Source: Lingula anatina | Taxonomy: Eukaryota > Animalia > Brachiopoda | Assembly (NCBI GenBank): GCA_051362555.1 | Contig: CM120641.1 | Span: 42,538,401 to 42,602,400, forward strand | Length of the DNA stretch: 64,000 bases | Reading direction: 5' to 3' | In this document: in pieces, positions 1 through 64,000 of the stretch | Position numbering within the stretch: the first letter of the stretch is position 1 | Layout of the letters: each line of letters opens with the position of its first letter | Translations under genes and position numbers: made by a program | The notes under the pieces: generated by a model | What the model was told of the DNA's origin: nothing | Seen by the model: the letters and a program-made list of their open reading frames with translations, nothing else | Database searches by the model: none

Positions 1-355
1 TCGTATGGCGTTGTGGAGGTTCACACCTTCAGGATTTCCCATAGGGTCGGTAAAATAGTCGTCTCGATTTATCCTTTCGGCAGTACGTTTTACACCGTGA
101 TCGTATTTCTCAATGCCATGGATGTGAAAGAACAAATCGTCAATATGGTCCATGAGCACAACATTGTTGTGCATGTCAGGAAGAGAGAAGGCGACGGGAG
201 TGTAGGTGAATCTTACGTTGATGTATTTGCTGTAGTTGTGCTCTGTAAAGTACCGCTGGCGGAGCATGGAAAGACCGTGCATAAACATGTCTGACAAAGG
301 ACTAGAATTCCCCAAGGAGTCAAAAGACCTTCCCTGGAGGTGTGCATTGAATCGT
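1..355 (-). CDS. IL-17R exon: C-terminal SEFIR half and post-SEFIR extension (SEFEX/TILL-like); continues beyond window
   Basis: Acceptor ttttttccttcag at 356. The frame is open to the window edge: RRFNAHLQGRSFDSLGNSSPLSDMFMHGLSMLRQRYFTEHNYSKYINVRFTYTPVAFSLPDMHNNVVLMDHIDDLFFHIHGIEKYDHGVKRTAERINRDDYFTDPMGNPEGVNLHNAIR. Confidence 0.9.
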
Positions 356-3300
356 CTGAAGGAAAAAAATTATATGAAATATCACATTATGGTATTTTAT
401 GATAAATAAACGTGTGCTTCACCCGTTTGGAACTAGACACCGACCGTTTCGCCAAGAATCTTCTGAAGGTTTTATCATGGCTCTAAAGTTCATTTTAATG
501 ACGGTTGATGTATTTTTAAGTGCACCTCAACTAGAAATTGTGAACAGGATAAAGCCCAGTTAGCAGTCCAGGCCTAATGGTTTAACGTCGTTGTCACTGC
601 CTTCCGATCAACATGTAGTTACATTTTTAAAAATGACAAAAGACTATACCTCAATATCAATCAAAGAAAGCGCACTGTTTTTAAACAGATAACATAACAT
701 ATCAAATAGTGCACCTTTAACAAATTATTTGTGTCGACTTTCTTTCTTTTTTTTTTTTTTTTTTTTTTTGTTATCTGTAAAGTGTTTCGTCGCAAAGGAA
801 ATAATACCTGTAAGCTCCCTCAGAGCTGACAACAAGGACGCATTCCGCTTTCTCGATGTTTTTGGACAACCAGGCCGTCTTTCCCTCGCTGAATATTTCG
901 CGGCGACACCACCAATCCAGAATGACGTCACAGTAGCACGCGGCTTGCAGAAAGTTAGCGAAATTCAGCACTACCTTGGTATGTTTTGGATGCTCCTCGG
1001 AGAAAAGGATCAATACTCTCTTTTTTCTTGTCAACAAATTGTCCTCGTCGACTGGAGAAAAGTTTTTGAGGGTCTCTAAAAATACCAAGGATGAGGGATG
1101 ACCAGTAACGTTACGTGTATGAAAACGATACACAAATTATCTTACATATCATAAGCTTGATGTGTCCATTTTCTTGTTTTTGTCAGGCAAGAAAATACAG
1201 TAGGCATGCTCATGACTGAGGACATCTACTAAAGCATAGTGAAATCATTTGGTACATTTTTTTCTCTTGCGTCTGAAAACAAAGCATATTTGCTGCATGC
1301 CCGTGCCTTCTGAAATAAAGTAATTTCATTTCAGTTGGTCCGTTGATATAATCATTTCATAGAAAAAGTGAGGTAAGCCTACTCACGTCCTTTAGTCTCG
1401 AAGCTACTTGAATTATTAGTACCGTCTTGTCCTTCACTGCCTTGGTTGCAGCTTGAAAACTTTAAGATACGTCGGCCTACAAGTAAAAATGACAAATTAA
1501 TTTTAGTCGCATTTTGCGCCAATTGTTTGCATTAGAAAATTGACGAGGTTACATTCAGCTTACTGAAAGTGTGTAAGCACTTTTCAAATTTCGGTGTCAG
1601 GCCATCCATATTGTATGGCTGGGGCATTTATGTACTCCCAATGTATACAAGTCATTGATAAAAATGACAAATTTAATGTTTTACAACAGCCAAAATTTCA
1701 TTAAGCATCACAAAAATATTTTTAACATAACGATTTACGAGTGAAAGCGTAACGTATCGTTTAAAGTGCTCGTCTTTTATAAACAGGTTTTGAATTTCAC
1801 TCACGATTCATTCTTGAGCAGACGACAACCAAAACTAGTATTCCAAACAGTATTCCAGATAGTCCGATAATTATGGAAGCAATCATAACGGCCCCTGAAG
1901 GCCTACTGCCCACAGGCGTAGTCCTCCCCACAGTTGTAGTCCTTCTTCCCACTGTTGTAGTCCCTTTCTCCACTGGTGTCGTACCGGGACATTCTGTAAC
2001 GGATTAAACTATTTATAACTATTTAAGTAATAAAAAAACAATAAGTAGTTAAATAAAATTATTGATTAGTAAGTTGTCATACTGGGGAAATATTCAGGTT
2101 GTTTCTTCTATACGAACTCCATTAATTGTGTTTCACCAGGTACAAACCGTATTTACATCACCAGCTTTTACCATTCTTATCCAGTGTTTGAAATGAATGT
2201 ACCTTTATTCTGAATTCATACATGTATGTGATCACTGGAGTAACTATCATCACCCTCCTGATAAAGGTAACATTTCATCTGGACACCATCATCCTAAATC
2301 CCTCACATCCAATCACACCGCCATCTAATCAACCAACCCTATACGTCATTGCACCAAATACCGTACCAACATGCATAGTACCGTTACCTTGTATTGTGAC
2401 GGGCACTACCGTCTCCGTGATGAGACAGTTGTTCATACAGACTTCATATGCATTCTTACATACACAGCGACCACTGACTTGCCTATCTTGCGGCAGGTCT
2501 CGGGGCTGGACCTGGGAATGACATGTGTACAGGTCAGTTTAATAAACTATTATAAAAGTCTCTCCGGTGAGATTTCAAATATTATTAGAGAAATGGTGTA
2601 AGTATGAAAAAAAAAGCCATTCATCTATTGGTCAGTAAAATCTTTTATTGTGAATAAATGGATTTATGTGTTGATTTCTTAGAATATTTTCTATACCATT
2701 ACCCAAATCAGCTTTGATTCCGTAAATAGTCTAAATAATTACCCATATATAATACTGCCCATTGGGAACGTCGTTGAACGAAACACCGTGAACCGGCTGA
2801 AAAATACAATGAATAATACCAATTGGTTAGGTACATGTGTAACAACTAAAATATGACTACACATTTCAGACACTGGTTTTTGTTACATCTTCATGCTGAA
2901 GTGTTTGCTGTAGATCACATGCAACTAAGGGTGCATTCCCAGAGATTTAGATCGATCCAGAGATTTAGATTTAGATCGACCTAACTCCCTGGTGGTTCAC
3001 GCTAAATTGCAGTCAGCCGAGCGCGCACCATAGTTAATTACCCCCTTACAGCTTTTAGTAGGCGGGACAGACGTTTAAGCCGGCTAAGCTGGGATTCACG
3101 CTAAATTGCAGTCAGCCGAGCGCGCACCATAGTTAATTACCCCTTTACAGCTTTTAGTAGGCGGGACAGACGCTTAAGCCGGCTAAGCTGACAGTAATCT
3201 AGTGAGACTCCCCACAGGGATAGATCGATCTAAAATCTATGGGAATAGGGTCTAAGGTCCGCTTTCTCATCTGGGCCAGATGGTGTTCATTTAAACGTTA

Positions 3301-4420
3301 ACTAAGGAAGTCTACTTGTAAAAGCCTGTTTCACAAACAATGCCCGCTGTTTAAATGATCGACATCTCCGTTCCTGACGGAACAAGCTTCGTCCTATGAC
3401 AACATAAACATATTTTAATATTAAAAATGTTCAGGGTAAAAAAGACCCGATGTGTTTTTGTCCGGCATTTTCTCATTGTTTACTGCCAACCTCCATCTAA
3501 GACTCAGTATACCAATATACTGTCCTAACTTCCATGAGTGAAACTCAGAAAGCAATTACATGTATATGTGACGGCACATTTTCGTGGACCGCACATTCTA
3601 ACGAAAGAAAGGAGGGAAAGTCTAAATAGATCAGGAGATTTTTAGTCTGATTCCTGACCGTTATCCATCAAGTATAGTTTTCCATCTTAATAAATTCTGT
3701 TGGACATATATTAACAATAATCCAGAAGAGTCAACTAACTCTTCTGGTTTTTCCCCCAAGTAGGTTGAGAGCCCAGGATGGATGATCAGATTTGCTAAGC
3801 GTTTTTCTGGTTTGTTCGACTACCATTTCTTGTCTGATTACTTGCTGAAAGTGGTACCATTCTAGGCTTAACGCTATATGTAAAAATGATCAGTATGTGG
3901 TATTAAATAACTGATAAACACCTCAGTAAAATTGCCTGTTTATTAGATACTGTTTTAGTGATGTTGATCACTTACTTTGGAACTAAAAAAGTAACTAATA
4001 TAACACCCTGGAACCATGTAAAATCCCTACCCTCTACCAGGGTGGCAGATTATATAGGGGAAAATGGAAAAACCCAGAGACATATCTGTGAATATCTGTG
4101 AAAAATCAATCTGTCGCCCTGGTATAGGGTATACAATCCTAGTGATAAACAGCCTGATTGGTAATTCTTAAATTTTTTTCAACGTACCCCTCTCTCATTT
4201 AATGTGTACACCTCCGTAGAATTGATGATTTCCGTTTTCTCTATGTTTACAAGAGTGACTTCATAAAGTTTAAAGCCGTAGTCTTTTGGGGCCAGGATGA
4301 AGTTGACATCTACACCACCACAGGAATAGTTACGGAATTCGATAAAAGTAGTCCATTCTGCTGGTGCCACGTGTACGTTGGGGTCTGCAATTCAAGAGAT
4401 ATGAAAATAAGAACTCTGCA

Positions 4421-4459
<39 letters not shown>

Positions 4460-7400
4460 ACACACACACGCGCGCGCGCGCGCATACATGCACACAGACA
4501 GAGAGTGACGCACACACACACACACAAACGCATTAAACAGAGAGAGACTTTTCTTTTAAAGTGAACGTAGTAATCTGATATAACATTTATTTTATACGAA
4601 TGCGAGCAAAACTAGTGAAGAGTAAAAAAAGATGACAACTGAACTATACCTGAACCGTAGAACTGCTTTGGTACGCTAACAAAAGTGTCTGCACATGGTC
4701 TGGTGTGGCCGGCCTTGGGCAGAGGTAAGCTGCAGATCTCCACGAACACTGTATTGTCACCTCCGGGAAGTGGATATATTTTGAAGAAGAAGGTTGGCTG
4801 AAATTTAAAAGAGGCCAGCTTCATCCTGCAGACAAGGTGCTTATCATAAACTCTGGTAGTTGGTGCTATGGTTTGCAAAATACACGTTAGAATTAAAATA
4901 AATGAGTAAATGTGACATATATTAGTTTATGACCTATTCCTACACACATGTATAGGCCTATATCAGAAAGTAATCACTCTAATAAACTTGCAGTTAGCAG
5001 TAAGCTTCCAAATTAACCATTCATCTCATCAGGAATAGTTTTAGTTAATGTAAAAATGTAAAATCCTACAACCACCATTCTGGTACTCTGTTACTATCTG
5101 GTTGCTAGATTCGGCTAACTTTGCCACATCAGATACAGCTAAAGAGTAACTATTTCATATCCCTTATAACTCCAGTAGATTGTGAATTAGGGATAATATT
5201 ATGTCCTTATGCTTGAAAAGATTAATGAGTGATTTAAGATGGTGAATTCCCAAAACCACTTATTTTGTCTATGATTAATAGAATGATAAAATGAGATATA
5301 TACTGGACGACCAATATATTACGAAACCCATATTAAAAAATAAGCTAGCAGGGGCAAATCCAGGATTATCTGAAGGGGAAGGGGGGTCTGCGGATGCGAA
5401 GCCATTGGCGTGGGGTTCGGGGCCCGCCAAAGGGACCCAAAACATTTTGATATGTTAGGGGGCGAACGGTGCCATTTGGTACGGGTTCAGGACTCCCCTG
5501 ACACCCACCTAAATCCGCCACTGAGCTAGGCTTTGGCAGATATATAGAAGTATCAGACAGGAAGCAAGTACAAAGTGCTTAACAACTTAAAGTCTACCTT
5601 GTTGAGGCGAACTTCGGTATCCAACTCTTTTTCCTTAAAGTTACCAATCTATATACTAGTAACCTTATTGTTTAGGTCCTCCTGTGTCCAACCAGTCTTC
5701 TCTATATTAAAATTACCAATCTATATACTAGTAACCTTATTGTTTAGGTCCTCCTGTATCCAGGCGGTCTTCTCTATATTAAAATTACCAATCTACGAGT
5801 ATATTTTCTAGTAACCTTATTGTTTAGGTCCTCCTGTATCAAGGCGGTCTTCTCGATATTAAAATTACTCATCTATATACTAGTTACCTTATTGTTTAGG
5901 TCCTCCTGTGTCCAACCAGTCTTCTCTATATTAAATATTCTACACAAAGATCCATTTGCCTCCCCGGAGAGATATCGTGCATGCATTCGAAACCCTTCGG
6001 TATACTGGTATGATGCTGAAAAATGTATTTTATTGAATTTTATTAATTGCTTTCGTGAAAGAAATGTGGTAGTCTTTTTGTTATTGATTGACGTCATATT
6101 ATTTCACCGATTAGAAGCCATAGAGTCGAGATATAGATTATCATTTTAACCCCCCCCCCCAAAAAAAAAAAACACCGTCAAAATCTGCAACGAAGGATTC
6201 CCGCTAATAGAAATTCCACAAAAAATTGTGAACAGTCCCAAAATATTTTATGTTATTGCCAATATGGATAAATAATACCTATCTGTTATAATATTTATAA
6301 CCTCAATTTATAATTATTTGGTGATTTACGAATATTCTGTCAAATATCGACATATGAAGGCACTCAGAGAAGCAGTCATGAATTAAAAGTTGTCTTGCGA
6401 GGAAGGGTAAACTTCAAAGATATTCTAACATGGTACAGTGCATGGTACCCAGATATTGACACCGAACGCATTATCTCTCAGTAACATATGCGACAACAGT
6501 CTTTTTTGCTGCGGCAAGTCGAGAAGTTATCTCGCAGTTAAAAACAATTCTTACTGCAGTAGTAGATACTTATTGGAACAGAGACAAATACTTATTTACA
6601 CGTATCCGGCGGAAAAGACGGTTTCTGCAGTGAAAAGTACCACTACCAGGGCCACAGTTTTTATTACGTGGACATTTTCTCTGGCGCTACCCTATAACTT
6701 TTGGCCAGATGTAAGCAAATAATCATCAGGCGTGCAGATTACATTTTACCCGCTCTGCAAGAGCTAAATGGGAGATGGCTATGCCCCTATGTAATTAACA
6801 CTCGTTACGGAACCTTTCTTGTCTTGCCTGTCTGCTGAAACAAGTCACGTGGTTTGAAGGGGTTCCCCAAAACTGAAACTGTGCACAGCCCGTATACAAT
6901 AGTTCCGAACAGCAGTTGTAAAAAAATGGCCTGGCGTCAGATGCCAAATTTTTAGTTAAATTGCATAGGACCAAAGTTTGTTATTTTCTTAACAGAGCAC
7001 GATCTATACCAAGTGTCATTGATGAATTTTATTAGCCGTTTTCATATTGGTTGCCTACTTGAACAAACTTTGGGCTGCTTGCGTATTATATTATGCCATA
7101 TATGGGCGAATCTTACCGTCGTCTGCTGTCTGCCACGTAATACCCAGTCCCGGATAACTCTTGTTTTTGTAGTTTCGGAACATCAGTGCCACGCCGAGTC
7201 TGGTGGGAGAACCTGGGTTCATATCAGCCCCTGGTTTAATCCACTGCTTTTGGCAGGTGTCTTATTTAAAAAAAAAAAGACGAATGAGAAGTTATTATAT
7301 TATTATATTGATATGAGGCGACTCCATCTGTTAGCACAGATTTACAAAAGCACTAATCCCTACTAATCTTTGCATACAGGTTTGAGGCTAGCAGGTATTC

Positions 7401-8367
7401 AAATAAGGTGACACACACACACACACACACACATATATATTATAAGTGAATAGCTAATTATTTACTTACAAATTATTTAGCCTATTGTCTGAAAAATAGC
7501 TCAAATGCTGAATGGGAGAAGTTTTTTTTTTCTTTTTAGTCCAGACACAGTAACATCTCTCTAACAAATGTGGCTCTCCGTGATTTTTGGCCATTATTTT
7601 GTCATGGATTTTCATAAAGTCATCGACATTGCCTCGCAAGAGTGTTGTGCCTTGGTTATTTTCAAATATCAATACTTATTTCAGTTGCGGTGATTTTACA
7701 CAAAAAAATCAGACCCCGGATATTGAAAATACATTTGACCACTTACTGTTGGACATGTGTCAAAATTGATATCGTGACAAATAGAAAACGAACAAACTTC
7801 TGTTATCTTGAATACACGCGTTGCTTTGGTGTTATCTAGAATCATGTAAGCGGATACAATTAATCACCACAACACACAAAGCAACTTAAAACACCCACCT
7901 AAAATGTCAATAAAATACTTGTGTATCTGGTGACGGTCGATATTGTTTTGGTAAAGTCAATGCGGTTAGCCCTCATGTCAAACCACCAAGAAAGCAAGTT
8001 TTGACTGGTGGTGGAAAACTTTATTTAAGATTTTTGCTAATTTTTAATCATTAATGCTTTTCCTTTAAAAAAGGGATGACTTGCTTTAGAAAACAGTAAC
8101 ATGCAGCGAGTTTCTGTATCTTAAATTCATTTTGTAGTTAGTACAGCAGGTTACAAACTACATGCATGACGTTCTAGGTTCATACGTGATGTTCATTTTT
8201 TTAATGACATGAATTTTTTACATTTACCAATTGTCTTTATGGAGATGCTGGTTCCTGGTAACAATCACATTAATTATGCATACCAATCACTACGTGTCTG
8301 TTAACTGAACAGATTGGGGCAATACAGTACCTGATTCTTCTACCGAACAATTGAGGTGACTGAAGCT
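1..8367 (-). CDS. Interleukin-17 receptor (IL-17RA-like, SEFIR-domain type I membrane receptor); multi-exon, 3' end runs off window, first coding exon not resolved
   Basis: Phase-consistent GT-AG exons on minus: 8367-8331 (SFSHLNCSVEES), 7260-7117 (DTCQKQWIKPGADMNPGSPTRLGVALMFRNYKNKSYPGLGITWQTADD), 6015-5888 (ASYQYTEGFRMHARYLSGEANGSLCRIFNIEKTGWTQEDLNNK), 4797-4650, 4384-4188, 2796-2743, 2511-2388 (…GRCVCKNAYEVCMNNCL…), 1993-1805 (stalk+TM), 1476-1387, 1075-808, 355-<1. The N-terminal exons resemble the IL-17RA FnIII-D1 pattern (LNC.V….C…WI.P…P.SP…L.I.W…DAS..Y.EG), judged from recall of the family rather than an alignment. Confidence 0.9.
808..1075 (-). CDS. IL-17R exon: N-terminal half of SEFIR domain
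   Basis: KKRVLILFSEEHPKHTKVVLNFANFLQAACYCDVILDWWCRREIFSEGKTAWLSKNIEKAECVLVVSSEGAY is the typical SEFIR box1/box2 pattern (V.I.YS.D…H…V..FA.FL…C..DV.LD.W…I…G…W). Acceptor tttttag at 1076, donor gtatta at 807. Confidence 0.95.
1805..1993 (-). CDS. IL-17R exon: Thr-rich juxtamembrane stalk and transmembrane helix
   Basis: ECPGTTPVEKGTTTVGRRTTTVGRTTPVGSRPSG-AVMIASIIIGLSGILFGILVLVVVC-SRMN. Phase 1/1, donor gtgagt. The next exon starts with basic RRR (positive-inside rule). Confidence 0.92.
2929..3252. mobile_element. Non-autonomous PIF/Harbinger-like MITE in IL-17R intron, with internal ~99-bp tandem duplication
   Basis: Imperfect TIRs gggtgcattcccagagatttagatcgatc / gatcgatctaaaatctatgggaatagggtc, flanked by TAA at 2926-2928 and 3253-3255. 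Internal direct repeat ttcacgctaaattgcagtcagcc…ggctaagctg at ~2996-3091 and ~3095-3190. Confidence 0.7.
4030..4129. mobile_element. ~100-bp TA-flanked MITE
   Basis: TA-ccctctaccagggtggcagatt … aatctgtcgccctggtataggg-TA: 22-bp inverted repeats with 3 mismatches, TA on both sides. Confidence 0.55.
4424..4526. repeat. Compound microsatellite (CT)n-(CA)n-(CG)n-(CA)n
   Basis: Directly visible. It produces the spurious RERERE/ARARAC ORFs. Confidence 0.95.
5349..5523. mobile_element. hAT-like MITE with 6-bp target-site duplication
   Basis: Ends caggggcaaatccag … ctaaatccgccactg (imperfect TIR, CAG…CTG). AGCTAG is directly repeated at 5343-5348 and 5524-5529. GC-rich interior. Confidence 0.65.
5641..5934. 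repeat. ~72-bp tandem repeat (4 units) overlapping the 3' end and donor of an IL-17R exon
   Basis: Unit ttaccaatctatatactagtaaccttattgtttaggtcctcctgtgtccaaccagtcttctctatattaaaa starts at 5641, 5713, 5785 and 5865. Confidence 0.95.
6846..6868. promoter_or_regulatory. Candidate intronic enhancer: E-box plus NF-kB site
   Basis: CACGTG at 6846-6851 and GGGGTTCCCC (matches GGGRNYYYCC) at 6859-6868, within an IL-17R intron. Motif match only. Confidence 0.35.
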
Positions 8368-8951
8368 CTGGAAGAAATAATGGACATGTTTAGGAAAAAT
8401 ACAATCGTTCTCCAATTTTCATAATCTGAACAGTAATATCGTAAACGGCCAAATCGAAAGGAAAAGTTGTAGACAGTAGTAGTAGAAAATAGTTTGATGA
8501 ATTAATATATACTAACGCAATCCATGTAACTCTGGCATTCTAAAATATTGAAAAATATCAACAGGTTGCGACTGACATATATTGCTATCCATACAAGTTT
8601 GAAAGAATGGAAAAAAAGAATTGTCCTAAGATCAAGCAAAACTAACCTGGTTAGTGCTCTCAAAACAGGATATCGCAAAGATGTTGTTGATCTTCAAAAC
8701 AACCAGAACCGTGGGTAACATAGAGTGCTGACACCACATCATGTAGTGTTCTTCTAGGGCTGTCTCACAGTAATATCCCACAGCTACACTTGTCTTGTAA
8801 TCTACCACACCTAACTCATATCAGAAGCTTTTCTCTTCAGATACCGTGTACTGTTCATTTCCCAGAGAGCTGCTTTCTCTCTCTGTTCTCCGAAACGCAA
8901 ACTTCAAAACTAGGTCGTTTTGGAAAACACATCTCTTGCCCTATGACCTAC

Positions 8952-9036
8952 TTCATGCCTTTACAGTAAACTACTGCCGGATCTAAAAACAGGTCATTGA
9001 ACGGCACCCCCGGTGTTGGAGACAAATTTAACGCAG
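8952..9036 (-). CDS. Probable further upstream IL-17R exon
   Basis: Acceptor ttatcag, frame AALNLSPTPGVPFNDLFLDPAVVYCKGM, donor gtaggt. It supplies the Cys expected just before the LNC motif. It ends in phase 2, so joining to the 8367 exon needs the second AG of ccagAG or an unseen microexon. Confidence 0.5.
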
Positions 9037-9091
9037 CTGATAAGTTTATTCTGGCAGTGAAGGTCGTGGGTTTGTTATATAAATAAAAATC

Positions 9092-9093
<2 letters not shown>

Positions 9094-9136
<43 letters not shown>
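9094..9136. repeat. (TA)n microsatellite
   Basis: Directly visible. Confidence 0.95.
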
Positions 9137-9140
<4 letters not shown>

Positions 9141-10361
9141 GTCTAAAATTAATTTAAAATGTAAAGAAGACTGTATCCTCTTAGTTCCAATGTGGTACAT
9201 AATTAAGGCATCCACCAGAGCTCGCCGTGCTGTCTGTCTGCAGCATAAAGCTCAAGCTGTCCCCACGTCAATCCTTGTTAGTAAAAAGTAGACTTTACAT
9301 GTAAACAAGTACTTATGAACACAATTGCCAAGATAAATGTATATAAAAATAGGAAAAATATATTAAGAATCCAGATGAAAGCAGTCTAATTTTCACATAG
9401 AAATAAAACTGACTAGAATTAAGATAATCAATAAATAAAATTAACTAAAATAATATGTTTTTAAGCTCCTCTCAAGGGGTATTAGTTGATGCAAGATCTA
9501 TTTAGTTAGTTGGCTTGTTATTTTAAAAAGCAGCATTGAAGACATTTCTGTTTTTTCTTTGTTTTTGTTTACCCACCGACATACGTACTGCTTGAAACGT
9601 TGACAGTGTACACTTTCTTTTAGCCTAAATACTGTGTTAAAAGACCGATTTTCAACGGCTTGGAGTTTGGTTTAAGACAGATGTGAAAACAATTAACTTG
9701 CCATTCAAGCCCAGCATGTTTGGCAATTTTTCCTGTATTTTTAAAACAAAGAATGTAAATTCGTATGCTGAAAGCGTCAGATAACGGTATCGACATGGAA
9801 ATCTAAAAAATACAGGCATGTTTTGTTTCGATCCCAAGTATAATGCAGGCCTCATTAAACTTCAAAGTCTGATCCCTTCAAAGTCTGATCCCTGACAGGG
9901 TTTTTTCGACAAGTTGCTATACTGATAGGATAATGGGTATAAACGTGTGGTGTTGCATTAAGGTTAATTGAGGGGGAAAAATTGAAAAATAAACGGAACG
10001 ATCAATAAATAGAAATAATTGGAACCTGGATCAAAGAGCTGACACAAACCAGATCAAGTGGTTTCAGTTTAATGTATCAGCACAGAAATCTTAATAGAAC
10101 AAAATCCATCTACATTATATATACACACATGTATGTTGCAGTACAGCAGACTCACAACCATTATTAAAAATAGGCCTAACTGTTAGCAAGGATCACACAG
10201 AAAGTAGCCCAGGGACGCTCATAAGCGTGTCCGCACACAACCCGTAACAACCCGTAAAACTGAATTTTAAAAATTGGCGAACGCTTAATGAGAAATTATG
10301 CTAGTTCTTTTTATAAATTTGAAATGATGGAAATAGTTGATATTTTCAATAACACAATGTT

Positions 10362-10838
10362 CAGGGCCGTAGCCTGAGCAAAATGCCAGGGGGGGCAGTA
10401 GTGGACACGAGGGGTCGAAGCCCCCGAGGGGGGAGGTTGTGTCCCCCTCCCACGGTGTGGAAAATTTTTAAAAACTGTATGTATAATACTGCATTCTGGT
10501 GCATTTTAACTGTTTAATTGCTCAATCAGAAGTCAGAAATTGTGGGTTCATTTTGCCATAAGTATAGCTCCCCTAAGGATAGCTCCCTAAGGGAGGGTGA
10601 GCTTTTTGGCATATACTGAGTTGGCTAAAAACAGTACACCTTTGTTAACAGATTGTTGAATGATTGTCTAGTGGCCATGAGTGCATTTTCTCACAGAATT
10701 GATACCAACTTTGCAATTATTTTTTTTCACCTTTGCGATTATTATTTATTTATTTATTATTATTATTTTTTTTTTTTTGCACCTCAAATCCCAGGGGGGG
10801 CAGCTGCCCCCCCTGCCCCCCCGGAGGCTACGGCCCTG
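10362..10838. mobile_element. hAT-like MITE with 5-bp target-site duplication
   Basis: Perfect 14-bp TIR CAGGGCCGTAGCCT … AGGCTACGGCCCTG. ATGTT is repeated at 10357-10361 and 10839-10843. G/C-run subterminal hairpins (gggggggcagctgccccccc). Confidence 0.8.
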
Positions 10839-11202
10839 ATGTTTTAATAAAAGCAATTGCAAATATATCGGGATCTTTACTTGTGTCATAGCATGCTGTT
10901 TTCAATCATCACAAAACATGCAGACGGTATCATTTAACTAAAGGCTATTTGAATCTCTTTTATTCATAATTTACGTGCATACGAGAAAAAATTTAAGTTT
11001 CACCCACTTTTAACATGTTTTTGAAATTTGAGTGTGTGTCTGACCTTACGAATACTGTCCGCCCGGATTCCAGGACGAAATTCTTATCTCATAGTCCACA
11101 GCTGCATTGAGCAAAACCCAAAGCAACCTTAAAAACGGACATCAAAAACCACAGGAGAGAAATCTCCTTGTGCTGAAACGTGCAAACGGGCATTTTCAAC
11201 TA

Positions 11203-11275
11203 TGACGTCAAAGCAAGCTCTACGTCATCAATTGGAACGTTTTGACCAATCAGAGGGCCGAGCGTACTTAGCAAC
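11203..11275. promoter_or_regulatory. Candidate (possibly bidirectional) promoter: CRE and paired CCAAT boxes
   Basis: TGACGTCA 11203-11210, a second ACGTCA at ~11222, ATTGG 11231-11235 and CCAAT 11246-11250, in CpG-rich context. Lies ~400 bp upstream of the orphan-gene ATG. A minus-strand donor-like site (gtaagg) lies at ~11049. Confidence 0.45.
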
Positions 11276-11340
11276 CACACAAGTCAGAATTGCGCTTTTT
11301 CTGATTTTGGTAAGTAGCGCTGTTACATAATTATCCCTGG

Positions 11341-11375
<35 letters not shown>

Positions 11376-12375
11376 TTATTATTATTATTTGCATTCTTGG
11401 AGAAATATATATGGTTTGTGTAGTATTCTTGCTAAGTTTCTTTAGAAATACTGTACAGGTTTTCAGCGCGAATTTAATGTTTAGCTTTCTTTTTAGACGG
11501 ACTTATGATTGTACCAAAAATATTTTTTTCGCCATGCAGATTATACAGATCAACTCCACATAGTATCTTACACAGCTTTGTGCATGTTTTTCGTTTTATC
11601 TTTACTTTCAGATTTGTTTTTAATTCATACAAATGATGGACAACAAAACGGAAAGCGTTGAGAAAGCAAAGTCTGTTGAAGGTGAGAGGGCCGCACACTT
11701 CTAAGGATAATTTTTCTTTTTTATGTTAAATAGCTATCGCCAATATTCATTATCTTTTTTCTTTGAAAATTATCTCTTTATATATCCACTCTTTTTGCTT
11801 TGCATTAAAAACAAATTAAATTTTCCTTTAGTCTCATTTTTTTCTTATTTTAGACAGCCATGAAGGAATTACGTCATGCCAGTACAATACGCCTATCAAA
11901 TGGCATTACACTGCCGTAAGTGTTTTTTTTTTCCTGTTTTAAAAACATCAGTTTTCGATGCCCCTTGTCAGCTTTTTGATGAATTTTGAATATATGGTCT
12001 TTATTCTTTTTAAAAAAAAATCAACGAGCGGAATACGTTACATTTAATACTTTATTAATATTTCATCTGCTTTTTGTAGGTGAAAGATATAAAAGATGCC
12101 GGGTGGACTTGCCCTCTGGATCGCCCTAAACATGGCTTCGTACGTACACTGGACTGTGTGTCTGGGACGTCGGGCATATTTTGGGAGGCCATGCTAGGGA
12201 TGGCAAAGAGGTGGAGAGCGGGAGACATTCCACGGCCAGACCTATTTTTCATTTTGGCTTAACGTTTTTCTTTAAAAAATTATTTTTAAAATTATTATCA
12301 TTTTTAATTTCATCTCCAGGGTTCTTAGCATGCCTGGCGTAGACACTTCTGTTAAGAAAGATTTGGAGAGGTTGC

Positions 12376-12412
12376 GTCAGACCTTGGACCTATTTAGGTC
12401 CAAGGTCAGACC
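12376..12412. mobile_element. Palindromic micro-insertion flanked by direct repeats (probable transposon excision footprint)
   Basis: GTCAGAC-CTTGGACCTA-TT-TAGGTCCAAG-GTCAGAC: a perfect 10-bp inverted repeat (13 bp if the flanks are included) between 7-8-bp direct repeats at 12376 and 12405. Confidence 0.75.
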
Positions 12413-12623
12413 CAGGAGGGATGGAGGAGAAGAGTAGAGTACAGGGATATAAAGGCAGTCTGGGAGGAGATTGAAATGCCAGAAGAGAAAGGTATGTGAA
12501 CTATACACAACACTATTTTTTATTATTGGTTAAATGCTTGTTGGGTCCTTCTTAAAAACAGACTCTTATACGACCAAATTATAGTGGTATAGTGGTTACA
12601 AATAAGAAAAATAAAATAAATGA

Positions 12624-12625
<2 letters not shown>

Positions 12626-12672
<47 letters not shown>
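12626..12672. repeat. (TAA)n microsatellite
   Basis: Directly visible, in the last intron of the orphan gene. Confidence 0.95.
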
Positions 12673-12675
<3 letters not shown>

Positions 12676-13620
12676 TATAGAAGATGTAAAGAACTAAAAT
12701 AAAATCTAGGTATGAACAGCAATGCAGTGTGTAATGTTTTTCATTTCAATACTTCAGTAACTGTGGCTCCAGAGGTGGATGAGACTAAACTTACCATTAA
12801 AGAGACGAAGAGAGGGAAGGAGAAGAAGAGAGGCATACTCGGAGATTTTATGTCGTGGCTATTACGTCCTGTGTTAGAAAGAGAAAAGAGCAGGGGTGAA
12901 AAAGAATACACAGCTCACCTCTCTTTGAGAATATCATACCAAAGACGGATAATGCGTAGAACTGTTTTAAGTGGAATTTTTTTAAATCATGACAGTAACC
13001 TCTGAAAAATGATTTAACATGTATGTTAAATGATAGATGACATTTACAACATACAGAAAGGCTGAGTTTGAAGGAGATAAAACTTTTTGTTTGTAAATGA
13101 TTCAAGAAATGATAAATCAACTCTTTATTCGCGTAAGTTTTTTTATGTAGTCGAATCATGCATTGCAATAATTTATTTAAAATCTTTCATCAAAAAGAGT
13201 TATTAAATTGACGTTAATTGAAACAATTAAACACTTTGCAATATTTGTTGTTTTTTTCCCTGCCTATACTTGGTGCTGAAATATTTTAATGTAAGAAATA
13301 GTAGTTCGAGATCGTTATCATATCATTGTACCTACCAGTAAACCCCGCAGAATTGTGTCCACAAAAGGCAAACGCCTGGCGTATAATGGCAGACTAAATC
13401 ACATAAAATTCGGTTGAGTCAAACAAAATAAAACATGGATCTACAAACACACCACGATAGGCATAGGTCTACAATATTTTGAACAAAGAGTGCACAACTT
13501 ATGCATTAAAAAAAATGAATATGCCTATATTTAGAATTAAATCAATCAATTTTGGTGATGGTGCAGCGCTTGTGTGAACGGTTGTGTTTCAAAAATACTA
13601 ATAAAGTAAACAAATAAATA

Positions 13621-13855
13621 GGGAAGACCGGGGCTAGTTGGACCCCGGGGTAAGTTGGCCCCCCATCAATTTATGACAAAGTAACTATGAGGTAAAAGAA
13701 TTGATCACATCATTTTGTGACCGTATCCAATAATGCTAAGAAAGTGTCGGCAGTGAATCCAAATGAAATAATTTAGCATCTTAAAGTAACTTTATTAAAG
13801 AGACATGATGGGGGGGGGGCAACTTACCCCGGGGTCCAACTAGCCCCGGTCCCCC
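13621..13855. mobile_element. TA-flanked MITE (Tc1/mariner-pogo-type ends)
   Basis: ~44-bp near-perfect TIRs gggaagaccggggctagttggaccccggggtaagttggcccccc / ggggggcaacttaccccggggtccaactagccccggtccccc, with TA at 13619-13620 and 13856-13857. Confidence 0.85.
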
Positions 13856-14159
13856 TAAATATAAAAAACAAAACATTAAAAGTATCCGAATGTAACTAGC
13901 TCGAAAATTGAAACGATTTGGCATTAAAGGATTTGAAACCAAGTGACGGCAACGCGCTTCTAAGAAGGTACCTCAATGGAGTTGTATTGTGTTAGGTGAG
14001 ATGATTGTACAAATGCTGTGACATACATTTTTCACTTGCTCCACATGCTGTCAGCATTCTGAAATTAACAAGCCTTGTACTTTCAGTACGTTTTTCTCAC
14101 GTTCATAGACAGATTCTTTTCAGGGCAAGTAAATAGATGTACATGTATATTAATATTTG

Positions 14160-14351
14160 ATCGTTTGATCGCACTTGTTTTGAGGGGTTGCGAAACGGCA
14201 TTTCGGATGTCCAGGGTCGAAAAATTCTGTGCCCAGGGCCCTGAATCAGAGAAGGGTCCTCGAAATACAAGATGGAAATTTATCCATGGCAACACAGACA
14301 AGAACGCGTTAAAAAGTCTGAAAGATGCTTATAAAGTTGTTGACTGTGCAG
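14160..14351 (+). promoter_or_regulatory. Candidate promoter / first non-coding exon of the giant cadherin
   Basis: Last CpG-rich stretch before a long CpG-poor region. Contains a near-consensus RFX X-box (TTATCCATGGCAAC, 14280-14293) and ends in a donor CAG|gtaata at 14351/14352. Linkage to the cadherin is inference. Confidence 0.35.
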
Positions 14352-17300
14352 GTAATAGATAATGATGCACTTTGTGCTTTCAGTCCCTTCATGTAAAGTA
14401 CAGATAACATAGACTTCTTCATACTAGTACTGTGTTAAAGAGTGTGAGCTTTTCTAGCCTCTCAATAAACAAAGCCAACCTTATTACTTACAGTGTACGT
14501 ACTTTCAATGCACACAAGCTTAATATATAAAGAAAAAAAAAAACATTTGGTGATTAATACCATGGAATTACATATGTTAGCTATCAAATTCCTTGGTAAT
14601 GCCATCCACATTAGAGTATCTGTTTATAAATTTCAAGTAGAAAATGATTAAAAAAAGGAAATATCATTTCTACAAAAAAAATTAAAAATCTTATTTGTGT
14701 TGATGTTGCATCTGATGGTTTTCAATTAATATTGCAGATCAGTGCCTTGTGACATGAATCACAACAGTTTCCACAGGACTCATGACACAATGATTTCAAA
14801 ACAGTAAATACTGATTTTCGAAGGTAAAATGACAGATTGTATCATGTGCACTGTCCCTCCTAAATGACAAATATTTCATATACTTTTAAGCACTGAAAAT
14901 TGCTGCAAATTAAACCAATTTTTGAAAATTTGAAGAAAGGGAATTTTTTTAAAACTTATTTTTATTTGAAAGAAAGCAAAGTACATAGTGAGCATAATGA
15001 AGTAATACATATGCCATTGGTGTCAGCAGTTAGACCTTTTTTGTCAGATATGACAGCCAAAAATATTAACGGTGGTAGTTTCAGGTAATCTATGAAATAA
15101 TAAGACAAGTGTACAAGCAAAGTGAGGTAATACATATGAACAATTTCAATGTCTGCCCTCCCCCCCCTCCCCGAACAGTTTGCTAGTCCTTGATCTGCTA
15201 GTCGTTGATGTTGCTTGACATCAAAATAAGAAAATAAGACATATATTGCATAACTGAAACGATTTGCATCATGATATATATCGCAGTCTACTAGCCCAGG
15301 GGGCAATAATTTTGTTGAGAATCTTTTTCAGTATTTGAAAGTTCACGACATTCTGAAGGTCATTATCATGATGAATGCCACTTTAGACAGACTATGAGCA
15401 AGCTATAAGTCAATATAGGCTGGCTTGGGGTCATTATACTTGACCACAGGGCCGGGTCCATTGATGAAAGGTGTATTTTACGCTAAGTGAACATCAGAGA
15501 TGTTTATCTGGAGCAGTCAAGGTGATCAAGATTTGTGATTTGTTGGTGCATGAAGTGGACAAACAGCTGTTTATGTTTATGGCAAGAATTAGAATGGCCT
15601 TTTTACAATTTGCACGTACTTAGATTTTAATTGAATTTAATTAGATTTTAATTTTAGGTTAAAAAATTTAAAAAATAAAATATGAAGGCTGAAAACTTTC
15701 AGTGATAATTTTTTTTTATTTATTTGAAATGAACAGTTAATGTTAGATTGGCATTTTTCTTTTTTTAAACATTAATATATCTGATATTACATGTACATTC
15801 ATAACTGTTTTATTCAGTAAATTAATTGTCAGAAAAAAAAAACAACATAAAAGCCTTGTGTTTTTTTTTTCTTCAGCTGGGCAAACCAAATTGATGTACA
15901 GTTGAAGTTGTAATTGGATACTTGTTACATAACTGTCAACAATGGCTGAGAGTTGCTCTGCCTATTGTCATCCACCTGAGACAGGTAGGAAATACTGCTA
16001 ATCTGCTTTCAGATCTCATTATATTACCACCTATCATTTAAAGAGACCCTGTGTGTGTGTGTGTTCCCTCAGCTGCTTTTACCAGCAGTAGTGCACTTGT
16101 GTGACTTTCATTTAATCCGTTTTGTTTTATCGTAATAAATCTATATAACATACTTCAAATTGTGTTATGATTCCTTTGACCTTGTGATCTCCACAACAGT
16201 CAGGGATTATTGAGAAGAATGGAAGTTTTATTTGTTTACCTATGGGCAGGTAGCACAATGCTTGCCTCAATATCTTACATGAAGAACCGGTTTTTCTACC
16301 TGAATCCCTTGAACCAATGTTAGTTGACTGGGGTGCTATTTTTACCAACCAAGCATGTCTAATGTAAAGATGTGTCTTAATGTTCACCTGTTATCACACC
16401 TGACTTAAATGCATGCCGTCCAGTTATAACTGACCCTCTCTTCAGCCAAGGTGTGACACACGGGACGTCAGAGGTGGATTTTTTTTGTTTGGGAAAAAAC
16501 TTCACGACCTGTACTGACAGGTAAGTAGTGTCACCTCAAGGTGTGCACTTTATTCTGTTAAGTTCACCTGTGCTTCCTGTAGTTCTGTGTTGGCCCACAA
16601 GCATGAACTGAGATTTAAAATTTGTGTGACGCTGTCAACATTATATTCTCTAGCATGTCATGACTATTGCTTGTCTTATGTGAACTCATTAGACAAGACT
16701 CCAGGTCCGTCATAGCTTTACAGTAGAAAAAAAGGCATTAAGTCGTTGACTGTCTAAGCAGCACCTCATAAATTTCCCAATGTCTCGGTCCCTCCCTGAG
16801 TGTACTGATGAATCAGATGTTCCACCCAGTTACATAGATACATCTTTTTGCTCTGTGTTCAAAAACTAATGGAGACGGTCATGCATCCATCTAGATATGT
16901 TGGTTTCTTATGATCTTTTTGATGGCACGTGTTGAGCAGTGTAATAACTGTTATTAGTAATGGTCATAGGCTTGTCCATGCAAGGAAGTGGACATGGGAT
17001 CTGACCACTAAATATCATTTTTAATGGTTGGTTTAAATCAAAAGAGAATGAAGGGAGTACTTTGTCATTTGGACACACAACATTGATTCACTGACTTAAC
17101 CCTTCTTTTGGTTTTACCTGTAAGCCTTACATATACAAATCATACACAATATGATAATTTTGACTGACTAACAATACTGCAGTGACCCTGAGTATTTTGT
17201 TACATCTAGAAAGATGAACATTTTGTAATGGGAGTTCCCTTGCAAATTTAGGTTAGCCACACCTTGTTTACACCCCCCCCCCCCACATCTTTATTTTTAC

Positions 17301-20300
17301 CTGGCCCAAGTCCCGATTCATAGCCTTCAAAACTTTGTAAACATATAAACCCCAAGTTGCAGCGTGTTAAAATATACACATTTTTAGTGCTTACATAGGA
17401 GAAGTATGAGACTGAGGACTATAATACATCTTTTATCCTTTCAAAAATAGGCACAGTGAATGCTACCTATCAAGTAATCTGATATACTTGCTGGATCATG
17501 CATTCATTGGTGAAATGTTTTCTTTCCTCCACAGTGCTGTCATGTTGTTATATGGTTTAAAGGTACCTGTAAAATGTCTTGTGGAAAACTTTGGAAAATA
17601 TACTTTTCTTGTCAAAAAATGTGAAAAAAAACTTGGAAAACATTAAATCTACCTTTAGAACGTCAAAATATAATACAAACATGAAATGAGAAATGCACTG
17701 CATAGACATTCAGATATACTAGTAATATGGAAAAAAAATTATGTAGTAAGTGAGACAAAGTGGAATACATGTCGTTGACAAAAGAAATATGATACAAAAA
17801 TATATGATTGTGGGATATTTGTGTAATAGGGTTGCAAATTGCTTCAGTAATTTTATTTGTAGGTATCACTTTCATGTTAGAACTGAATTTGTGTTTATGA
17901 AGTCCATAGCAGAACAAACTGAGGCCCATACTAGCAAATCACATGAAGTTGACCACCCTCAAATGGACATTGATACTGGTACTGTTGACCAACTGGTGAT
18001 TTTTAAAGGTTCTTTCCACTCTACATGTAGCTCCACTCATGCTCATAATGTCAATTAACCTATGTATCAGCGTTTTCTTAAACAGGGATGCCATTTTTAC
18101 ACATTTTGACTACCATTCATTTTGTCTGCTTTTCATGACAACATTTGCAAATAATGTAGCTACCCAGAATAAAAAAAATTCAAGGTTGACAACCCTGCTG
18201 TGCACGATGTGTCATGAAAAGGGGGTTGATTTTTACCATTCTGCTGAAGTAATTTTACTCAACCCCCAAAAGATGTTATATGAAATTATGGAATTGGGTT
18301 AAAACTGACTAGAATTACAATTACAAGGATAGACCAGTGAAATAGGTTTAGGTTTAGATTTAAAATGGATACCCAAAAGATGCATGCAAATGAGAATGGG
18401 TCTTTTATGGCATTTTTTCATTTTGTCAGGTGCATGGTACTGGGAGCTAGATTAAGATGCATTATTAAGCTGAATAATATTTTAACCCTTTAATTATTTA
18501 AAAAGAAAAAAAACTAATTTTGTTTAGAAACTTTGTTTTATTGTTTTCATAGTATACGTATATGTTTTGATTTTTTCAGTCATATAAAAAGTCCTCAGAT
18601 AAACGAAATACTTGATTGTATGAGATTTCTCTCTGAAGGTACAATGCCACCAGTAAAAAAACTGCCATCATAAAAATTTAGAGCTATAATTTTGGTTTGT
18701 AATACCTTGTATAAGTTGGTTGGTTAGTCACTCATTTTCTTAAAAAATGGACAAGGCGTAGAACTACATTGTAAAATCATGGTCATTTGTTATAGAAATG
18801 ATCTACAGCTTAGTGCACCTACATTACCTGTACTCTCACTGAATTGAGACATCATATGCACCAAAACTGACATAAAATGCTGATCTCATATAAAATTGTA
18901 ATACTTTTTTAATGCTTTGTGATAATTCCCTATCTTGTGGCAAGTAATTAATTCAGTGATGCTAAGAAGCGCAATGACGACACGCTGTATTCTGGGTGGG
19001 GGATGGCAATCGTGACAGGAGGAATAAATCACTACAAGTCTTTTTTTCAAACCAGTTTTCCGTGACGGGCTGATATGTGTGCACCTCTCCTGAATTCATT
19101 AGTGAAAGTGTAACTGGAACAACAGGAACATCCCCTTGGATTAAGGAGGGGAACAAAAACAGAAAATTTTCAAACTTATTATTGGATTTTTTATTCTGAT
19201 CTAAAAAGATACCGTAATTGGACTAAAAAAACTTCAATTGGACGTAACATACGTGGGTCAAGTAAGTTAATTTATTCCTTCCATTTTAAAGATTGGTTTG
19301 ATAGAATTTTTGGATGATGACTTTGATGTCTTCAGGCATATAGTATCTCTAATATTCTAGTTTGGTTACCACCTATGTCTGTTTGAAACTGCTTAAGGGA
19401 AGAAAATCAGATAAACTATCATTTGAAAGAATTGAAGTGATTTCCTCACTTTGATAATTAAATTAATGTTAAAATTACAGGAAAAAGATACGTTTTTTAT
19501 GCTTTTTAGTTAGATATTAATTCCATCTAGTCATAGAAATATAGTCTGGAATTTTAACCATGTTCAAAACTAATTCATGGATATTGTGTCTGAGATATGA
19601 ATGGTGAAAAAATGGTCAAACTTTGCAAAATGTATGACTTTAATTTTTTTTTATGAATTTAAGGACATTTAAGAATGCAATGCTATTGATGGGAGAACTC
19701 TGATACATCTCCCTATATATATATATAAATTACCATAAAAGTAGTACTTACTAATTGATACCTCAACTTCAGTTCTTTTTTCACCTTGTAATTTTTAAGA
19801 GTTAATGGTCAGGTAGATAAAATCAAAATAATTATATACTTTAACCACTGAATCTGATTGTCTTAATCTAATCTGACCATGGGCTAAGAGGTTACCATAA
19901 AACAGGAGAGGCTATCTAAAGTTGTCATCTTAGCATATCCTGATGGCCAATGGTCACTCTTCAGGGCATTTTGTTTTGGTTTAGACACTTTGTTAACTGA
20001 TCATATATCTGAAAGGAACTTTATCTGTATCTATATCTGAGATCTTTGTGAGCAGTTACTTTGGTGCATGTGCACTGTTGTTTTATCCACTGGCATTTGG
20101 TTCAAATTGTGAATTGTTTGTGGAATCAGTTCATTCTTTTTCAACATTTAGAGAGAAAAAAAAACATAGCACTGTTTAACACAACCAATAAAACATTATG
20201 GTTGGTTGATTTTGATATAATTTGTTTCAAACATAAAATACCTCTGAAGGTGACAGAAAAGATGCTCTGCATTAAAAGCAGTGAGTTGAAGACTTTTAGT

Positions 20301-23300
20301 TAGGAATGCAAACATTGGTGGATTTTATTTGTCTGTAAAAAATGCAAATGAAAATATTAAAACGATGAACTTTATTTTTTTATTTTCTTTTTTCTTTTTG
20401 AAATAATGTCTATGGGGAATGAAATATAGCTTCTTTTTTTGTTGAATATATCATTTCATTTTACGGATTGATCTTGAATACCTCTATTTATGAAGTGCTT
20501 GAAGATCTTGTATAAAATATATTCATATATTTAAAAAAGCTCAAAATAAGGGTTGTTAAGGATTCGTAAAAAGGCATTTACATAATACTGGGGGACATAA
20601 AAGAGGTAGTTTACTTTGAATTATCTCAAGACCTGTCCTCTATCATTCAAATACATGCAAGACTTCATAAAGAATCTTGACCTGGTCTTTAACATTCTGT
20701 TTTTCAAAATTCAAATATTTGAAATGTCAGGATGCTGAAGTGTATAGTGATCTGAGTGTAACTAAATGCAAATAGAATGGTCATATGCTCGGGAAAATTT
20801 ATGCCTGGCAGAAGTCAAGATATGTATTATATTAGAAAATATACTGGGATAAGTAGGCTAGCATTAATTAGCTTTTCAAAGAAATAACAGGTAAAGTTTT
20901 AAAATGGTCTTGCATATTTGGATTGTAGTTTTTGTAACAGAGTACTGCAGAGAGGTTATAAAATCTACAAAATGTATGTTCAGAAGTTGATATGCCATGA
21001 AGCAGTAGAGAGTAAAATTTCATTGTATTATAACCATTATTTTTTAAAGTTACAAAAATTAACTTTTTAGTTTACCTGATATGCACATTGTTTCTTGAAT
21101 TAGGCATTTAGTTTTAAGAATAAAATGAGTCAGTACATGAAAATATTGTATAATAAGACCTTCCCAATGTTGGTTATTTTATCAGTACTACTCCCTGCTC
21201 ATTTCTTGCACTAGATATGTCACTCCTTTTTTGGAGGCCCCTCAACTTCTTTATAGATTGTTTCTTTCTGCCATATTTGGTATATGTATATACAGTACAT
21301 ATCAGGATGCAAAACCTATTATGATTGGTTACCTGGTGCACTGTATATGGGATTTTATTCTAGTCAGTTTTTCTTCAGATACATCAGATTTTAACTCATT
21401 GTTAGTGTGAACTATGGTTAATAGATTATAACACTGACAAAAAAAAAAAAGATATTAATAACTTCCCCAGTCACCAAGTGCAGATGTATCTACCATAAGC
21501 CAAGACTGGTACGTACTAGTTCCCATCCTTCCCAGAAAAAATTGGTCAAATACAAGTATGTATCACTGCTTGAGCATAAGCTGTAATGGTGAAGCCATCA
21601 AACATTTGATTGGAAATTTACAATTTTTTACACATTAAATGCCTGCAGATTGATGGTGCATGTTTAGATATGATAAAACTGAATATTGCGGTTAACGGCC
21701 AAATAGACTGTTATTGTATTTCTCTAACAAGTAAAGAATATTTATCATAGAAGTGACTGATGAATGCTAACTTTACATACACACCTGTCCAAAACAATAG
21801 GAGTGCCAATAAAATGACACAACGTTGACATATAACAAATCTAGTAACCTGCGATGACTGAGGTGACCAATGAGGAGAGATGTCATACTTGGAGCCATCA
21901 TGATCTATCAAGGGCTTATTGCTCCCAATCTTGTCGCAACTCGCATGACTAACAAAATTATGGAGGGTTTCTTTTGTTTTCTTATACATACAACACCCTT
22001 AATTACAGTGATATGGTCAGACTGTACCGGATTTAATCATGTAATAGAATGCAGGCTATTACCACTTAATGACTCCTAAATGCTTCTTTTAATTAACACT
22101 AAGCAGTGTGCACTTGGATTGATTGCTGTGTAATCTGTCGAAAAGGCATATTTTATATGACAGAGTGTCATAGGCTGGTAGAAATATTCAGACAGTTGTA
22201 GAGTTTTGGACCTGAGTCAGCAAGGTTTTAAGATAATCTCAAACAGGTTGATGTATTTTTTTCTCCTCAAAGTTTGATTTTTTACGTTCTGTTTATTTTT
22301 TATTTATTTATTTTATTTTACAATGGTACATATCTAAAAGGCCACAAAGAGTTGACTACCTGTGTTTGCATGTTTGCACAGGCACCTTAAATACAAGTTT
22401 ATGTTGAGGCTTGAACCTTTAAATTTTGGGTATCAGCATTCCTGCATTACCTCATCTCATTGGGCAAGTGTATAAAACATGAAGTACTTCTGTATTGCTA
22501 GCACACAGGTGGTCAGCAGTGACCAAGGGAGGTAGGTTTCAGTGTGGTAGGTGTGATAGTGTGTTTGAGTTGATAATGTGTTGGATTGTGACAGGGTAAA
22601 GGGAAGTTGGTTTGAAGATATTTTGAAAGTACCAACTTTATTTGCACGAGACAGACAGTGTTGATAAACTGAAAGCACCAACTTAAAGTGTCTATGGTTT
22701 TAGCTTTATTGCAGATGCTTGGCTTTAATGAAAACTTAGTTACTCTGAGATGAAAATTGTTGAAAGAAAACTTAACAGATTTGTCCTCCTATATTTAAAG
22801 TGAAGATCAGGGTAAAAGAAATGGAATATAAAATATGAATGTTCTTCAAAATATTAGCTTTTTAGACCAAAAAGATGTTCAAAAATCATTTACATGTAAA
22901 TGAAATGTAACTACTTCCCAGCACTGCATTTACAAAGTCAATTGTTTTTAATTATCTTAATTTGGCCACAAACAAACAATCAAAAATCCCTTTTAGTCCT
23001 AAATTAAGTCACACCTAAATTCTTAACAATATGTGTCATTTTTTGCCAAATAGATGAGTTATAGCTAGAATTAATGCCACTGTTATGCTGCAAGAGAAAA
23101 TCAACAGGTAATATATCCAGACTGTAAAGCCTATGGGGAATATCAGTCTCTAATTATGTTTGTATCTGACAGTTTAATAGGCATGTAACAGAATAAGATG
23201 ATCGCCTAAAGGTTTTGTAGTAGAATATAGTAAAGTAACAGTTATTGATGCCACGGGCCTGTTGCACTTTATGTGGCGGAACTGTTTTTGCTGGGTAACT

Positions 23301-26300
23301 TGCTTAAGGAACTGTATAGCTCTGTAGAGAAATTTATCTGTAAAGACGGCTTTGGTTTAGGTGTTGTGTTATATTACAGTACCACTGAAGTTGAAGAAGT
23401 GGGGTGTTTTGTGTTAGGTAAAGCTCTTAACAAGTATGGTGGTATGGAGAATGGAGAAGAAACATGGTACCACAGTGTGAAAGATGGGGCATCTGGATAA
23501 ATACTAGTATGTCTACTGCATAAAAGGAAAACAGTCTGGACATGCTTATATTTCATCGTGGGACACAGAGAGAAAAATGCTATGTATGCTTTCCTAACTG
23601 TTGTGTACTTTAGTGTGCTAATGGAAGAAAAAGGATGGGTTATACTTTAGGGAGCAGGTAATTGTTTTCATTTGTATATTAATGGAAATGTTTTTTTTTT
23701 ATTTTTTTTATCATTATTTGGAATAATTGGATTTTTACTGGAAGAGCAACAAGTGGACATTTTTTCTCTTGAGCCAGGATATGTGAAAGTTACTGCAAAG
23801 AAATTCAAGATTGAAAGCAGCATTTTTGGAAAAAGTGTGCTAATTTATTTTAGCACAGGAAAAAATTGTAGTAATACATTTATTACATTGTTCAACAAAA
23901 TAGCAAAATGATGGATCAGAAAAAAAACAATATTTGCAGAAAAAGATAGGCCTTAAATTTGCAAGGTATATACATCTTATTTGTAATCTGAGGACCATTC
24001 AACCAAAAACAAATGGAAAGTAACTCTTTACCAGGCATTTTTTTTTTCACAAGATGCCATAACACCAACAAAAGTGCTTTCAATTACGAGGAGTTTGGTT
24101 GGTCTTAGGTCAAATGAGGAAACAAAGCCACCTTTTCTTGACTTGAGACTTATGGCAGACAAGAGAGAGAAGAACTGTGCTCATTCAGTCCATTACACAC
24201 CAGTTAGCAGGCCAGACATGTCCCCAAAGTCATTTATCAGACATCTAATGGGGATGTGCTGCTGTAGTGATATTTATTTTAATGGGACTTGAAAGAATGA
24301 GTCACAGTGAACCTGTTTTATTTGCTTTAAGGTGAAACATACAATATTGTACCTGTCCCAAGTTGAAAAAAATAGTTGGACGTTTTTGTCATTGTTTGAT
24401 GATCATTTAAATTAATAGAAAGATCACTGAGGAAAAATCTATTTTCATTTCCATATCTTATGATTTGATAAATTAAGTGCTTTGTCATTAGTAATCAAAA
24501 TTGGAATGTTATCATAAAGTTTGATTTTTTATATTGTTTGGGAGCATTTTGGGGAAAATATTTCTAAAGCTTTTAGACTTTGATTTTTCTTGCTTGATTG
24601 TACATATCTCTCTAGTTCTTCAGAGTAATTGTTAAGATTTCACCAAAACAAAAAAAACGTAATTAAAAAAGTTCAAAGTTTCATTGTTATATAAAAATCT
24701 CAATGTGTTACTGAAATGATACAGAATACAATATTATATGCTGACTTAAGTGTACTGGTACCACCTAAGCTAGTTGCAAGGTAAGTTAGCCATTCAACAG
24801 TTATGTAAAAAGCATTCATAGACGTCAACTGTTTTACAATACAGTATGTACCAAAATCAACAGCAGTAGCAGCAGTTGCAGTTTTTTAAGGGACTTAAGC
24901 TTGACAGCAACCATGGTTGACTTTCATTACTGTAACCGAATACCCTATAAAATGTACATGGGGGCTTATAAAAGTTACTGTACTAAAGCCAATTTGTTTG
25001 GACTAATTAGACTTGCAACCACTTACGTGAAAAAGTTTACATTAATTGATTATTTAGCCAGCATTTATCAGCGACAACAGTGTTATTATAAACATTTCTA
25101 CATGTCTGTATTGATGGAAAGGTAGTAGATTCACTTAAATGATCTCAGGGATAAGGGTGTGTCCAACTTTTACCAGAAAGGTCTTACTTGGACCATCACT
25201 TTTACTACACATCCAGGGTTGGGTCCTGATTGATAATTTCTTGGCCATACAATGTATAATGTAACTGCCACTCTGATTACAAATACATCCCCAGGAGATT
25301 AGATGGCTGGGAGAAAACATGCAAGGAGGCCATCAGATTTTCTGAAGGAATGGGCTTGAAGTTACAACCACCCATATAGTTTCAGTACTACTGTACATGC
25401 CCCATTGATATATCCACTGCTATAAACAGTCACGATATATAACTTGCCTTTTTAATCAATTTGGAATTTGACTCAAGGGACAGTTTTATCCAGATAACTA
25501 GTCTGTGGTGGGGTGGTTATGGGACTGAGGCAAGATTTTTGCGATGATTAACGCACTTCGGCCAACATGCTTCCAGAAAGATATACATGTATAACAACAT
25601 TCCTCATGTTGGCTTGATACAGAGGAAGAGGAGGTTTTTTGGTGCCTACTTTGAGTCATGTAATTCTACAGTTAATATTAATACAGAACTGGATGTTTTA
25701 AGACATGTGGATTACATTTCATGGGGCAGTGGATTAAATTTGGTGCTGATTTGGATGCCTGTTGTCAGTTATACTATGGAATCGGCAAAGGAATGAATGG
25801 TCTGATATAATGACAAGAATGATGCCCATTTGTTTATATACTCAAAACATTCTGATACACTTAAAAGTATTATTATTTGGTCTTGTGGCATAACTCCCCA
25901 TCTAACTGGTGCTGCCATGGTATTCATGTTGTTTCATTGGTGACAATTCAAGGACAAATGTAGTTATATTACGTGACTTCACATGTACAAGAGAGTGTAT
26001 TATGCTATGCGGTTTGAATTTTCACGGCTATTTAACTATGTACATACACCATTATGGGTGCTAAAGTATGATACTGATGTATTTTGCAGGTAATTAACAA
26101 ATTAAGATATTATTTTCATCAAGGCATTTAAGAGAAGTTATTCTTTTTGTAATTAATTTCAGAATTTTTCTACCAAGGTTTGCAAAATTACAGAGGATTG
26201 TTTAATATCTAGTAGTCTTGCATGCTTATACACTAAATATGATTAAAGTACTTGTTCTAAGGGTAGACAATTACAATGTCCATCATCTGTGATAGACTTT

Positions 26301-26360
26301 TTAAACGTTATTTCTAAGATGTTTATTTCTTTATTCTAGGCCAAGAAGCACCGAGCGTTG

Positions 26361-26460
26361 ATGGGGTCGGTGAAGATGCCCAACATACAGACAGCAACAA
26401 AATGGACGCTGCTTCTTCTGCTGATACAATTACCAAACCATATCTTAGCACAAATAACTC
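26361..26460 (+). CDS. Cadherin signal-peptide exon
   Basis: Acceptor ttctttattctag at 26339. MGSVKMPNIQTATKWTLLLLLIQLPNHILAQIT, donor gtaagt, phase 1 matching the next exon (PCTAKG…). Not in the ORF track because it is <60 aa. Confidence 0.85.
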
Positions 26461-29400
26461 GTAAGTAGATAAAATAATAGACTATTGTTTGTTGCCAATG
26501 TTTCTTGGTGCATTGAGTTTCTTTTTTTATTGATCCAAAGCAGAAAGTGATTTTATGATTATTAAGACTACTGTTACAGCTAGTGGAAGTGATTTAAATT
26601 TCTAAGTTATACCTGCTGCTGTGGATTTATATCTGAATATGATCTTTGGGCTAATATGGTCTCTTATATGATGTTATTAGACCATATGGATTATTTGTGA
26701 TTTATCATTCCTTATTGGAAAGAAAGACATCCTGGCAAAAGGATTGTCTTTAAAAATAACAATAACTGTTTGTATTGAAGAACAATTAAGTTATTGCTTT
26801 TTTACTCTCACATTGGTGCTGATGAGACTGCCTGTAATGATTTTCACAGTCCACTCAGGCATTAGTTTTTGCAAATATATATATCCTATAGTACAATGTA
26901 TTCAGTGGGGATTATGTAGAAATGTAAAAATGTTTTGGCATTTGAATGCTATAGATATTTTCACCAAGCTCTAACCAATCCTGGATACTGGACATACACA
27001 GAATTAAGCAGATGCTGAGACATGCAACTCAGGTCATTTGTTTTCTGCAGTTATGTAACAAGTGAAGGTATTGGAGGGTTTAATACATGTATTTCCACTT
27101 TTTAGGTTTTGTTTTAAGTATGTATTTGCGAAAGTGTGTAGGTCTTTATAGCCAACCTGTAAGACCATCAGCAAATAGACAGCAGAGCAAGCTTGAGCTT
27201 CTATAGACACCACAATTATTGCTTTATCATATTGTATTTGTTTAAAGGCCAAATCATTCAAGTTAGACTTGACCCCACACAGCCTCAATTTTAGCTCATT
27301 TAGATATTAAAAGTCTTCTAACAGTTTTTTATGCAACAGGAGCTACTTGTACTATACAAATAAACAGAAAGCAAAAAGCTAGTTCTGTTTGCAAATCTTG
27401 AATACTTTGACCTATTTGCTTTGAATTCATCTTTGAAAGAGCATCATGCACTTACCTTGATATACTATAGATATAGACAAGACAATCATGCTCTGCATTT
27501 AAATTCTTTTTTTATCAACCTCAGGTAGACAAATGGTTAGAGAGCCAGGAGAGGGGTGTTTTCTAGTTATTATTTCAACAGGAAATTATTCTCAGCACAT
27601 AATTTTTTAGGGAGAGGACATGATAGTATTTCATATTTGAAAAGCATTTAATACTTAATTTGGAGGGGGGGGGAGGCAAAATTTTATGGCATTCAAAAGA
27701 CTTTCAAAATCATACTTACAGGTATCTTTATTGCAAAAGAATATTTGCATAAAAAAGAGGAAAAATCATTTAAATTTAGATGGGTTTTTGTTTTTGCAAG
27801 TTATGATGTAAGATCTGATGTAATGTATTAAATAATTCCGGAGGAACTATTGATAGAATTGATTAACTTGTTCACGCCTAAATTTCCTATATATATGAAA
27901 CATAAATGTCTGTTGTGAATACTGTTTTTTACCACATGTGATTGGCATTATTGGATGTCATTTTCTCTAAAGAACAGAGTTAGGCAGGTCATTAAGTTCT
28001 TCTAACATTAGCTCACTTATTAATAAATAAGAAAATCACTTTAAATATATTTTATATTTCATGTTTATTGCTTGGGCCATCATAAGCTTCCAAAATAACC
28101 CAGTCCTAATTGCTCCATACTCTGTGAACAAGTTTGCAAAACATCATTAAATGGCCCCTCATCTGTGTCATATTTTGAATATTTAACACAACTAAAATTC
28201 ATACCCCCTTTTAAAGTGGAAAAAAATACTCTTCAAGACTTCAAAGACAGGTAGCAACAGGTAATGACTAATGTTGATGTCTTAAATGAAGTAAAATTAA
28301 CCACATCTGTGGAATATTTTACACCCCTTTGTTGAAATGATAGCAAATATACTTATGTTAATGACTGCAGAGGCTTGCACTCCTTTTATAAAAAGGTGTT
28401 TATAGCTAGGGCAGCAAACCCATTTGTTGCATGACTAATTGACAAAGAATGCAGTTATTGGCTAAAATTTATTTCAAAATTGATATAAGATATGAAAAAT
28501 TGCACTGATATCAACTTAAGTTTTTAGTTCAAATTTTGTTGCATTGCAATGGCTCTATTTAAGTTTCATTTAATATAAAAAAGAAAGAGAAGTCTTCATC
28601 AAAATAAAAATAAAAAAAACTACCTTTAATTGCATTTAAATTTCAAAAAAAATATATTACATTAACTTCTGATGTTTTTTGGTAAGCAGAAGTAAATGCC
28701 AGTATCAGAGATTAGCCTACACAATTTCATTAACCCGAAAGTGTATATTTTGTGTTAAATATTTCGGTATATAACACATGTTACTGCAACATGGCATAAG
28801 AAAGCCCATCGTGCATGAAATCAGTGGGGCGTAAATAATGTGGTGCATTACTTGTCTGTCTCAGCTGACCCAGTCTAATATGAATTGATGGTGAAACATA
28901 TTGGGGGTTAAAGCTATATATATAAACATGAAACAAATATGACAGGTATCAGTTGTTATTGGATAAAAATAGCTACTGTGAAAAGGAAGGGAAGTCACCT
29001 GTGATATATGTGACAAAAATGCATTTTCTATATTTTTTTAAACAGTTTATTTTTAAATTTCGACCTAAAATTGTTATGCCAATAGTTGTACCCTTTTGTT
29101 ATTGTATATATGTGAAGTTGCATTAATTGACCTGTTTTGAATGTGGATTTAAACAAATAGAGTATCCATAGTTAACTTTTTTTACAGGAAAAATGAACAT
29201 GCTTATGTAAATGCAGAAGGGTCATAATTTCAGAAGATATTAGGGAAGTGCTATGGAAGCAATTTGAAAAGGAGGGGTTTTCTGAAAAAATTGATCCTTT
29301 CACCTCTTTATTTAACCAAATTTGAGAAATGAAATAGAACCTAGATCAAATTTTGATCCAGAACATCTTTTCTAGACATATGAGTGGTTCTTGTGAACCC

Positions 29401-32400
29401 CTGATCCTGCCTGTATATTCTTTGTTGAATGCTTATTTGAAGTTGTCTTTGTTTTCAGCATGCACAGCCAAAGGTAGTGCGGCAGGCCAGGGTGAAAACC
29501 TGGTGCTAAGAGTTCAAGTATATGAAGCCACAGCTGATGGTAAGTGGGCTGGGGATAGAAAGGCATGAATGTTGAGATATATGTGAACTTCTTTAAAGGA
29601 TTTTTTTGTGTTTTTGTCCAGGAAAGCAAAGATTTTACTGTTAGATTTTTTAGCCAAATTAAAGGGAAGATATTACTTTTGTCCATTATTGATATTTTCA
29701 AAACTGTGTATAATTATTTACTTGAAAAAGAGGATCAGTAATGCTGTGGTTTTGTACATTTGATTTCTCGAAAAGGGGATTGATTGGATTGTAATCCTAT
29801 GCTCTCTCTCTATATTTGCCTTCAGAGCTGAATGTATTTAGTTCAGACTACTATGATGAAATCCAGCTATATGGGGCTCATGGACAAAATATGCAGCTCG
29901 TTCTGGAAAATTCTGCCAAAACGAAGCATGTAAATGATGTCAACGATTACTTCACTGTGGAGTATGCTGGAGGACAGAACAGAATTAGGCTAAAAAGACC
30001 TATAGATAGAGATGTAAGAAAAAATGACCAGTGAAAACACTTACTCAGCTAACACACTATTCCACATGTATGTATGGCTGGTACATCCAATACATTCTTT
30101 GAAACACTGGCACACCTAACATATTCCTGTTCTCTGTGTCATTCATTATTTATTTCATTTATTATTATTGTTATTTTTTTTTTTTTGCTTTTGCTTTATG
30201 CCAATATCCTGTCACTTAATTGATGAACTTTCATCTTTTTCTTAATGTGTTATTGGCAATTTTCATTCATGTTGCCACATCAGTTTTCTGTTTTTTTTTT
30301 ATCAATTTGAAAATTAATATAGTTTGTTGAGCTAATGGAATTTTGGTACATTTTTCAGGGTAGTAGTGCAGACACCAAAGATGATGTAGATTTAATAGAA
30401 TTCCACATTAAGTGTACCCCCACACAGGTAAGATGAAATGGTTTGTGATTTTTGGCTTATGAGACAAAGTAACAAGTAAATGCAGCAGACTTAAAATAAC
30501 TTTTTTAAGTCGGGCAAAAATGCAAGTTAAGCAGTGTTTATATTAAATTCAATTCATATTAAAGCAAATATTAATTCCTTAAGATTTGTTTAAGATTATT
30601 TTTTGAGTTATAAGATACTAGTTTTTGATTAGATATTGATTTTAATAAATTTGTATAATCTTCTAAATTTTGAAGAGTTTGAGAAACATTGGTTATTATT
30701 TTTTATCTGACATAATTTCTTAAGTCCTTGTATCTTATTCCAAACTTTTACCTAAAGTTTTTTCAATTTCAGGGAGAAGCCACAATCTATGTAACACACA
30801 TGACTATTTTAGATAAAAATGACAATGCACCAGAGTTTAAGATACCATTTGGGGGATATAAAGTATCTATTAGTGAAGTGAGTACTGCATTCAAATTACA
30901 GAGCTCAAGATACCCTGAGGATTTGACTAATTGTTAACTTGTATCAGGGATGAATTGACAAGAAATTGTGCTTTTTGTTTTCATAAGCCAAAGCATATTA
31001 TCTTCAGCATTTGAAAATTGAAAATTGTAGTAATGTTATATTTGATATGGTTGGGAGTTAGCTAGAAAATCTGCTATTGAAAAAGATAAAGGGCTCATAT
31101 AACAATACATGAAATAAGTGTCACCTTTATGTTTATAGGGCCCATTAGAGCAAAGTGAATAATTTACTGCTGTCTGTTTCAGTTGTCTCCTGTTGGCTCA
31201 GAAATCTACAACAAAATCTCTGCCACAGATAGAGATGCTTTAGACAACAAGGAAGTGGATTTTAAAGTGGAACAGGGAGATGGTGGACCTGTAAGTGTTT
31301 GGTTATTGATACTTCTCGTAGTTAATAGCAGGCCTGTAGCCAGTAGTTCCAAAAGGGGAATAAAGTTCATCTTTGTTGACTCAACCTGAGAATTCGGTTA
31401 GAACCTAGGAGAATATAAAATTTTTAGTCAAATTTTCACGACTAAAAGAACAGTCCCTTTGACTCTCATACCACCCAAATAGCATCTGATACATAACAAG
31501 GATAGATTTAAGAAGTAAAAAGTTTCAAAGGTAGACAGTGTTTTTTTGTAATACAATGTACATGAAATCCTACTAATTTCATTTAAAAAGTGATTTGCGG
31601 TCAGTGCTTTACATGGCACTGGTGGGATGGATATTTGTTAATATTCCATGGTCCAAAGTCAGTACTTACTTAACTTTTTGTGCTGTTTTCCAGAATGATG
31701 GTTTCAATTACTTCATCATCACTCTGCCTCGTCAAGGGCAGGTCAGGGTCAGAGAGCCTCTGGACTATGAGAGCATGGTCAGTCCATACTATCTGGTCAG
31801 GATTTCTGCCAGGGTAAGATTATTCATTGTGCAGATTACAATTCTAAGTAGATTGAATGGATTCTTGACATGGTTAGGATTCGAAGAGGCATGTTTTGAA
31901 GAATTTGTCCATAGGATCTGAAATGAGATGGATCAAGGATGTAGAAATCTGTTATATTGTTAAAAAAAAGGATATATTCCTGTTTTTTATGGTTTGCTTG
32001 TATACATTGCTATCTGTTATTTTTAAAGCAACCGGTATTGGTAAGTTTTCTTGTTATTTATTATTTTTAAGTTCATTACACATTTTTTTCTGAGTCTTTT
32101 GTTATTTTTTTTAGAAATTTTTTCACTAGACTCGCGCTCCCACAGTAATATGTTGAATGTTTTTCATTTGCTTAGTGCTTTGTAGTTGTCAAATTTAGAG
32201 AATTTTTATTGTGTTCATTTGAAACAAAACTGTAATGCTCATTTCCATTGTCACATTTCTCTTACACTTCACTAAAACTAAAAGCAATTCTCATATATTT
32301 TACTTCCCTTGACTTACAGCCATGCCTTTTGATCATTACATATTATTAATATGCCACATTTCTTTTAGGACAAAGGGCAGCCATCCCGAGTGGCATATGC

Positions 32401-35400
32401 TACCCTGAATATCACCATACTAGATGGCGATGACCTGCCGCCTGTGTTTACCTATGCTGGTTGTGTGGCATACGAAGACCTGTGTATCAATCCACAGTAT
32501 ACTGCCAGAGTTCTCAACAACCGGGTGGTAATTATTCAAATCTGCTTCTTTAAGTCCTTAGTTGTAGAGAAAAGTATCCTTCCCTTTTCAAAAATAAGTT
32601 GTGATACTTTGTCTGAAAATACTGAATTGAGCAAATTTGGTAGCTGTTTATTATTAATTGAGTGAGGTAGATTGGAATTTTTATTAAGCAGTCAGTTTTC
32701 TTTCTACAAGATAATATCGGACGGCTTTATAAGTAACCTACAAAGTTTTCAGTATACGAAGAGATATATGTTGCATTTTGGTAACTGCTGTTTCTCATTT
32801 ACCCTTTCTCTGATTTCAAAAACACTTAACAGAGATAGGAGTTTGTTTTAAGTTATTTTTAAACTTTTTGTAGCTTAAATCAGTATGTGATGTAATTGCC
32901 AATATTTTGTTAACATTCTCCCAGACACAGTGACACCCGCTGTCTGCCAATTTGCCTAACACATCAACACATTCAGCAGTCTCATCTACCACAATATGAC
33001 AAAATGATTGAACTTTCTCTTTCAGACTCCTGGTGTTTTGAACATTGAACCAGAACCTATAGTAGCTGTAGACAGAGACAAAATGATTGATAATTCTATT
33101 AAATACTCCTTTGTGGATGGTAAGTCTGACAACAATTCCAGTGTATTTAATGGTAATAATTATGAATGCATTGAAAATAATATCTTAGATATTTCTCCTT
33201 CTTGCATAGGTTAACTAGTTATGTTTTCATAAGAATGTTACTACCAATGTACCTATGTAAATGTATTAAGATATAAATACTGTATAAACTATTGTTTCAG
33301 TATAACTCTTTGTCTGTAGAAGAATTACCTGATGAATACTTAAGATATTTGATAAAAAGTTATCTTGTTTTTTTTTTTCAGGCACACCTAGTAACTACAG
33401 CTCTTACTTTCAAATTGACCAAAATACTGGGTCAGTTCGCCAGTTGCTGCCTGTCAGTCACTTCTTTGTCAAAGAGTTTGAGATTACTGTCAAGGTAATT
33501 AATTGCTTATGATGTCTTACGAATATGTTAGGTAAATGCACCAGCCTTCTATACACAAGCTTCTATTTATTTCTTACCCAATATATTACATAAGCAGAAA
33601 AAGCATCTTATACATGTCTTATATTCCACTAAAACATTTTTGCTTCTTTTGCTGTTATATCATGTATCAAACATAAATGTTAATATCAGTTCTTATTTAT
33701 GATCATTACCATTATTATGACTTAAATTTTAATCTGCCTCATATTATAACATGTACTGCATCCTTTCTTAGGCTGAGGAAGACTCACTGAACAAGCGCTA
33801 TGAGACAGCCACTCTGACAATATCTGTTGGTACAGTGAACGTCAACCCACCAAGTATATCCAGTTCCTATGGCTCATTCATAGGGTATGTCAGTGAAGTG
33901 GCGCCCGTGGGAACAAGAGTTAAGAACTCTGCGGGTACACGGGATCTGCAGCTGGTGGTCACTGATCTGGATTTGGTAAGTCCAGGCCACATATATATAT
34001 GGAATAAATGTTTAGTGGTAACAAACAGACAAATTTGTTGCTTAGATGCACATGCATTAAATTTATTTTCTATACTGTGTGAATATTTGCTGTTTTGATA
34101 TTGATATGAGTCACTAAATTACTTGAATATGTTTGTCATATTGTACTTAAATTTTTATTTTTTTTGCTCTGTGACAACATTGACTGTATAATACTGTTTA
34201 CCACTGTTTACACATTTTTTTTGCTTTTCTCTAAAAACCTAGTGCCTTACCTCTCCTCTTCATCACAATATGTATTCTTAATTTTCTACAGTTCCCAATG
34301 TTCTTTGTTTTTTACAGGCTCCTGGTGACCCCCCTCAGAACTACATTTATACAGTGTCTGGCACTGGAGCATTCACAGTCAATGATCAGGGGGTTGTAAC
34401 AGTGGCTGGAGCACTGGACTATGAAGAGCAACAACAGGTCACATTTACTGTAAGTGCTTGGTTCTAAGGTCTGAACATTCGAGTAATCTTATCTTTACTT
34501 TGAAAAACTTTGCAGCAACCACGTGCATTATGATTTGATACATTTTGCCTTGTGATTTGGGTAATTCATTTAAAAAGGCCAGAAGTTTTGATGTTTTTAA
34601 CTGCTAATGTCTGCGAGTTACAGTCATGCACAAAGAGCTAGACTTAATAACAGAATTTCTGGTCTCTCAGTAGTTTGAATGAAATATGAAGATATACAGT
34701 TCTTAACATGTCATTATGATTACATACCAGGTAACTGTAACAGAGGCAGATACAGCAGAGCAAAGATCAAGCACAGTGCCAGTGACTGTAAATATCAGAG
34801 ATGCCAACGACAACAGCCCTTTATTTGAGAGTAACATCTACCGTGCTACTGTACAGAAGACACCTGTTTCTGTTCCTGTGGTCCAGGTAGAGATATATTA
34901 TGTTTTTTTATTGATTGCATTTGGGATGATTTTTTTGAAAATTAAACAATTAGTTAGGTTACTATACTGAAGAGCTGTGTCTTAGCATGTACCAGGTAGA
35001 TACACCTTGATACTTTTGGTTGGTAATAAAAGGGGCAAAAGTCATGCTAAAAATTTGGTGGAATGACCCTTTTATGATATTCTTGCTTATAATACCAGTA
35101 ATACATTGTACCTGTAGGTTGTTGCAACTGATGGCGATAGCGGTGAAAGTGGGCGTGTGACATACTCCATATTGTCCGAGGACAATGGGTTCCAGTCTTC
35201 CTTCCGTATCAACCCCAACACTGGTCACATCAATACCCAGGCAGAGCTGTCCCCAAGCCTGGCACCATATGTACTCACAGTACAGGCCTCTGATAATGCC
35301 CCAAACCCAGCAGACAGAAAGTGAGTTTATTGTTAACAGAATGATACAACACAGAAAGAGATTAAGGCATATTTTCACAGTAATTAACACTAAATTATTG

Positions 35401-38400
35401 TTTAATGCAACTATACGGAAATGTGTGGACAGGCTTTTAGGTCTTTTCAAAGAAAAACAATTGTGTACTGTTAAATGAATGGTTTGATTCAGGAATCGAT
35501 TTTTGGAGACTGCATCTGATGTCAGAAGTGAAGGATGATCCATTTTGTAAGATGGATTCCACCATCTAAAAACCAAGCCATCTAAACCAGTGTCATTTTT
35601 GTTGGTTGTCCAATCTTAATTCTGTTTTTGATATTATGAGCACAAAGTAGCACAATAAAAAGAAATGGAATTGGCATTGAATTGCACAGTAAGTGGTTGA
35701 CAATTTTTTTCTTTATTCCAGTACTGCCAATGCTATTGTGATGGTGTTTGTAAATGACACCAGAAGTGATGGGCGGCCATCTTTCTCCAGCTCAGAGTAC
35801 AACATTGCAGTCAGTGAGGGTGTGCTGGTTAATTCCAACATTTTCCAAGCCCCTGTAAGTATGGCTGTGTTACACTGAACACAACAGAGTTGAAGTACAT
35901 CCAAACACATTGTAGAATTGTCACAACTAGCACAATGAAGCCATAATAGAAAATAGGGGAATGGAGCAAATAATATCATGGCTTGAAATATTCAACATCA
36001 ACATTTTTGAGAGTGCACTTGACAAGTGTAAGATTATTTTGTTAAAACACTTTATACAATACACTTAGTGCATTTCATTACCAGAATATGTGTTTTAATA
36101 TTTTCCTCTTCTATTGTTAGGCATCACACCCAAATAACGATAGGCTAAGGTTCTCCATCTTGAGTGGAAACACAGGCAACATGTTTACAATTGATGCTTC
36201 CAAGTACGTATCTAAAAAGTTCTACCTATTACATCATGATATGTTAAACAGAATATCTGGTGACATATAGAGTAGCAGAAGAAATCTTCAATTGATAGGT
36301 CAATTAAGACATTTTTGCCTGAATACATGATTAAAACTGAAATGCATAAGAATCATAACTGATAACATAGCGTTAATAGAGGCCTTTAATGATTCTGAAG
36401 TGTGATGGTTGTCAGATATAAATGATATTAGTTCTGTTCTTCGTTTCAGTGCATATCTGGGGGGTATAGTTCGAAACAGCCAGCCACTTGATAGAGAAAC
36501 AGTTTCAAGATACACTTTGGTCCTGAAGGCAGAAGATAATAGTGGAAATGTGAGTGATTTGCCATTTCAGATTTTGTTTTTAAAACAGTTAATGCAGTGG
36601 GAATTTTGAATTTATAAGTATTGAAAATGATTTTAATCAACTAGGGGAGAACTATTACCTATACTGTTTCCTATGCAGATGCTGCAGTTACTGACATGCA
36701 TTTGATTACAATACTTTCAAAATAAGAGTGTTTTGGACAAGTTCCATTGATTTCTTCTTTGTGTTATGTTCACAGAAAAATGTACCTTTCATCTATAGAT
36801 TTTGCTTTAAATCAGTTAGAGAAAAAAGTATTTATTCAGGTTATATATATATATTTTTTATAATTTTATTTTTGTGAAAACTGTATAAGATATTTAGGTA
36901 ATCTATTTTTTTCCTTCAGATTGCTACCACAACTCTGAACATAAATGTCACAGATATTAATGACAACAATCCAGTTTTCCTGGGGGTCTCTCCTAGGGTA
37001 TTCAGTGTGAGGGAGGGGCAGCCGCCACCTGTCAGGGTTGGAACTATACGGGTAATGTATTTATTGTTTCTGATTAGAAAAAAGGGGTTTACACTAATAT
37101 TTCTTCATTATGTGTCATCAGAAATCGGTATGTGATTGTGTATAAATCAACACTAACACACAGTTTATACATATTATTTAGTTTACAAAGTGAACAAGGT
37201 CTTGATACATGGCTGAAAGCTTTCTATTAAGCTTTTGGATTTTAATTTGTTGTGAGTATGAATATAATTGGTGCAGATTAAAGGCATATATAGTTTTTGT
37301 TTTGCCTTTAGGAAAAAATGTAAAAGACTTTAATTTTTCATCAATTTTGTCTTTAGGCAAATGATGAAGATGCAGGAGAGAATGGAAGAGTGACCTACAG
37401 GATTCCAGCAAATCCGTGAGTTATAATAATAACAATGAAAATATAAGAAATAAATTAAGTGATAATTGTTGGTCAATATGCTGTCATTTTGTTGCAGTGT
37501 TTTGTGGGTTGTCAGTTGGTAGAATTAAGCAGTCTTATTATTCTTAGAATGATGTATGGCCTTTCCTGTAATTTTATATCAAATACTGATTCATTCTGCC
37601 TTTAACTTATACCTAACTTAAAATGCTTTTGAAATGTGGTTAAATTCACTTCATTGGCCAAAAATAAGTAAAACGATAATATTTGTCTAGAAAAATGTTT
37701 AAATTTTTTACCAGTTTATCAATGTATTTTTTAGATTGTTTAATATATTCAACAGTAAAATTTATATGGAATCATAGATTATCCTAGCCGCACAGATGGT
37801 CATTCTAGCTCATCTGAGCATGAGATGTCTGTGCTTTCTGCAGAGGGGTTGTCAGAGATTACTTTTGTAACAAAGTTTCGGTTTATTTCTAGATACTTCA
37901 CAATCACTGAAGATGGTGTCATTTCCACCTCCCAGCCTTTGGACTTCGAGATGGCCAATGTCCACAATTTTGTTGTGACAGCAGAAGACCATGGTTTGGT
38001 CAGTCGCAAGAGTGTGCTGCCGGTCACTGTGAACGTCATTGATTTGCAGGATTCTACGCCAACATTTGTGCCACCATTGAACCTCTCTGTCCAGGTGTTG
38101 GAGAATAAGCCAGTAGGAACTATTGTTACAACAGTGGCTGTAAGTATTTGATGGCTCAATAAAGAATAGAAATTCAACTCTATTTTGGTGAAAAAGATTG
38201 AAATTATATTTGAGTGAATTTGTTTATGAATTAAGTGAAAATTTAACTTAAACAGAATGAACAAGCAAAATGGAAATTTAAAAGTATATACTGTTCATAT
38301 TGTTTAGTACAATTAATTAAACAATCTTAGTTTGCCTTTTCAATAATTGTGATTTGTTACTAGCCCTATCCCTCATTAGTATCAATCACCTTTTCTTGCC

Positions 38401-40242
38401 TCTTTTCTAGGCTATTGGCTCATCTGGTATTACCTACAAGTTTGTCAGAGGCAACGAGGCCAACCGCTTTGTCCTTGACCCCTCCACTGGTCGTATTACC
38501 ACCAATGCTGTTCTGAACTATGAGGCAACCCCTAGGTACCAGCTAGTGGTGACCACTGTCCAGGGGGAAAATGGCGGACCATCCAGCTCGGCCACTGTGA
38601 ATGTGAATGTAGTGGTAAGTGTGTGTTTTTGGCTCTTGAATGTGCCAACCGTTTCATGTATTTTCCCAAACAGCTAATCACAGTGTGGTGTTATTTGCTC
38701 CAGAATATGGTTCAGATGCTGTGTTATAAGCTGTCAAAAACTGGGAAAAGAAAATGTTTTTGTTTCATATTCAGAGCTATTGAATTAATGAGAACAGCAT
38801 TGTTTTTGGTATTTTTCATTCTGAAAAAAGTGCCTCTGTAATAAACATTCTTAATTGTTGTCAGTTGCACATACAAAAATATGATTATTGATAATAATCA
38901 AGTTTTTATGAAGTGGGACAAATTCACTTATGGATAATTAACTGAAGCATCTGTTTTATTCCCTACACAGGATCAGAACGACAGCCCCCCTACCTTTGAT
39001 GGGCAGAACTTGAATGCAGAAGTGTTGGAGAATGTGGACCTGGGACATTCCATTCTCAGAGTATCCGCCTCTGATCCTGACCCTGTACGTACACTAATTA
39101 CATGGGCCTTAGATTTCCAGAGAACTCGTAACAATCTTACCATACAATGGGAGGGGGGGTTTAGACCTTTATATTGCAAACTCATTAGTTTCAGCAATTT
39201 TAGTGTTGAAATTCCAAGGAGAATTGAATTTTAGTTTTGTACAGGTAGTTTTATAATAGGTACAATGCCCATTGCCATGTATCTTTAAATAGATAAAAAA
39301 AATCATAAAAAGCAGTGTACCTTGTGAAGATATCACTAATACTTCCATTGTTGTTTTTTCAACTATACCTCTAACACAACCTACCATTATGATAAAACAA
39401 TGAATCAAAGAAAGCATTTGTTCAAGTCTTTTAGTTTTAAAGTGTGTTTTATATGCAGCCAAAGCAAGATTTGCCATTCTTCTGCTCTTTTCTCCAGGGT
39501 CCATATGGTCTTTATTACCGTATTGCTAGTGTCTCTCCCAGCAGTGGCTCAGCACTGTTTTTCATGGACTCTGAGAGTGGAGATCTCAAGACAAAGACCA
39601 ACCTGGCCAGGGATAGATCTGTGTCTAATTTCCGGGTAATGTTTCTTTCATTATGATAGGTAGTATATTTAAGATGCCTGTTAGTACAAAGTTGTCCCTT
39701 TTTTCACAGAAAAAGCTCCTATGGATGAATTCATAATATCTTGAATATTCAAATATATTTATTTTTAAAGCACCTTTATCATGTTGTAATGACAGAAATT
39801 TATGATAATTTTATGTCAGATTTTAAATTTAGTTCACAGTAATTGTGTTTTTTTTTTCAGGTTGTCATAAGTGCTTCAGACACAGCACAGCCACCTCAGT
39901 CAGCCACCGTAACAGCCACAGTTACAATAATCAGAAATATGCACGACCCAGCGTTCAACCCATCCTCAGTGGGAGCAAGCATCAGTCACTCGGTGGACGT
40001 CGGAACACTACTGCGTACAATGATAGCCACAGATTTGGATACACGGGTAAGTGATTTCCACTCTTAAAGCACATTTATGTCTGGTTTTGTTGGCTTACTG
40101 TAGCACCAATAGTAGGTGACCGCCAAATCACAAGGAGCCAGAGCATCTTTAAACAACAACAGGCAAATTGACAAATTTTTGGAAATTATGGTGTGAATTA
40201 TTAAGAAAAGACTGATGTGCAATACACATTGTTTAGGATAGA

Positions 40243-40313
<71 letters not shown>

Positions 40314-43300
40314 TTATTATTGTTATACCAGGTGGTAAATGGCCCCACAGTATGAGTTACCTTCTCTTTTCAATTAAAATTTTTATATTTATTTAATGCC
40401 AGCCCGAGTTCAGATCAGTGAAATATTCCATCATTGGAGACGGGAAGGCCATGGATCTGTTTGATATCAGTGACACTGGGAGGATTACTGTGTCAAAAAG
40501 CCTGACAACAGATTCTGCTTTGACATACACGGTGAGTTGAGGAGGGTACCACTGTACCCCACATTAAGTCTGGCATTTAATGTCAACTTGATGCTGTCAC
40601 TCCTGACTTGCTATAGTTATTAAGAAAAAGAATGTATTCTTAAATGAATGACTTGTTGCACTGTCACTTTCATGTTTGGTAGGATTAACGCTTAACATAT
40701 TTTTTTATTGAATTTTATTACTGTCTTTATAATTTTTAGGGTTAATTTTTTGTGCCATTTTGATTTGGGTTATTGCATATATACATGGACAAATACGTTT
40801 ATTACAATTATAATACTTGTGACATTTGGTTCTTCTTGCAGTTTTATGTAAAGGCATTTCTGAACAATATTCCTGAACATGAAAATAAGACAAATTGAGT
40901 AACCATGGTTAAGACTGTATCTCAGTTCTTACCACGTAAATTTTCAAAGTAATAATCTCTGTCATAATTTTTGACTTTAAGCTAAGAGTATTGGCAACAG
41001 ATGGCGGCGGTCGCACAGGTACAGGAACAGTCACCGTAACAGTCAACAGAAACTTGAAAGCACCCGTGTTTCAGCGATTTGTGTATCCAGCACAAGTGGT
41101 TGACAACAAACCTCTGGGAGAGCCTTTCATCAACCTTTTAGCTATTGATGAAGACGTATTGGTAGGTTTGAGCAGATTGTGTTCTTGGAGATATCTCTAC
41201 TTAAGCCTTGTCATTTGGGAGCCCTCCACGCATAAAATGTCAATTTTGAGACTGCAAAATGTTATGTTATTTGATTCATGTTATGCTTTTCATTGCTCAC
41301 ACACATCTCAACAAATAAACTAACCCTCATATTTTTGAATTCTCACAAATGCTCAATTTTAAGTAATGTTAAAAGTCTATGATTCAACATTACAGGCTCC
41401 TCACAATGAGGTAGAATACTACCTGTATACAGGCGGTAACCAAGGGTCCACTGGTCAGAACAGTGGTAATCAGGTCTCTCCAGATGCTGGAGACTATTTC
41501 TATGTGGACAAATACACTGGGGAGATCAGTTTGAGGAAGTCACTGGCCACAGATCCTTACAATAGGACAGTGTTTTTTGTGAGTTTGAATCATTACAACT
41601 TGTTAAATATACAGATTGAAAGTTTTATAGTATTTTACCGATGTGTACTTCAAGAATTTATGAAATAATTATTTTATACAGAACTATTTTTTTATTTTGT
41701 GTTACATATAAAGTCCACTGTCATGAATTGCACTGAGACATCTTCACTGTTAAACAAAAACCACAAGTTCATGTTCATATTTAAGATTTAATTCTTTAAA
41801 AATAAGATAAGAGACAAGCAGAATTTTAAAAAATACTATTACATGCATTATGAATAAGAGTGATGTGTGAGATAGTAGTTTGTAATGTTTTAATCCATAT
41901 GATTAATTTGCAAATTGGTTTCCTGTCCTCAGTTCTATGTCGTTGCTCGTGATCGTGGGCAACCTCAGCGTAAAACCAGCACCCCTGTCCCGGTACGAGT
42001 CGAAGTGAAACGCAACTCGCATGCACCAATCTTCTTCCCTGGCCAATATGCGAAGACGATGAACCAGAATGCAGTCATAGGGACAACTGTGGTTCTTGTC
42101 AATGCAACTGATAGAGATCCTGATGTAAGTCATATGCTGAAGGTGAAAATCAATAATGTTACCTTTATAGTTGAGACAGAATACAAGATAATTCATTGAA
42201 ATTTCAGGATTGTCATTTGCTTTCAGTGAAAATTAAGGTATATTTGTAATCCCACAACATCATTATAAATAATTATATGCTTACTTTGTTGTTAGGCTTT
42301 ATGCAAATAGTTGTATGACTCAGATCCATGTATTTCCATAATTCTTGTCTACAAACATAACCACTGTTTTTTTTTTTCTTATCAATATTTTAAGACAATG
42401 ATCACCATGTATTTTTTCTTTCTAGAATGCTCACAATGTTATCAGGTATGAAATCATAGGAGATGGCACTGCAGCTCAGTATTTCTCTATCAACCCAGTA
42501 ACGGGTATGATACGAATAAAGAATAACCTCGGCAGGGATCCCACAGATGTGTACAATGTTCGTGTGATTGCACGGGATAACGGCAATCCTCCACGCACAG
42601 CCACTGCCATTGTTAAAGTGACTGTCAACAGAAATTTCAAGGCCCCAGTGTTCAACCAGTCTTCCTGGGATTTCAGAATCTTAGAGACACAAACTCTGGG
42701 GGTTGGCATTGGACAGGTGCATGCTATTGATGAGGACCCACAGGTATGGTATGGTGGTACGGTGGCCTGCAGGTGCAACTTGGCAGAATTACCTCTAAAA
42801 CAATTGTTGTGCTTTATTTTTCTCAATAATTGATTTAAATCAAGAGAAGCATCATGTAACAACATAGACCAAAAAATACAACTACACAATACCTTCATAC
42901 ATATAAATTCAACACAGACTTGTTATTTATTGTTGGACAAAGGATAAGCCAATCACACTTATTCACCATTCATTCCTTCATTCAGTTGACTATATTTTGA
43001 TGGCAAATCTTATTTATATTAAAAAACAAATACAAAATATAACTTCTCTCTGCCTAATTAAAAAATTAACTGAATCACACTTTCGTTCATGCTATTAATA
43101 CAGAAAAGCTCAGAATTGTGAAAATGAATAAAAAAGTAATTTGTTAGTAACTGGATGATATCTCTTTAGACTCAGATCATGATTGTTTTGAATAAATGTT
43201 TTGTTCTTTTCACCATCCCAGCCACCACATAATACAGTCAGATACTTCTTAGTTGGGAATGACAAGGCAAAGGAATATTTTGGTGTACGCCCAGACTCTG

Positions 43301-46300
43301 GTCAGATTTACGTCAAGCAGGCTTTGGTTTTGGACCCAAGTAAAACTGACATTTACAATGTAAGATGGAGAAATTATACTGTAGCAATTGATAAGGATGA
43401 CTCTGTCTCTGAATTTTGACTTTAGATGGAAATGTTCAGTGCAGTTGATTTTTTTCACACTGATTTTCATCTCAAGTCAGTCAAGTAAGAGATAGCGTCT
43501 TCTTTGATACATTGTTTATTATACATTATACTTAATTAAAGTTGTTTATTTCACATTAAAGCCGCAGGAGGATGATGCAGATGCAGTAAGATTTCATCTC
43601 CAATTTAACAAAAGCATTGTCCTTGTATTTTGCTTCCCAGTGTCAATAGTTATGTTCTAGTGTATTTTGCATGTCACTATCACTTTGAAGATAATTGCAT
43701 CATTTTCTTTCTTATTATTGAGGTTATCGTTTATGAGTCTTGTGTCTATGTTACATGACACTTTTGTTAATTACTTTGTGGATATATAAGATTTTTGCTT
43801 CCACAGAACGTTACATGTTTAAATTCTTTATAATACAGCTTCAATATGCTTCAACCAGCATTTTAATGAAATGTTTTTTTTTTAAATCTTGATCACATTA
43901 TAATTGTGAGCATTATTTATTTGGTATCTACATTTTTCCCTAGCAATAGATAATAGTTTTTCTGGTATTTGCTATTTATATATTTTTTTTTTATGTATTT
44001 AAGAAGGAATCAGTTCAAATAATTTTATTTAAAGGGTCTTGATTCTATGATGACTGCATTGTAAGATAACTAAGTATTGACACACATTACAGTCATCATG
44101 GTTTAGGATCCTTTTGAATGTGTATTTTATGTTCCTCACTTTGTCCTCACCATTTGGTTTTCAGTTATTTATTGGTGCACAAGACTTAGGTTCTCCACAG
44201 CGTAATAGCTCAATCACGGTCCCTGTGTCTGTCACTGTGCTGCGTAACAAATACCCACCAAGATTCACTGGCCCAACAAGGAACATCAGCATACCTTACA
44301 ATTACAGCACCAATGTCAGAATTATTACTGTTACTGCCACAGATGGAGATGATCCGGTAAGAGAAGAAGTTAGCTACATAAATTTTAGACTCTTTGTATG
44401 GATATTTTCATTTTCATCTTTATTTGTAGTCTGATTTTGTTATTTTTATTAAATCATAGGACATATTATTGAATACATATAGAGTTATAGTATGTTTACA
44501 CTAGGTGTTTTTGCACAGGCATGAGAAAGTATACATAGGATCTGTAGAAATTATAGTTCTTAATAAAGTTGATGATTGGACTGCTTAGCTCATTATAAAA
44601 AAACTAAGCCATAAATGAATTAAAGACAAATAAATGACATAAAAGACAAAAATTATTGTATAAGAATGTTTACTTTTTTGGCTCGAGCACATTTGAAGCC
44701 CCCAAGCAAGAATTTTTTAAGAAACTAGACATTATAGTATAGAGTCTCATGACCTGTTATCCTGAAATTGGTATTCGTAATATCTGTCTATGAACAACAA
44801 ATTTTGCTTAACTTTCCAGGATGGTTTTGGACATTTAACGTACAACATCATTGGGGATGGGCCTGCAACTCGTTACTTCCATGTTGGTGAAAATACAGGA
44901 ATTATAACTTTGAGAGAGACCATTCATAATGACACCAACTCTGTTTACACTGTAAGTTTATAAACAGGGGTCTATCACTGAGAGTCATTTTATGTATTGT
45001 GCTGAGATAGTCATTTCATGTGTTTAACTGATATATCAAAAGAGTTGACTGTGTATTAATACATAGCATACTTTTGAAAAATAACCTGCATTAAATTTTC
45101 AATGGATCTGTCTTGTTTTATAAAATGATAAGTTGTATCTATTTTAATTCAATTTTTTTTTCATTGTTCACAATTCCAAAGAAAGTATGGAATTTTGAAG
45201 CATATACTTTTTAATGTTACTTTAATACTTGAAATTTGTAAATACATTGCTACACAGTCACATTGCTTAGACATTTAAGATATTTGTCCTTGCTTTCCAA
45301 TAAAGGCATCGTACTGCTATCATATTATTCATACTGTGCAGTAACTGATTTTATTTATCATCCTATAGATTCGTGTAGAAGCTGTGGATAATGGCTACCC
45401 TCCCAGGCGTGACACAAGGATTGTGACAGTACTAGTAAACAGGAACTTGAACCAACCAAGGTTTGCTATTACCCAGTACACGGCAGATATCTTGGAAACA
45501 CAAGGACTTATGACTGAATTCCCAACATCTCCTGGTGACATAGTGTGTTATGATGTGGATACCAATGTAAGTATACAACTTCACCCACTACATTTAACAG
45601 TTTTAAAGCTAACACAATGCAGACTTCATTTGTCTCAACTAACTCAATCTCAACAAACACAATCCCCCCAAAAAGATTAAGTATGACATATTATAGTCTC
45701 CTTGTAAATATGTGTAACTGTTTAATATCATCTACCTTAATTTTTTACCCCTCGATGTCATCAAACACAATATCATCCATATTTGTTTAATATTGCATTT
45801 CTGACTGAGAAAACTAACCAACAGAGTGATGCCTAATATACAATTCATTTTGTCCTGAAAAGTTATATAACATAAACATCTGGAAAATGATTCAATACAA
45901 TTACTTTGATAAAAGTAATCTTTTAATAATATGAAGAATACTGTCATGTCTGGTTGATGTGCTGTGAGTGTAATTTGTCCAAAAAATTGAATAATGTAGT
46001 ATTTTTCCTATTTTTCAATCTCTTCATACTTACAGACACAGCTGGAGTATAAGCTGGTTGGGGAGGTGACCCCAGGAGGACTAAGCTACTTTGGGATCAA
46101 TAAAGCAACTGGGAAATTATATGCAAAGACAGATCTCAGACTTGGGGACAGGGAGACATATAGTGTAAGTTTTCATAGCTGTCCCATATTTCAAATCTTT
46201 TTGTCCTTAATGCTGTGCATATCTATTTATCTATTTTATATATAGATGAAAATACATATAGATAAAAGACGTGTAGAAAACCATTAATTTTCTTTCTGCA

Positions 46301-47120
46301 TATACAACTATAGGACAAACAAGTTCTTGTAGGTCTTTTTCTCTGCAAGTCTTTAGTTTTCCAAAATAACCATGTGTCCACCAATCTTCACTTCCAGTTT
46401 TCTGTGAGGTGTTCTGACAATGGTAACCCACCAAAGGAGAGCTCAAATCTTGCTGTGGTAACTGTGAGAGTCCATCGTAACCTGCACGCCCCGAGATTTA
46501 CCCAGGGTGTTAATTATGCCACCAATCTGACTCAAGACACAGCCCCAGGGACATTTGTGTTTGATGTGGATACCACAGATGATGATGACAAGGTAGAAAT
46601 GCGTTATTGTCATTATCTCACCATTTTTTAGCAACAAAATTTTATGAATTACTTTTACCTTCCTTATTTGTCATGCAGCTTTCTGTGATGAATAATAAAA
46701 ACTTGATATTAATCATTTCATCGGACTCGATTTTGTCACTGTGAGTTCAAATGTTACATTGTTACACACTGAAACATTGTAGCATTTGACACAAATTATA
46801 AAACAGATTGAAAGCTTATTTTTTGTAGACTAAGTGTCATTTTAAAATACAAACTCACATATCTTTTAATTTAAATTACATTTGCAGGCACCATTTAATG
46901 TTGTGCGATATGAGATTGTTGGTGACTTTCCATCTCCTCAGTACTTTGCTATTGATGAAACTACTGGACGTATCATTGTTAAGGAAAATCTTACTGGAGT
47001 GGGAGCTGGTGACTTTAAAGTGAGTAATAAAAATTGGTTTTAAAACTTTGGTTGATTCGATTCAATAAGATTTGGTTTCCTTTTGATACTGTTGGGTTTG
47101 TTAAGTGAAGACAAGTGTCA

Positions 47121-47171
<51 letters not shown>

Positions 47172-50100
47172 TCCAGATTGCAGTTAGAGCCTATGACGGT
47201 GGTGCCCCTGAAAAAAGTACTATCCAAGTTGTTACTGTGTCAGTCAGTCGCAATCTGCACTCCCCTGTTATTGACGAACCACGATCTCTCTCAGATAGCG
47301 TGCAGATCTTGGAGACCCTTGGGATATACATTACCTTTTACAAGGTCAATGGTTCAGATAAAGATACCACTGTAAGTGTTATTATAGCTCAGTTTTGAAT
47401 TTTCATTGTTTTTGAAATGTTTATTTGTTACTTTCAAAAATAAGAAAATGCCAATATTATACAATGCTCATATTTGTAAGTGTAATCCACAGTGTTAATA
47501 CAAGTGTACTTTCAAAGTCAAGATGTTGCCTTACCTGATATTTTGGATAGCATAAGTCTCATAATAATGTAATGACAAATCCACCAACACATACATGATT
47601 CATTAAAGCATTTTAGCAACAATTTGCCAAGAAGAATTTCACAGCTATTAATTTCAGTATAACATGAGACAAGGTGGCAGTTACTAACTATAACGCACCC
47701 ACTTAACAATTTGTCATTTATTTCCCTCTACCAGAGCCACAAATACAAGAGTTTCACTGGATACATACAGATTTTGACGTCACTACCTGAGAATATTTTT
47801 GTGCAGTGAGGATTTATTTGCACATGACCTAGCTAGCTTCTAAGTGGCGAATCCAGAGATATTTTCTGACTGTCTTCTGAATTATCTTTGTTGATCCATT
47901 CTCCATTTTTGACTGTCTTATGGCAGAAAAAATTAGATGCCGGTTAATGTTCACTTGAAAAATTCTGATGGTCTTCCCAATGCCCAGAAGACGGCTTCCA
48001 TCTACTCCTTCTAGAGAGAGTATTGCAGATTTATTACAATTTTACATATTGCTTTTTCCAGTCTCCAGCCAACAAAGTGAACTATGAAATAGTGGACAGT
48101 TTGGTGGAGAGGACCTTCTTTGAAGTGAACCCTGACACTGGCGAGGTGTACCTCAGAAGGAATATCCTTGGACAAACAACACCTGCATACACAGTAAGCA
48201 TTATTATCTTTTTATTATCATGATGATGGTTACAGGAAGAGTCCATTCCTGCATGTCACATTTTTAAATTCATAGCCTTAGATAAATTATTGAAAAATTT
48301 AAGATACTGACCATAATTAAAATCAATGAAGTTATTTAACTTACAGATAACTATTTAGTTATACTCTGCTAATAATTTAACTTAAAACACTTAAAATTTC
48401 TTTGAAAAAGAGAATTTTTAGTTAAGTTTTAAAACAATATTTCACAAGTCAAAGCTCAAGTATCAATGAACTGCAAATTCTGAAGTTAGTTTGAAAATTT
48501 TGTTTGCAGTTTTTAAGGTAAATTGGTTTGATTCAAGAAATGCACTAATGTTAGGAGATAAATATAATTTCCAAAAGAAATATTAGATTCTCTACAAAAG
48601 CTATTTTTCTATATATTTTATTTAGAAAGCTGGCACAGGTAGCAGTTGTAAATAACTGTGTTACACACTCAACTTTCAGTTTCTATATTTTGGGAAAATA
48701 ATAGTACGTAAAACATTTTTCAGCTGAGAATAAGGGCAAAAGATGGTGGCCTAGTACCCCGTTACTCTCAGACCATGACGTTAACTGTGAGAGTTCTACG
48801 CAATCTGCACACACCATATTTCACCAGTGAGCAGTATCACAAAGCCACTATTCCACAGAGTATGCCAGAGAACAGCCCAATACTGGCAGTCACAGCTGAC
48901 GATGATGATCAACCAGTAAGTCACATTTGAGTAAAAAAATCTGTGTGTTTGAGGGTGTAAGTTTTACTCAATGAAAAGGTAAATAGCAGCATAAAGTGAC
49001 TATAAAGTTACATTTTATTTAAAAGATTGGTTTGAAAGACTTAATTTTTCAGTTTAATTAAATATTAAAAAAAGTTAATATTTAAAAATATAAAAAAATT
49101 AATACTTAAATGCAAGGAGCAGATAATTTTTAAATAAGATAAGTTTAATCTCTACTTTTGATTATAATTTATTTTATTTAAGAAACATACCATGATATTC
49201 ATTTCTCATTTATATTTATTCCTTTCAGCCCTTCAACCGTGTGTTCTTTGAGCTTCTTGGTTATGACCCAGCCCCAAACTTTTTCAAAGTCAACAAGTTT
49301 ACTGGCCAGATCACAACAGCGCAGGATCTGAGCCGCGACAGCACGGCTGTGTACACTCTGCTGGTTCGTGCATATGACACAGGCGTGCCAGCAAAGACAA
49401 ACACCACAGAAGTCGTGATCACAGTGGATCGTAACCAGAGAGCACCTGTGTTTGACCCCACCTTCTATGAAGAGACAGTACCCGAAATCATCAACCCAAG
49501 TCAGACTATTGTGACAGTGTCTGCTACAGATGATGACACACGGTCACCATATAACGATGTACGGTACAAGCTGGCTGGTAGGTATGAGGACAGGGAATAC
49601 TTTTATGTGGAACCAGAATCAGGGCGTATCACTGTGCGGAAGTCACTAGCACTAGAACCAAGCAGGGCTAGGATGTACTCTCTGAAAGTTATTGCTTACG
49701 ACTTGGGAACCCCCAGCAGAGAGTCCCAGGTCCCTGCAACTGTTAATATTACTGTGGCTCGTAATGACCATGCCCCATTCTTCATAAATCTGCCTGCGAA
49801 CATCAGCGTCAGGGAAGATGAGGTGCGGTACACGGATCTGTTCAAAGTGGAAGCCAGGGATGATGACACAACGGTGAGTGCCTCAGCTGAACTGATTATG
49901 ATTTGACATTTTATATACAAGTACAATGGTCAAGAGAAATCAGGAAGATTTTATTAATTGGTAGAGCATGTGGGGAGCAGAATCTCCCATTTTGATTTGG
50001 AAAATGGAAAGGTCAGCTTTGGAAAGAAAACTGAAGGTCATGCTTCATTTTTAATTCTGATCTACATTATTTTCTAAAGAATTAAAAGTGATTATGTATA

Positions 50101-53100
50101 ATATTGATATGATATAAAAAAGCAACAAAATCAAAATATAAGTTTTTGTTTTTCAAAGGACTGAAAAGAATGTTACATCAAGAAATATTCTCCTACGTCC
50201 TTTATAGATGATCAAGCTTCTGTATAACATTGTTTTATGAAATTCCAGCCACCATTTGGCCAGTTTACCATGGAAGGTGTTGGAATGGGCTCAGCAACTT
50301 CATTCTTTGAAATTTTGAGCAACGGGCAACTGCGCAACCGTGCTGACCTTCGAACTAGCCCTCAGAGAGAATACACATTCAATGTCCAGGCCAAGGATAG
50401 GGGGCAACCACCCAAGACAGCCTCAGGCGTCATCTATATCACAGTGCTGAGAAACCTTAAAATGCCTATAATGTCAAGTACCAGTAATACTACTACTATT
50501 CTTGAGACTCAAACTCCAGGTGTTCCTATATTTAGAGTCTTGGCAACAGATGAAGACAACAATCCTCCAAATAACCAACTGACGTATAATATTTCGAGGG
50601 TGCTTGAGGGACCAGTGCAGACATATTTTGGCATTCAACCTAATGGTGATATTTATGTGAAGCAACCACTGACATCTGAACCAACTAATTTGCCTCAGTA
50701 CAGGGTAAGCTGTAAATAATTGTGAATTATAAAATATCATCAATCAACATAAAAAATACTATTTTGTTTTTTATTCTTGAATCAGATCCACAACAGACAT
50801 TTTAATTAATCTTATTTGCCTGTTAGTGTAGTTTCATTCTATTTTTATTACCAGTAACTTAAACCAAAAATAAAAACGTATTAACAGCTAAACTATCCAC
50901 TTGTGCTGGTTTTAAAATTGGTGCAGTCACACCCAAAAATAACACCTAACACAATTCTGTATAGCATAACCCATTGCGATGCTGTCACACCTAACACAAT
51001 TCTGTATAGCATAACCCATTGTGATGTTGTCTCACCTAACACAATAATTCATTGCAGTTCCATGTGCTGGCCACTGATGGAGGCAGTCCTCCAAAGGAAG
51101 CTCCTGTGCCAACGACAATGATCATCAACGTTATTCACAACCTGTACCCTCCAGAGTTCCTCAACAATACTGTGGAAGTCAACATCCAACAGACAGCTAG
51201 AGTGGGAACGATAATTGCCAGAGTTTTTGCCAGAGACAGGGACAGTTATCGACCATTTAATACTGTAGAGTATGACATTAATGGTGATGATACTGCACCT
51301 TTGTTCTTCTCTGTGAACCAGCAGGGTCTGGTCACTCTGTCATCCACATTGGATACTGCCACTGCTGATAAGAAAACATACTATGTAAGTTTCATCAAGA
51401 TTTGTCATGTGAATTTATTTTCCTCCCTCTTTGCCATTATTTGTCCAACAAACAGCCCTCATAGTATCATTGTAACATATTTAATCCTATAATGACATGG
51501 ATGAAAATTATAATCTTCTGAAATCTAAGGCAGTATCTTTATGTTTAATTCAGATGGACTTATATTGGTCATATTCAATTGCTCCAGAAACATATTTGAA
51601 TTAGACAATGAGGATTTTTTTTTGTCTTATCAGATACGCGTGCGTGCAAGAGACGGCGGACAACCACGTAAAGAAGACACCATGCAAATCATCGTGCATG
51701 TGAGTCGCAATCTAAATGCCCCAATCTTCACAAGGCGCAGTTATCCTGGAAAGATTAAGGAGACTATGGGCGTGGGACAGTTTATTTTAACGGTTTCAGC
51801 CTCTGACCAAGACTCTGGTCCCCCTGAGAATACCATCACCTATTCCACCAACAGCGATACTTTTGCTGTGAATGCTGATACTGGAATTGTCACATTAAAG
51901 AAATCTGTGTTGGGATCTACACAAACCTCCTACACAGTGAGTATATTGGAGTTGTCATTCCTTGCTCTGAATAATATCCAACATCAGCATCACATCTAAC
52001 ACAATATAAAATTCTAGTTGCATGCAAGTCTGTGATTGGCTTTGCTGTTGTCACATGTTATATGTCACATGACCAAGCTTGAGAAAGTGAATATACAAGT
52101 AGTTCATTGTTTTAGATAATAGGTACACAAGTAGATTGAACACATAACAATGCATATTGTGCTCCATAGAGTATCACATCTGACATGATATCAATACCAC
52201 ACAACATACACAAATCTTAATAGGCCACTTCAAAAACCTCTATTACCGAAAGTACATTTTTTACCTTGTACAATACTATGTTAACATAGGTTGCACCTAC
52301 CTGCACCTACCAACCAACGCAAAAGCTCATTTTTATTAAATTTTTCATGAAAACTCCAAATCCCTATGATGCATGCTACCAGTATTTGTTCCTGTATTTC
52401 AGTTTAATGTTATTGCTACGGACCAAGGCGACCCACCCAGGAGCTCCAGTCCATCTCAAGTATCAATTACCGTTGTACGAAATGCAGCGCCACGGTTCAT
52501 AGGCGAGCCGTATTCTACCAATATAAGCCAGTACACAGAAACCAATGTGGCCATTTTCACAATGAATGCAAGGGATCCTAACAATGACCCCATAGCAAGA
52601 GAGTTCTATCAGCTTACATATACAATAATCGGAGATGATGGCGCTCCTGCCTACTTTGACATTGGTACCAATGGTGTTGTCACTGTAAAGGGAGATTTGA
52701 CGGAGGATGATGCTGTGACCTATCAGGTAACTATAACTGTAGCTACTTTGTGTTATCTTTTACATTATATTTATTAAGTGAAAACATTAGTACTACATAC
52801 AGCAATATATTTCTAGTTGGTTAATACAGCAAAATGTAACACTGACAGCAGTAGCGTGGCCATTCTTACTCTTTGCTCTATTACTAAGGCAAGACCAACT
52901 GAAAGTATATGATCTTATTTTCAAATGGAAATTCCAGATTGTCAAAAACAAAAATGTCCTCATTCCAACGCCTGCCAGTTAGGTGCACAATATATCATGT
53001 TTGACACGTTTCACAAAGAATTGTTACAAACAACAACTATGTCTCCCTTTTTCTCCACAGCTGCGTGCCAGAGTCTGTGACGGAGGAACTCCAAATTTGT

Positions 53101-54885
53101 GTGATACATCTGTCCTGAAAATTAACGTCATACGAAATGAGAATGCTCCCATTTTCCCAGCCAGCTATCAGCGCTTTTCTGTCAACATTTCCGAGATCCA
53201 TGATGTTGGAAGAGTGGTTACCCAAGTCCTAGCTGAGGATGAGGATGGAAGGGTAGGGTTTTCTCATTATATCAGACTAGTCAATGAGAAATTTTTATGT
53301 AAAATATATGGGGGTTAACATTTAAAGATTAAAATTTCATTTATACTTTAGGGTTGTAGTTTTGTAGTCCCATATGTTTCTTTGAATACAGTTATTGCTC
53401 TCAGCTCTCATTTGGAAAAAAGTGAAATTCATTTCATACCTGAAAATACACAGGCAAATTATTTTTGGCTGTTAAATATTCATTAAATCATATATTCACA
53501 ATAACAATTATTGAAGGAAGATAATACTTGGCATAAGATGCAATGATTCACTGTGTTTAGCTAAGACAGTATTAAGTTCCCTTGTCGTTGCAGCCTCCTC
53601 AAAATGAAGTGGTGTACACGCTTGCTGGAGATTCCTTGGCAAGGCAGTACTTTGCTATACGCCCAAGCTTACAATCCAACTTTGGAGAGGTGTTTTTGAG
53701 GAATTATTTGACTCAGGACCTGGATCGTAACACTGAATATACTGTGAGTCTCAACCAATGCTGATATAGCATACTCTACACAGTTCTATTGATTGTAGAC
53801 TTAACCTTCTTCTGCATTTTTGTAACATTTTTCAAATTGATTCAATTTATGCTGCAGACGACTCTGTCAGGTTCAGACCTTATACTTGTTTCTTTTGTTG
53901 TTGCTATTATTATACTAATAAAATTGTCAGAATAGACGCTTTTTCTTAACTTAAAGTAAAAACAAAAGTGTCCAAAAAATTTTAATGTAGATGAAAGATG
54001 ATACAGAGGAAAAACCACTAATCTGCACCTGCCATCTATTATGTTAAATATTTACGTTGTATTATTATTTTTTTCAACAGCTGACTATAACAGCCCAGGA
54101 CAAAGGTACCCCACCACGTGATGCGTCGAATTATGCCTTGATTACTGTCTACGTCAGTCGCAACAATTTTGCCCCAAGGTTCATTCAGCAGCCGTATGTG
54201 GCCAATGTCAACATCACTGATGGGGCAGGCAGTTATGTGTACAGAGTTTCTGTAGAAGATAGAGATGATAGTGTAAGCACTGAAGCATTCTGAATCTGTG
54301 TGTATGCTGTTATGTATGTGGGACATTGGTTCAAACAGTTGTTATTGACATAAATGTGTCATTAATGCAATTTAAAAATTATCTGAAATTTTGAGCAATG
54401 ATGTATCTGGCATTATAATGTACAGAATTAGTCAGAATAAGTAAAGTGGCTCCATAATTATGCCTTCTTACTCATTTCATAACCTACATAAATATTCCAT
54501 TTATATGTTTATTAATAAGTAGTTTTGATCTGATCCATGTTTATTAATGAGTATCTGATTGAGAATCTGATTGATCCATGATTATGAATTGATGAACTTG
54601 AACTTGTAGGCTCCGTTCAACCAATGGACCCTGCACATTATTGGTGATGAGGAAGCATCAGCATTCTTCAACATTTCTCAAGATGGAGTTATCCGCCTGA
54701 GACAAAACCTTCCATCGTCTGTCAGGGACTTCTACATGGTACGTGCCGATATAATTTTAAATTGTGCTTTGAAATGGTGTATGCTAAAAAGTATTATGAG
54801 GGAATGTATACAAAATTGTACAGTTATAATGAATGTATAAAAATTCATTAACTTATGTAAGAAGTGTGTATAAGCATACAAAGGC

Positions 54886-54981
<96 letters not shown>

Positions 54982-57900
54982 GCATATGATAATTGGAAAT
55001 TATATAGTTATATACACAATATTATGTGATGATAGTTTTGAATTATAACAAACTTATATTAGGGTTTTAGCTAATTATCATATTTCGGTGTTCTAGGTCC
55101 GTGTTGAAGCAAGAGATGGTGGACGGCCCTCAAGATTTGCTACAGCTACTGTCAAAGTGAACATCAATAGTAACTTTGTCACACCTTCCTTCAACCACTC
55201 ACGGGACATCTACGCCAATGTCAGAAATAACCAGCCTCTGTACCAGCCATTCCTGCAGCTGTTTGCCACTGATAATGACATCAGGGTATGTAGTGTGACA
55301 TTATGATAATGGTTTCTACAGAAACTGCTTTACAAATATAAGCAAATAAAATGTTGAGCTTATTTTTATGTAGAAAAGCAGCTTATGATTACAAAATTTG
55401 TCTATCCCTTACGAGAAAGTCCTATGGGATCCTAAAGATTTTTTCATTAGGGATGTTTATTTCTTGGCATGGTGACTTTGTAGCATTTTTTAATTTGTAA
55501 GAAAAAAATCAATGTCTAGTTGTAAAACTCTCAAATGCGAATAATAGATATATAGATGGTTTAGACATTTCAGAAGTAGTTTTTGTGCCATCATCTTCTC
55601 TTTCCTGTTTGATTTTTTATTTATTTTACCATGTGTTTCTAGCTCCAGGACCGCACTCTTGTCTATAGCATTGAAGGAGAGGGACAGGCGGAGGAATACT
55701 TTGGTATAGATCAACAAAACGGAAAGATCTATCTACTGAAAACTTTATTGGGCACAACAATCAATAACTTTAAGGTAAAACATCACCCATAGGCATTTAT
55801 GTCAGTGGCAACATGCTAACAATATGTCTAGATCTCTTTGTTTGCCCAAATTGTAAAGACCATTTAAAATTGAATATTGAGATGGATATTGACAATATTG
55901 TTATTTTTTCCACATGACACACCCACATTGAATGAGGTATTAAAATGGCATGCTGTATTTACAAACTAACAGAAAAATATGCTTGTGTTGCTTTTATCAC
56001 ATTAATTGTCTGTAAATTTATTAATTTTTTTATTGCACTGTTACATTTGTGGGACAGAGGGCAGTGCTGTTTTATTACCATTTTTTTTAAAAAGTTTGAG
56101 ATATAATAATTGCTGAATTTTTGACATGACAGCTCCAAATAGACAAATTAAGTGAACACTTTCTCATACTGTAAATCTATGAATATATGAAGTTTATTTT
56201 TTTTTCCAGCTGATTGTGAAGGCTACTGACCAGGGAACACTGCCACGATCTGTGACCACCAATGTGTACATCAATGTGCTCAGGGACTCAGGACTGCTAG
56301 GTTTCAATGAAACTATTCGCTCAGTTACCATACCAGAGACGCTGCCAGTGGATGAAAATGTGATCAGACTTCAGGCGTCACCTGGTGTGAGTAGACACAA
56401 GCTAAGACCTGGATATTGTCTTTCTTGACACTAATTATAACTGCACTCTAGCTACTGAAATGTACTAGACCTGGGGCATCTCTTGGAGATGACTCGTAAC
56501 AGCATCATACCGGTTGCTATGACAAAAGTTGCACCAACATAACAGAAGTTTTTTTAAAATAAATTGTTATATTTGTCACCATGATTGCTTATATATGACC
56601 CAAAACAACACAGTATCATCACCTTTTATACAATTGTTGCTTTCATTTCTTATAGCAAATAATGTAGAAAGAAAACTTTTTTCATATGGCAAAAATAAGG
56701 CATTACACCAAATAGTATGTCCAAATAAAATTATAAACATTCTGTCAACTTTTCAGCCTCGCATAACATATCATCTGACAGGATATGATTCAGGGCCCAA
56801 GTTTTTCAAAGTTGATTCTGTGACAGGACAGATCAAAGTGAGATCAAGCCTGGAGAGAGATTTGGCAAAACAAGAGCAATATACTGTAAGTGACAAGCAG
56901 TGATAGAGAAAGCATACTGTTTTAACAGTGTTTCAAGTTGTTGTATGGTTTCTTTTCATTGAAATAAACATAATTTTATGTGGAGACTTTGGATCGCATG
57001 AAGTAATTGATTAGCTATTATCACTGTAATTGTTGCCCCACATTACTGCTTTATACTGATTATATAATTGGTAAAATTATAGTGTAAACCTTAAGGTAAA
57101 CTGACATTCATCTTTTTACTGCCTCATCTACTATACGGAAATTAAATATCACTTCCTGAAGTGGAAAAATGTGCAGAAAGCAGAAAAAGTTACATACATA
57201 ACCATTCTCCAAGAAAATAGTAGATATATAGAACTCACTGTCTTGTTCTTATTTCAGCTTATCGTGGAGGCAAGGAAGTCATTTGAGGTTAACATTCAGA
57301 CGGCAACAACCACAGTTCTGGTCAACGTGATCAGGAACGAGAATCCTCCATTGTTCAACCCAAGATACTACCAAAAGAATGTCACTGATACATTTGCACT
57401 TGGAGGACTTGTGGTACAAGTGATTGCTTCTGACAGAGATGGAGTAAGTTGTGAATATAATAGGGATTTTTTATGATAAGCAGGAGAAAGGATGTATCTG
57501 CAACAGTTACAATTAACATTAACATTGCCAGTATAGTGGTACTGTTGTATACAGTTGTACTTGTCACATACAATTACAATCTTAGGTGTCTTGTGAAATA
57601 GTGAAAAAAATTTAAACTGAGAAACAAGACACTTATAATCAAAAGTTTCATTTTTTCCCATCCCTTATTGTCAAAATGTAATTTGAGATATAACAAAAAA
57701 ATTACAGAAATTTTTTGGGGTTGCTCTAAAAATCTGTCTTCAGTGTGAATACTTATGTTTGTTGACCACTAGGTGGATCTTTGATCAGCAGTTGTACGAA
57801 CCAAGTCACCATCTTCCCCGTCATGCTTTATTGTTTTGCTCTCCTTTTTTTCATTTTAATATATTCCTTTGTTTTTCATTTTTAGCACTCTCACCTATGG

Positions 57901-60900
57901 TGTCCATATTTTTTGCACCTCTCTCCTAGTTTACCATCAATTTTGGATGATAAAAATTAAAACTTTGTTAGAAAATGTTCAAAGCACATTCAGATGAAAC
58001 TATATGATTCTGCTTCATGGTGATATGCTTTGAGACACAAGTTGGTAATTGATGGAAAGCCACACATTGATGAAAACTTTAATTTTTTCACTGCAGGATA
58101 AAATCACTTATGAGATTCCCAATACTGTCAGTAACAGACTTGGAAGCAATTACTTCTATGTCCATCCAGATGATGGAATTATTTATTTGAAGCAAGGATT
58201 TCCACGACAAGGAACAATGAACATTACAGTAAGTTCTCACCAAGAGATAAAACGTTCATAATAATTTCTTAAATTTGAATAGATAGACTTGTATTGAAAT
58301 ATATATTCATGTTGTCGGATGATTTTTTAATGTATTTTTGCTCATTTATTTGTATTTTATTAGTAGATTTCTGTTTTTTTTTGTGAAAATTATGAAATAT
58401 AAGAAATTAAAGCTATCTGCCATGCTTTTTCCATGAGATGTGAAAAACTGGACTAGATATGATGTATTTGATGAATAGGTGACAGTCGTGACTGCTCGGT
58501 TCTAAAACTTGGACATTATTTTTTTTTTTCAACTTTTCTATTTGAGAAATTAAGCCTTAATTATGAAGCTTAACATTGGTATGCCTTCAACAACACTATA
58601 AGCACTCATATTTGTACCAAACATTTTGCTTTTCTTCTTCAGTTCAGCGTGTTGGCTTATGACAAGGGTGGCAAGAATGACACGGCTATTGTGAGGGTCT
58701 ACGTCATCCCCGACCCCACGTCCCCAGTATTCCTGAACACCCCATACACCCTGAATATCTCAGAGACAGTGTTACCAGGGGTGGTCATATATCGCAGAGT
58801 CAGGGCTGCCCTCACTTCGGTAAGTAAAATATGTAGTATTTTTTAGAACTAAAAATACTTATTTCGTATCGTCAAGTTGGGATGATGGAAAATACAGCTT
58901 CATTAGAGAATCATTAGCGGCACGTAGATGAAACTACTCTGCTTTGTAGTTTATTTTAAAGGTAATTTCTGCAAGTAGTCAAATTAAGAAATAGTTATAT
59001 TGAACTACAGTGCTATTCAAAGTCAGTATTGAACTTGAAGTCAGTTTAATAACTATAATATCACTTTGATACTCTTTTGTTTCAGGGCACCTTGCGGTAT
59101 GAACTGGCTCCCTCTGGTATTGCACCAGTTTTCTTTAACATCAATAGAACCACTGGTGATATCAATATAAGATATGACCTCAGGGCTGATAGACAACTCA
59201 TCTATAGAGTAAGTGTAATGTGGTTTTGTGAGCCATTGTCAGGATCACAGTTTTCAAAATATTATTATCATAAATCTGAAAAGGAAAATAGTAACTTCTG
59301 ATATCTTTTTGGAAACAATTAGTAGAAAATGCCAAAAAATTAAGGTGTGTCATGAACCTCTTATTTTTTAAAAAAAATTTTGTCTCTGATTTGATGAATT
59401 CAAAACTGATACATTATCATTCTAGCTGAAAATCCGTGCCTTTGATGTGAACAGTCCGGAGCGTGAGAGTTATGAAGATATGATCATCTATGTGCAGAGG
59501 AATGTCAACCCTCCTGTGGTGTATGTGCCAGACAGAGCATACATAAGTCTTACAGTCAATGAAAGTCTGCCTGTGGGGTCCCAAGTCTTCCAGATCTTTG
59601 CTAATGATTCAGATGGGGTAGGTGTTTTTAATTTTAAAGAAGGTGACATATGATTATTTTGATTCCCAAAATTATGTTGTGTTTGAGCTTTTCAGTATTA
59701 AGCATAAAGTTCAGCTTTGCCATAATTGTCTTGCTTCTCATTTTGATATTTGTGCTGTTAGTCATGGGTTTGAATGATATGCTTTACACACAGCATCATA
59801 ATACATGTAGTAGCAAATGTTAATGTGTATCAAAGTTGTATACAATATTATCAGTCATGCTGGTTTTCAATTTTGAATGAGAAGAATCAATCAGTAAATG
59901 CTTCTGTTGTATTTTTCAGGACAATCTGATCTATGAGTATTTTGCCAATACTCTGAGTAGTGCCAGGCAATGGTGGTACCTCAACCCATCCACTGGCACG
60001 ATTACCCTTGCTAGGCCTCTCTCTGATTCTAATGTTCGCCAGTACAGAGTAAGTTTATTCTGAGGCCACATTCAACCTGAGTTGGCCAAGTCATTTCCCA
60101 AAAGATAAGAACATATAAAGCTTTTAAAAACAACAGTAGCCATAAATTTACTTTACCTAAACTGAAAACTTTGTTTGTGTCCTCATTTATACCATATTGC
60201 CTTTTAAAATAACCATGTTTCTAAAACATCAATAACATCAGATACGGTTTTCTTCACAGGACTGGATAGCACTGTATGAGGCCAATCATAATTCCATGTT
60301 TTATTTCCAGCTTTACATCATAGTGAAGGATGATGTTATCCCACATGAAGTCCAGAGAATGAGCAGTATCATCAACGTCGACATCAGGGTGTTGAAGAAT
60401 GTGTTCCCACCAACATTTGGAAACGACACCTTCTCTGTGACCATCAATGAATCCTGGCCTATTGGATCCACTGTGATGATTATGCAGGCTATTGACTCAG
60501 ACACAGAGGTAAACTAGCTCCTACAGGGATTTATTACATATCTAGTCTCTGCTTCTTAGGGAGTTAGTGGACTTGTAAGCCCAAGGGAATATATTTGTCA
60601 GTGATATTACTGTGGCATGCAGTATTTACTACTTGGAATATTTAGGAGGTTTAGAAAAGTACAACTGTAACCATGGGCTATATTGGAAACAATTTAAAAG
60701 CATGCAGTGTTCTTCAAATGCATGTATAGTATTTGCTGCATATGGCAACTACATGAAGACAGTATTCGAGTTACTTTTTGATAAGTTGTCCTTCAAACAT
60801 TTAAATCATGTGAAAAAATATATTCCACTAGTTGCCAAACAGCTCTTTTAATAATGCTTGCCATTACTTTTTCAAATTACAGGAGATATACCGCACAGTG

Positions 60901-63900
60901 ACATATAATATTGTCGATGATGGCAGACGTCCCAAATTGTTTGATATCAACCAGTACACAGGGGTCATCAGGGTCAGCAACAACCTGACTCTGGATGATA
61001 ATGAATACTACACTGTAAGTATGAGGCTTTTTTTAACTGTTTTGAATATTATGTATTAAGTTACAATTGAGATTCTACACCAAATTCAGTGAAAATGTTC
61101 CAGTCTCTAACTGAGTTAAAACAACTTACACTGATCAGAATATGAAAGTTAAAAATACACAGATTTAAGTACCTATGTGGAATATGTGGCTGTATTACTA
61201 TATAATCAAACAATTTCATATAACTTGTTATGCATCTATTTCCATATTATTATCAGTCTTGTTTCAACATGTAATGTAAATATATTTCAGTTAAGTATAT
61301 TAGCCTCAGATGCAGGCACCCCAGCCAAGACCACCAATGCTGTGGTTAATGTGCGAGTTCTACGCAACTTATACAGACCAGAATTCAATCCAGCTATATA
61401 TACTGAGACCATAAGAGAGTATATAACTTTGGGTGAACCGTTCCTTTATCTCAACACAACAGATCTGGATTATAGGGTAAGCTAGACACAATGGCACATC
61501 TAGCACACCCAATTAAGGTGCCAGAACACCTAACACAATAGCAGATCTTACATACTGTCACACCTAACACATTTACCAAGATGAGCATATCACTTTCCAG
61601 GCAAAACATATTGTTTTTTAATTCCTGAAGACAAAGTTACACCTATACTGCTTAATCCAGATTGTTTTATTGTCCACTTCCTCAGCCATTCCTAGAAAAT
61701 CTGGACATCTTAATCATTGAAGTCTTTTGCTCTAAGTTTGATGCAATACTTACTTAGGTGAATGCAGCTATTTTTACATTAATTTATTAGCATTGGCAAG
61801 ACTTTTTCAGTAGGTAAGAAAACTATACTCCTAGTTTTGCAAACAGGGTGACTGCAAAAGTGGACATTACGGACAACAGGTTTTCGGATTTTTTTGCAAC
61901 AAACTTGACAATGAGAATACTTATCACCACATAAACATTTTGAGAATGTCTGATAGACAGTGAAATTTCATGCTGAGAAGAATAATTAGAAAACTACCAT
62001 TAGGGCCATCTGGTTGTTTCTGTACTAAGTAGAACTGCAGGCCAGTTGTTTTGTTTTTCTTTTTACAGATACCATACAACAGGGTGTATTGCAGGTTTGC
62101 ACCAGGCACAAGTGCTAAAGTGCGTGAATTTTTCAACATAAATGAGAGGGACTGCTCTATATATGTGCACAAGGACCTACGAGCTGATTCTGCAAGGACC
62201 AGGAATATCAACGTAATGCAATAAAACAAAAAGCTTGAACTAGAAAATTGGTTTAATTCTAGTTTCAGTGTATGAATTGTGCAATATGAAAAAAATTATC
62301 ACTACAGATTTTGATTTTGGAAAAGGCAACTTGTTGCTCAGATAAAAGAAATATTTATTTCTGTCTACACCTTTTCCCTCTGTAAAACATTTCAACTGTG
62401 ACAGCATGATTTTTTTGTAGAAAAGATTAGCTGTAGCACCATAGCTTAGCTCTAGAAGTGAATTGGCAGTAATGAAAGCTATTAAACATCTAAAAGAGAG
62501 AAAATATTTTAGAGTATAAACCATTTGTGTTTTATAAGCAGTCATTTTGCGTTGCTTTTCCTTCATCTTTTGTATAACTAATCTAATGCTTTTCTTTTGG
62601 CTTATGTTATATGGGCAGAGCAACCTGTTTATATCTGTTGCTCAAAAATAATTTATATTCTAATGTGATTTTCTGCTTTCTTCCCTCAGTTTTTCATACA
62701 AGCCTACGATGGGGGCAACCCAGCACTCTACTCTCTGATCAATGCCCGTGTGAATGTTTTGATAGAGAGGAACAACCACTGCCCACAGTTCAATCCCAAT
62801 GGTTACACCACTGGAGCAAACCAGACTGCTTCCAATGGCAGTGCTGTGTATGTGCTGCAGGCTCTTGACAGAGATACTCGCGTAAGTTTAAGAACAATAT
62901 CTGGATGTGCATAATAGGATTTAACTTATTTAGGTTATGCCGTGCACAGGAGACCTTTATTTTGGCAAAAAATAGAACGGATTTTCCTAGAAATTTTGGT
63001 AACTTCTTCTAAATCACCAAGGTATACCCTATCCAAAACTGTGGAGAAATTTGCAATCTTTTTATCCCTTTTTTTTAGTTTAGACTTCCAAACGATAACT
63101 CAAATTTTGACACCTATAAGAAAACCAAACCAAGTTTTAATACTGTATATAGCGTATAGGCATACTGTAAAAATGTGGATTAAATACTGTTTCAGTACTT
63201 GTTAATGACACCATGACCTTTTTCCTTCCAGTCTCCTTTCAATACTCTCAGCTATGAGATAATTGGGGATGGGAGAGCACCAGCATTCTTCCACATCAAC
63301 CCTCTGTCTGGTAGAATCTTCCTCAAAGAGAGTTTGCTGCCTGACACAGCCGAGACATACTCAGTAAGTGGTCTCTAAGAGTAGTGTTTTCAGGAAACCA
63401 AACAGGTGTTTGTGTCATTGTCCATGTTAGGTTGATAAATTAGAAACCAATGTATGTGTACACAGTGTAAACTTCGTGTGCAAGTGATGGTGATTTCAGG
63501 TAACTATAAAATTACTGTATTTATTTATGATATTATTTTATGTACAGATGTTAAGCAGTCCATTCACCCATAGTGATTTTCAGTATAAAAAGGGGGTAGC
63601 CATGGAGTAATGGTTAGCCATGGACTAAACAAGCATGTAATGAAAAAAGATTTACTTAGTACATTTCTTATAATTGAATATATAACTCATGATTACATCC
63701 TGTAGGTTCGTGTGGTGGCTAAAGATGGAGCAGTTCCACCTTGCTCGGCCACCACAGTGGTCAGTGTTAGGGTCAGCAGGAATGACCACGCCCCAGTCTT
63801 TGTGGGTTCCCGTTCACTAAACATTACCATACTGGAGACACACAACAGACAGACGCCTATCAATGGAGTGCCTATTACAGCCAATGATATAGACTCTCAG

Positions 63901-64000
63901 GTAACTACTGTAATTTGGGATATGGATGAATAAATAGGTTCTTAGGATTGTTGTATATATGTATAACTCTGTGTTTGCAGGTAAATTCAGATTTATTTTT
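26361..64000 (+). CDS. Giant protocadherin-15/Cad99C-like cadherin, at least 34 EC repeats, >3,770 aa; 3' end (including any TM) lies beyond the window
   Basis: Phase-consistent GT-AG exons: 26361-26460, 29459-29539, 29826-30013, 30359-30427, 30773-30877, 31183-31290, 31694-31813, 32369-32527, 33026-33119, 33382-33494, 33772-33975, 34318-34449, 34731-34886, 35118-35320, 35722-35854, 36121-36203, 36450-36549, 36920-37051, 37357-37415, 37893-38139, 38411-38614, 38971-39084, 39498-39635, 39861-40046, 40403-40531, 40982-41161, 41396-41578, 41933-42124, 42426-42743, 43222-43359, 44165-44356, 44820-44951, 45369-45566, 46036-46164, 46398-46592, 46888-47019, 47177-47371, 48062-48193, 48724-48915, 49229-49873, 50249-50704, 51058-51384, 51634-51936, 52403-52726, 53061-53252, 53594-53743, 54081-54272, 54610-54738, 55097-55285, 55643-55774, 56210-56386, 56757-56885, 57258-57443, 58097-58228, 58643-58819, 59086-59208, 59426-59617, 59920-60048, 60311-60508, 60883-61014, 61291-61476, 62069-62212, 62690-62881, 63232-63363, 63706-63900, 63981->64000. 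Cadherin motifs DKNDNAPEF, LDYE, LDRE, DANDNSP, DINDNNP, ATDxD, AxDxGxP. Confidence 0.95.
32369..33975 (+). CDS. EC2-EC3 region carrying the PCDH15/Cad99C signature
   Basis: ILDGDDLPPVFTYAGCVAYEDLCINPQYTARV…GVLNIEPEPIVAVDRD…IKYSFVDGTPSNYSSYFQID…AEE…NPPSI. The DGDDL.P.F linker followed by a two-Cys loop (C…..C.NP.Y.A) is what I recall from PCDH15/Cad99C EC3. Confidence 0.8.
40243..40312. repeat. (AAT)n microsatellite
   Basis: Directly visible, intronic. Confidence 0.95.
47122..47170. repeat. (TTA)n microsatellite abutting a splice acceptor
   Basis: Runs directly into ttccag (47171-47176). Confidence 0.95.
50943..51045. repeat. 45-bp tandem repeat (~2.3 units) in intron 3' end
   Basis: cacctaacacaattctgtatagcataacccattgygatgytgtc starts at 50943, 50988 and 51033. 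Confidence 0.9.
54890..54977. repeat. (CT)n microsatellite
   Basis: Directly visible, intronic. Confidence 0.95.

Follow-up and report, generated by a model that had tools for sequence, protein, structure and literature searches.

A Lingula anatina cadherin of at least 34 EC repeats with a PCDH15/Cad99C-type N-terminus and an EC9-like repeat array

Gene Structure and Transcript Support

The window analyzed here, i.e., the whole stretch of 64,000 nucleotides, contains a cadherin gene of Lingula anatina whose 65 exons (26361-63900; Table 1) add up to 11,328 nt and 3,776 codons with no stop. Exon ends were called from the sequence and then adjusted by script to AG/GT; the model introns measure 157-2,998 nt, all donors are GT and every junction is in phase. 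According to segmentation, the window protein opens with a signal-peptide-like leader, which 34 complete EC repeats follow; of a 35th repeat, 36 residues are present, and the frame is still open at the window end. No transmembrane stretch was seen by eye in the translation up to that point, and tblastn of the upstream positions 1-26000 found no cadherin or paralogue C-terminus.

RNA runs were picked by species label, and their reads covered 26200-40230 and 44050-64000, with six introns within 40532-44164 lying outside this coverage. Among the 52 read joints listed, 35 were readable and 34 of these correspond to model introns, the junctions of exons 6-7 and 24-25 being additionally backed by loose read ends. 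Reads also connect the exons over the EC8/EC9/EC10 border, and one read joint, from 46374 to 56802, falls outside the gene model. Third codon positions hold 67 of the 79 exonic read differences listed (285 further differences exist). The reads are 92-99% alike; runs X7-X9 yielded many more of them than did X1, X2, and X4 from a similar number of letters read. The gene is spliced and expressed. A preliminary description of the locus had proposed this uninterrupted 65-exon, 3,776-codon spliced frame, with 34 complete repeats and no membrane helix as yet; the frame holds in the script model, the segmentation and the RNA reads, and its continuity as one transcript is borne out as far as the reads reach.

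Table 1. Coordinates of the features of the cadherin gene in the window.
Feature	Position	Strand	Evidence
Upstream non-coding exon, 3' part, start not mapped	16480..16520	+	Loose read ends at 26338 (run X7) match, then GT donor; spliced to first coding exon
Second, alternative upstream non-coding exon, 3' part, start not mapped	19225..19261	+	Loose read ends at 26342 (run X9) match, then GT donor
First coding exon, with the start codon ATG and a hydrophobic leader of signal-peptide-like type; acceptor 26340	26361..26460	+	Exon model, read depth
EC1-EC8 (aa 31-936), Cad99C/PCDH15-type, calcium linkers mostly canonical	26451..38988	+	Exon model, BLASTP, tree, segmentation
Exon 8: DGDDL.P.F at EC2/EC3 linker and EC3 cysteine pair	32369..32527	+	Sequence, PDB match
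EC9 (aa 937-1043): earliest RN-type linker end; two phase-0 introns common with array	38989..39947	+	Segmentation, intron phases
EC9-like array EC10-EC34 and EC35 start; EC10-26 alternate A/B; site-3 ligands kept, site-1/2 lost	39948..63900	+	Exon model, reads, segmentation, repeat scoring
EC27/EC28 joint: 'LGF' linker, EC28 without DxD; resembles Cad99C EC9/EC10 hinge	56210..56386	+	Sequence; same place in Solemya P0095

Family Assignment of EC1-9

Our analysis supports a PCDH15/Cad99C-type identity of EC1-9. In a BLASTP search with aa 31-1050, full-length insect Cad99C scored 414-451 bits, against at most 268 bits for Fat-type proteins, and EC1-9 are colinear with Drosophila/insect Cad99C at ~35% identity. 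Six of the nine N-terminal repeats find their best match in the same-numbered Cad99C repeat, while EC4, EC8, and EC9 match it second, the query's own EC9 being a weak match to Cad99C EC9. Cad99C has been described as the PCDH15 orthologue (PMC2171266). The DGDDL.P.F motif and EC3 cysteine loop noted earlier were found at aa 276 (nt 32423), in the EC2/EC3 linker, and at aa 289/296, respectively. The same linker occurs in a PCDH15 chain, insect Cad99C has DDDDQDP and both cysteines, and the top PDB match of exon 8 is PCDH15 (E 5.4e-6). Orthologues align in register with PCDH15 PDB chains of EC1-7 and EC8-9; in summed PDB scores, CELSR1 stands above PCDH15.

A quick SH-aLRT tree of EC1-9 (35 rows, with insect Cad99C and without vertebrate PCDH15 or CDH23; P0012, P0016, P0067, P0073, and P0098 were left out) placed the query in one group with five further family members (96), and six Cad99C form the sister of that group (100), rather than Fat, Dachsous or CELSR. 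The next clade out (99) comprises P0260, P0248, P0228, and P0114, long MAD-bearing cadherins of amphioxus, hemichordates, Tubulanus and Haliotis. Cadherins of this kind resemble the present family in a furin-type motif near the membrane and, in P0260, in Cad99C-like ends with extra repeats between them, but the linkers of the additional repeats in this group are canonical (D100 17/23 in P0260) and there is no EC9-type array. AU tests rejected a grouping of EC1-9 with Fat4 (p 1.2e-50) and with one Dchs2 row (p 9.6e-12). The BLASTP scores, the tree, the AU tests and the in-register PCDH15 chains thus bear out its PCDH15/Cad99C assignment. A query aimed at vertebrate PCDH15 and at short forms from molluscs yielded only four proteins out of 1,334 candidates, each of them a mollusc-like N-terminal piece; it missed even insect Cad99C and therefore says nothing on the absence of either.

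The EC9-Like Array and Its Linkers

Array repeats score best on Cad99C EC9 in 20/25 cases in the query and in 31/36 in Solemya, compared with 0/34 in the Fat4 control. All 43 introns from EC9 onward are in phase 0 and sit at two recurring places, and, judging from these repeat and intron patterns, the EC9 exon pair was likely duplicated in tandem to give the array. The linkers have changed from DxNDN to RNxN. The ligands of calcium sites 1 and 2 are nearly absent (D67 1/26, E69 2/26, D100 0/25), with Arg or Lys at the D100 position in 23 of 25 array linkers, while the site-3 side is kept (N102 24/25, D134 22/25 with three gaps, D195 24/25); in the Fat4 control, D67 is found in 31/34 and D100 in 28/29 linkers. 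The query's EC9 itself is devoid of DRE and DxNDN, and PCDH15 EC9 is described as missing the same calcium motifs (PMC5120219). In five relatives, the EC9/EC10 hinge linker is retained where the array ends. Within the query, the EC27/EC28 joint is a possible internal calcium-free hinge.

Calcium occupancy and flexibility of the array joints are predicted from these motifs. In the PCDH15 EC5-6 structure, as reported in PMC7547225, a single calcium occupies site 3 and the joint is flexible; alternatively, the Arg could stiffen the array joint through a salt bridge. An AlphaFold model of the relative P0007 (pLDDT 82.9, pTM 0.45), together with Foldseek, confirmed that the array repeats adopt a cadherin fold, while at that pTM it cannot tell soft from stiff linker geometry. 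The ESM Atlas returned generic cadherin clusters only. The preliminary description had also suggested a span of >150 nm. The underlying length, about three times that of an 11-repeat protein, stands; since the extra repeats are EC9-like and most calcium ligands are gone, the 150 nm should be read as the contour length of what is probably a flexible chain and not as the reach of a stiff rod.

Distribution and Membrane End of the Family

The same long architecture was detected in bivalves, gastropods, the brachiopod Lingula and the nemertean Tubulanus, which makes it a lophotrochozoan-wide variant and does not support the earlier claim of a lineage-specific molecule. Six mollusc models (P0011, P0019, P0095, P0239, P0315, and P0316) combine a Cad99C-type N-terminus with the array, and tandem paralogues are present in Haliotis and Patella. 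Public models of the relatives are often split, and their source names are mostly 'Fat 4-like', just as had been anticipated for automated annotation. No cephalopod or annelid protein was found among the 17 named family members. Ten other giant cadherins were rejected as members; where named, they are sponge or choanoflagellate proteins.

Five family proteins are colinear with the EC10-EC11-MAD-TM-tail of Cad99C, including the juxtamembrane tail motif. A single unbroken alignment joins a Tubulanus stretch to the EC11-MAD12 chains of PCDH15 (E 8e-6 to 2e-5), and the P0239 model has both termini, i.e., a Cad99C-type N-terminus and EC11-MAD12-TM. Given that the membrane-reaching relatives end in EC10-EC11-MAD12-TM-tail, the extra repeats lie between EC9 and EC10. 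Pfam scans of three relatives revealed neither LamG nor EGF and gave no name to the membrane-adjacent domain, in the relatives as in Cad99C itself. Only two of four complete relative tails have a class I PDZ end (Lingula -TEL, Potamilus -TML). In the EC10 F-G loop, four of five family C-ends carry R-x-K-R and the other T-K-R, whereas the furin-type motif is absent there from all five insect Cad99C. Six other long cadherins, whose linkers are canonical, have a comparable motif, and it is therefore not special to the long array form.

Alternative Explanations

The database labels would make this protein a Fat- or Dachsous-type planar-polarity or growth receptor, which it resembles in length and generic EC fold. 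Fat has 34 repeats, equal to the number of complete repeats in the query. However, the tree and the AU tests refute this for EC1-9, the linkers of Fat, Fat4 and Dachsous are canonical three-calcium linkers, and the query starts a 35th repeat where Fat would pass to EGF/LamG (Pfam), its relatives ending in MAD12-TM; we regard this as the least probable explanation. Hardly more probable is that the preliminary description merged two neighboring genes, one a short Cad99C and the other an independent repeat gene. The six introns without read coverage and the split public models leave some room for it, but reads span the EC8/EC9/EC10 border, junctions are all in phase, neither a stop nor a membrane helix follows EC9, and the six mollusc models each hold both parts.

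Two further explanations concern function. The protein may be a mechanosensory link, i.e., a PCDH15-type filament between cilium and microvilli, or between neighboring stereovilli, of sensory cells, joined tip-to-tip with a CDH23-like partner and with the array as its elastic part. The PCDH15-type tip, the MAD12 end of relatives and the presence of long CDH23-like cadherins in the same animals (P0228 of Tubulanus) are consistent with such a role, and the uneven read abundance among runs is as expected for a tissue- or stage-restricted gene. That unevenness may, however, stem from population or species differences, given the level of read identity, and the tandem paralogues suit a bulk epithelial role at least equally; we consider this link unlikely. 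We give less credence again to a shed filament, in which a furin-type cut in EC10 would free the giant ectodomain as a mucus, adhesive, cuticle or shell-matrix structure with no membrane tether. The EC10 loop motif and the window protein's 42 N-glycosylation sequons speak for it, as do three oyster 'Fat 4-like' genes among larval-settlement candidates (PMC6337334), which may or may not belong to this family. On the other hand, a cut in the F-G loop would keep the G strand paired in EC10, so the halves should stay joined, the motif is shared with the six canonical-linker cadherins, and the site lies beyond the window.

Proposed Function

With confidence a little above even, we lean toward a lophotrochozoan Cad99C/PCDH15 member whose ectodomain, lengthened with the EC9 exon pair, would form a long and soft tether that has its anchor in apical microvilli. 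Tandem duplication of that pair would have extended the ectodomain at the EC9/EC10 hinge, and the chain would continue past the window, as in its relatives, into EC10-EC11-MAD12 with a furin-type EC10 site, then a single membrane helix and a tail like that of Cad99C. By comparison with PCDH15 structures, each array joint would bind one calcium (site 3) and bend, the conserved Arg occupying the place of an Asp ligand, and we propose that the array therefore acts as an extensible spacer. It would place the PCDH15-type tip (EC1-3) at least 150 nm of contour from the membrane, and the tether would connect microvilli mutually or to secreted cuticle, shell matrix or mucus, thereby setting microvillus length and spacing. 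Since most calcium-binding residues are missing from the repeats, a long, flexible microvillar tether is likely. The tether role is inferred by analogy: fly Cad99C is located on microvilli, whose length is set by its ectodomain, while the same account reports no visible microvillus-to-microvillus linking, which counts against this explanation (PMC2171266). Cad99C has 11 repeats (PMC2171266) against at least 34 in the query, and it has no EC9-like array. Vertebrate PCDH15 (tip link, Usher 1F) shares the DGDDL.P.F linker, and orthologues of the query align with its chains; it differs in having 11 repeats and a few atypical joints, compared with ~25 or more consecutive site-3-only joints in the query.

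A broader version, possible though on the doubtful side, holds that EC9 was amplified 20 to 70 times into an entropic spring with an Arg-capped one-calcium class of joint, furin-cut, linking microvilli to cuticle, shell or cilia, and that octopus CDHX and many mollusc 'Fat 4-like' models belong here. Albertin et al. are said to have noted in 2015 a cadherin with more than 80 repeats from Octopus and Capitella. CDHX, with 77 EC repeats and enriched in suckers (PMC6339937; PMC6110919; both citing Wang and Ragsdale 2017), is likewise a giant mollusc cadherin, of a size attainable by this PCDH15/Cad99C family, and may be the same gene. No published account of an elongated lophotrochozoan PCDH15/Cad99C was found in the literature searched, which was without most subscription papers and both octopus papers; the text or supplements of the latter may thus bear on novelty.

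Significance

A giant mollusc cadherin is already in print as the 77-repeat CDHX; what is new here is the origin of the array, which looks like tandem EC9 copies. The results re-assign 'Fat 4-like' models of molluscs, a brachiopod and a nemertean to the PCDH15/Cad99C family, and suggest how a tip-link cadherin may change its length, namely by insertion at the EC9/EC10 hinge through exon-pair duplication. The array would also be a long, naturally occurring run of one-calcium linkers in which to probe the elasticity of cadherin filaments, a problem that underlies both the gating spring of hair cells and the design of shortened PCDH15 constructs. For the animals themselves, the protein is a candidate filament coupling lophotrochozoan microvilli to secreted coverings.

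Gene model and transcript support

The cadherin gene was modelled with 65 exons and 3,776 codons without a stop, exon ends being read from the sequence and snapped by script to AG/GT in frame. Segmentation of the translation gave a leader, 34 complete cadherin (EC) repeats and the beginning of a 35th, exactly as in the preliminary description. RNA runs sharing the species label were aligned to positions 26200-40230 and 44050-64000, introns 25-30 lying outside both stretches. Among 52 joints listed, 34 of the 35 readable ones agree with model introns; loose read ends back the exon 6-7 and 24-25 junctions and revealed two alternative non-coding exons upstream of the first coding exon. Exons are covered in runs X7-X9 and barely in X1, X2 and X4. 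Read identity was 92-99%, and 67 of the 79 printed exonic differences fall on third codon positions, a pattern expected of a coding gene that is under constraint in a population that has diverged. An extra joint outside the gene model, 46374 to 56802 (8-12 reads in each of X7, X8 and X9), may come from chance similarity or from a paralogue.

Features located in the window
Feature	Positions	Strand	Remarks
Interleukin-17-receptor-like gene	1 to ~4400, perhaps as far as 7200	minus	head to head with the cadherin gene
SEFIR domain of this gene	774-1136	minus	E 9e-19
Membrane-helix-like exon of this gene	1800-2003	minus
ILCR1 Ig-like domain of this gene	4182-4391	minus	E 1.6e-8
Cadherin coding model	26361-63900	plus	frame open at window end
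Intronic microsatellites	40243-40310, 47125-47170, 54890-54980		AAT, ATT, CT runs
EC11 loop insertion	41396-41578		Gly/Asn/Gln/Ser-rich, ~18 residues
Repeat in intron 37	47846-47930		short, high-copy, interspersed; numerous reads with loose ends in each of the four runs

Identity of the two ends

The PCDH15/Cad99C character ascribed earlier to EC1-9 is borne out by bit scores, by a tree with insect Cad99C and by in-register matches of orthologues to PCDH15 structures. Against full-length insect Cad99C, residues 31-1050 scored 414-451 bits; no Fat-type protein gave more than 268. Of the nine N-terminal repeats, six have the same-numbered Cad99C repeat as their best match and three as their second best. 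The tree was built on the best stretch per protein colinear with EC1-9 (39 hits, 5 dropped; 35 rows including the query, none a vertebrate PCDH15) and placed the query with five family members (SH-aLRT 96), as sister to six Cad99C (100); grouping with Fat4 or Dchs2 was rejected when forced. The Solemya orthologue (P0095) is in register with solved PCDH15 (119-841 on EC1-7, 844-1055 on the beginning of the chain that runs from EC8), as is orthologue P0304 (141-856 on EC1-7). CELSR1 ranked above PCDH15 by summed structure-match score, over scattered stretches. Structure prediction and search confirmed the cadherin fold of array repeats, and the fold only. The locus is a real gene that belongs, as a variant, to a known family.

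In five family proteins the chain extends to the membrane. Their last 600 residues follow insect Cad99C colinearly: the alignment starts at the EC9/EC10 linker, takes in EC10 (cysteines included), EC11 and the domain next to the membrane, and runs on across the helix and the first motif of the tail. For Tubulanus, EC11 and the stretch next to it aligned as a single piece with PCDH15 EC11-MAD12 chains (E about 1e-5) and matched the CDH23 equivalent at E 0.007; with other cadherins the match was confined to the EC part, in some cases at a slightly better E. Neither EGF nor LamG was found in the three family proteins scanned. Given this Cad99C-like C-terminal end of the relatives, the extra repeats sit between EC9 and EC10. 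By analogy, the gene probably ends likewise beyond the window (EC10-EC11-MAD12-TM-tail).

Origin of the array

Cad99C EC9 was the best match for 20 of the 25 query repeats EC10-34 and for 31 of 36 Solemya array repeats, against none of 34 in the Fat4 control. From EC9 onward there are 43 introns, every one of them phase 0 and at one of the two places that EC9's own introns occupy. PCDH15 EC9 is described as without XEX, DYE and DXNDN motifs and with prolines after DXD (PMC5120219), and the array repeats carry the same marks. Furthermore, a two-repeat unit appears to have been amplified, since inter-repeat identity across EC10-26 is higher at even lags (about 33%) than at odd lags (28-30%) and an A-strand Glu is found in 7/8 odd and 1/9 even repeats.

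Spread of the long form

Relatives were sought with one exon (proteins of 378-2,000 aa only), with a Mytilus N-terminus (2,987-5,000 aa) and with a profile of 17 linker-spanning exons (best 150 of 19,506). Among the 309 of 316 combined proteins that had at least 4 aligned linkers, 18 carry Arg/Lys for the linker Asp in at least 55% of repeats, the next value being 22%. The 17 named proteins of this RN type (DxNDN replaced by RNxN) come from Saccostrea, Mytilus, Mya, Solemya, Potamilus, Haliotis, Patella, Bulinus, Lingula and Tubulanus; none retrieved is from a cephalopod or annelid. Most bear source names such as 'Fat 4-like', 'Fat 1-like' or 'cadherin-23-like'; the 'Fat-like' mislabelling had been anticipated. 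A Cad99C-type N-terminus and the array occur together in six of them. The Solemya model has 43 detected repeats, lacks a membrane helix and looks incomplete; that of Potamilus has both ends and about 30 repeats. The array is old, since the query shares the register of several array positions with Solemya or Saccostrea. The long form is therefore not lineage-specific, as first proposed, nor peculiar to Lingula anatina; it is lophotrochozoan and widespread, occurring in bivalves, gastropods, Lingula and Tubulanus.

Tandem paralogues appear to exist in Haliotis rubra and Patella: one Haliotis model begins with a membrane helix followed by a tail and continues into the leader of the next copy. P0305, P0315, P0158 (Haliotis rubra), P0169, P0197 and P0212 (Patella vulgata) show hints of paralogues in tandem and of public gene models that were split or fused. 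In P0164 (Haliotis rubra) an RN-type array is followed near the end by an EC3/EC4-like Cad99C piece, a shuffled paralogue or fused model. Additionally, P0260 (amphioxus), P0248 and P0249 (hemichordates), P0114 and P0228 have Cad99C-like ends and, close to the membrane, a furin-type motif, but their extra repeats are canonical; they may represent an independent elongation or a sister lineage.

Giant size by itself is not unusual among cadherins: at least 50 repeats are found also in sponge, Nematostella and Monosiga proteins. Octopus CDHX is reported to have 77 repeats and to be enriched in suckers (PMC6339937, PMC6110919); it may belong to the same family. An octopus gene is labelled PCDH15 in PMC7465212. 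Our literature search turned up no description of PCDH15/Cad99C elongation in lophotrochozoans, of the array's probable EC9 origin or of the RN linker.

Linkers and putative function

Calcium ligands across EC9-34 are retained at D67 in 1/26, E69 in 2/26, D100 in 0/25 (Arg/Lys in 23/25) and N102 in 24/25; across EC10-34, D134 is kept in 22/25 (three gaps) and D195 in 24/25. All are kept in the Fat4 control. In an EC9-EC9 joint the upstream repeat would contribute an end that lacks the site-1/2 ligands and the downstream repeat a top that holds calcium site 3, and the census agrees with this scheme (sites 1 and 2 lost, site 3 kept). At 4.5 nm per repeat, the ectodomain would have a contour length of about 154 nm or more. 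The conserved linker Arg may stand in for the lost cation, or could instead stiffen the joint. The PCDH15 EC5-6 joint holds a single calcium ion, in site 3, and takes several conformations (PMC7547225). Array linkers share its ligand pattern, and from these motifs and that joint the array would be a chain of flexible joints, soft at low force.

Cad99C is located on microvilli, whose length is controlled by its ectodomain, though it does not visibly connect fly microvilli to one another (PMC2171266). The giant ectodomain might alternatively form a shed matrix filament: R-x-K-R occurs in the EC10 F-G loop of 4/5 relatives and 0/5 insects. The same motif is, however, also present in six other long invertebrate cadherins, and we regard shedding as improbable, rather more so than a sensory link made by the same cadherin, itself unlikely. 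By analogy with Cad99C, the most likely role, in which we have moderate confidence, would be that of a long soft tether joining microvilli to their neighbours or to a secreted covering. The structural story of the array is clear and testable.

What the first reader, a model, noticed from the sequence alone, without database searches (positions are those of the whole stretch)
39861..63900. 26 consecutive EC linkers lack the DxNDN calcium motif; the switch occurs exactly at EC9-10
Seen: linkers 1-8 read DKNDN, DGDDL, TVNVN, DANDN, DTRSD, DINDN, DLQDS, DQNDS. All 26 following linkers are non-canonical and mostly V-x-R-N-x-x-x-P-x-F (IIRNMHDP, VNRNLKAP, VKRNSHAP, VNRNFKAP … VSRNDHAP; variants VIHN, INSN, VLRDS, VIPDP, VLKN). 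The LDRE/LDYE motif is also lost, while DxD and AxDxGxP remain. Established: DxNDN plus DxE coordinate the three Ca2+ ions that rigidify cadherin linkers, and vertebrate PCDH15 has atypical EC3-4 and EC5-6 linkers and a Ca2+-free bent EC9-10 linker. Inference: the atypical EC9-10-type junction was amplified into a long, largely Ca2+-independent spring or rod. The conserved Arg may substitute for a cation.
Basis: partly seen in the sequence, partly recalled or inferred. Interest (0 to 1): 0.8.

Follow-up and report, generated by a model that had tools for sequence, protein, structure and literature searches.

The report
Giant protocadherin-15 built from repeated EC9
In molluscs and their relatives, the counterpart of the human deafness protein protocadherin-15 is stretched from 11 to dozens of domains, most likely by repeated copying of its ninth domain, and the new joints are predicted to hold one calcium ion instead of three, which would be an unusual way to build a long cadherin filament.

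Summary
The window holds a spliced, transcribed 65-exon cadherin gene (3,776+ aa). EC1-9 are colinear with Cad99C/PCDH15. From EC9-10 on, all 26 linkers lack DxNDN (21 are V-x-R-N). They are not copies of the Ca-free PCDH15 EC9-10 junction. They keep the site-3 ligands (linker Asn 24/26, DxD 23-24/26, xDx 24/25), as the one-Ca PCDH15 EC5-6 junction does, whereas EC9-10 lost DxD and xDx. The repeats trace to EC9 itself: Cad99C EC9 takes 8 of the top 9 ranks among 477 domains, and EC10 scores low. Tandem EC9 copies join EC9's degenerate base to EC9's intact top, and they alternate as an (AB)n pair. The array occurs in 45 of 439 proteins retrieved (bivalves, gastropods, a brachiopod, a nemertean), many of them labelled 'Fat 4-like'. 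One complete model ends in EC10-EC11-MAD12-like-TM with a Cad99C-like tail. An AlphaFold pair is far from the L-shaped EC9-10 (14 A) and matches no listed solved pair below 5 A. Verdict: a real, conserved new variant of PCDH15/Cad99C with a predicted one-Ca/Arg junction; Ca occupancy and mechanics are untested.

The parts
26361..26460 (+). first coding exon, signal-peptide-like N-terminus (start ATG inferred)
   Evidence: reads cover it and a loose end lies upstream at 26338
29459..38985 (+). EC1-EC8, colinear with Cad99C and PCDH15, mixed canonical and atypical linkers; introns in all three phases
   Evidence: 34% to insect Cad99C, 31% to flounder PCDH15 over about 1,000 aa
38986..39938 (+). 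EC9, the likely template of the array; ends in the first RN linker
39861..63900 (+). array of 25 complete EC9-derived domains (EC10-34) plus the start of EC35; 26 non-canonical linkers; alternating A/B types; all 42 introns phase 0; continues beyond the window
49229..49873 (+). largest array exon (two RN linkers, one whole domain), used as search query
56210..56386 (+). junction EC27-28: Asn replaced by Asp, and EC28 has lost DxD and AxD (candidate Ca-free joint)
58643..58819 (+). junction EC29-30: no Arg, Asn replaced by Asp, and EC30 has lost DxD (candidate Ca-free joint)

Best explanation
This gene is a lophotrochozoan Cad99C/PCDH15 whose ectodomain was likely lengthened by tandem copying of EC9, giving a chain of junctions predicted to bind one Ca2+ (site 3), with a conserved Arg that would pair with the remaining acidic residues where Ca sites 1/2 were, likely forming a long, extended surface filament rather than a Ca-free bent spring. 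Shown: gene structure and transcription, colinearity of both ends with Cad99C in relatives, the ligand pattern, the (AB)n alternation, and the spread across molluscs, a brachiopod and a nemertean. Strongly inferred: EC9 origin. EC9 has an intact 'top' (DxD, xDx, serving EC8-9) and a degenerate 'base' (no DRE, V-R-H linker, facing EC10), so EC9-EC9 copies yield a base-less, top-intact junction. One copy pair then diverged into A and B and was amplified as a unit. Inferred: single Ca2+ at site 3. Weaker inference: the Arg salt bridge and a fixed, unusual twist or tilt from the one-residue-shorter linker. Weakest: use as a long spacer, scaffold or tether on microvilli or cilia, by analogy with Cad99C and PCDH15.
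For: EC9 origin: a profile of window EC10-34 ranks Cad99C EC9 in 8 of the top 9 of 477 reference domains (mean 88.8 bits; EC6 58.7, EC10 16.6; best other 81.2), and EC9 is best within flounder PCDH15. A quick tree puts all 25 array domains, window and Potamilus EC9, six Potamilus array domains and four Cad99C EC9 on one branch with nothing else (SH-aLRT 89), while the Potamilus domains after the array group with Cad99C EC10 (93) and EC11 (92). Insect EC9 already has DxD and AxD (8/8), an acid at the last DRE position (8/8) and V/I-R-H at its end (7/8). Site 3; both window junctions without Asn are the two followed by a domain without DxD; in relatives Asn covaries with DxD (odds ratio 8) and xDx (21), in the same direction in 29 of 34 proteins. 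Precedent: PCDH15 EC5-6. Arg covaries with the acid at the DRE position (3.4) and with xE (4.0). Alternation: permutation p 5e-5; 201 of 220 classified neighbours alternate in 15 relatives. Model: pLDDT 95, pTM 0.78; 14 A from PCDH15 EC9-10, 5-8 A from most other listed pairs. Constraint: 61 synonymous vs 11 non-synonymous codon differences among 75 listed read differences.
Against: No ion was modelled and no coordinates could be inspected, so neither Ca occupancy nor the Arg position is shown. xE is kept in 536/733 RN junctions and an Asp stands at the DRE position in 462/761, which could instead support a second ion. The known one-Ca junction (PCDH15 EC5-6) is flexible, not rod-like. The five-domain model has pTM 0.46. 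No canonical pair was folded as a control, and RMSD cannot separate twist from a moderate bend. Flounder PCDH15 EC9 fell outside the EC9/array branch; the tree is the quick one, with 56 of 87 branches open. Window EC9 scores only 63.6 bits on the array profile, less than insect EC9. Covariation counts are pooled over related sequences. Only one retrieved model (P0249) holds N-terminal block, array and membrane end together; the window's own C-terminus is outside the window. Tissue and location are unknown.
Confidence: 0.6

Rival explanations
1. Same origin and one Ca2+ per junction, but the junctions are loose hinges like PCDH15 EC5-6, so the array is a long floppy tether with entropic elasticity.
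For: EC5-6, with the same retained ligands, takes three different conformations in crystals (PMC7547225); pTM 0.46 for five domains.
Against: The linker is one residue shorter than canonical in the domain alignment; Arg is conserved in 931/1064 junctions; the two-domain model has pTM 0.78; a non-canonical PCDH24 EC2-3 linker is straight and rigid (PMC8691648).
Confidence: 0.17
2. The junctions bind two cations: site 3 plus a remodelled site 2 made of xE, the LxxD acid and the second Asp of DxD, with the Arg playing a structural part elsewhere.
For: xE 536/733, LxxD Asp 462/761, DxD2 741/766 in RN junctions; two-Ca linkers exist in PCDH15 EC3-4 and PCDH24 EC2-3.
Against: Both linker aspartates are gone (the one after Asn in 18/748; 1/26 and 2/26 in the window); the acids covary with the Arg rather than standing alone.
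Confidence: 0.13
3. One reading: the Ca-free, bent EC9-10 junction was amplified into a largely Ca-independent spring.
For: The switch is at the EC9-10 position in the window and in 11 of 14 relatives aligned; DxNDN and DRE are lost; the Arg may come from the Cad99C EC9-10 linker; two window junctions do look Ca-free.
Against: Site-3 ligands are 97-99% conserved at RN junctions but absent in PCDH15 EC9-10; EC10 is not in the repeat; the model is 14 A from the bent structure.
Confidence: 0.07
4. The array came from another cadherin by fusion or exon shuffling, or is a gene-model artefact.
For: Databases often name the relatives 'Fat 4-like'; intron phases change to all-zero in the array; one Dachsous domain scores 81.2 bits.
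Against: EC9 of the same gene family is the best match; relatives run colinearly through the switch; P0249 has Cad99C-like sequence on both sides; RNA joints support the exons.
Confidence: 0.03

Closest known systems
Drosophila/insect Cad99C (PMC2171266: abstract and the working-model section read)
   Same: Colinear EC1-9 (about 34%); in relatives EC10, EC11, membrane-proximal region and tail match Cad99C (E to 1e-16); Cad99C EC9 carries the array's signature residues.
   Different: Cad99C has 11 ECs and one EC9; here there are 26+ EC9-type junctions, 28 ECs in the one complete model and about 58 in a partial one.
Vertebrate PCDH15 EC5-6 junction (PMC7547225: passages read)
   Same: XEX and DRE degenerate, linker Asp lost, Asn, DXD and XDX kept; one Ca2+ at site 3.
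   Different: A single flexible joint with a PPNNQ linker and no Arg; not the evolutionary source (PCDH15 EC5 55.7 and EC6 52.3 bits vs EC9 62.9).
Vertebrate PCDH15 EC9-10 junction (PMC5120219: parts 1-2 of 8 and passages read)
   Same: Same position in the protein; base-side ligands lost.
   Different: EC9-10 also lost DXD and XDX, binds no Ca2+, and is L-shaped through a 3-10 helix and an EC10 loop; the array keeps those ligands and lacks EC10.
Octopus 77-EC cadherin, 'CDHX' (seen only as second-hand mentions in PMC6339937 and PMC6110919; original papers not held)
   Same: A molluscan cadherin of extreme length; partial models here reach 6,465 aa without their C-terminus.
   Different: Identity untested: no cephalopod protein was among the named hits listed, and nothing I could read gives its origin or linker chemistry.
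Fat/Dachsous giant cadherins
   Same: Length, and a common database label.
   Different: Mostly canonical linkers with isolated gaps (207/260 in the control set); Pfam finds only cadherin-type families above cut-off in P0249, no EGF or LamG.

Membership tests
Cad99C/PCDH15 orthology group | N-terminal ECs colinear with Cad99C/PCDH15, including the D-x-D-D EC2-3 linker and atypical EC3-4 and EC5-6 linkers | tested here: met
   for window EC1-4 the top 30 of 424 hits are Cad99C, PCDH15, array relatives or unnamed records; linkers align one to one
Cad99C/PCDH15 orthology group | EC10, EC11, membrane-adjacent domain, one TM helix, Cad99C-like tail | tested here: inconclusive
   Outside the window. 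Met in relatives P0249, P0335, P0343, P0182, P0194, P0201
Cad99C/PCDH15 orthology group | Eleven EC repeats | tested here: not met
   At least 35 in the window; filed as a variant of the lineage, not as a standard member
Cad99C/PCDH15 orthology group | Location on microvilli or stereocilia; CDH23 binding or EC2-3 dimer | not testable with these tools
   Needs localisation and binding assays
Ca-free EC9-10-type junction | Loss of DXD and XDX in the C-terminal domain | tested here: not met
   Kept in 23-24/26 and 24/25; 97-99% in relatives; definition
Ca-free EC9-10-type junction | About 90-degree bend with linker 3-10 helix | tested here: not met
   Prediction only: no helix at the linker in the model; 14 A to 5kj4 and 6eet
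Site-3-only junction (PCDH15 EC5-6 type) | Linker Asn, DXD and XDX kept; DRE and linker Asp lost | tested here: met
Site-3-only junction (PCDH15 EC5-6 type) | One bound Ca2+ observed | not testable with these tools
   The structure tool places no ions
Fat/Dachsous | Mostly canonical linkers; for Fat, EGF and LamG domains before the membrane (recalled, and seen in the Pfam columns) | tested here: not met
Octopus CDHX | Orthology to the 77-EC octopus protein | not tested
   Sequence not retrieved; original papers not held

The most novel reading that the evidence does not exclude
Lophotrochozoans turned PCDH15/Cad99C into a family of giant filaments made of an (AB)n EC9-derived module with a junction not seen in solved cadherins: one Ca2+ plus an arginine standing in for the other two ions, a one-residue-shorter linker and a fixed new twist. 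Repeat number would then set the reach of a microvillar or ciliary link, and the octopus 77-EC sucker cadherin would be one of them.
Probability: 0.35. Interest if true: 0.78.

Novelty: new variant of a known kind. Interest (0 to 1): 0.62.

Why it matters
PCDH15/Cad99C is treated as an 11-domain protein whose conserved ectodomain may reflect geometric constraints (PMC2171266). A whole animal clade with 28 to about 60 or more domains breaks that rule and pinpoints the domain that was expanded. It offers hundreds of natural copies of a reduced-calcium junction, next to the joint studied for tip-link elasticity and kept in the best mini-PCDH15 therapy construct (PMC10133396 passages), so what one Ca2+ and one Arg do for stiffness becomes directly testable on a two-domain fragment. 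It also corrects a common 'Fat 4-like' label in mollusc genomes. Limits: atypical and one-Ca linkers are known singly, very long mollusc cadherins have been reported, and no function is shown.

Tried and rejected
No genome is held for this window, so the gene's 3' end and paralogs could not be read. Wang and Ragsdale 2017, Albertin 2015, Jin 2012 and Powers 2017 are not held. None listed a paper that, from title, abstract start or the passages read, describes this array; most subscription papers and supplements are outside the library, so absence from print is not shown. Earlier-findings look-ups gave nothing relevant (eight unrelated notes). No RNA holder was listed by word index; runs were added by species label. 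X1, X3, X4 and X5 gave 1-33 reads and were uninformative. No cephalopod or annelid was among the named hits listed; the searches were length-limited and showed only top ranks, so this says nothing on absence. A sequence search of solved structures with one array exon ranked CELSR1 first, which reflects summed repeats and was not taken as orthology. The careful tree did not finish. A weak Pfam hit on the minus-strand frame 34965-35615 (E 0.006, below cut-off) was rejected as antisense noise. No complex prediction was run, since no protein-protein binding is claimed.
Full report
GENE. The window is AT-rich eukaryotic DNA with short cadherin-like frames on the + strand. From splice-site candidates I built a 65-exon model from 26361 to 63900, with every intron GT-AG and no stop; it gives 3,776 aa after one acceptor was moved 6 nt to fit RNA reads. 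It has a signal-peptide-like start, 34 whole EC domains and part of EC35, and runs off the window. RNA runs listed under the same species label were laid on 26201-46200 and 44001-64000. X7 covered 28 of 30 bins in the first stretch; X7, X8 and X9 covered 30, 30 and 29 of 30 in the second; X1, X3, X4 and X5 gave almost nothing. Of 30 joints shown (24 more not shown), 25 are exact GT-AG joints and all match the final model. The other 5 lie within a few bases of model introns with letters between. The reads are mostly 92-99% like the window, so they come from diverged animals. Among 75 listed differences, 61 codons change synonymously and 11 do not. All 42 introns from the switch onward are phase 0, against 16 of 22 before it.

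OBSERVATION. Per-junction scoring gives: linker Asp1 1/26, linker Asp2 2/26, DRE Asp 1/26, DRE Glu 2/26; but linker Asn 24/26, DxD 24/26 and 23/26, xDx 24/25, xE 14/26, Arg before the Asn 22/26, and an acid at the last DRE position 16/26. The RN linker aligns with a one-residue gap against DxNDN. In 16 control long cadherins 207 of 260 junctions are canonical and 2 RN-like.

WHAT THE PROTEIN IS. Insect Cad99C proteins align colinearly with window residues about 110-1120 at 34% and then stop; flounder PCDH15 does so at 31%. Three homologue searches, a profile of the 26 linker exons against 1.84 billion representatives and a name look-up for 10 hits gave 439 proteins. Of these, 45 have five or more RN linkers and 394 have at most four. 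The 43 named ones are bivalves, gastropods, Lingula and Tubulanus; two are unnamed. Many are partial models, often called 'protocadherin Fat 4-like', with several per genome. Of 14 relatives aligned to the window's start, 11 switch at linker 9, two appear shifted by one domain, and one lacks the N-terminal block. Potamilus P0249 is complete: 28 ECs, then a membrane-adjacent region, one hydrophobic segment and a tail whose hits are family members, insect Cad99C and unnamed records. The array therefore sits inside a Cad99C/PCDH15, between EC9 and EC10.

ORIGIN. A profile of window EC10-34 alone was scored on 477 domains from 33 reference cadherins. The eight Cad99C EC9 domains take ranks 1-6, 8 and 9 (mean 88.8 bits); Cad99C EC10 averages 16.6, EC6 58.7, and the 379 other domains 47.4 (best 81.2). 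EC9 is also the best PCDH15 domain. The quick tree of 90 domains has one branch (SH-aLRT 89) with all array domains and the window, Potamilus and insect EC9s; flounder EC9 lies outside it on a long branch, and most forks are unresolved. Insect EC9 already has DxD, AxD, L-x-x-D/E in place of LDRE and a V-R-H end. Copying EC9 in tandem joins its degenerate base to its intact top, which is the pattern seen. Array domains alternate: same-parity pairs score 108 against 80 (permutation p 5e-5), and in 15 of the 45 relatives 201 of 220 classifiable neighbours alternate (ambiguous domains left out). So a two-domain unit was likely amplified before molluscs, brachiopods and nemerteans split (few classifiable pairs in the last two).

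CALCIUM. PCDH15 EC9-10 lacks XEX, DYE, DXNDN, DXD and XDX and is bent by about 90 degrees (PMC5120219). PCDH15 EC5-6 lacks XEX, DRE and the linker aspartates but keeps DXD and XDX, and binds one Ca2+ at site 3 (PMC7547225). Site 3 also uses the linker Asn side chain and a backbone carbonyl that does not depend on residue type (PMC8691648). Across 766 RN junctions in the 45 relatives, DxD is kept in 758 and 741, xDx in 722/731, DRE Asp in 13/761, and the Asp after the Asn in 18/748. Asn and the downstream ligands are lost together: both window exceptions, odds ratios of 8 and 21 pooled, and the same direction in 29 of the 34 proteins that have both kinds, the opposite in 5. Arg covaries with the acid at the DRE position and with xE (odds ratios 3.4 and 4.0; pooled, not corrected for kinship). 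The best reading is one Ca2+ per junction, with the Arg pairing with the leftover acids; the second step is less sure, and a remodelled second site is not excluded.

SHAPE. The spliced window protein could not be folded, so the unnamed relative P0007 stood in. Five domains gave pLDDT 84 and pTM 0.46; they lay 8-10 A from several protocadherin ectodomains, 17-24 A from classical and desmosomal ones and 39 A from Drosophila N-cadherin EC1-4. One B-A pair with 37 aligned sequences gave pLDDT 95 and pTM 0.78. No listed solved pair came closer than 5.0 A (best TM 0.65); most lay at 5.5-7.5 A and the bent PCDH15 EC9-10 at 14 A. This argues against an L-shape and hints at a different twist or tilt. 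There was no canonical control, no ions and no access to coordinates.

FUNCTION. By descent, the likely role is an apical filament on microvilli or cilia. Cad99C sets microvillus length through its ectodomain, perhaps as a scaffold or matrix link (PMC2171266). At roughly 4.5 nm per EC (recalled), 35 ECs span at least 150 nm. This step is analogy only; tissue is unknown.

WHAT IS KNOWN. Single atypical linkers are well described. A 77-EC octopus cadherin enriched in suckers is mentioned second-hand; whether it belongs here is untested. The searches listed under Tried and rejected showed no description of an EC9-derived array, within a library that lacks most subscription papers; supplements of the octopus genome papers could bear on this and were not seen.

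VERDICT. Observation confirmed. Interpretation partly supported: right family and right position, wrong junction type. A new variant of a known kind; interest 0.62.

Noticed in passing
window 774-1136, minus strand (with the frame at 1-369): SEFIR domain (Pfam PF08357, E 9e-19): likely the 3' exons of an IL-17-receptor-like gene, pointing away from the cadherin gene.
   Followed up: partly
window 47846-47919: Short intronic element with high read depth and many loose ends in all four runs: likely a dispersed repeat.
   Followed up: no
window 46374 and 56802: A joint between intron 34 and exon 52 with six letters between, in 8-12 reads in each of three runs; unexplained, possibly a paralog or a mapping artefact.
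   Followed up: no
window 41396-41578: EC11 carries an insertion of about 17 residues rich in G, Q, N and S in one loop, absent from the other repeats and from the Mytilus alignment.
   Followed up: no
P0064, P0065, P0099, P0107, P0115, P0063 (oysters); P0177 (Haliotis): Several oyster models end without a membrane segment in a domain resembling EC5, and P0177 has an EC1-5-like block at its C-terminal end: shuffled or secreted paralogs, or faulty gene models.
   Followed up: no
P0331, P0333, P0347 (Solemya); P0182, P0198, P0221 (Patella); P0336, P0338 (Tegillarca): Several family models share a longest-contig length within a genome, and two Solemya models each have their own N-terminal block, suggesting tandem paralogs.
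   Followed up: partly
window 56210-58819 and the later part of relatives' arrays: EC28 and EC30 lack DxD, and similar Asn-less joints become frequent toward the C-terminal part of the array in several relatives: possibly a second, Ca-free repeat class.
   Followed up: partly
P0075 (Mya, named dachsous-like): Starts with a run of at least seven non-canonical, non-RN linkers.
   Followed up: no
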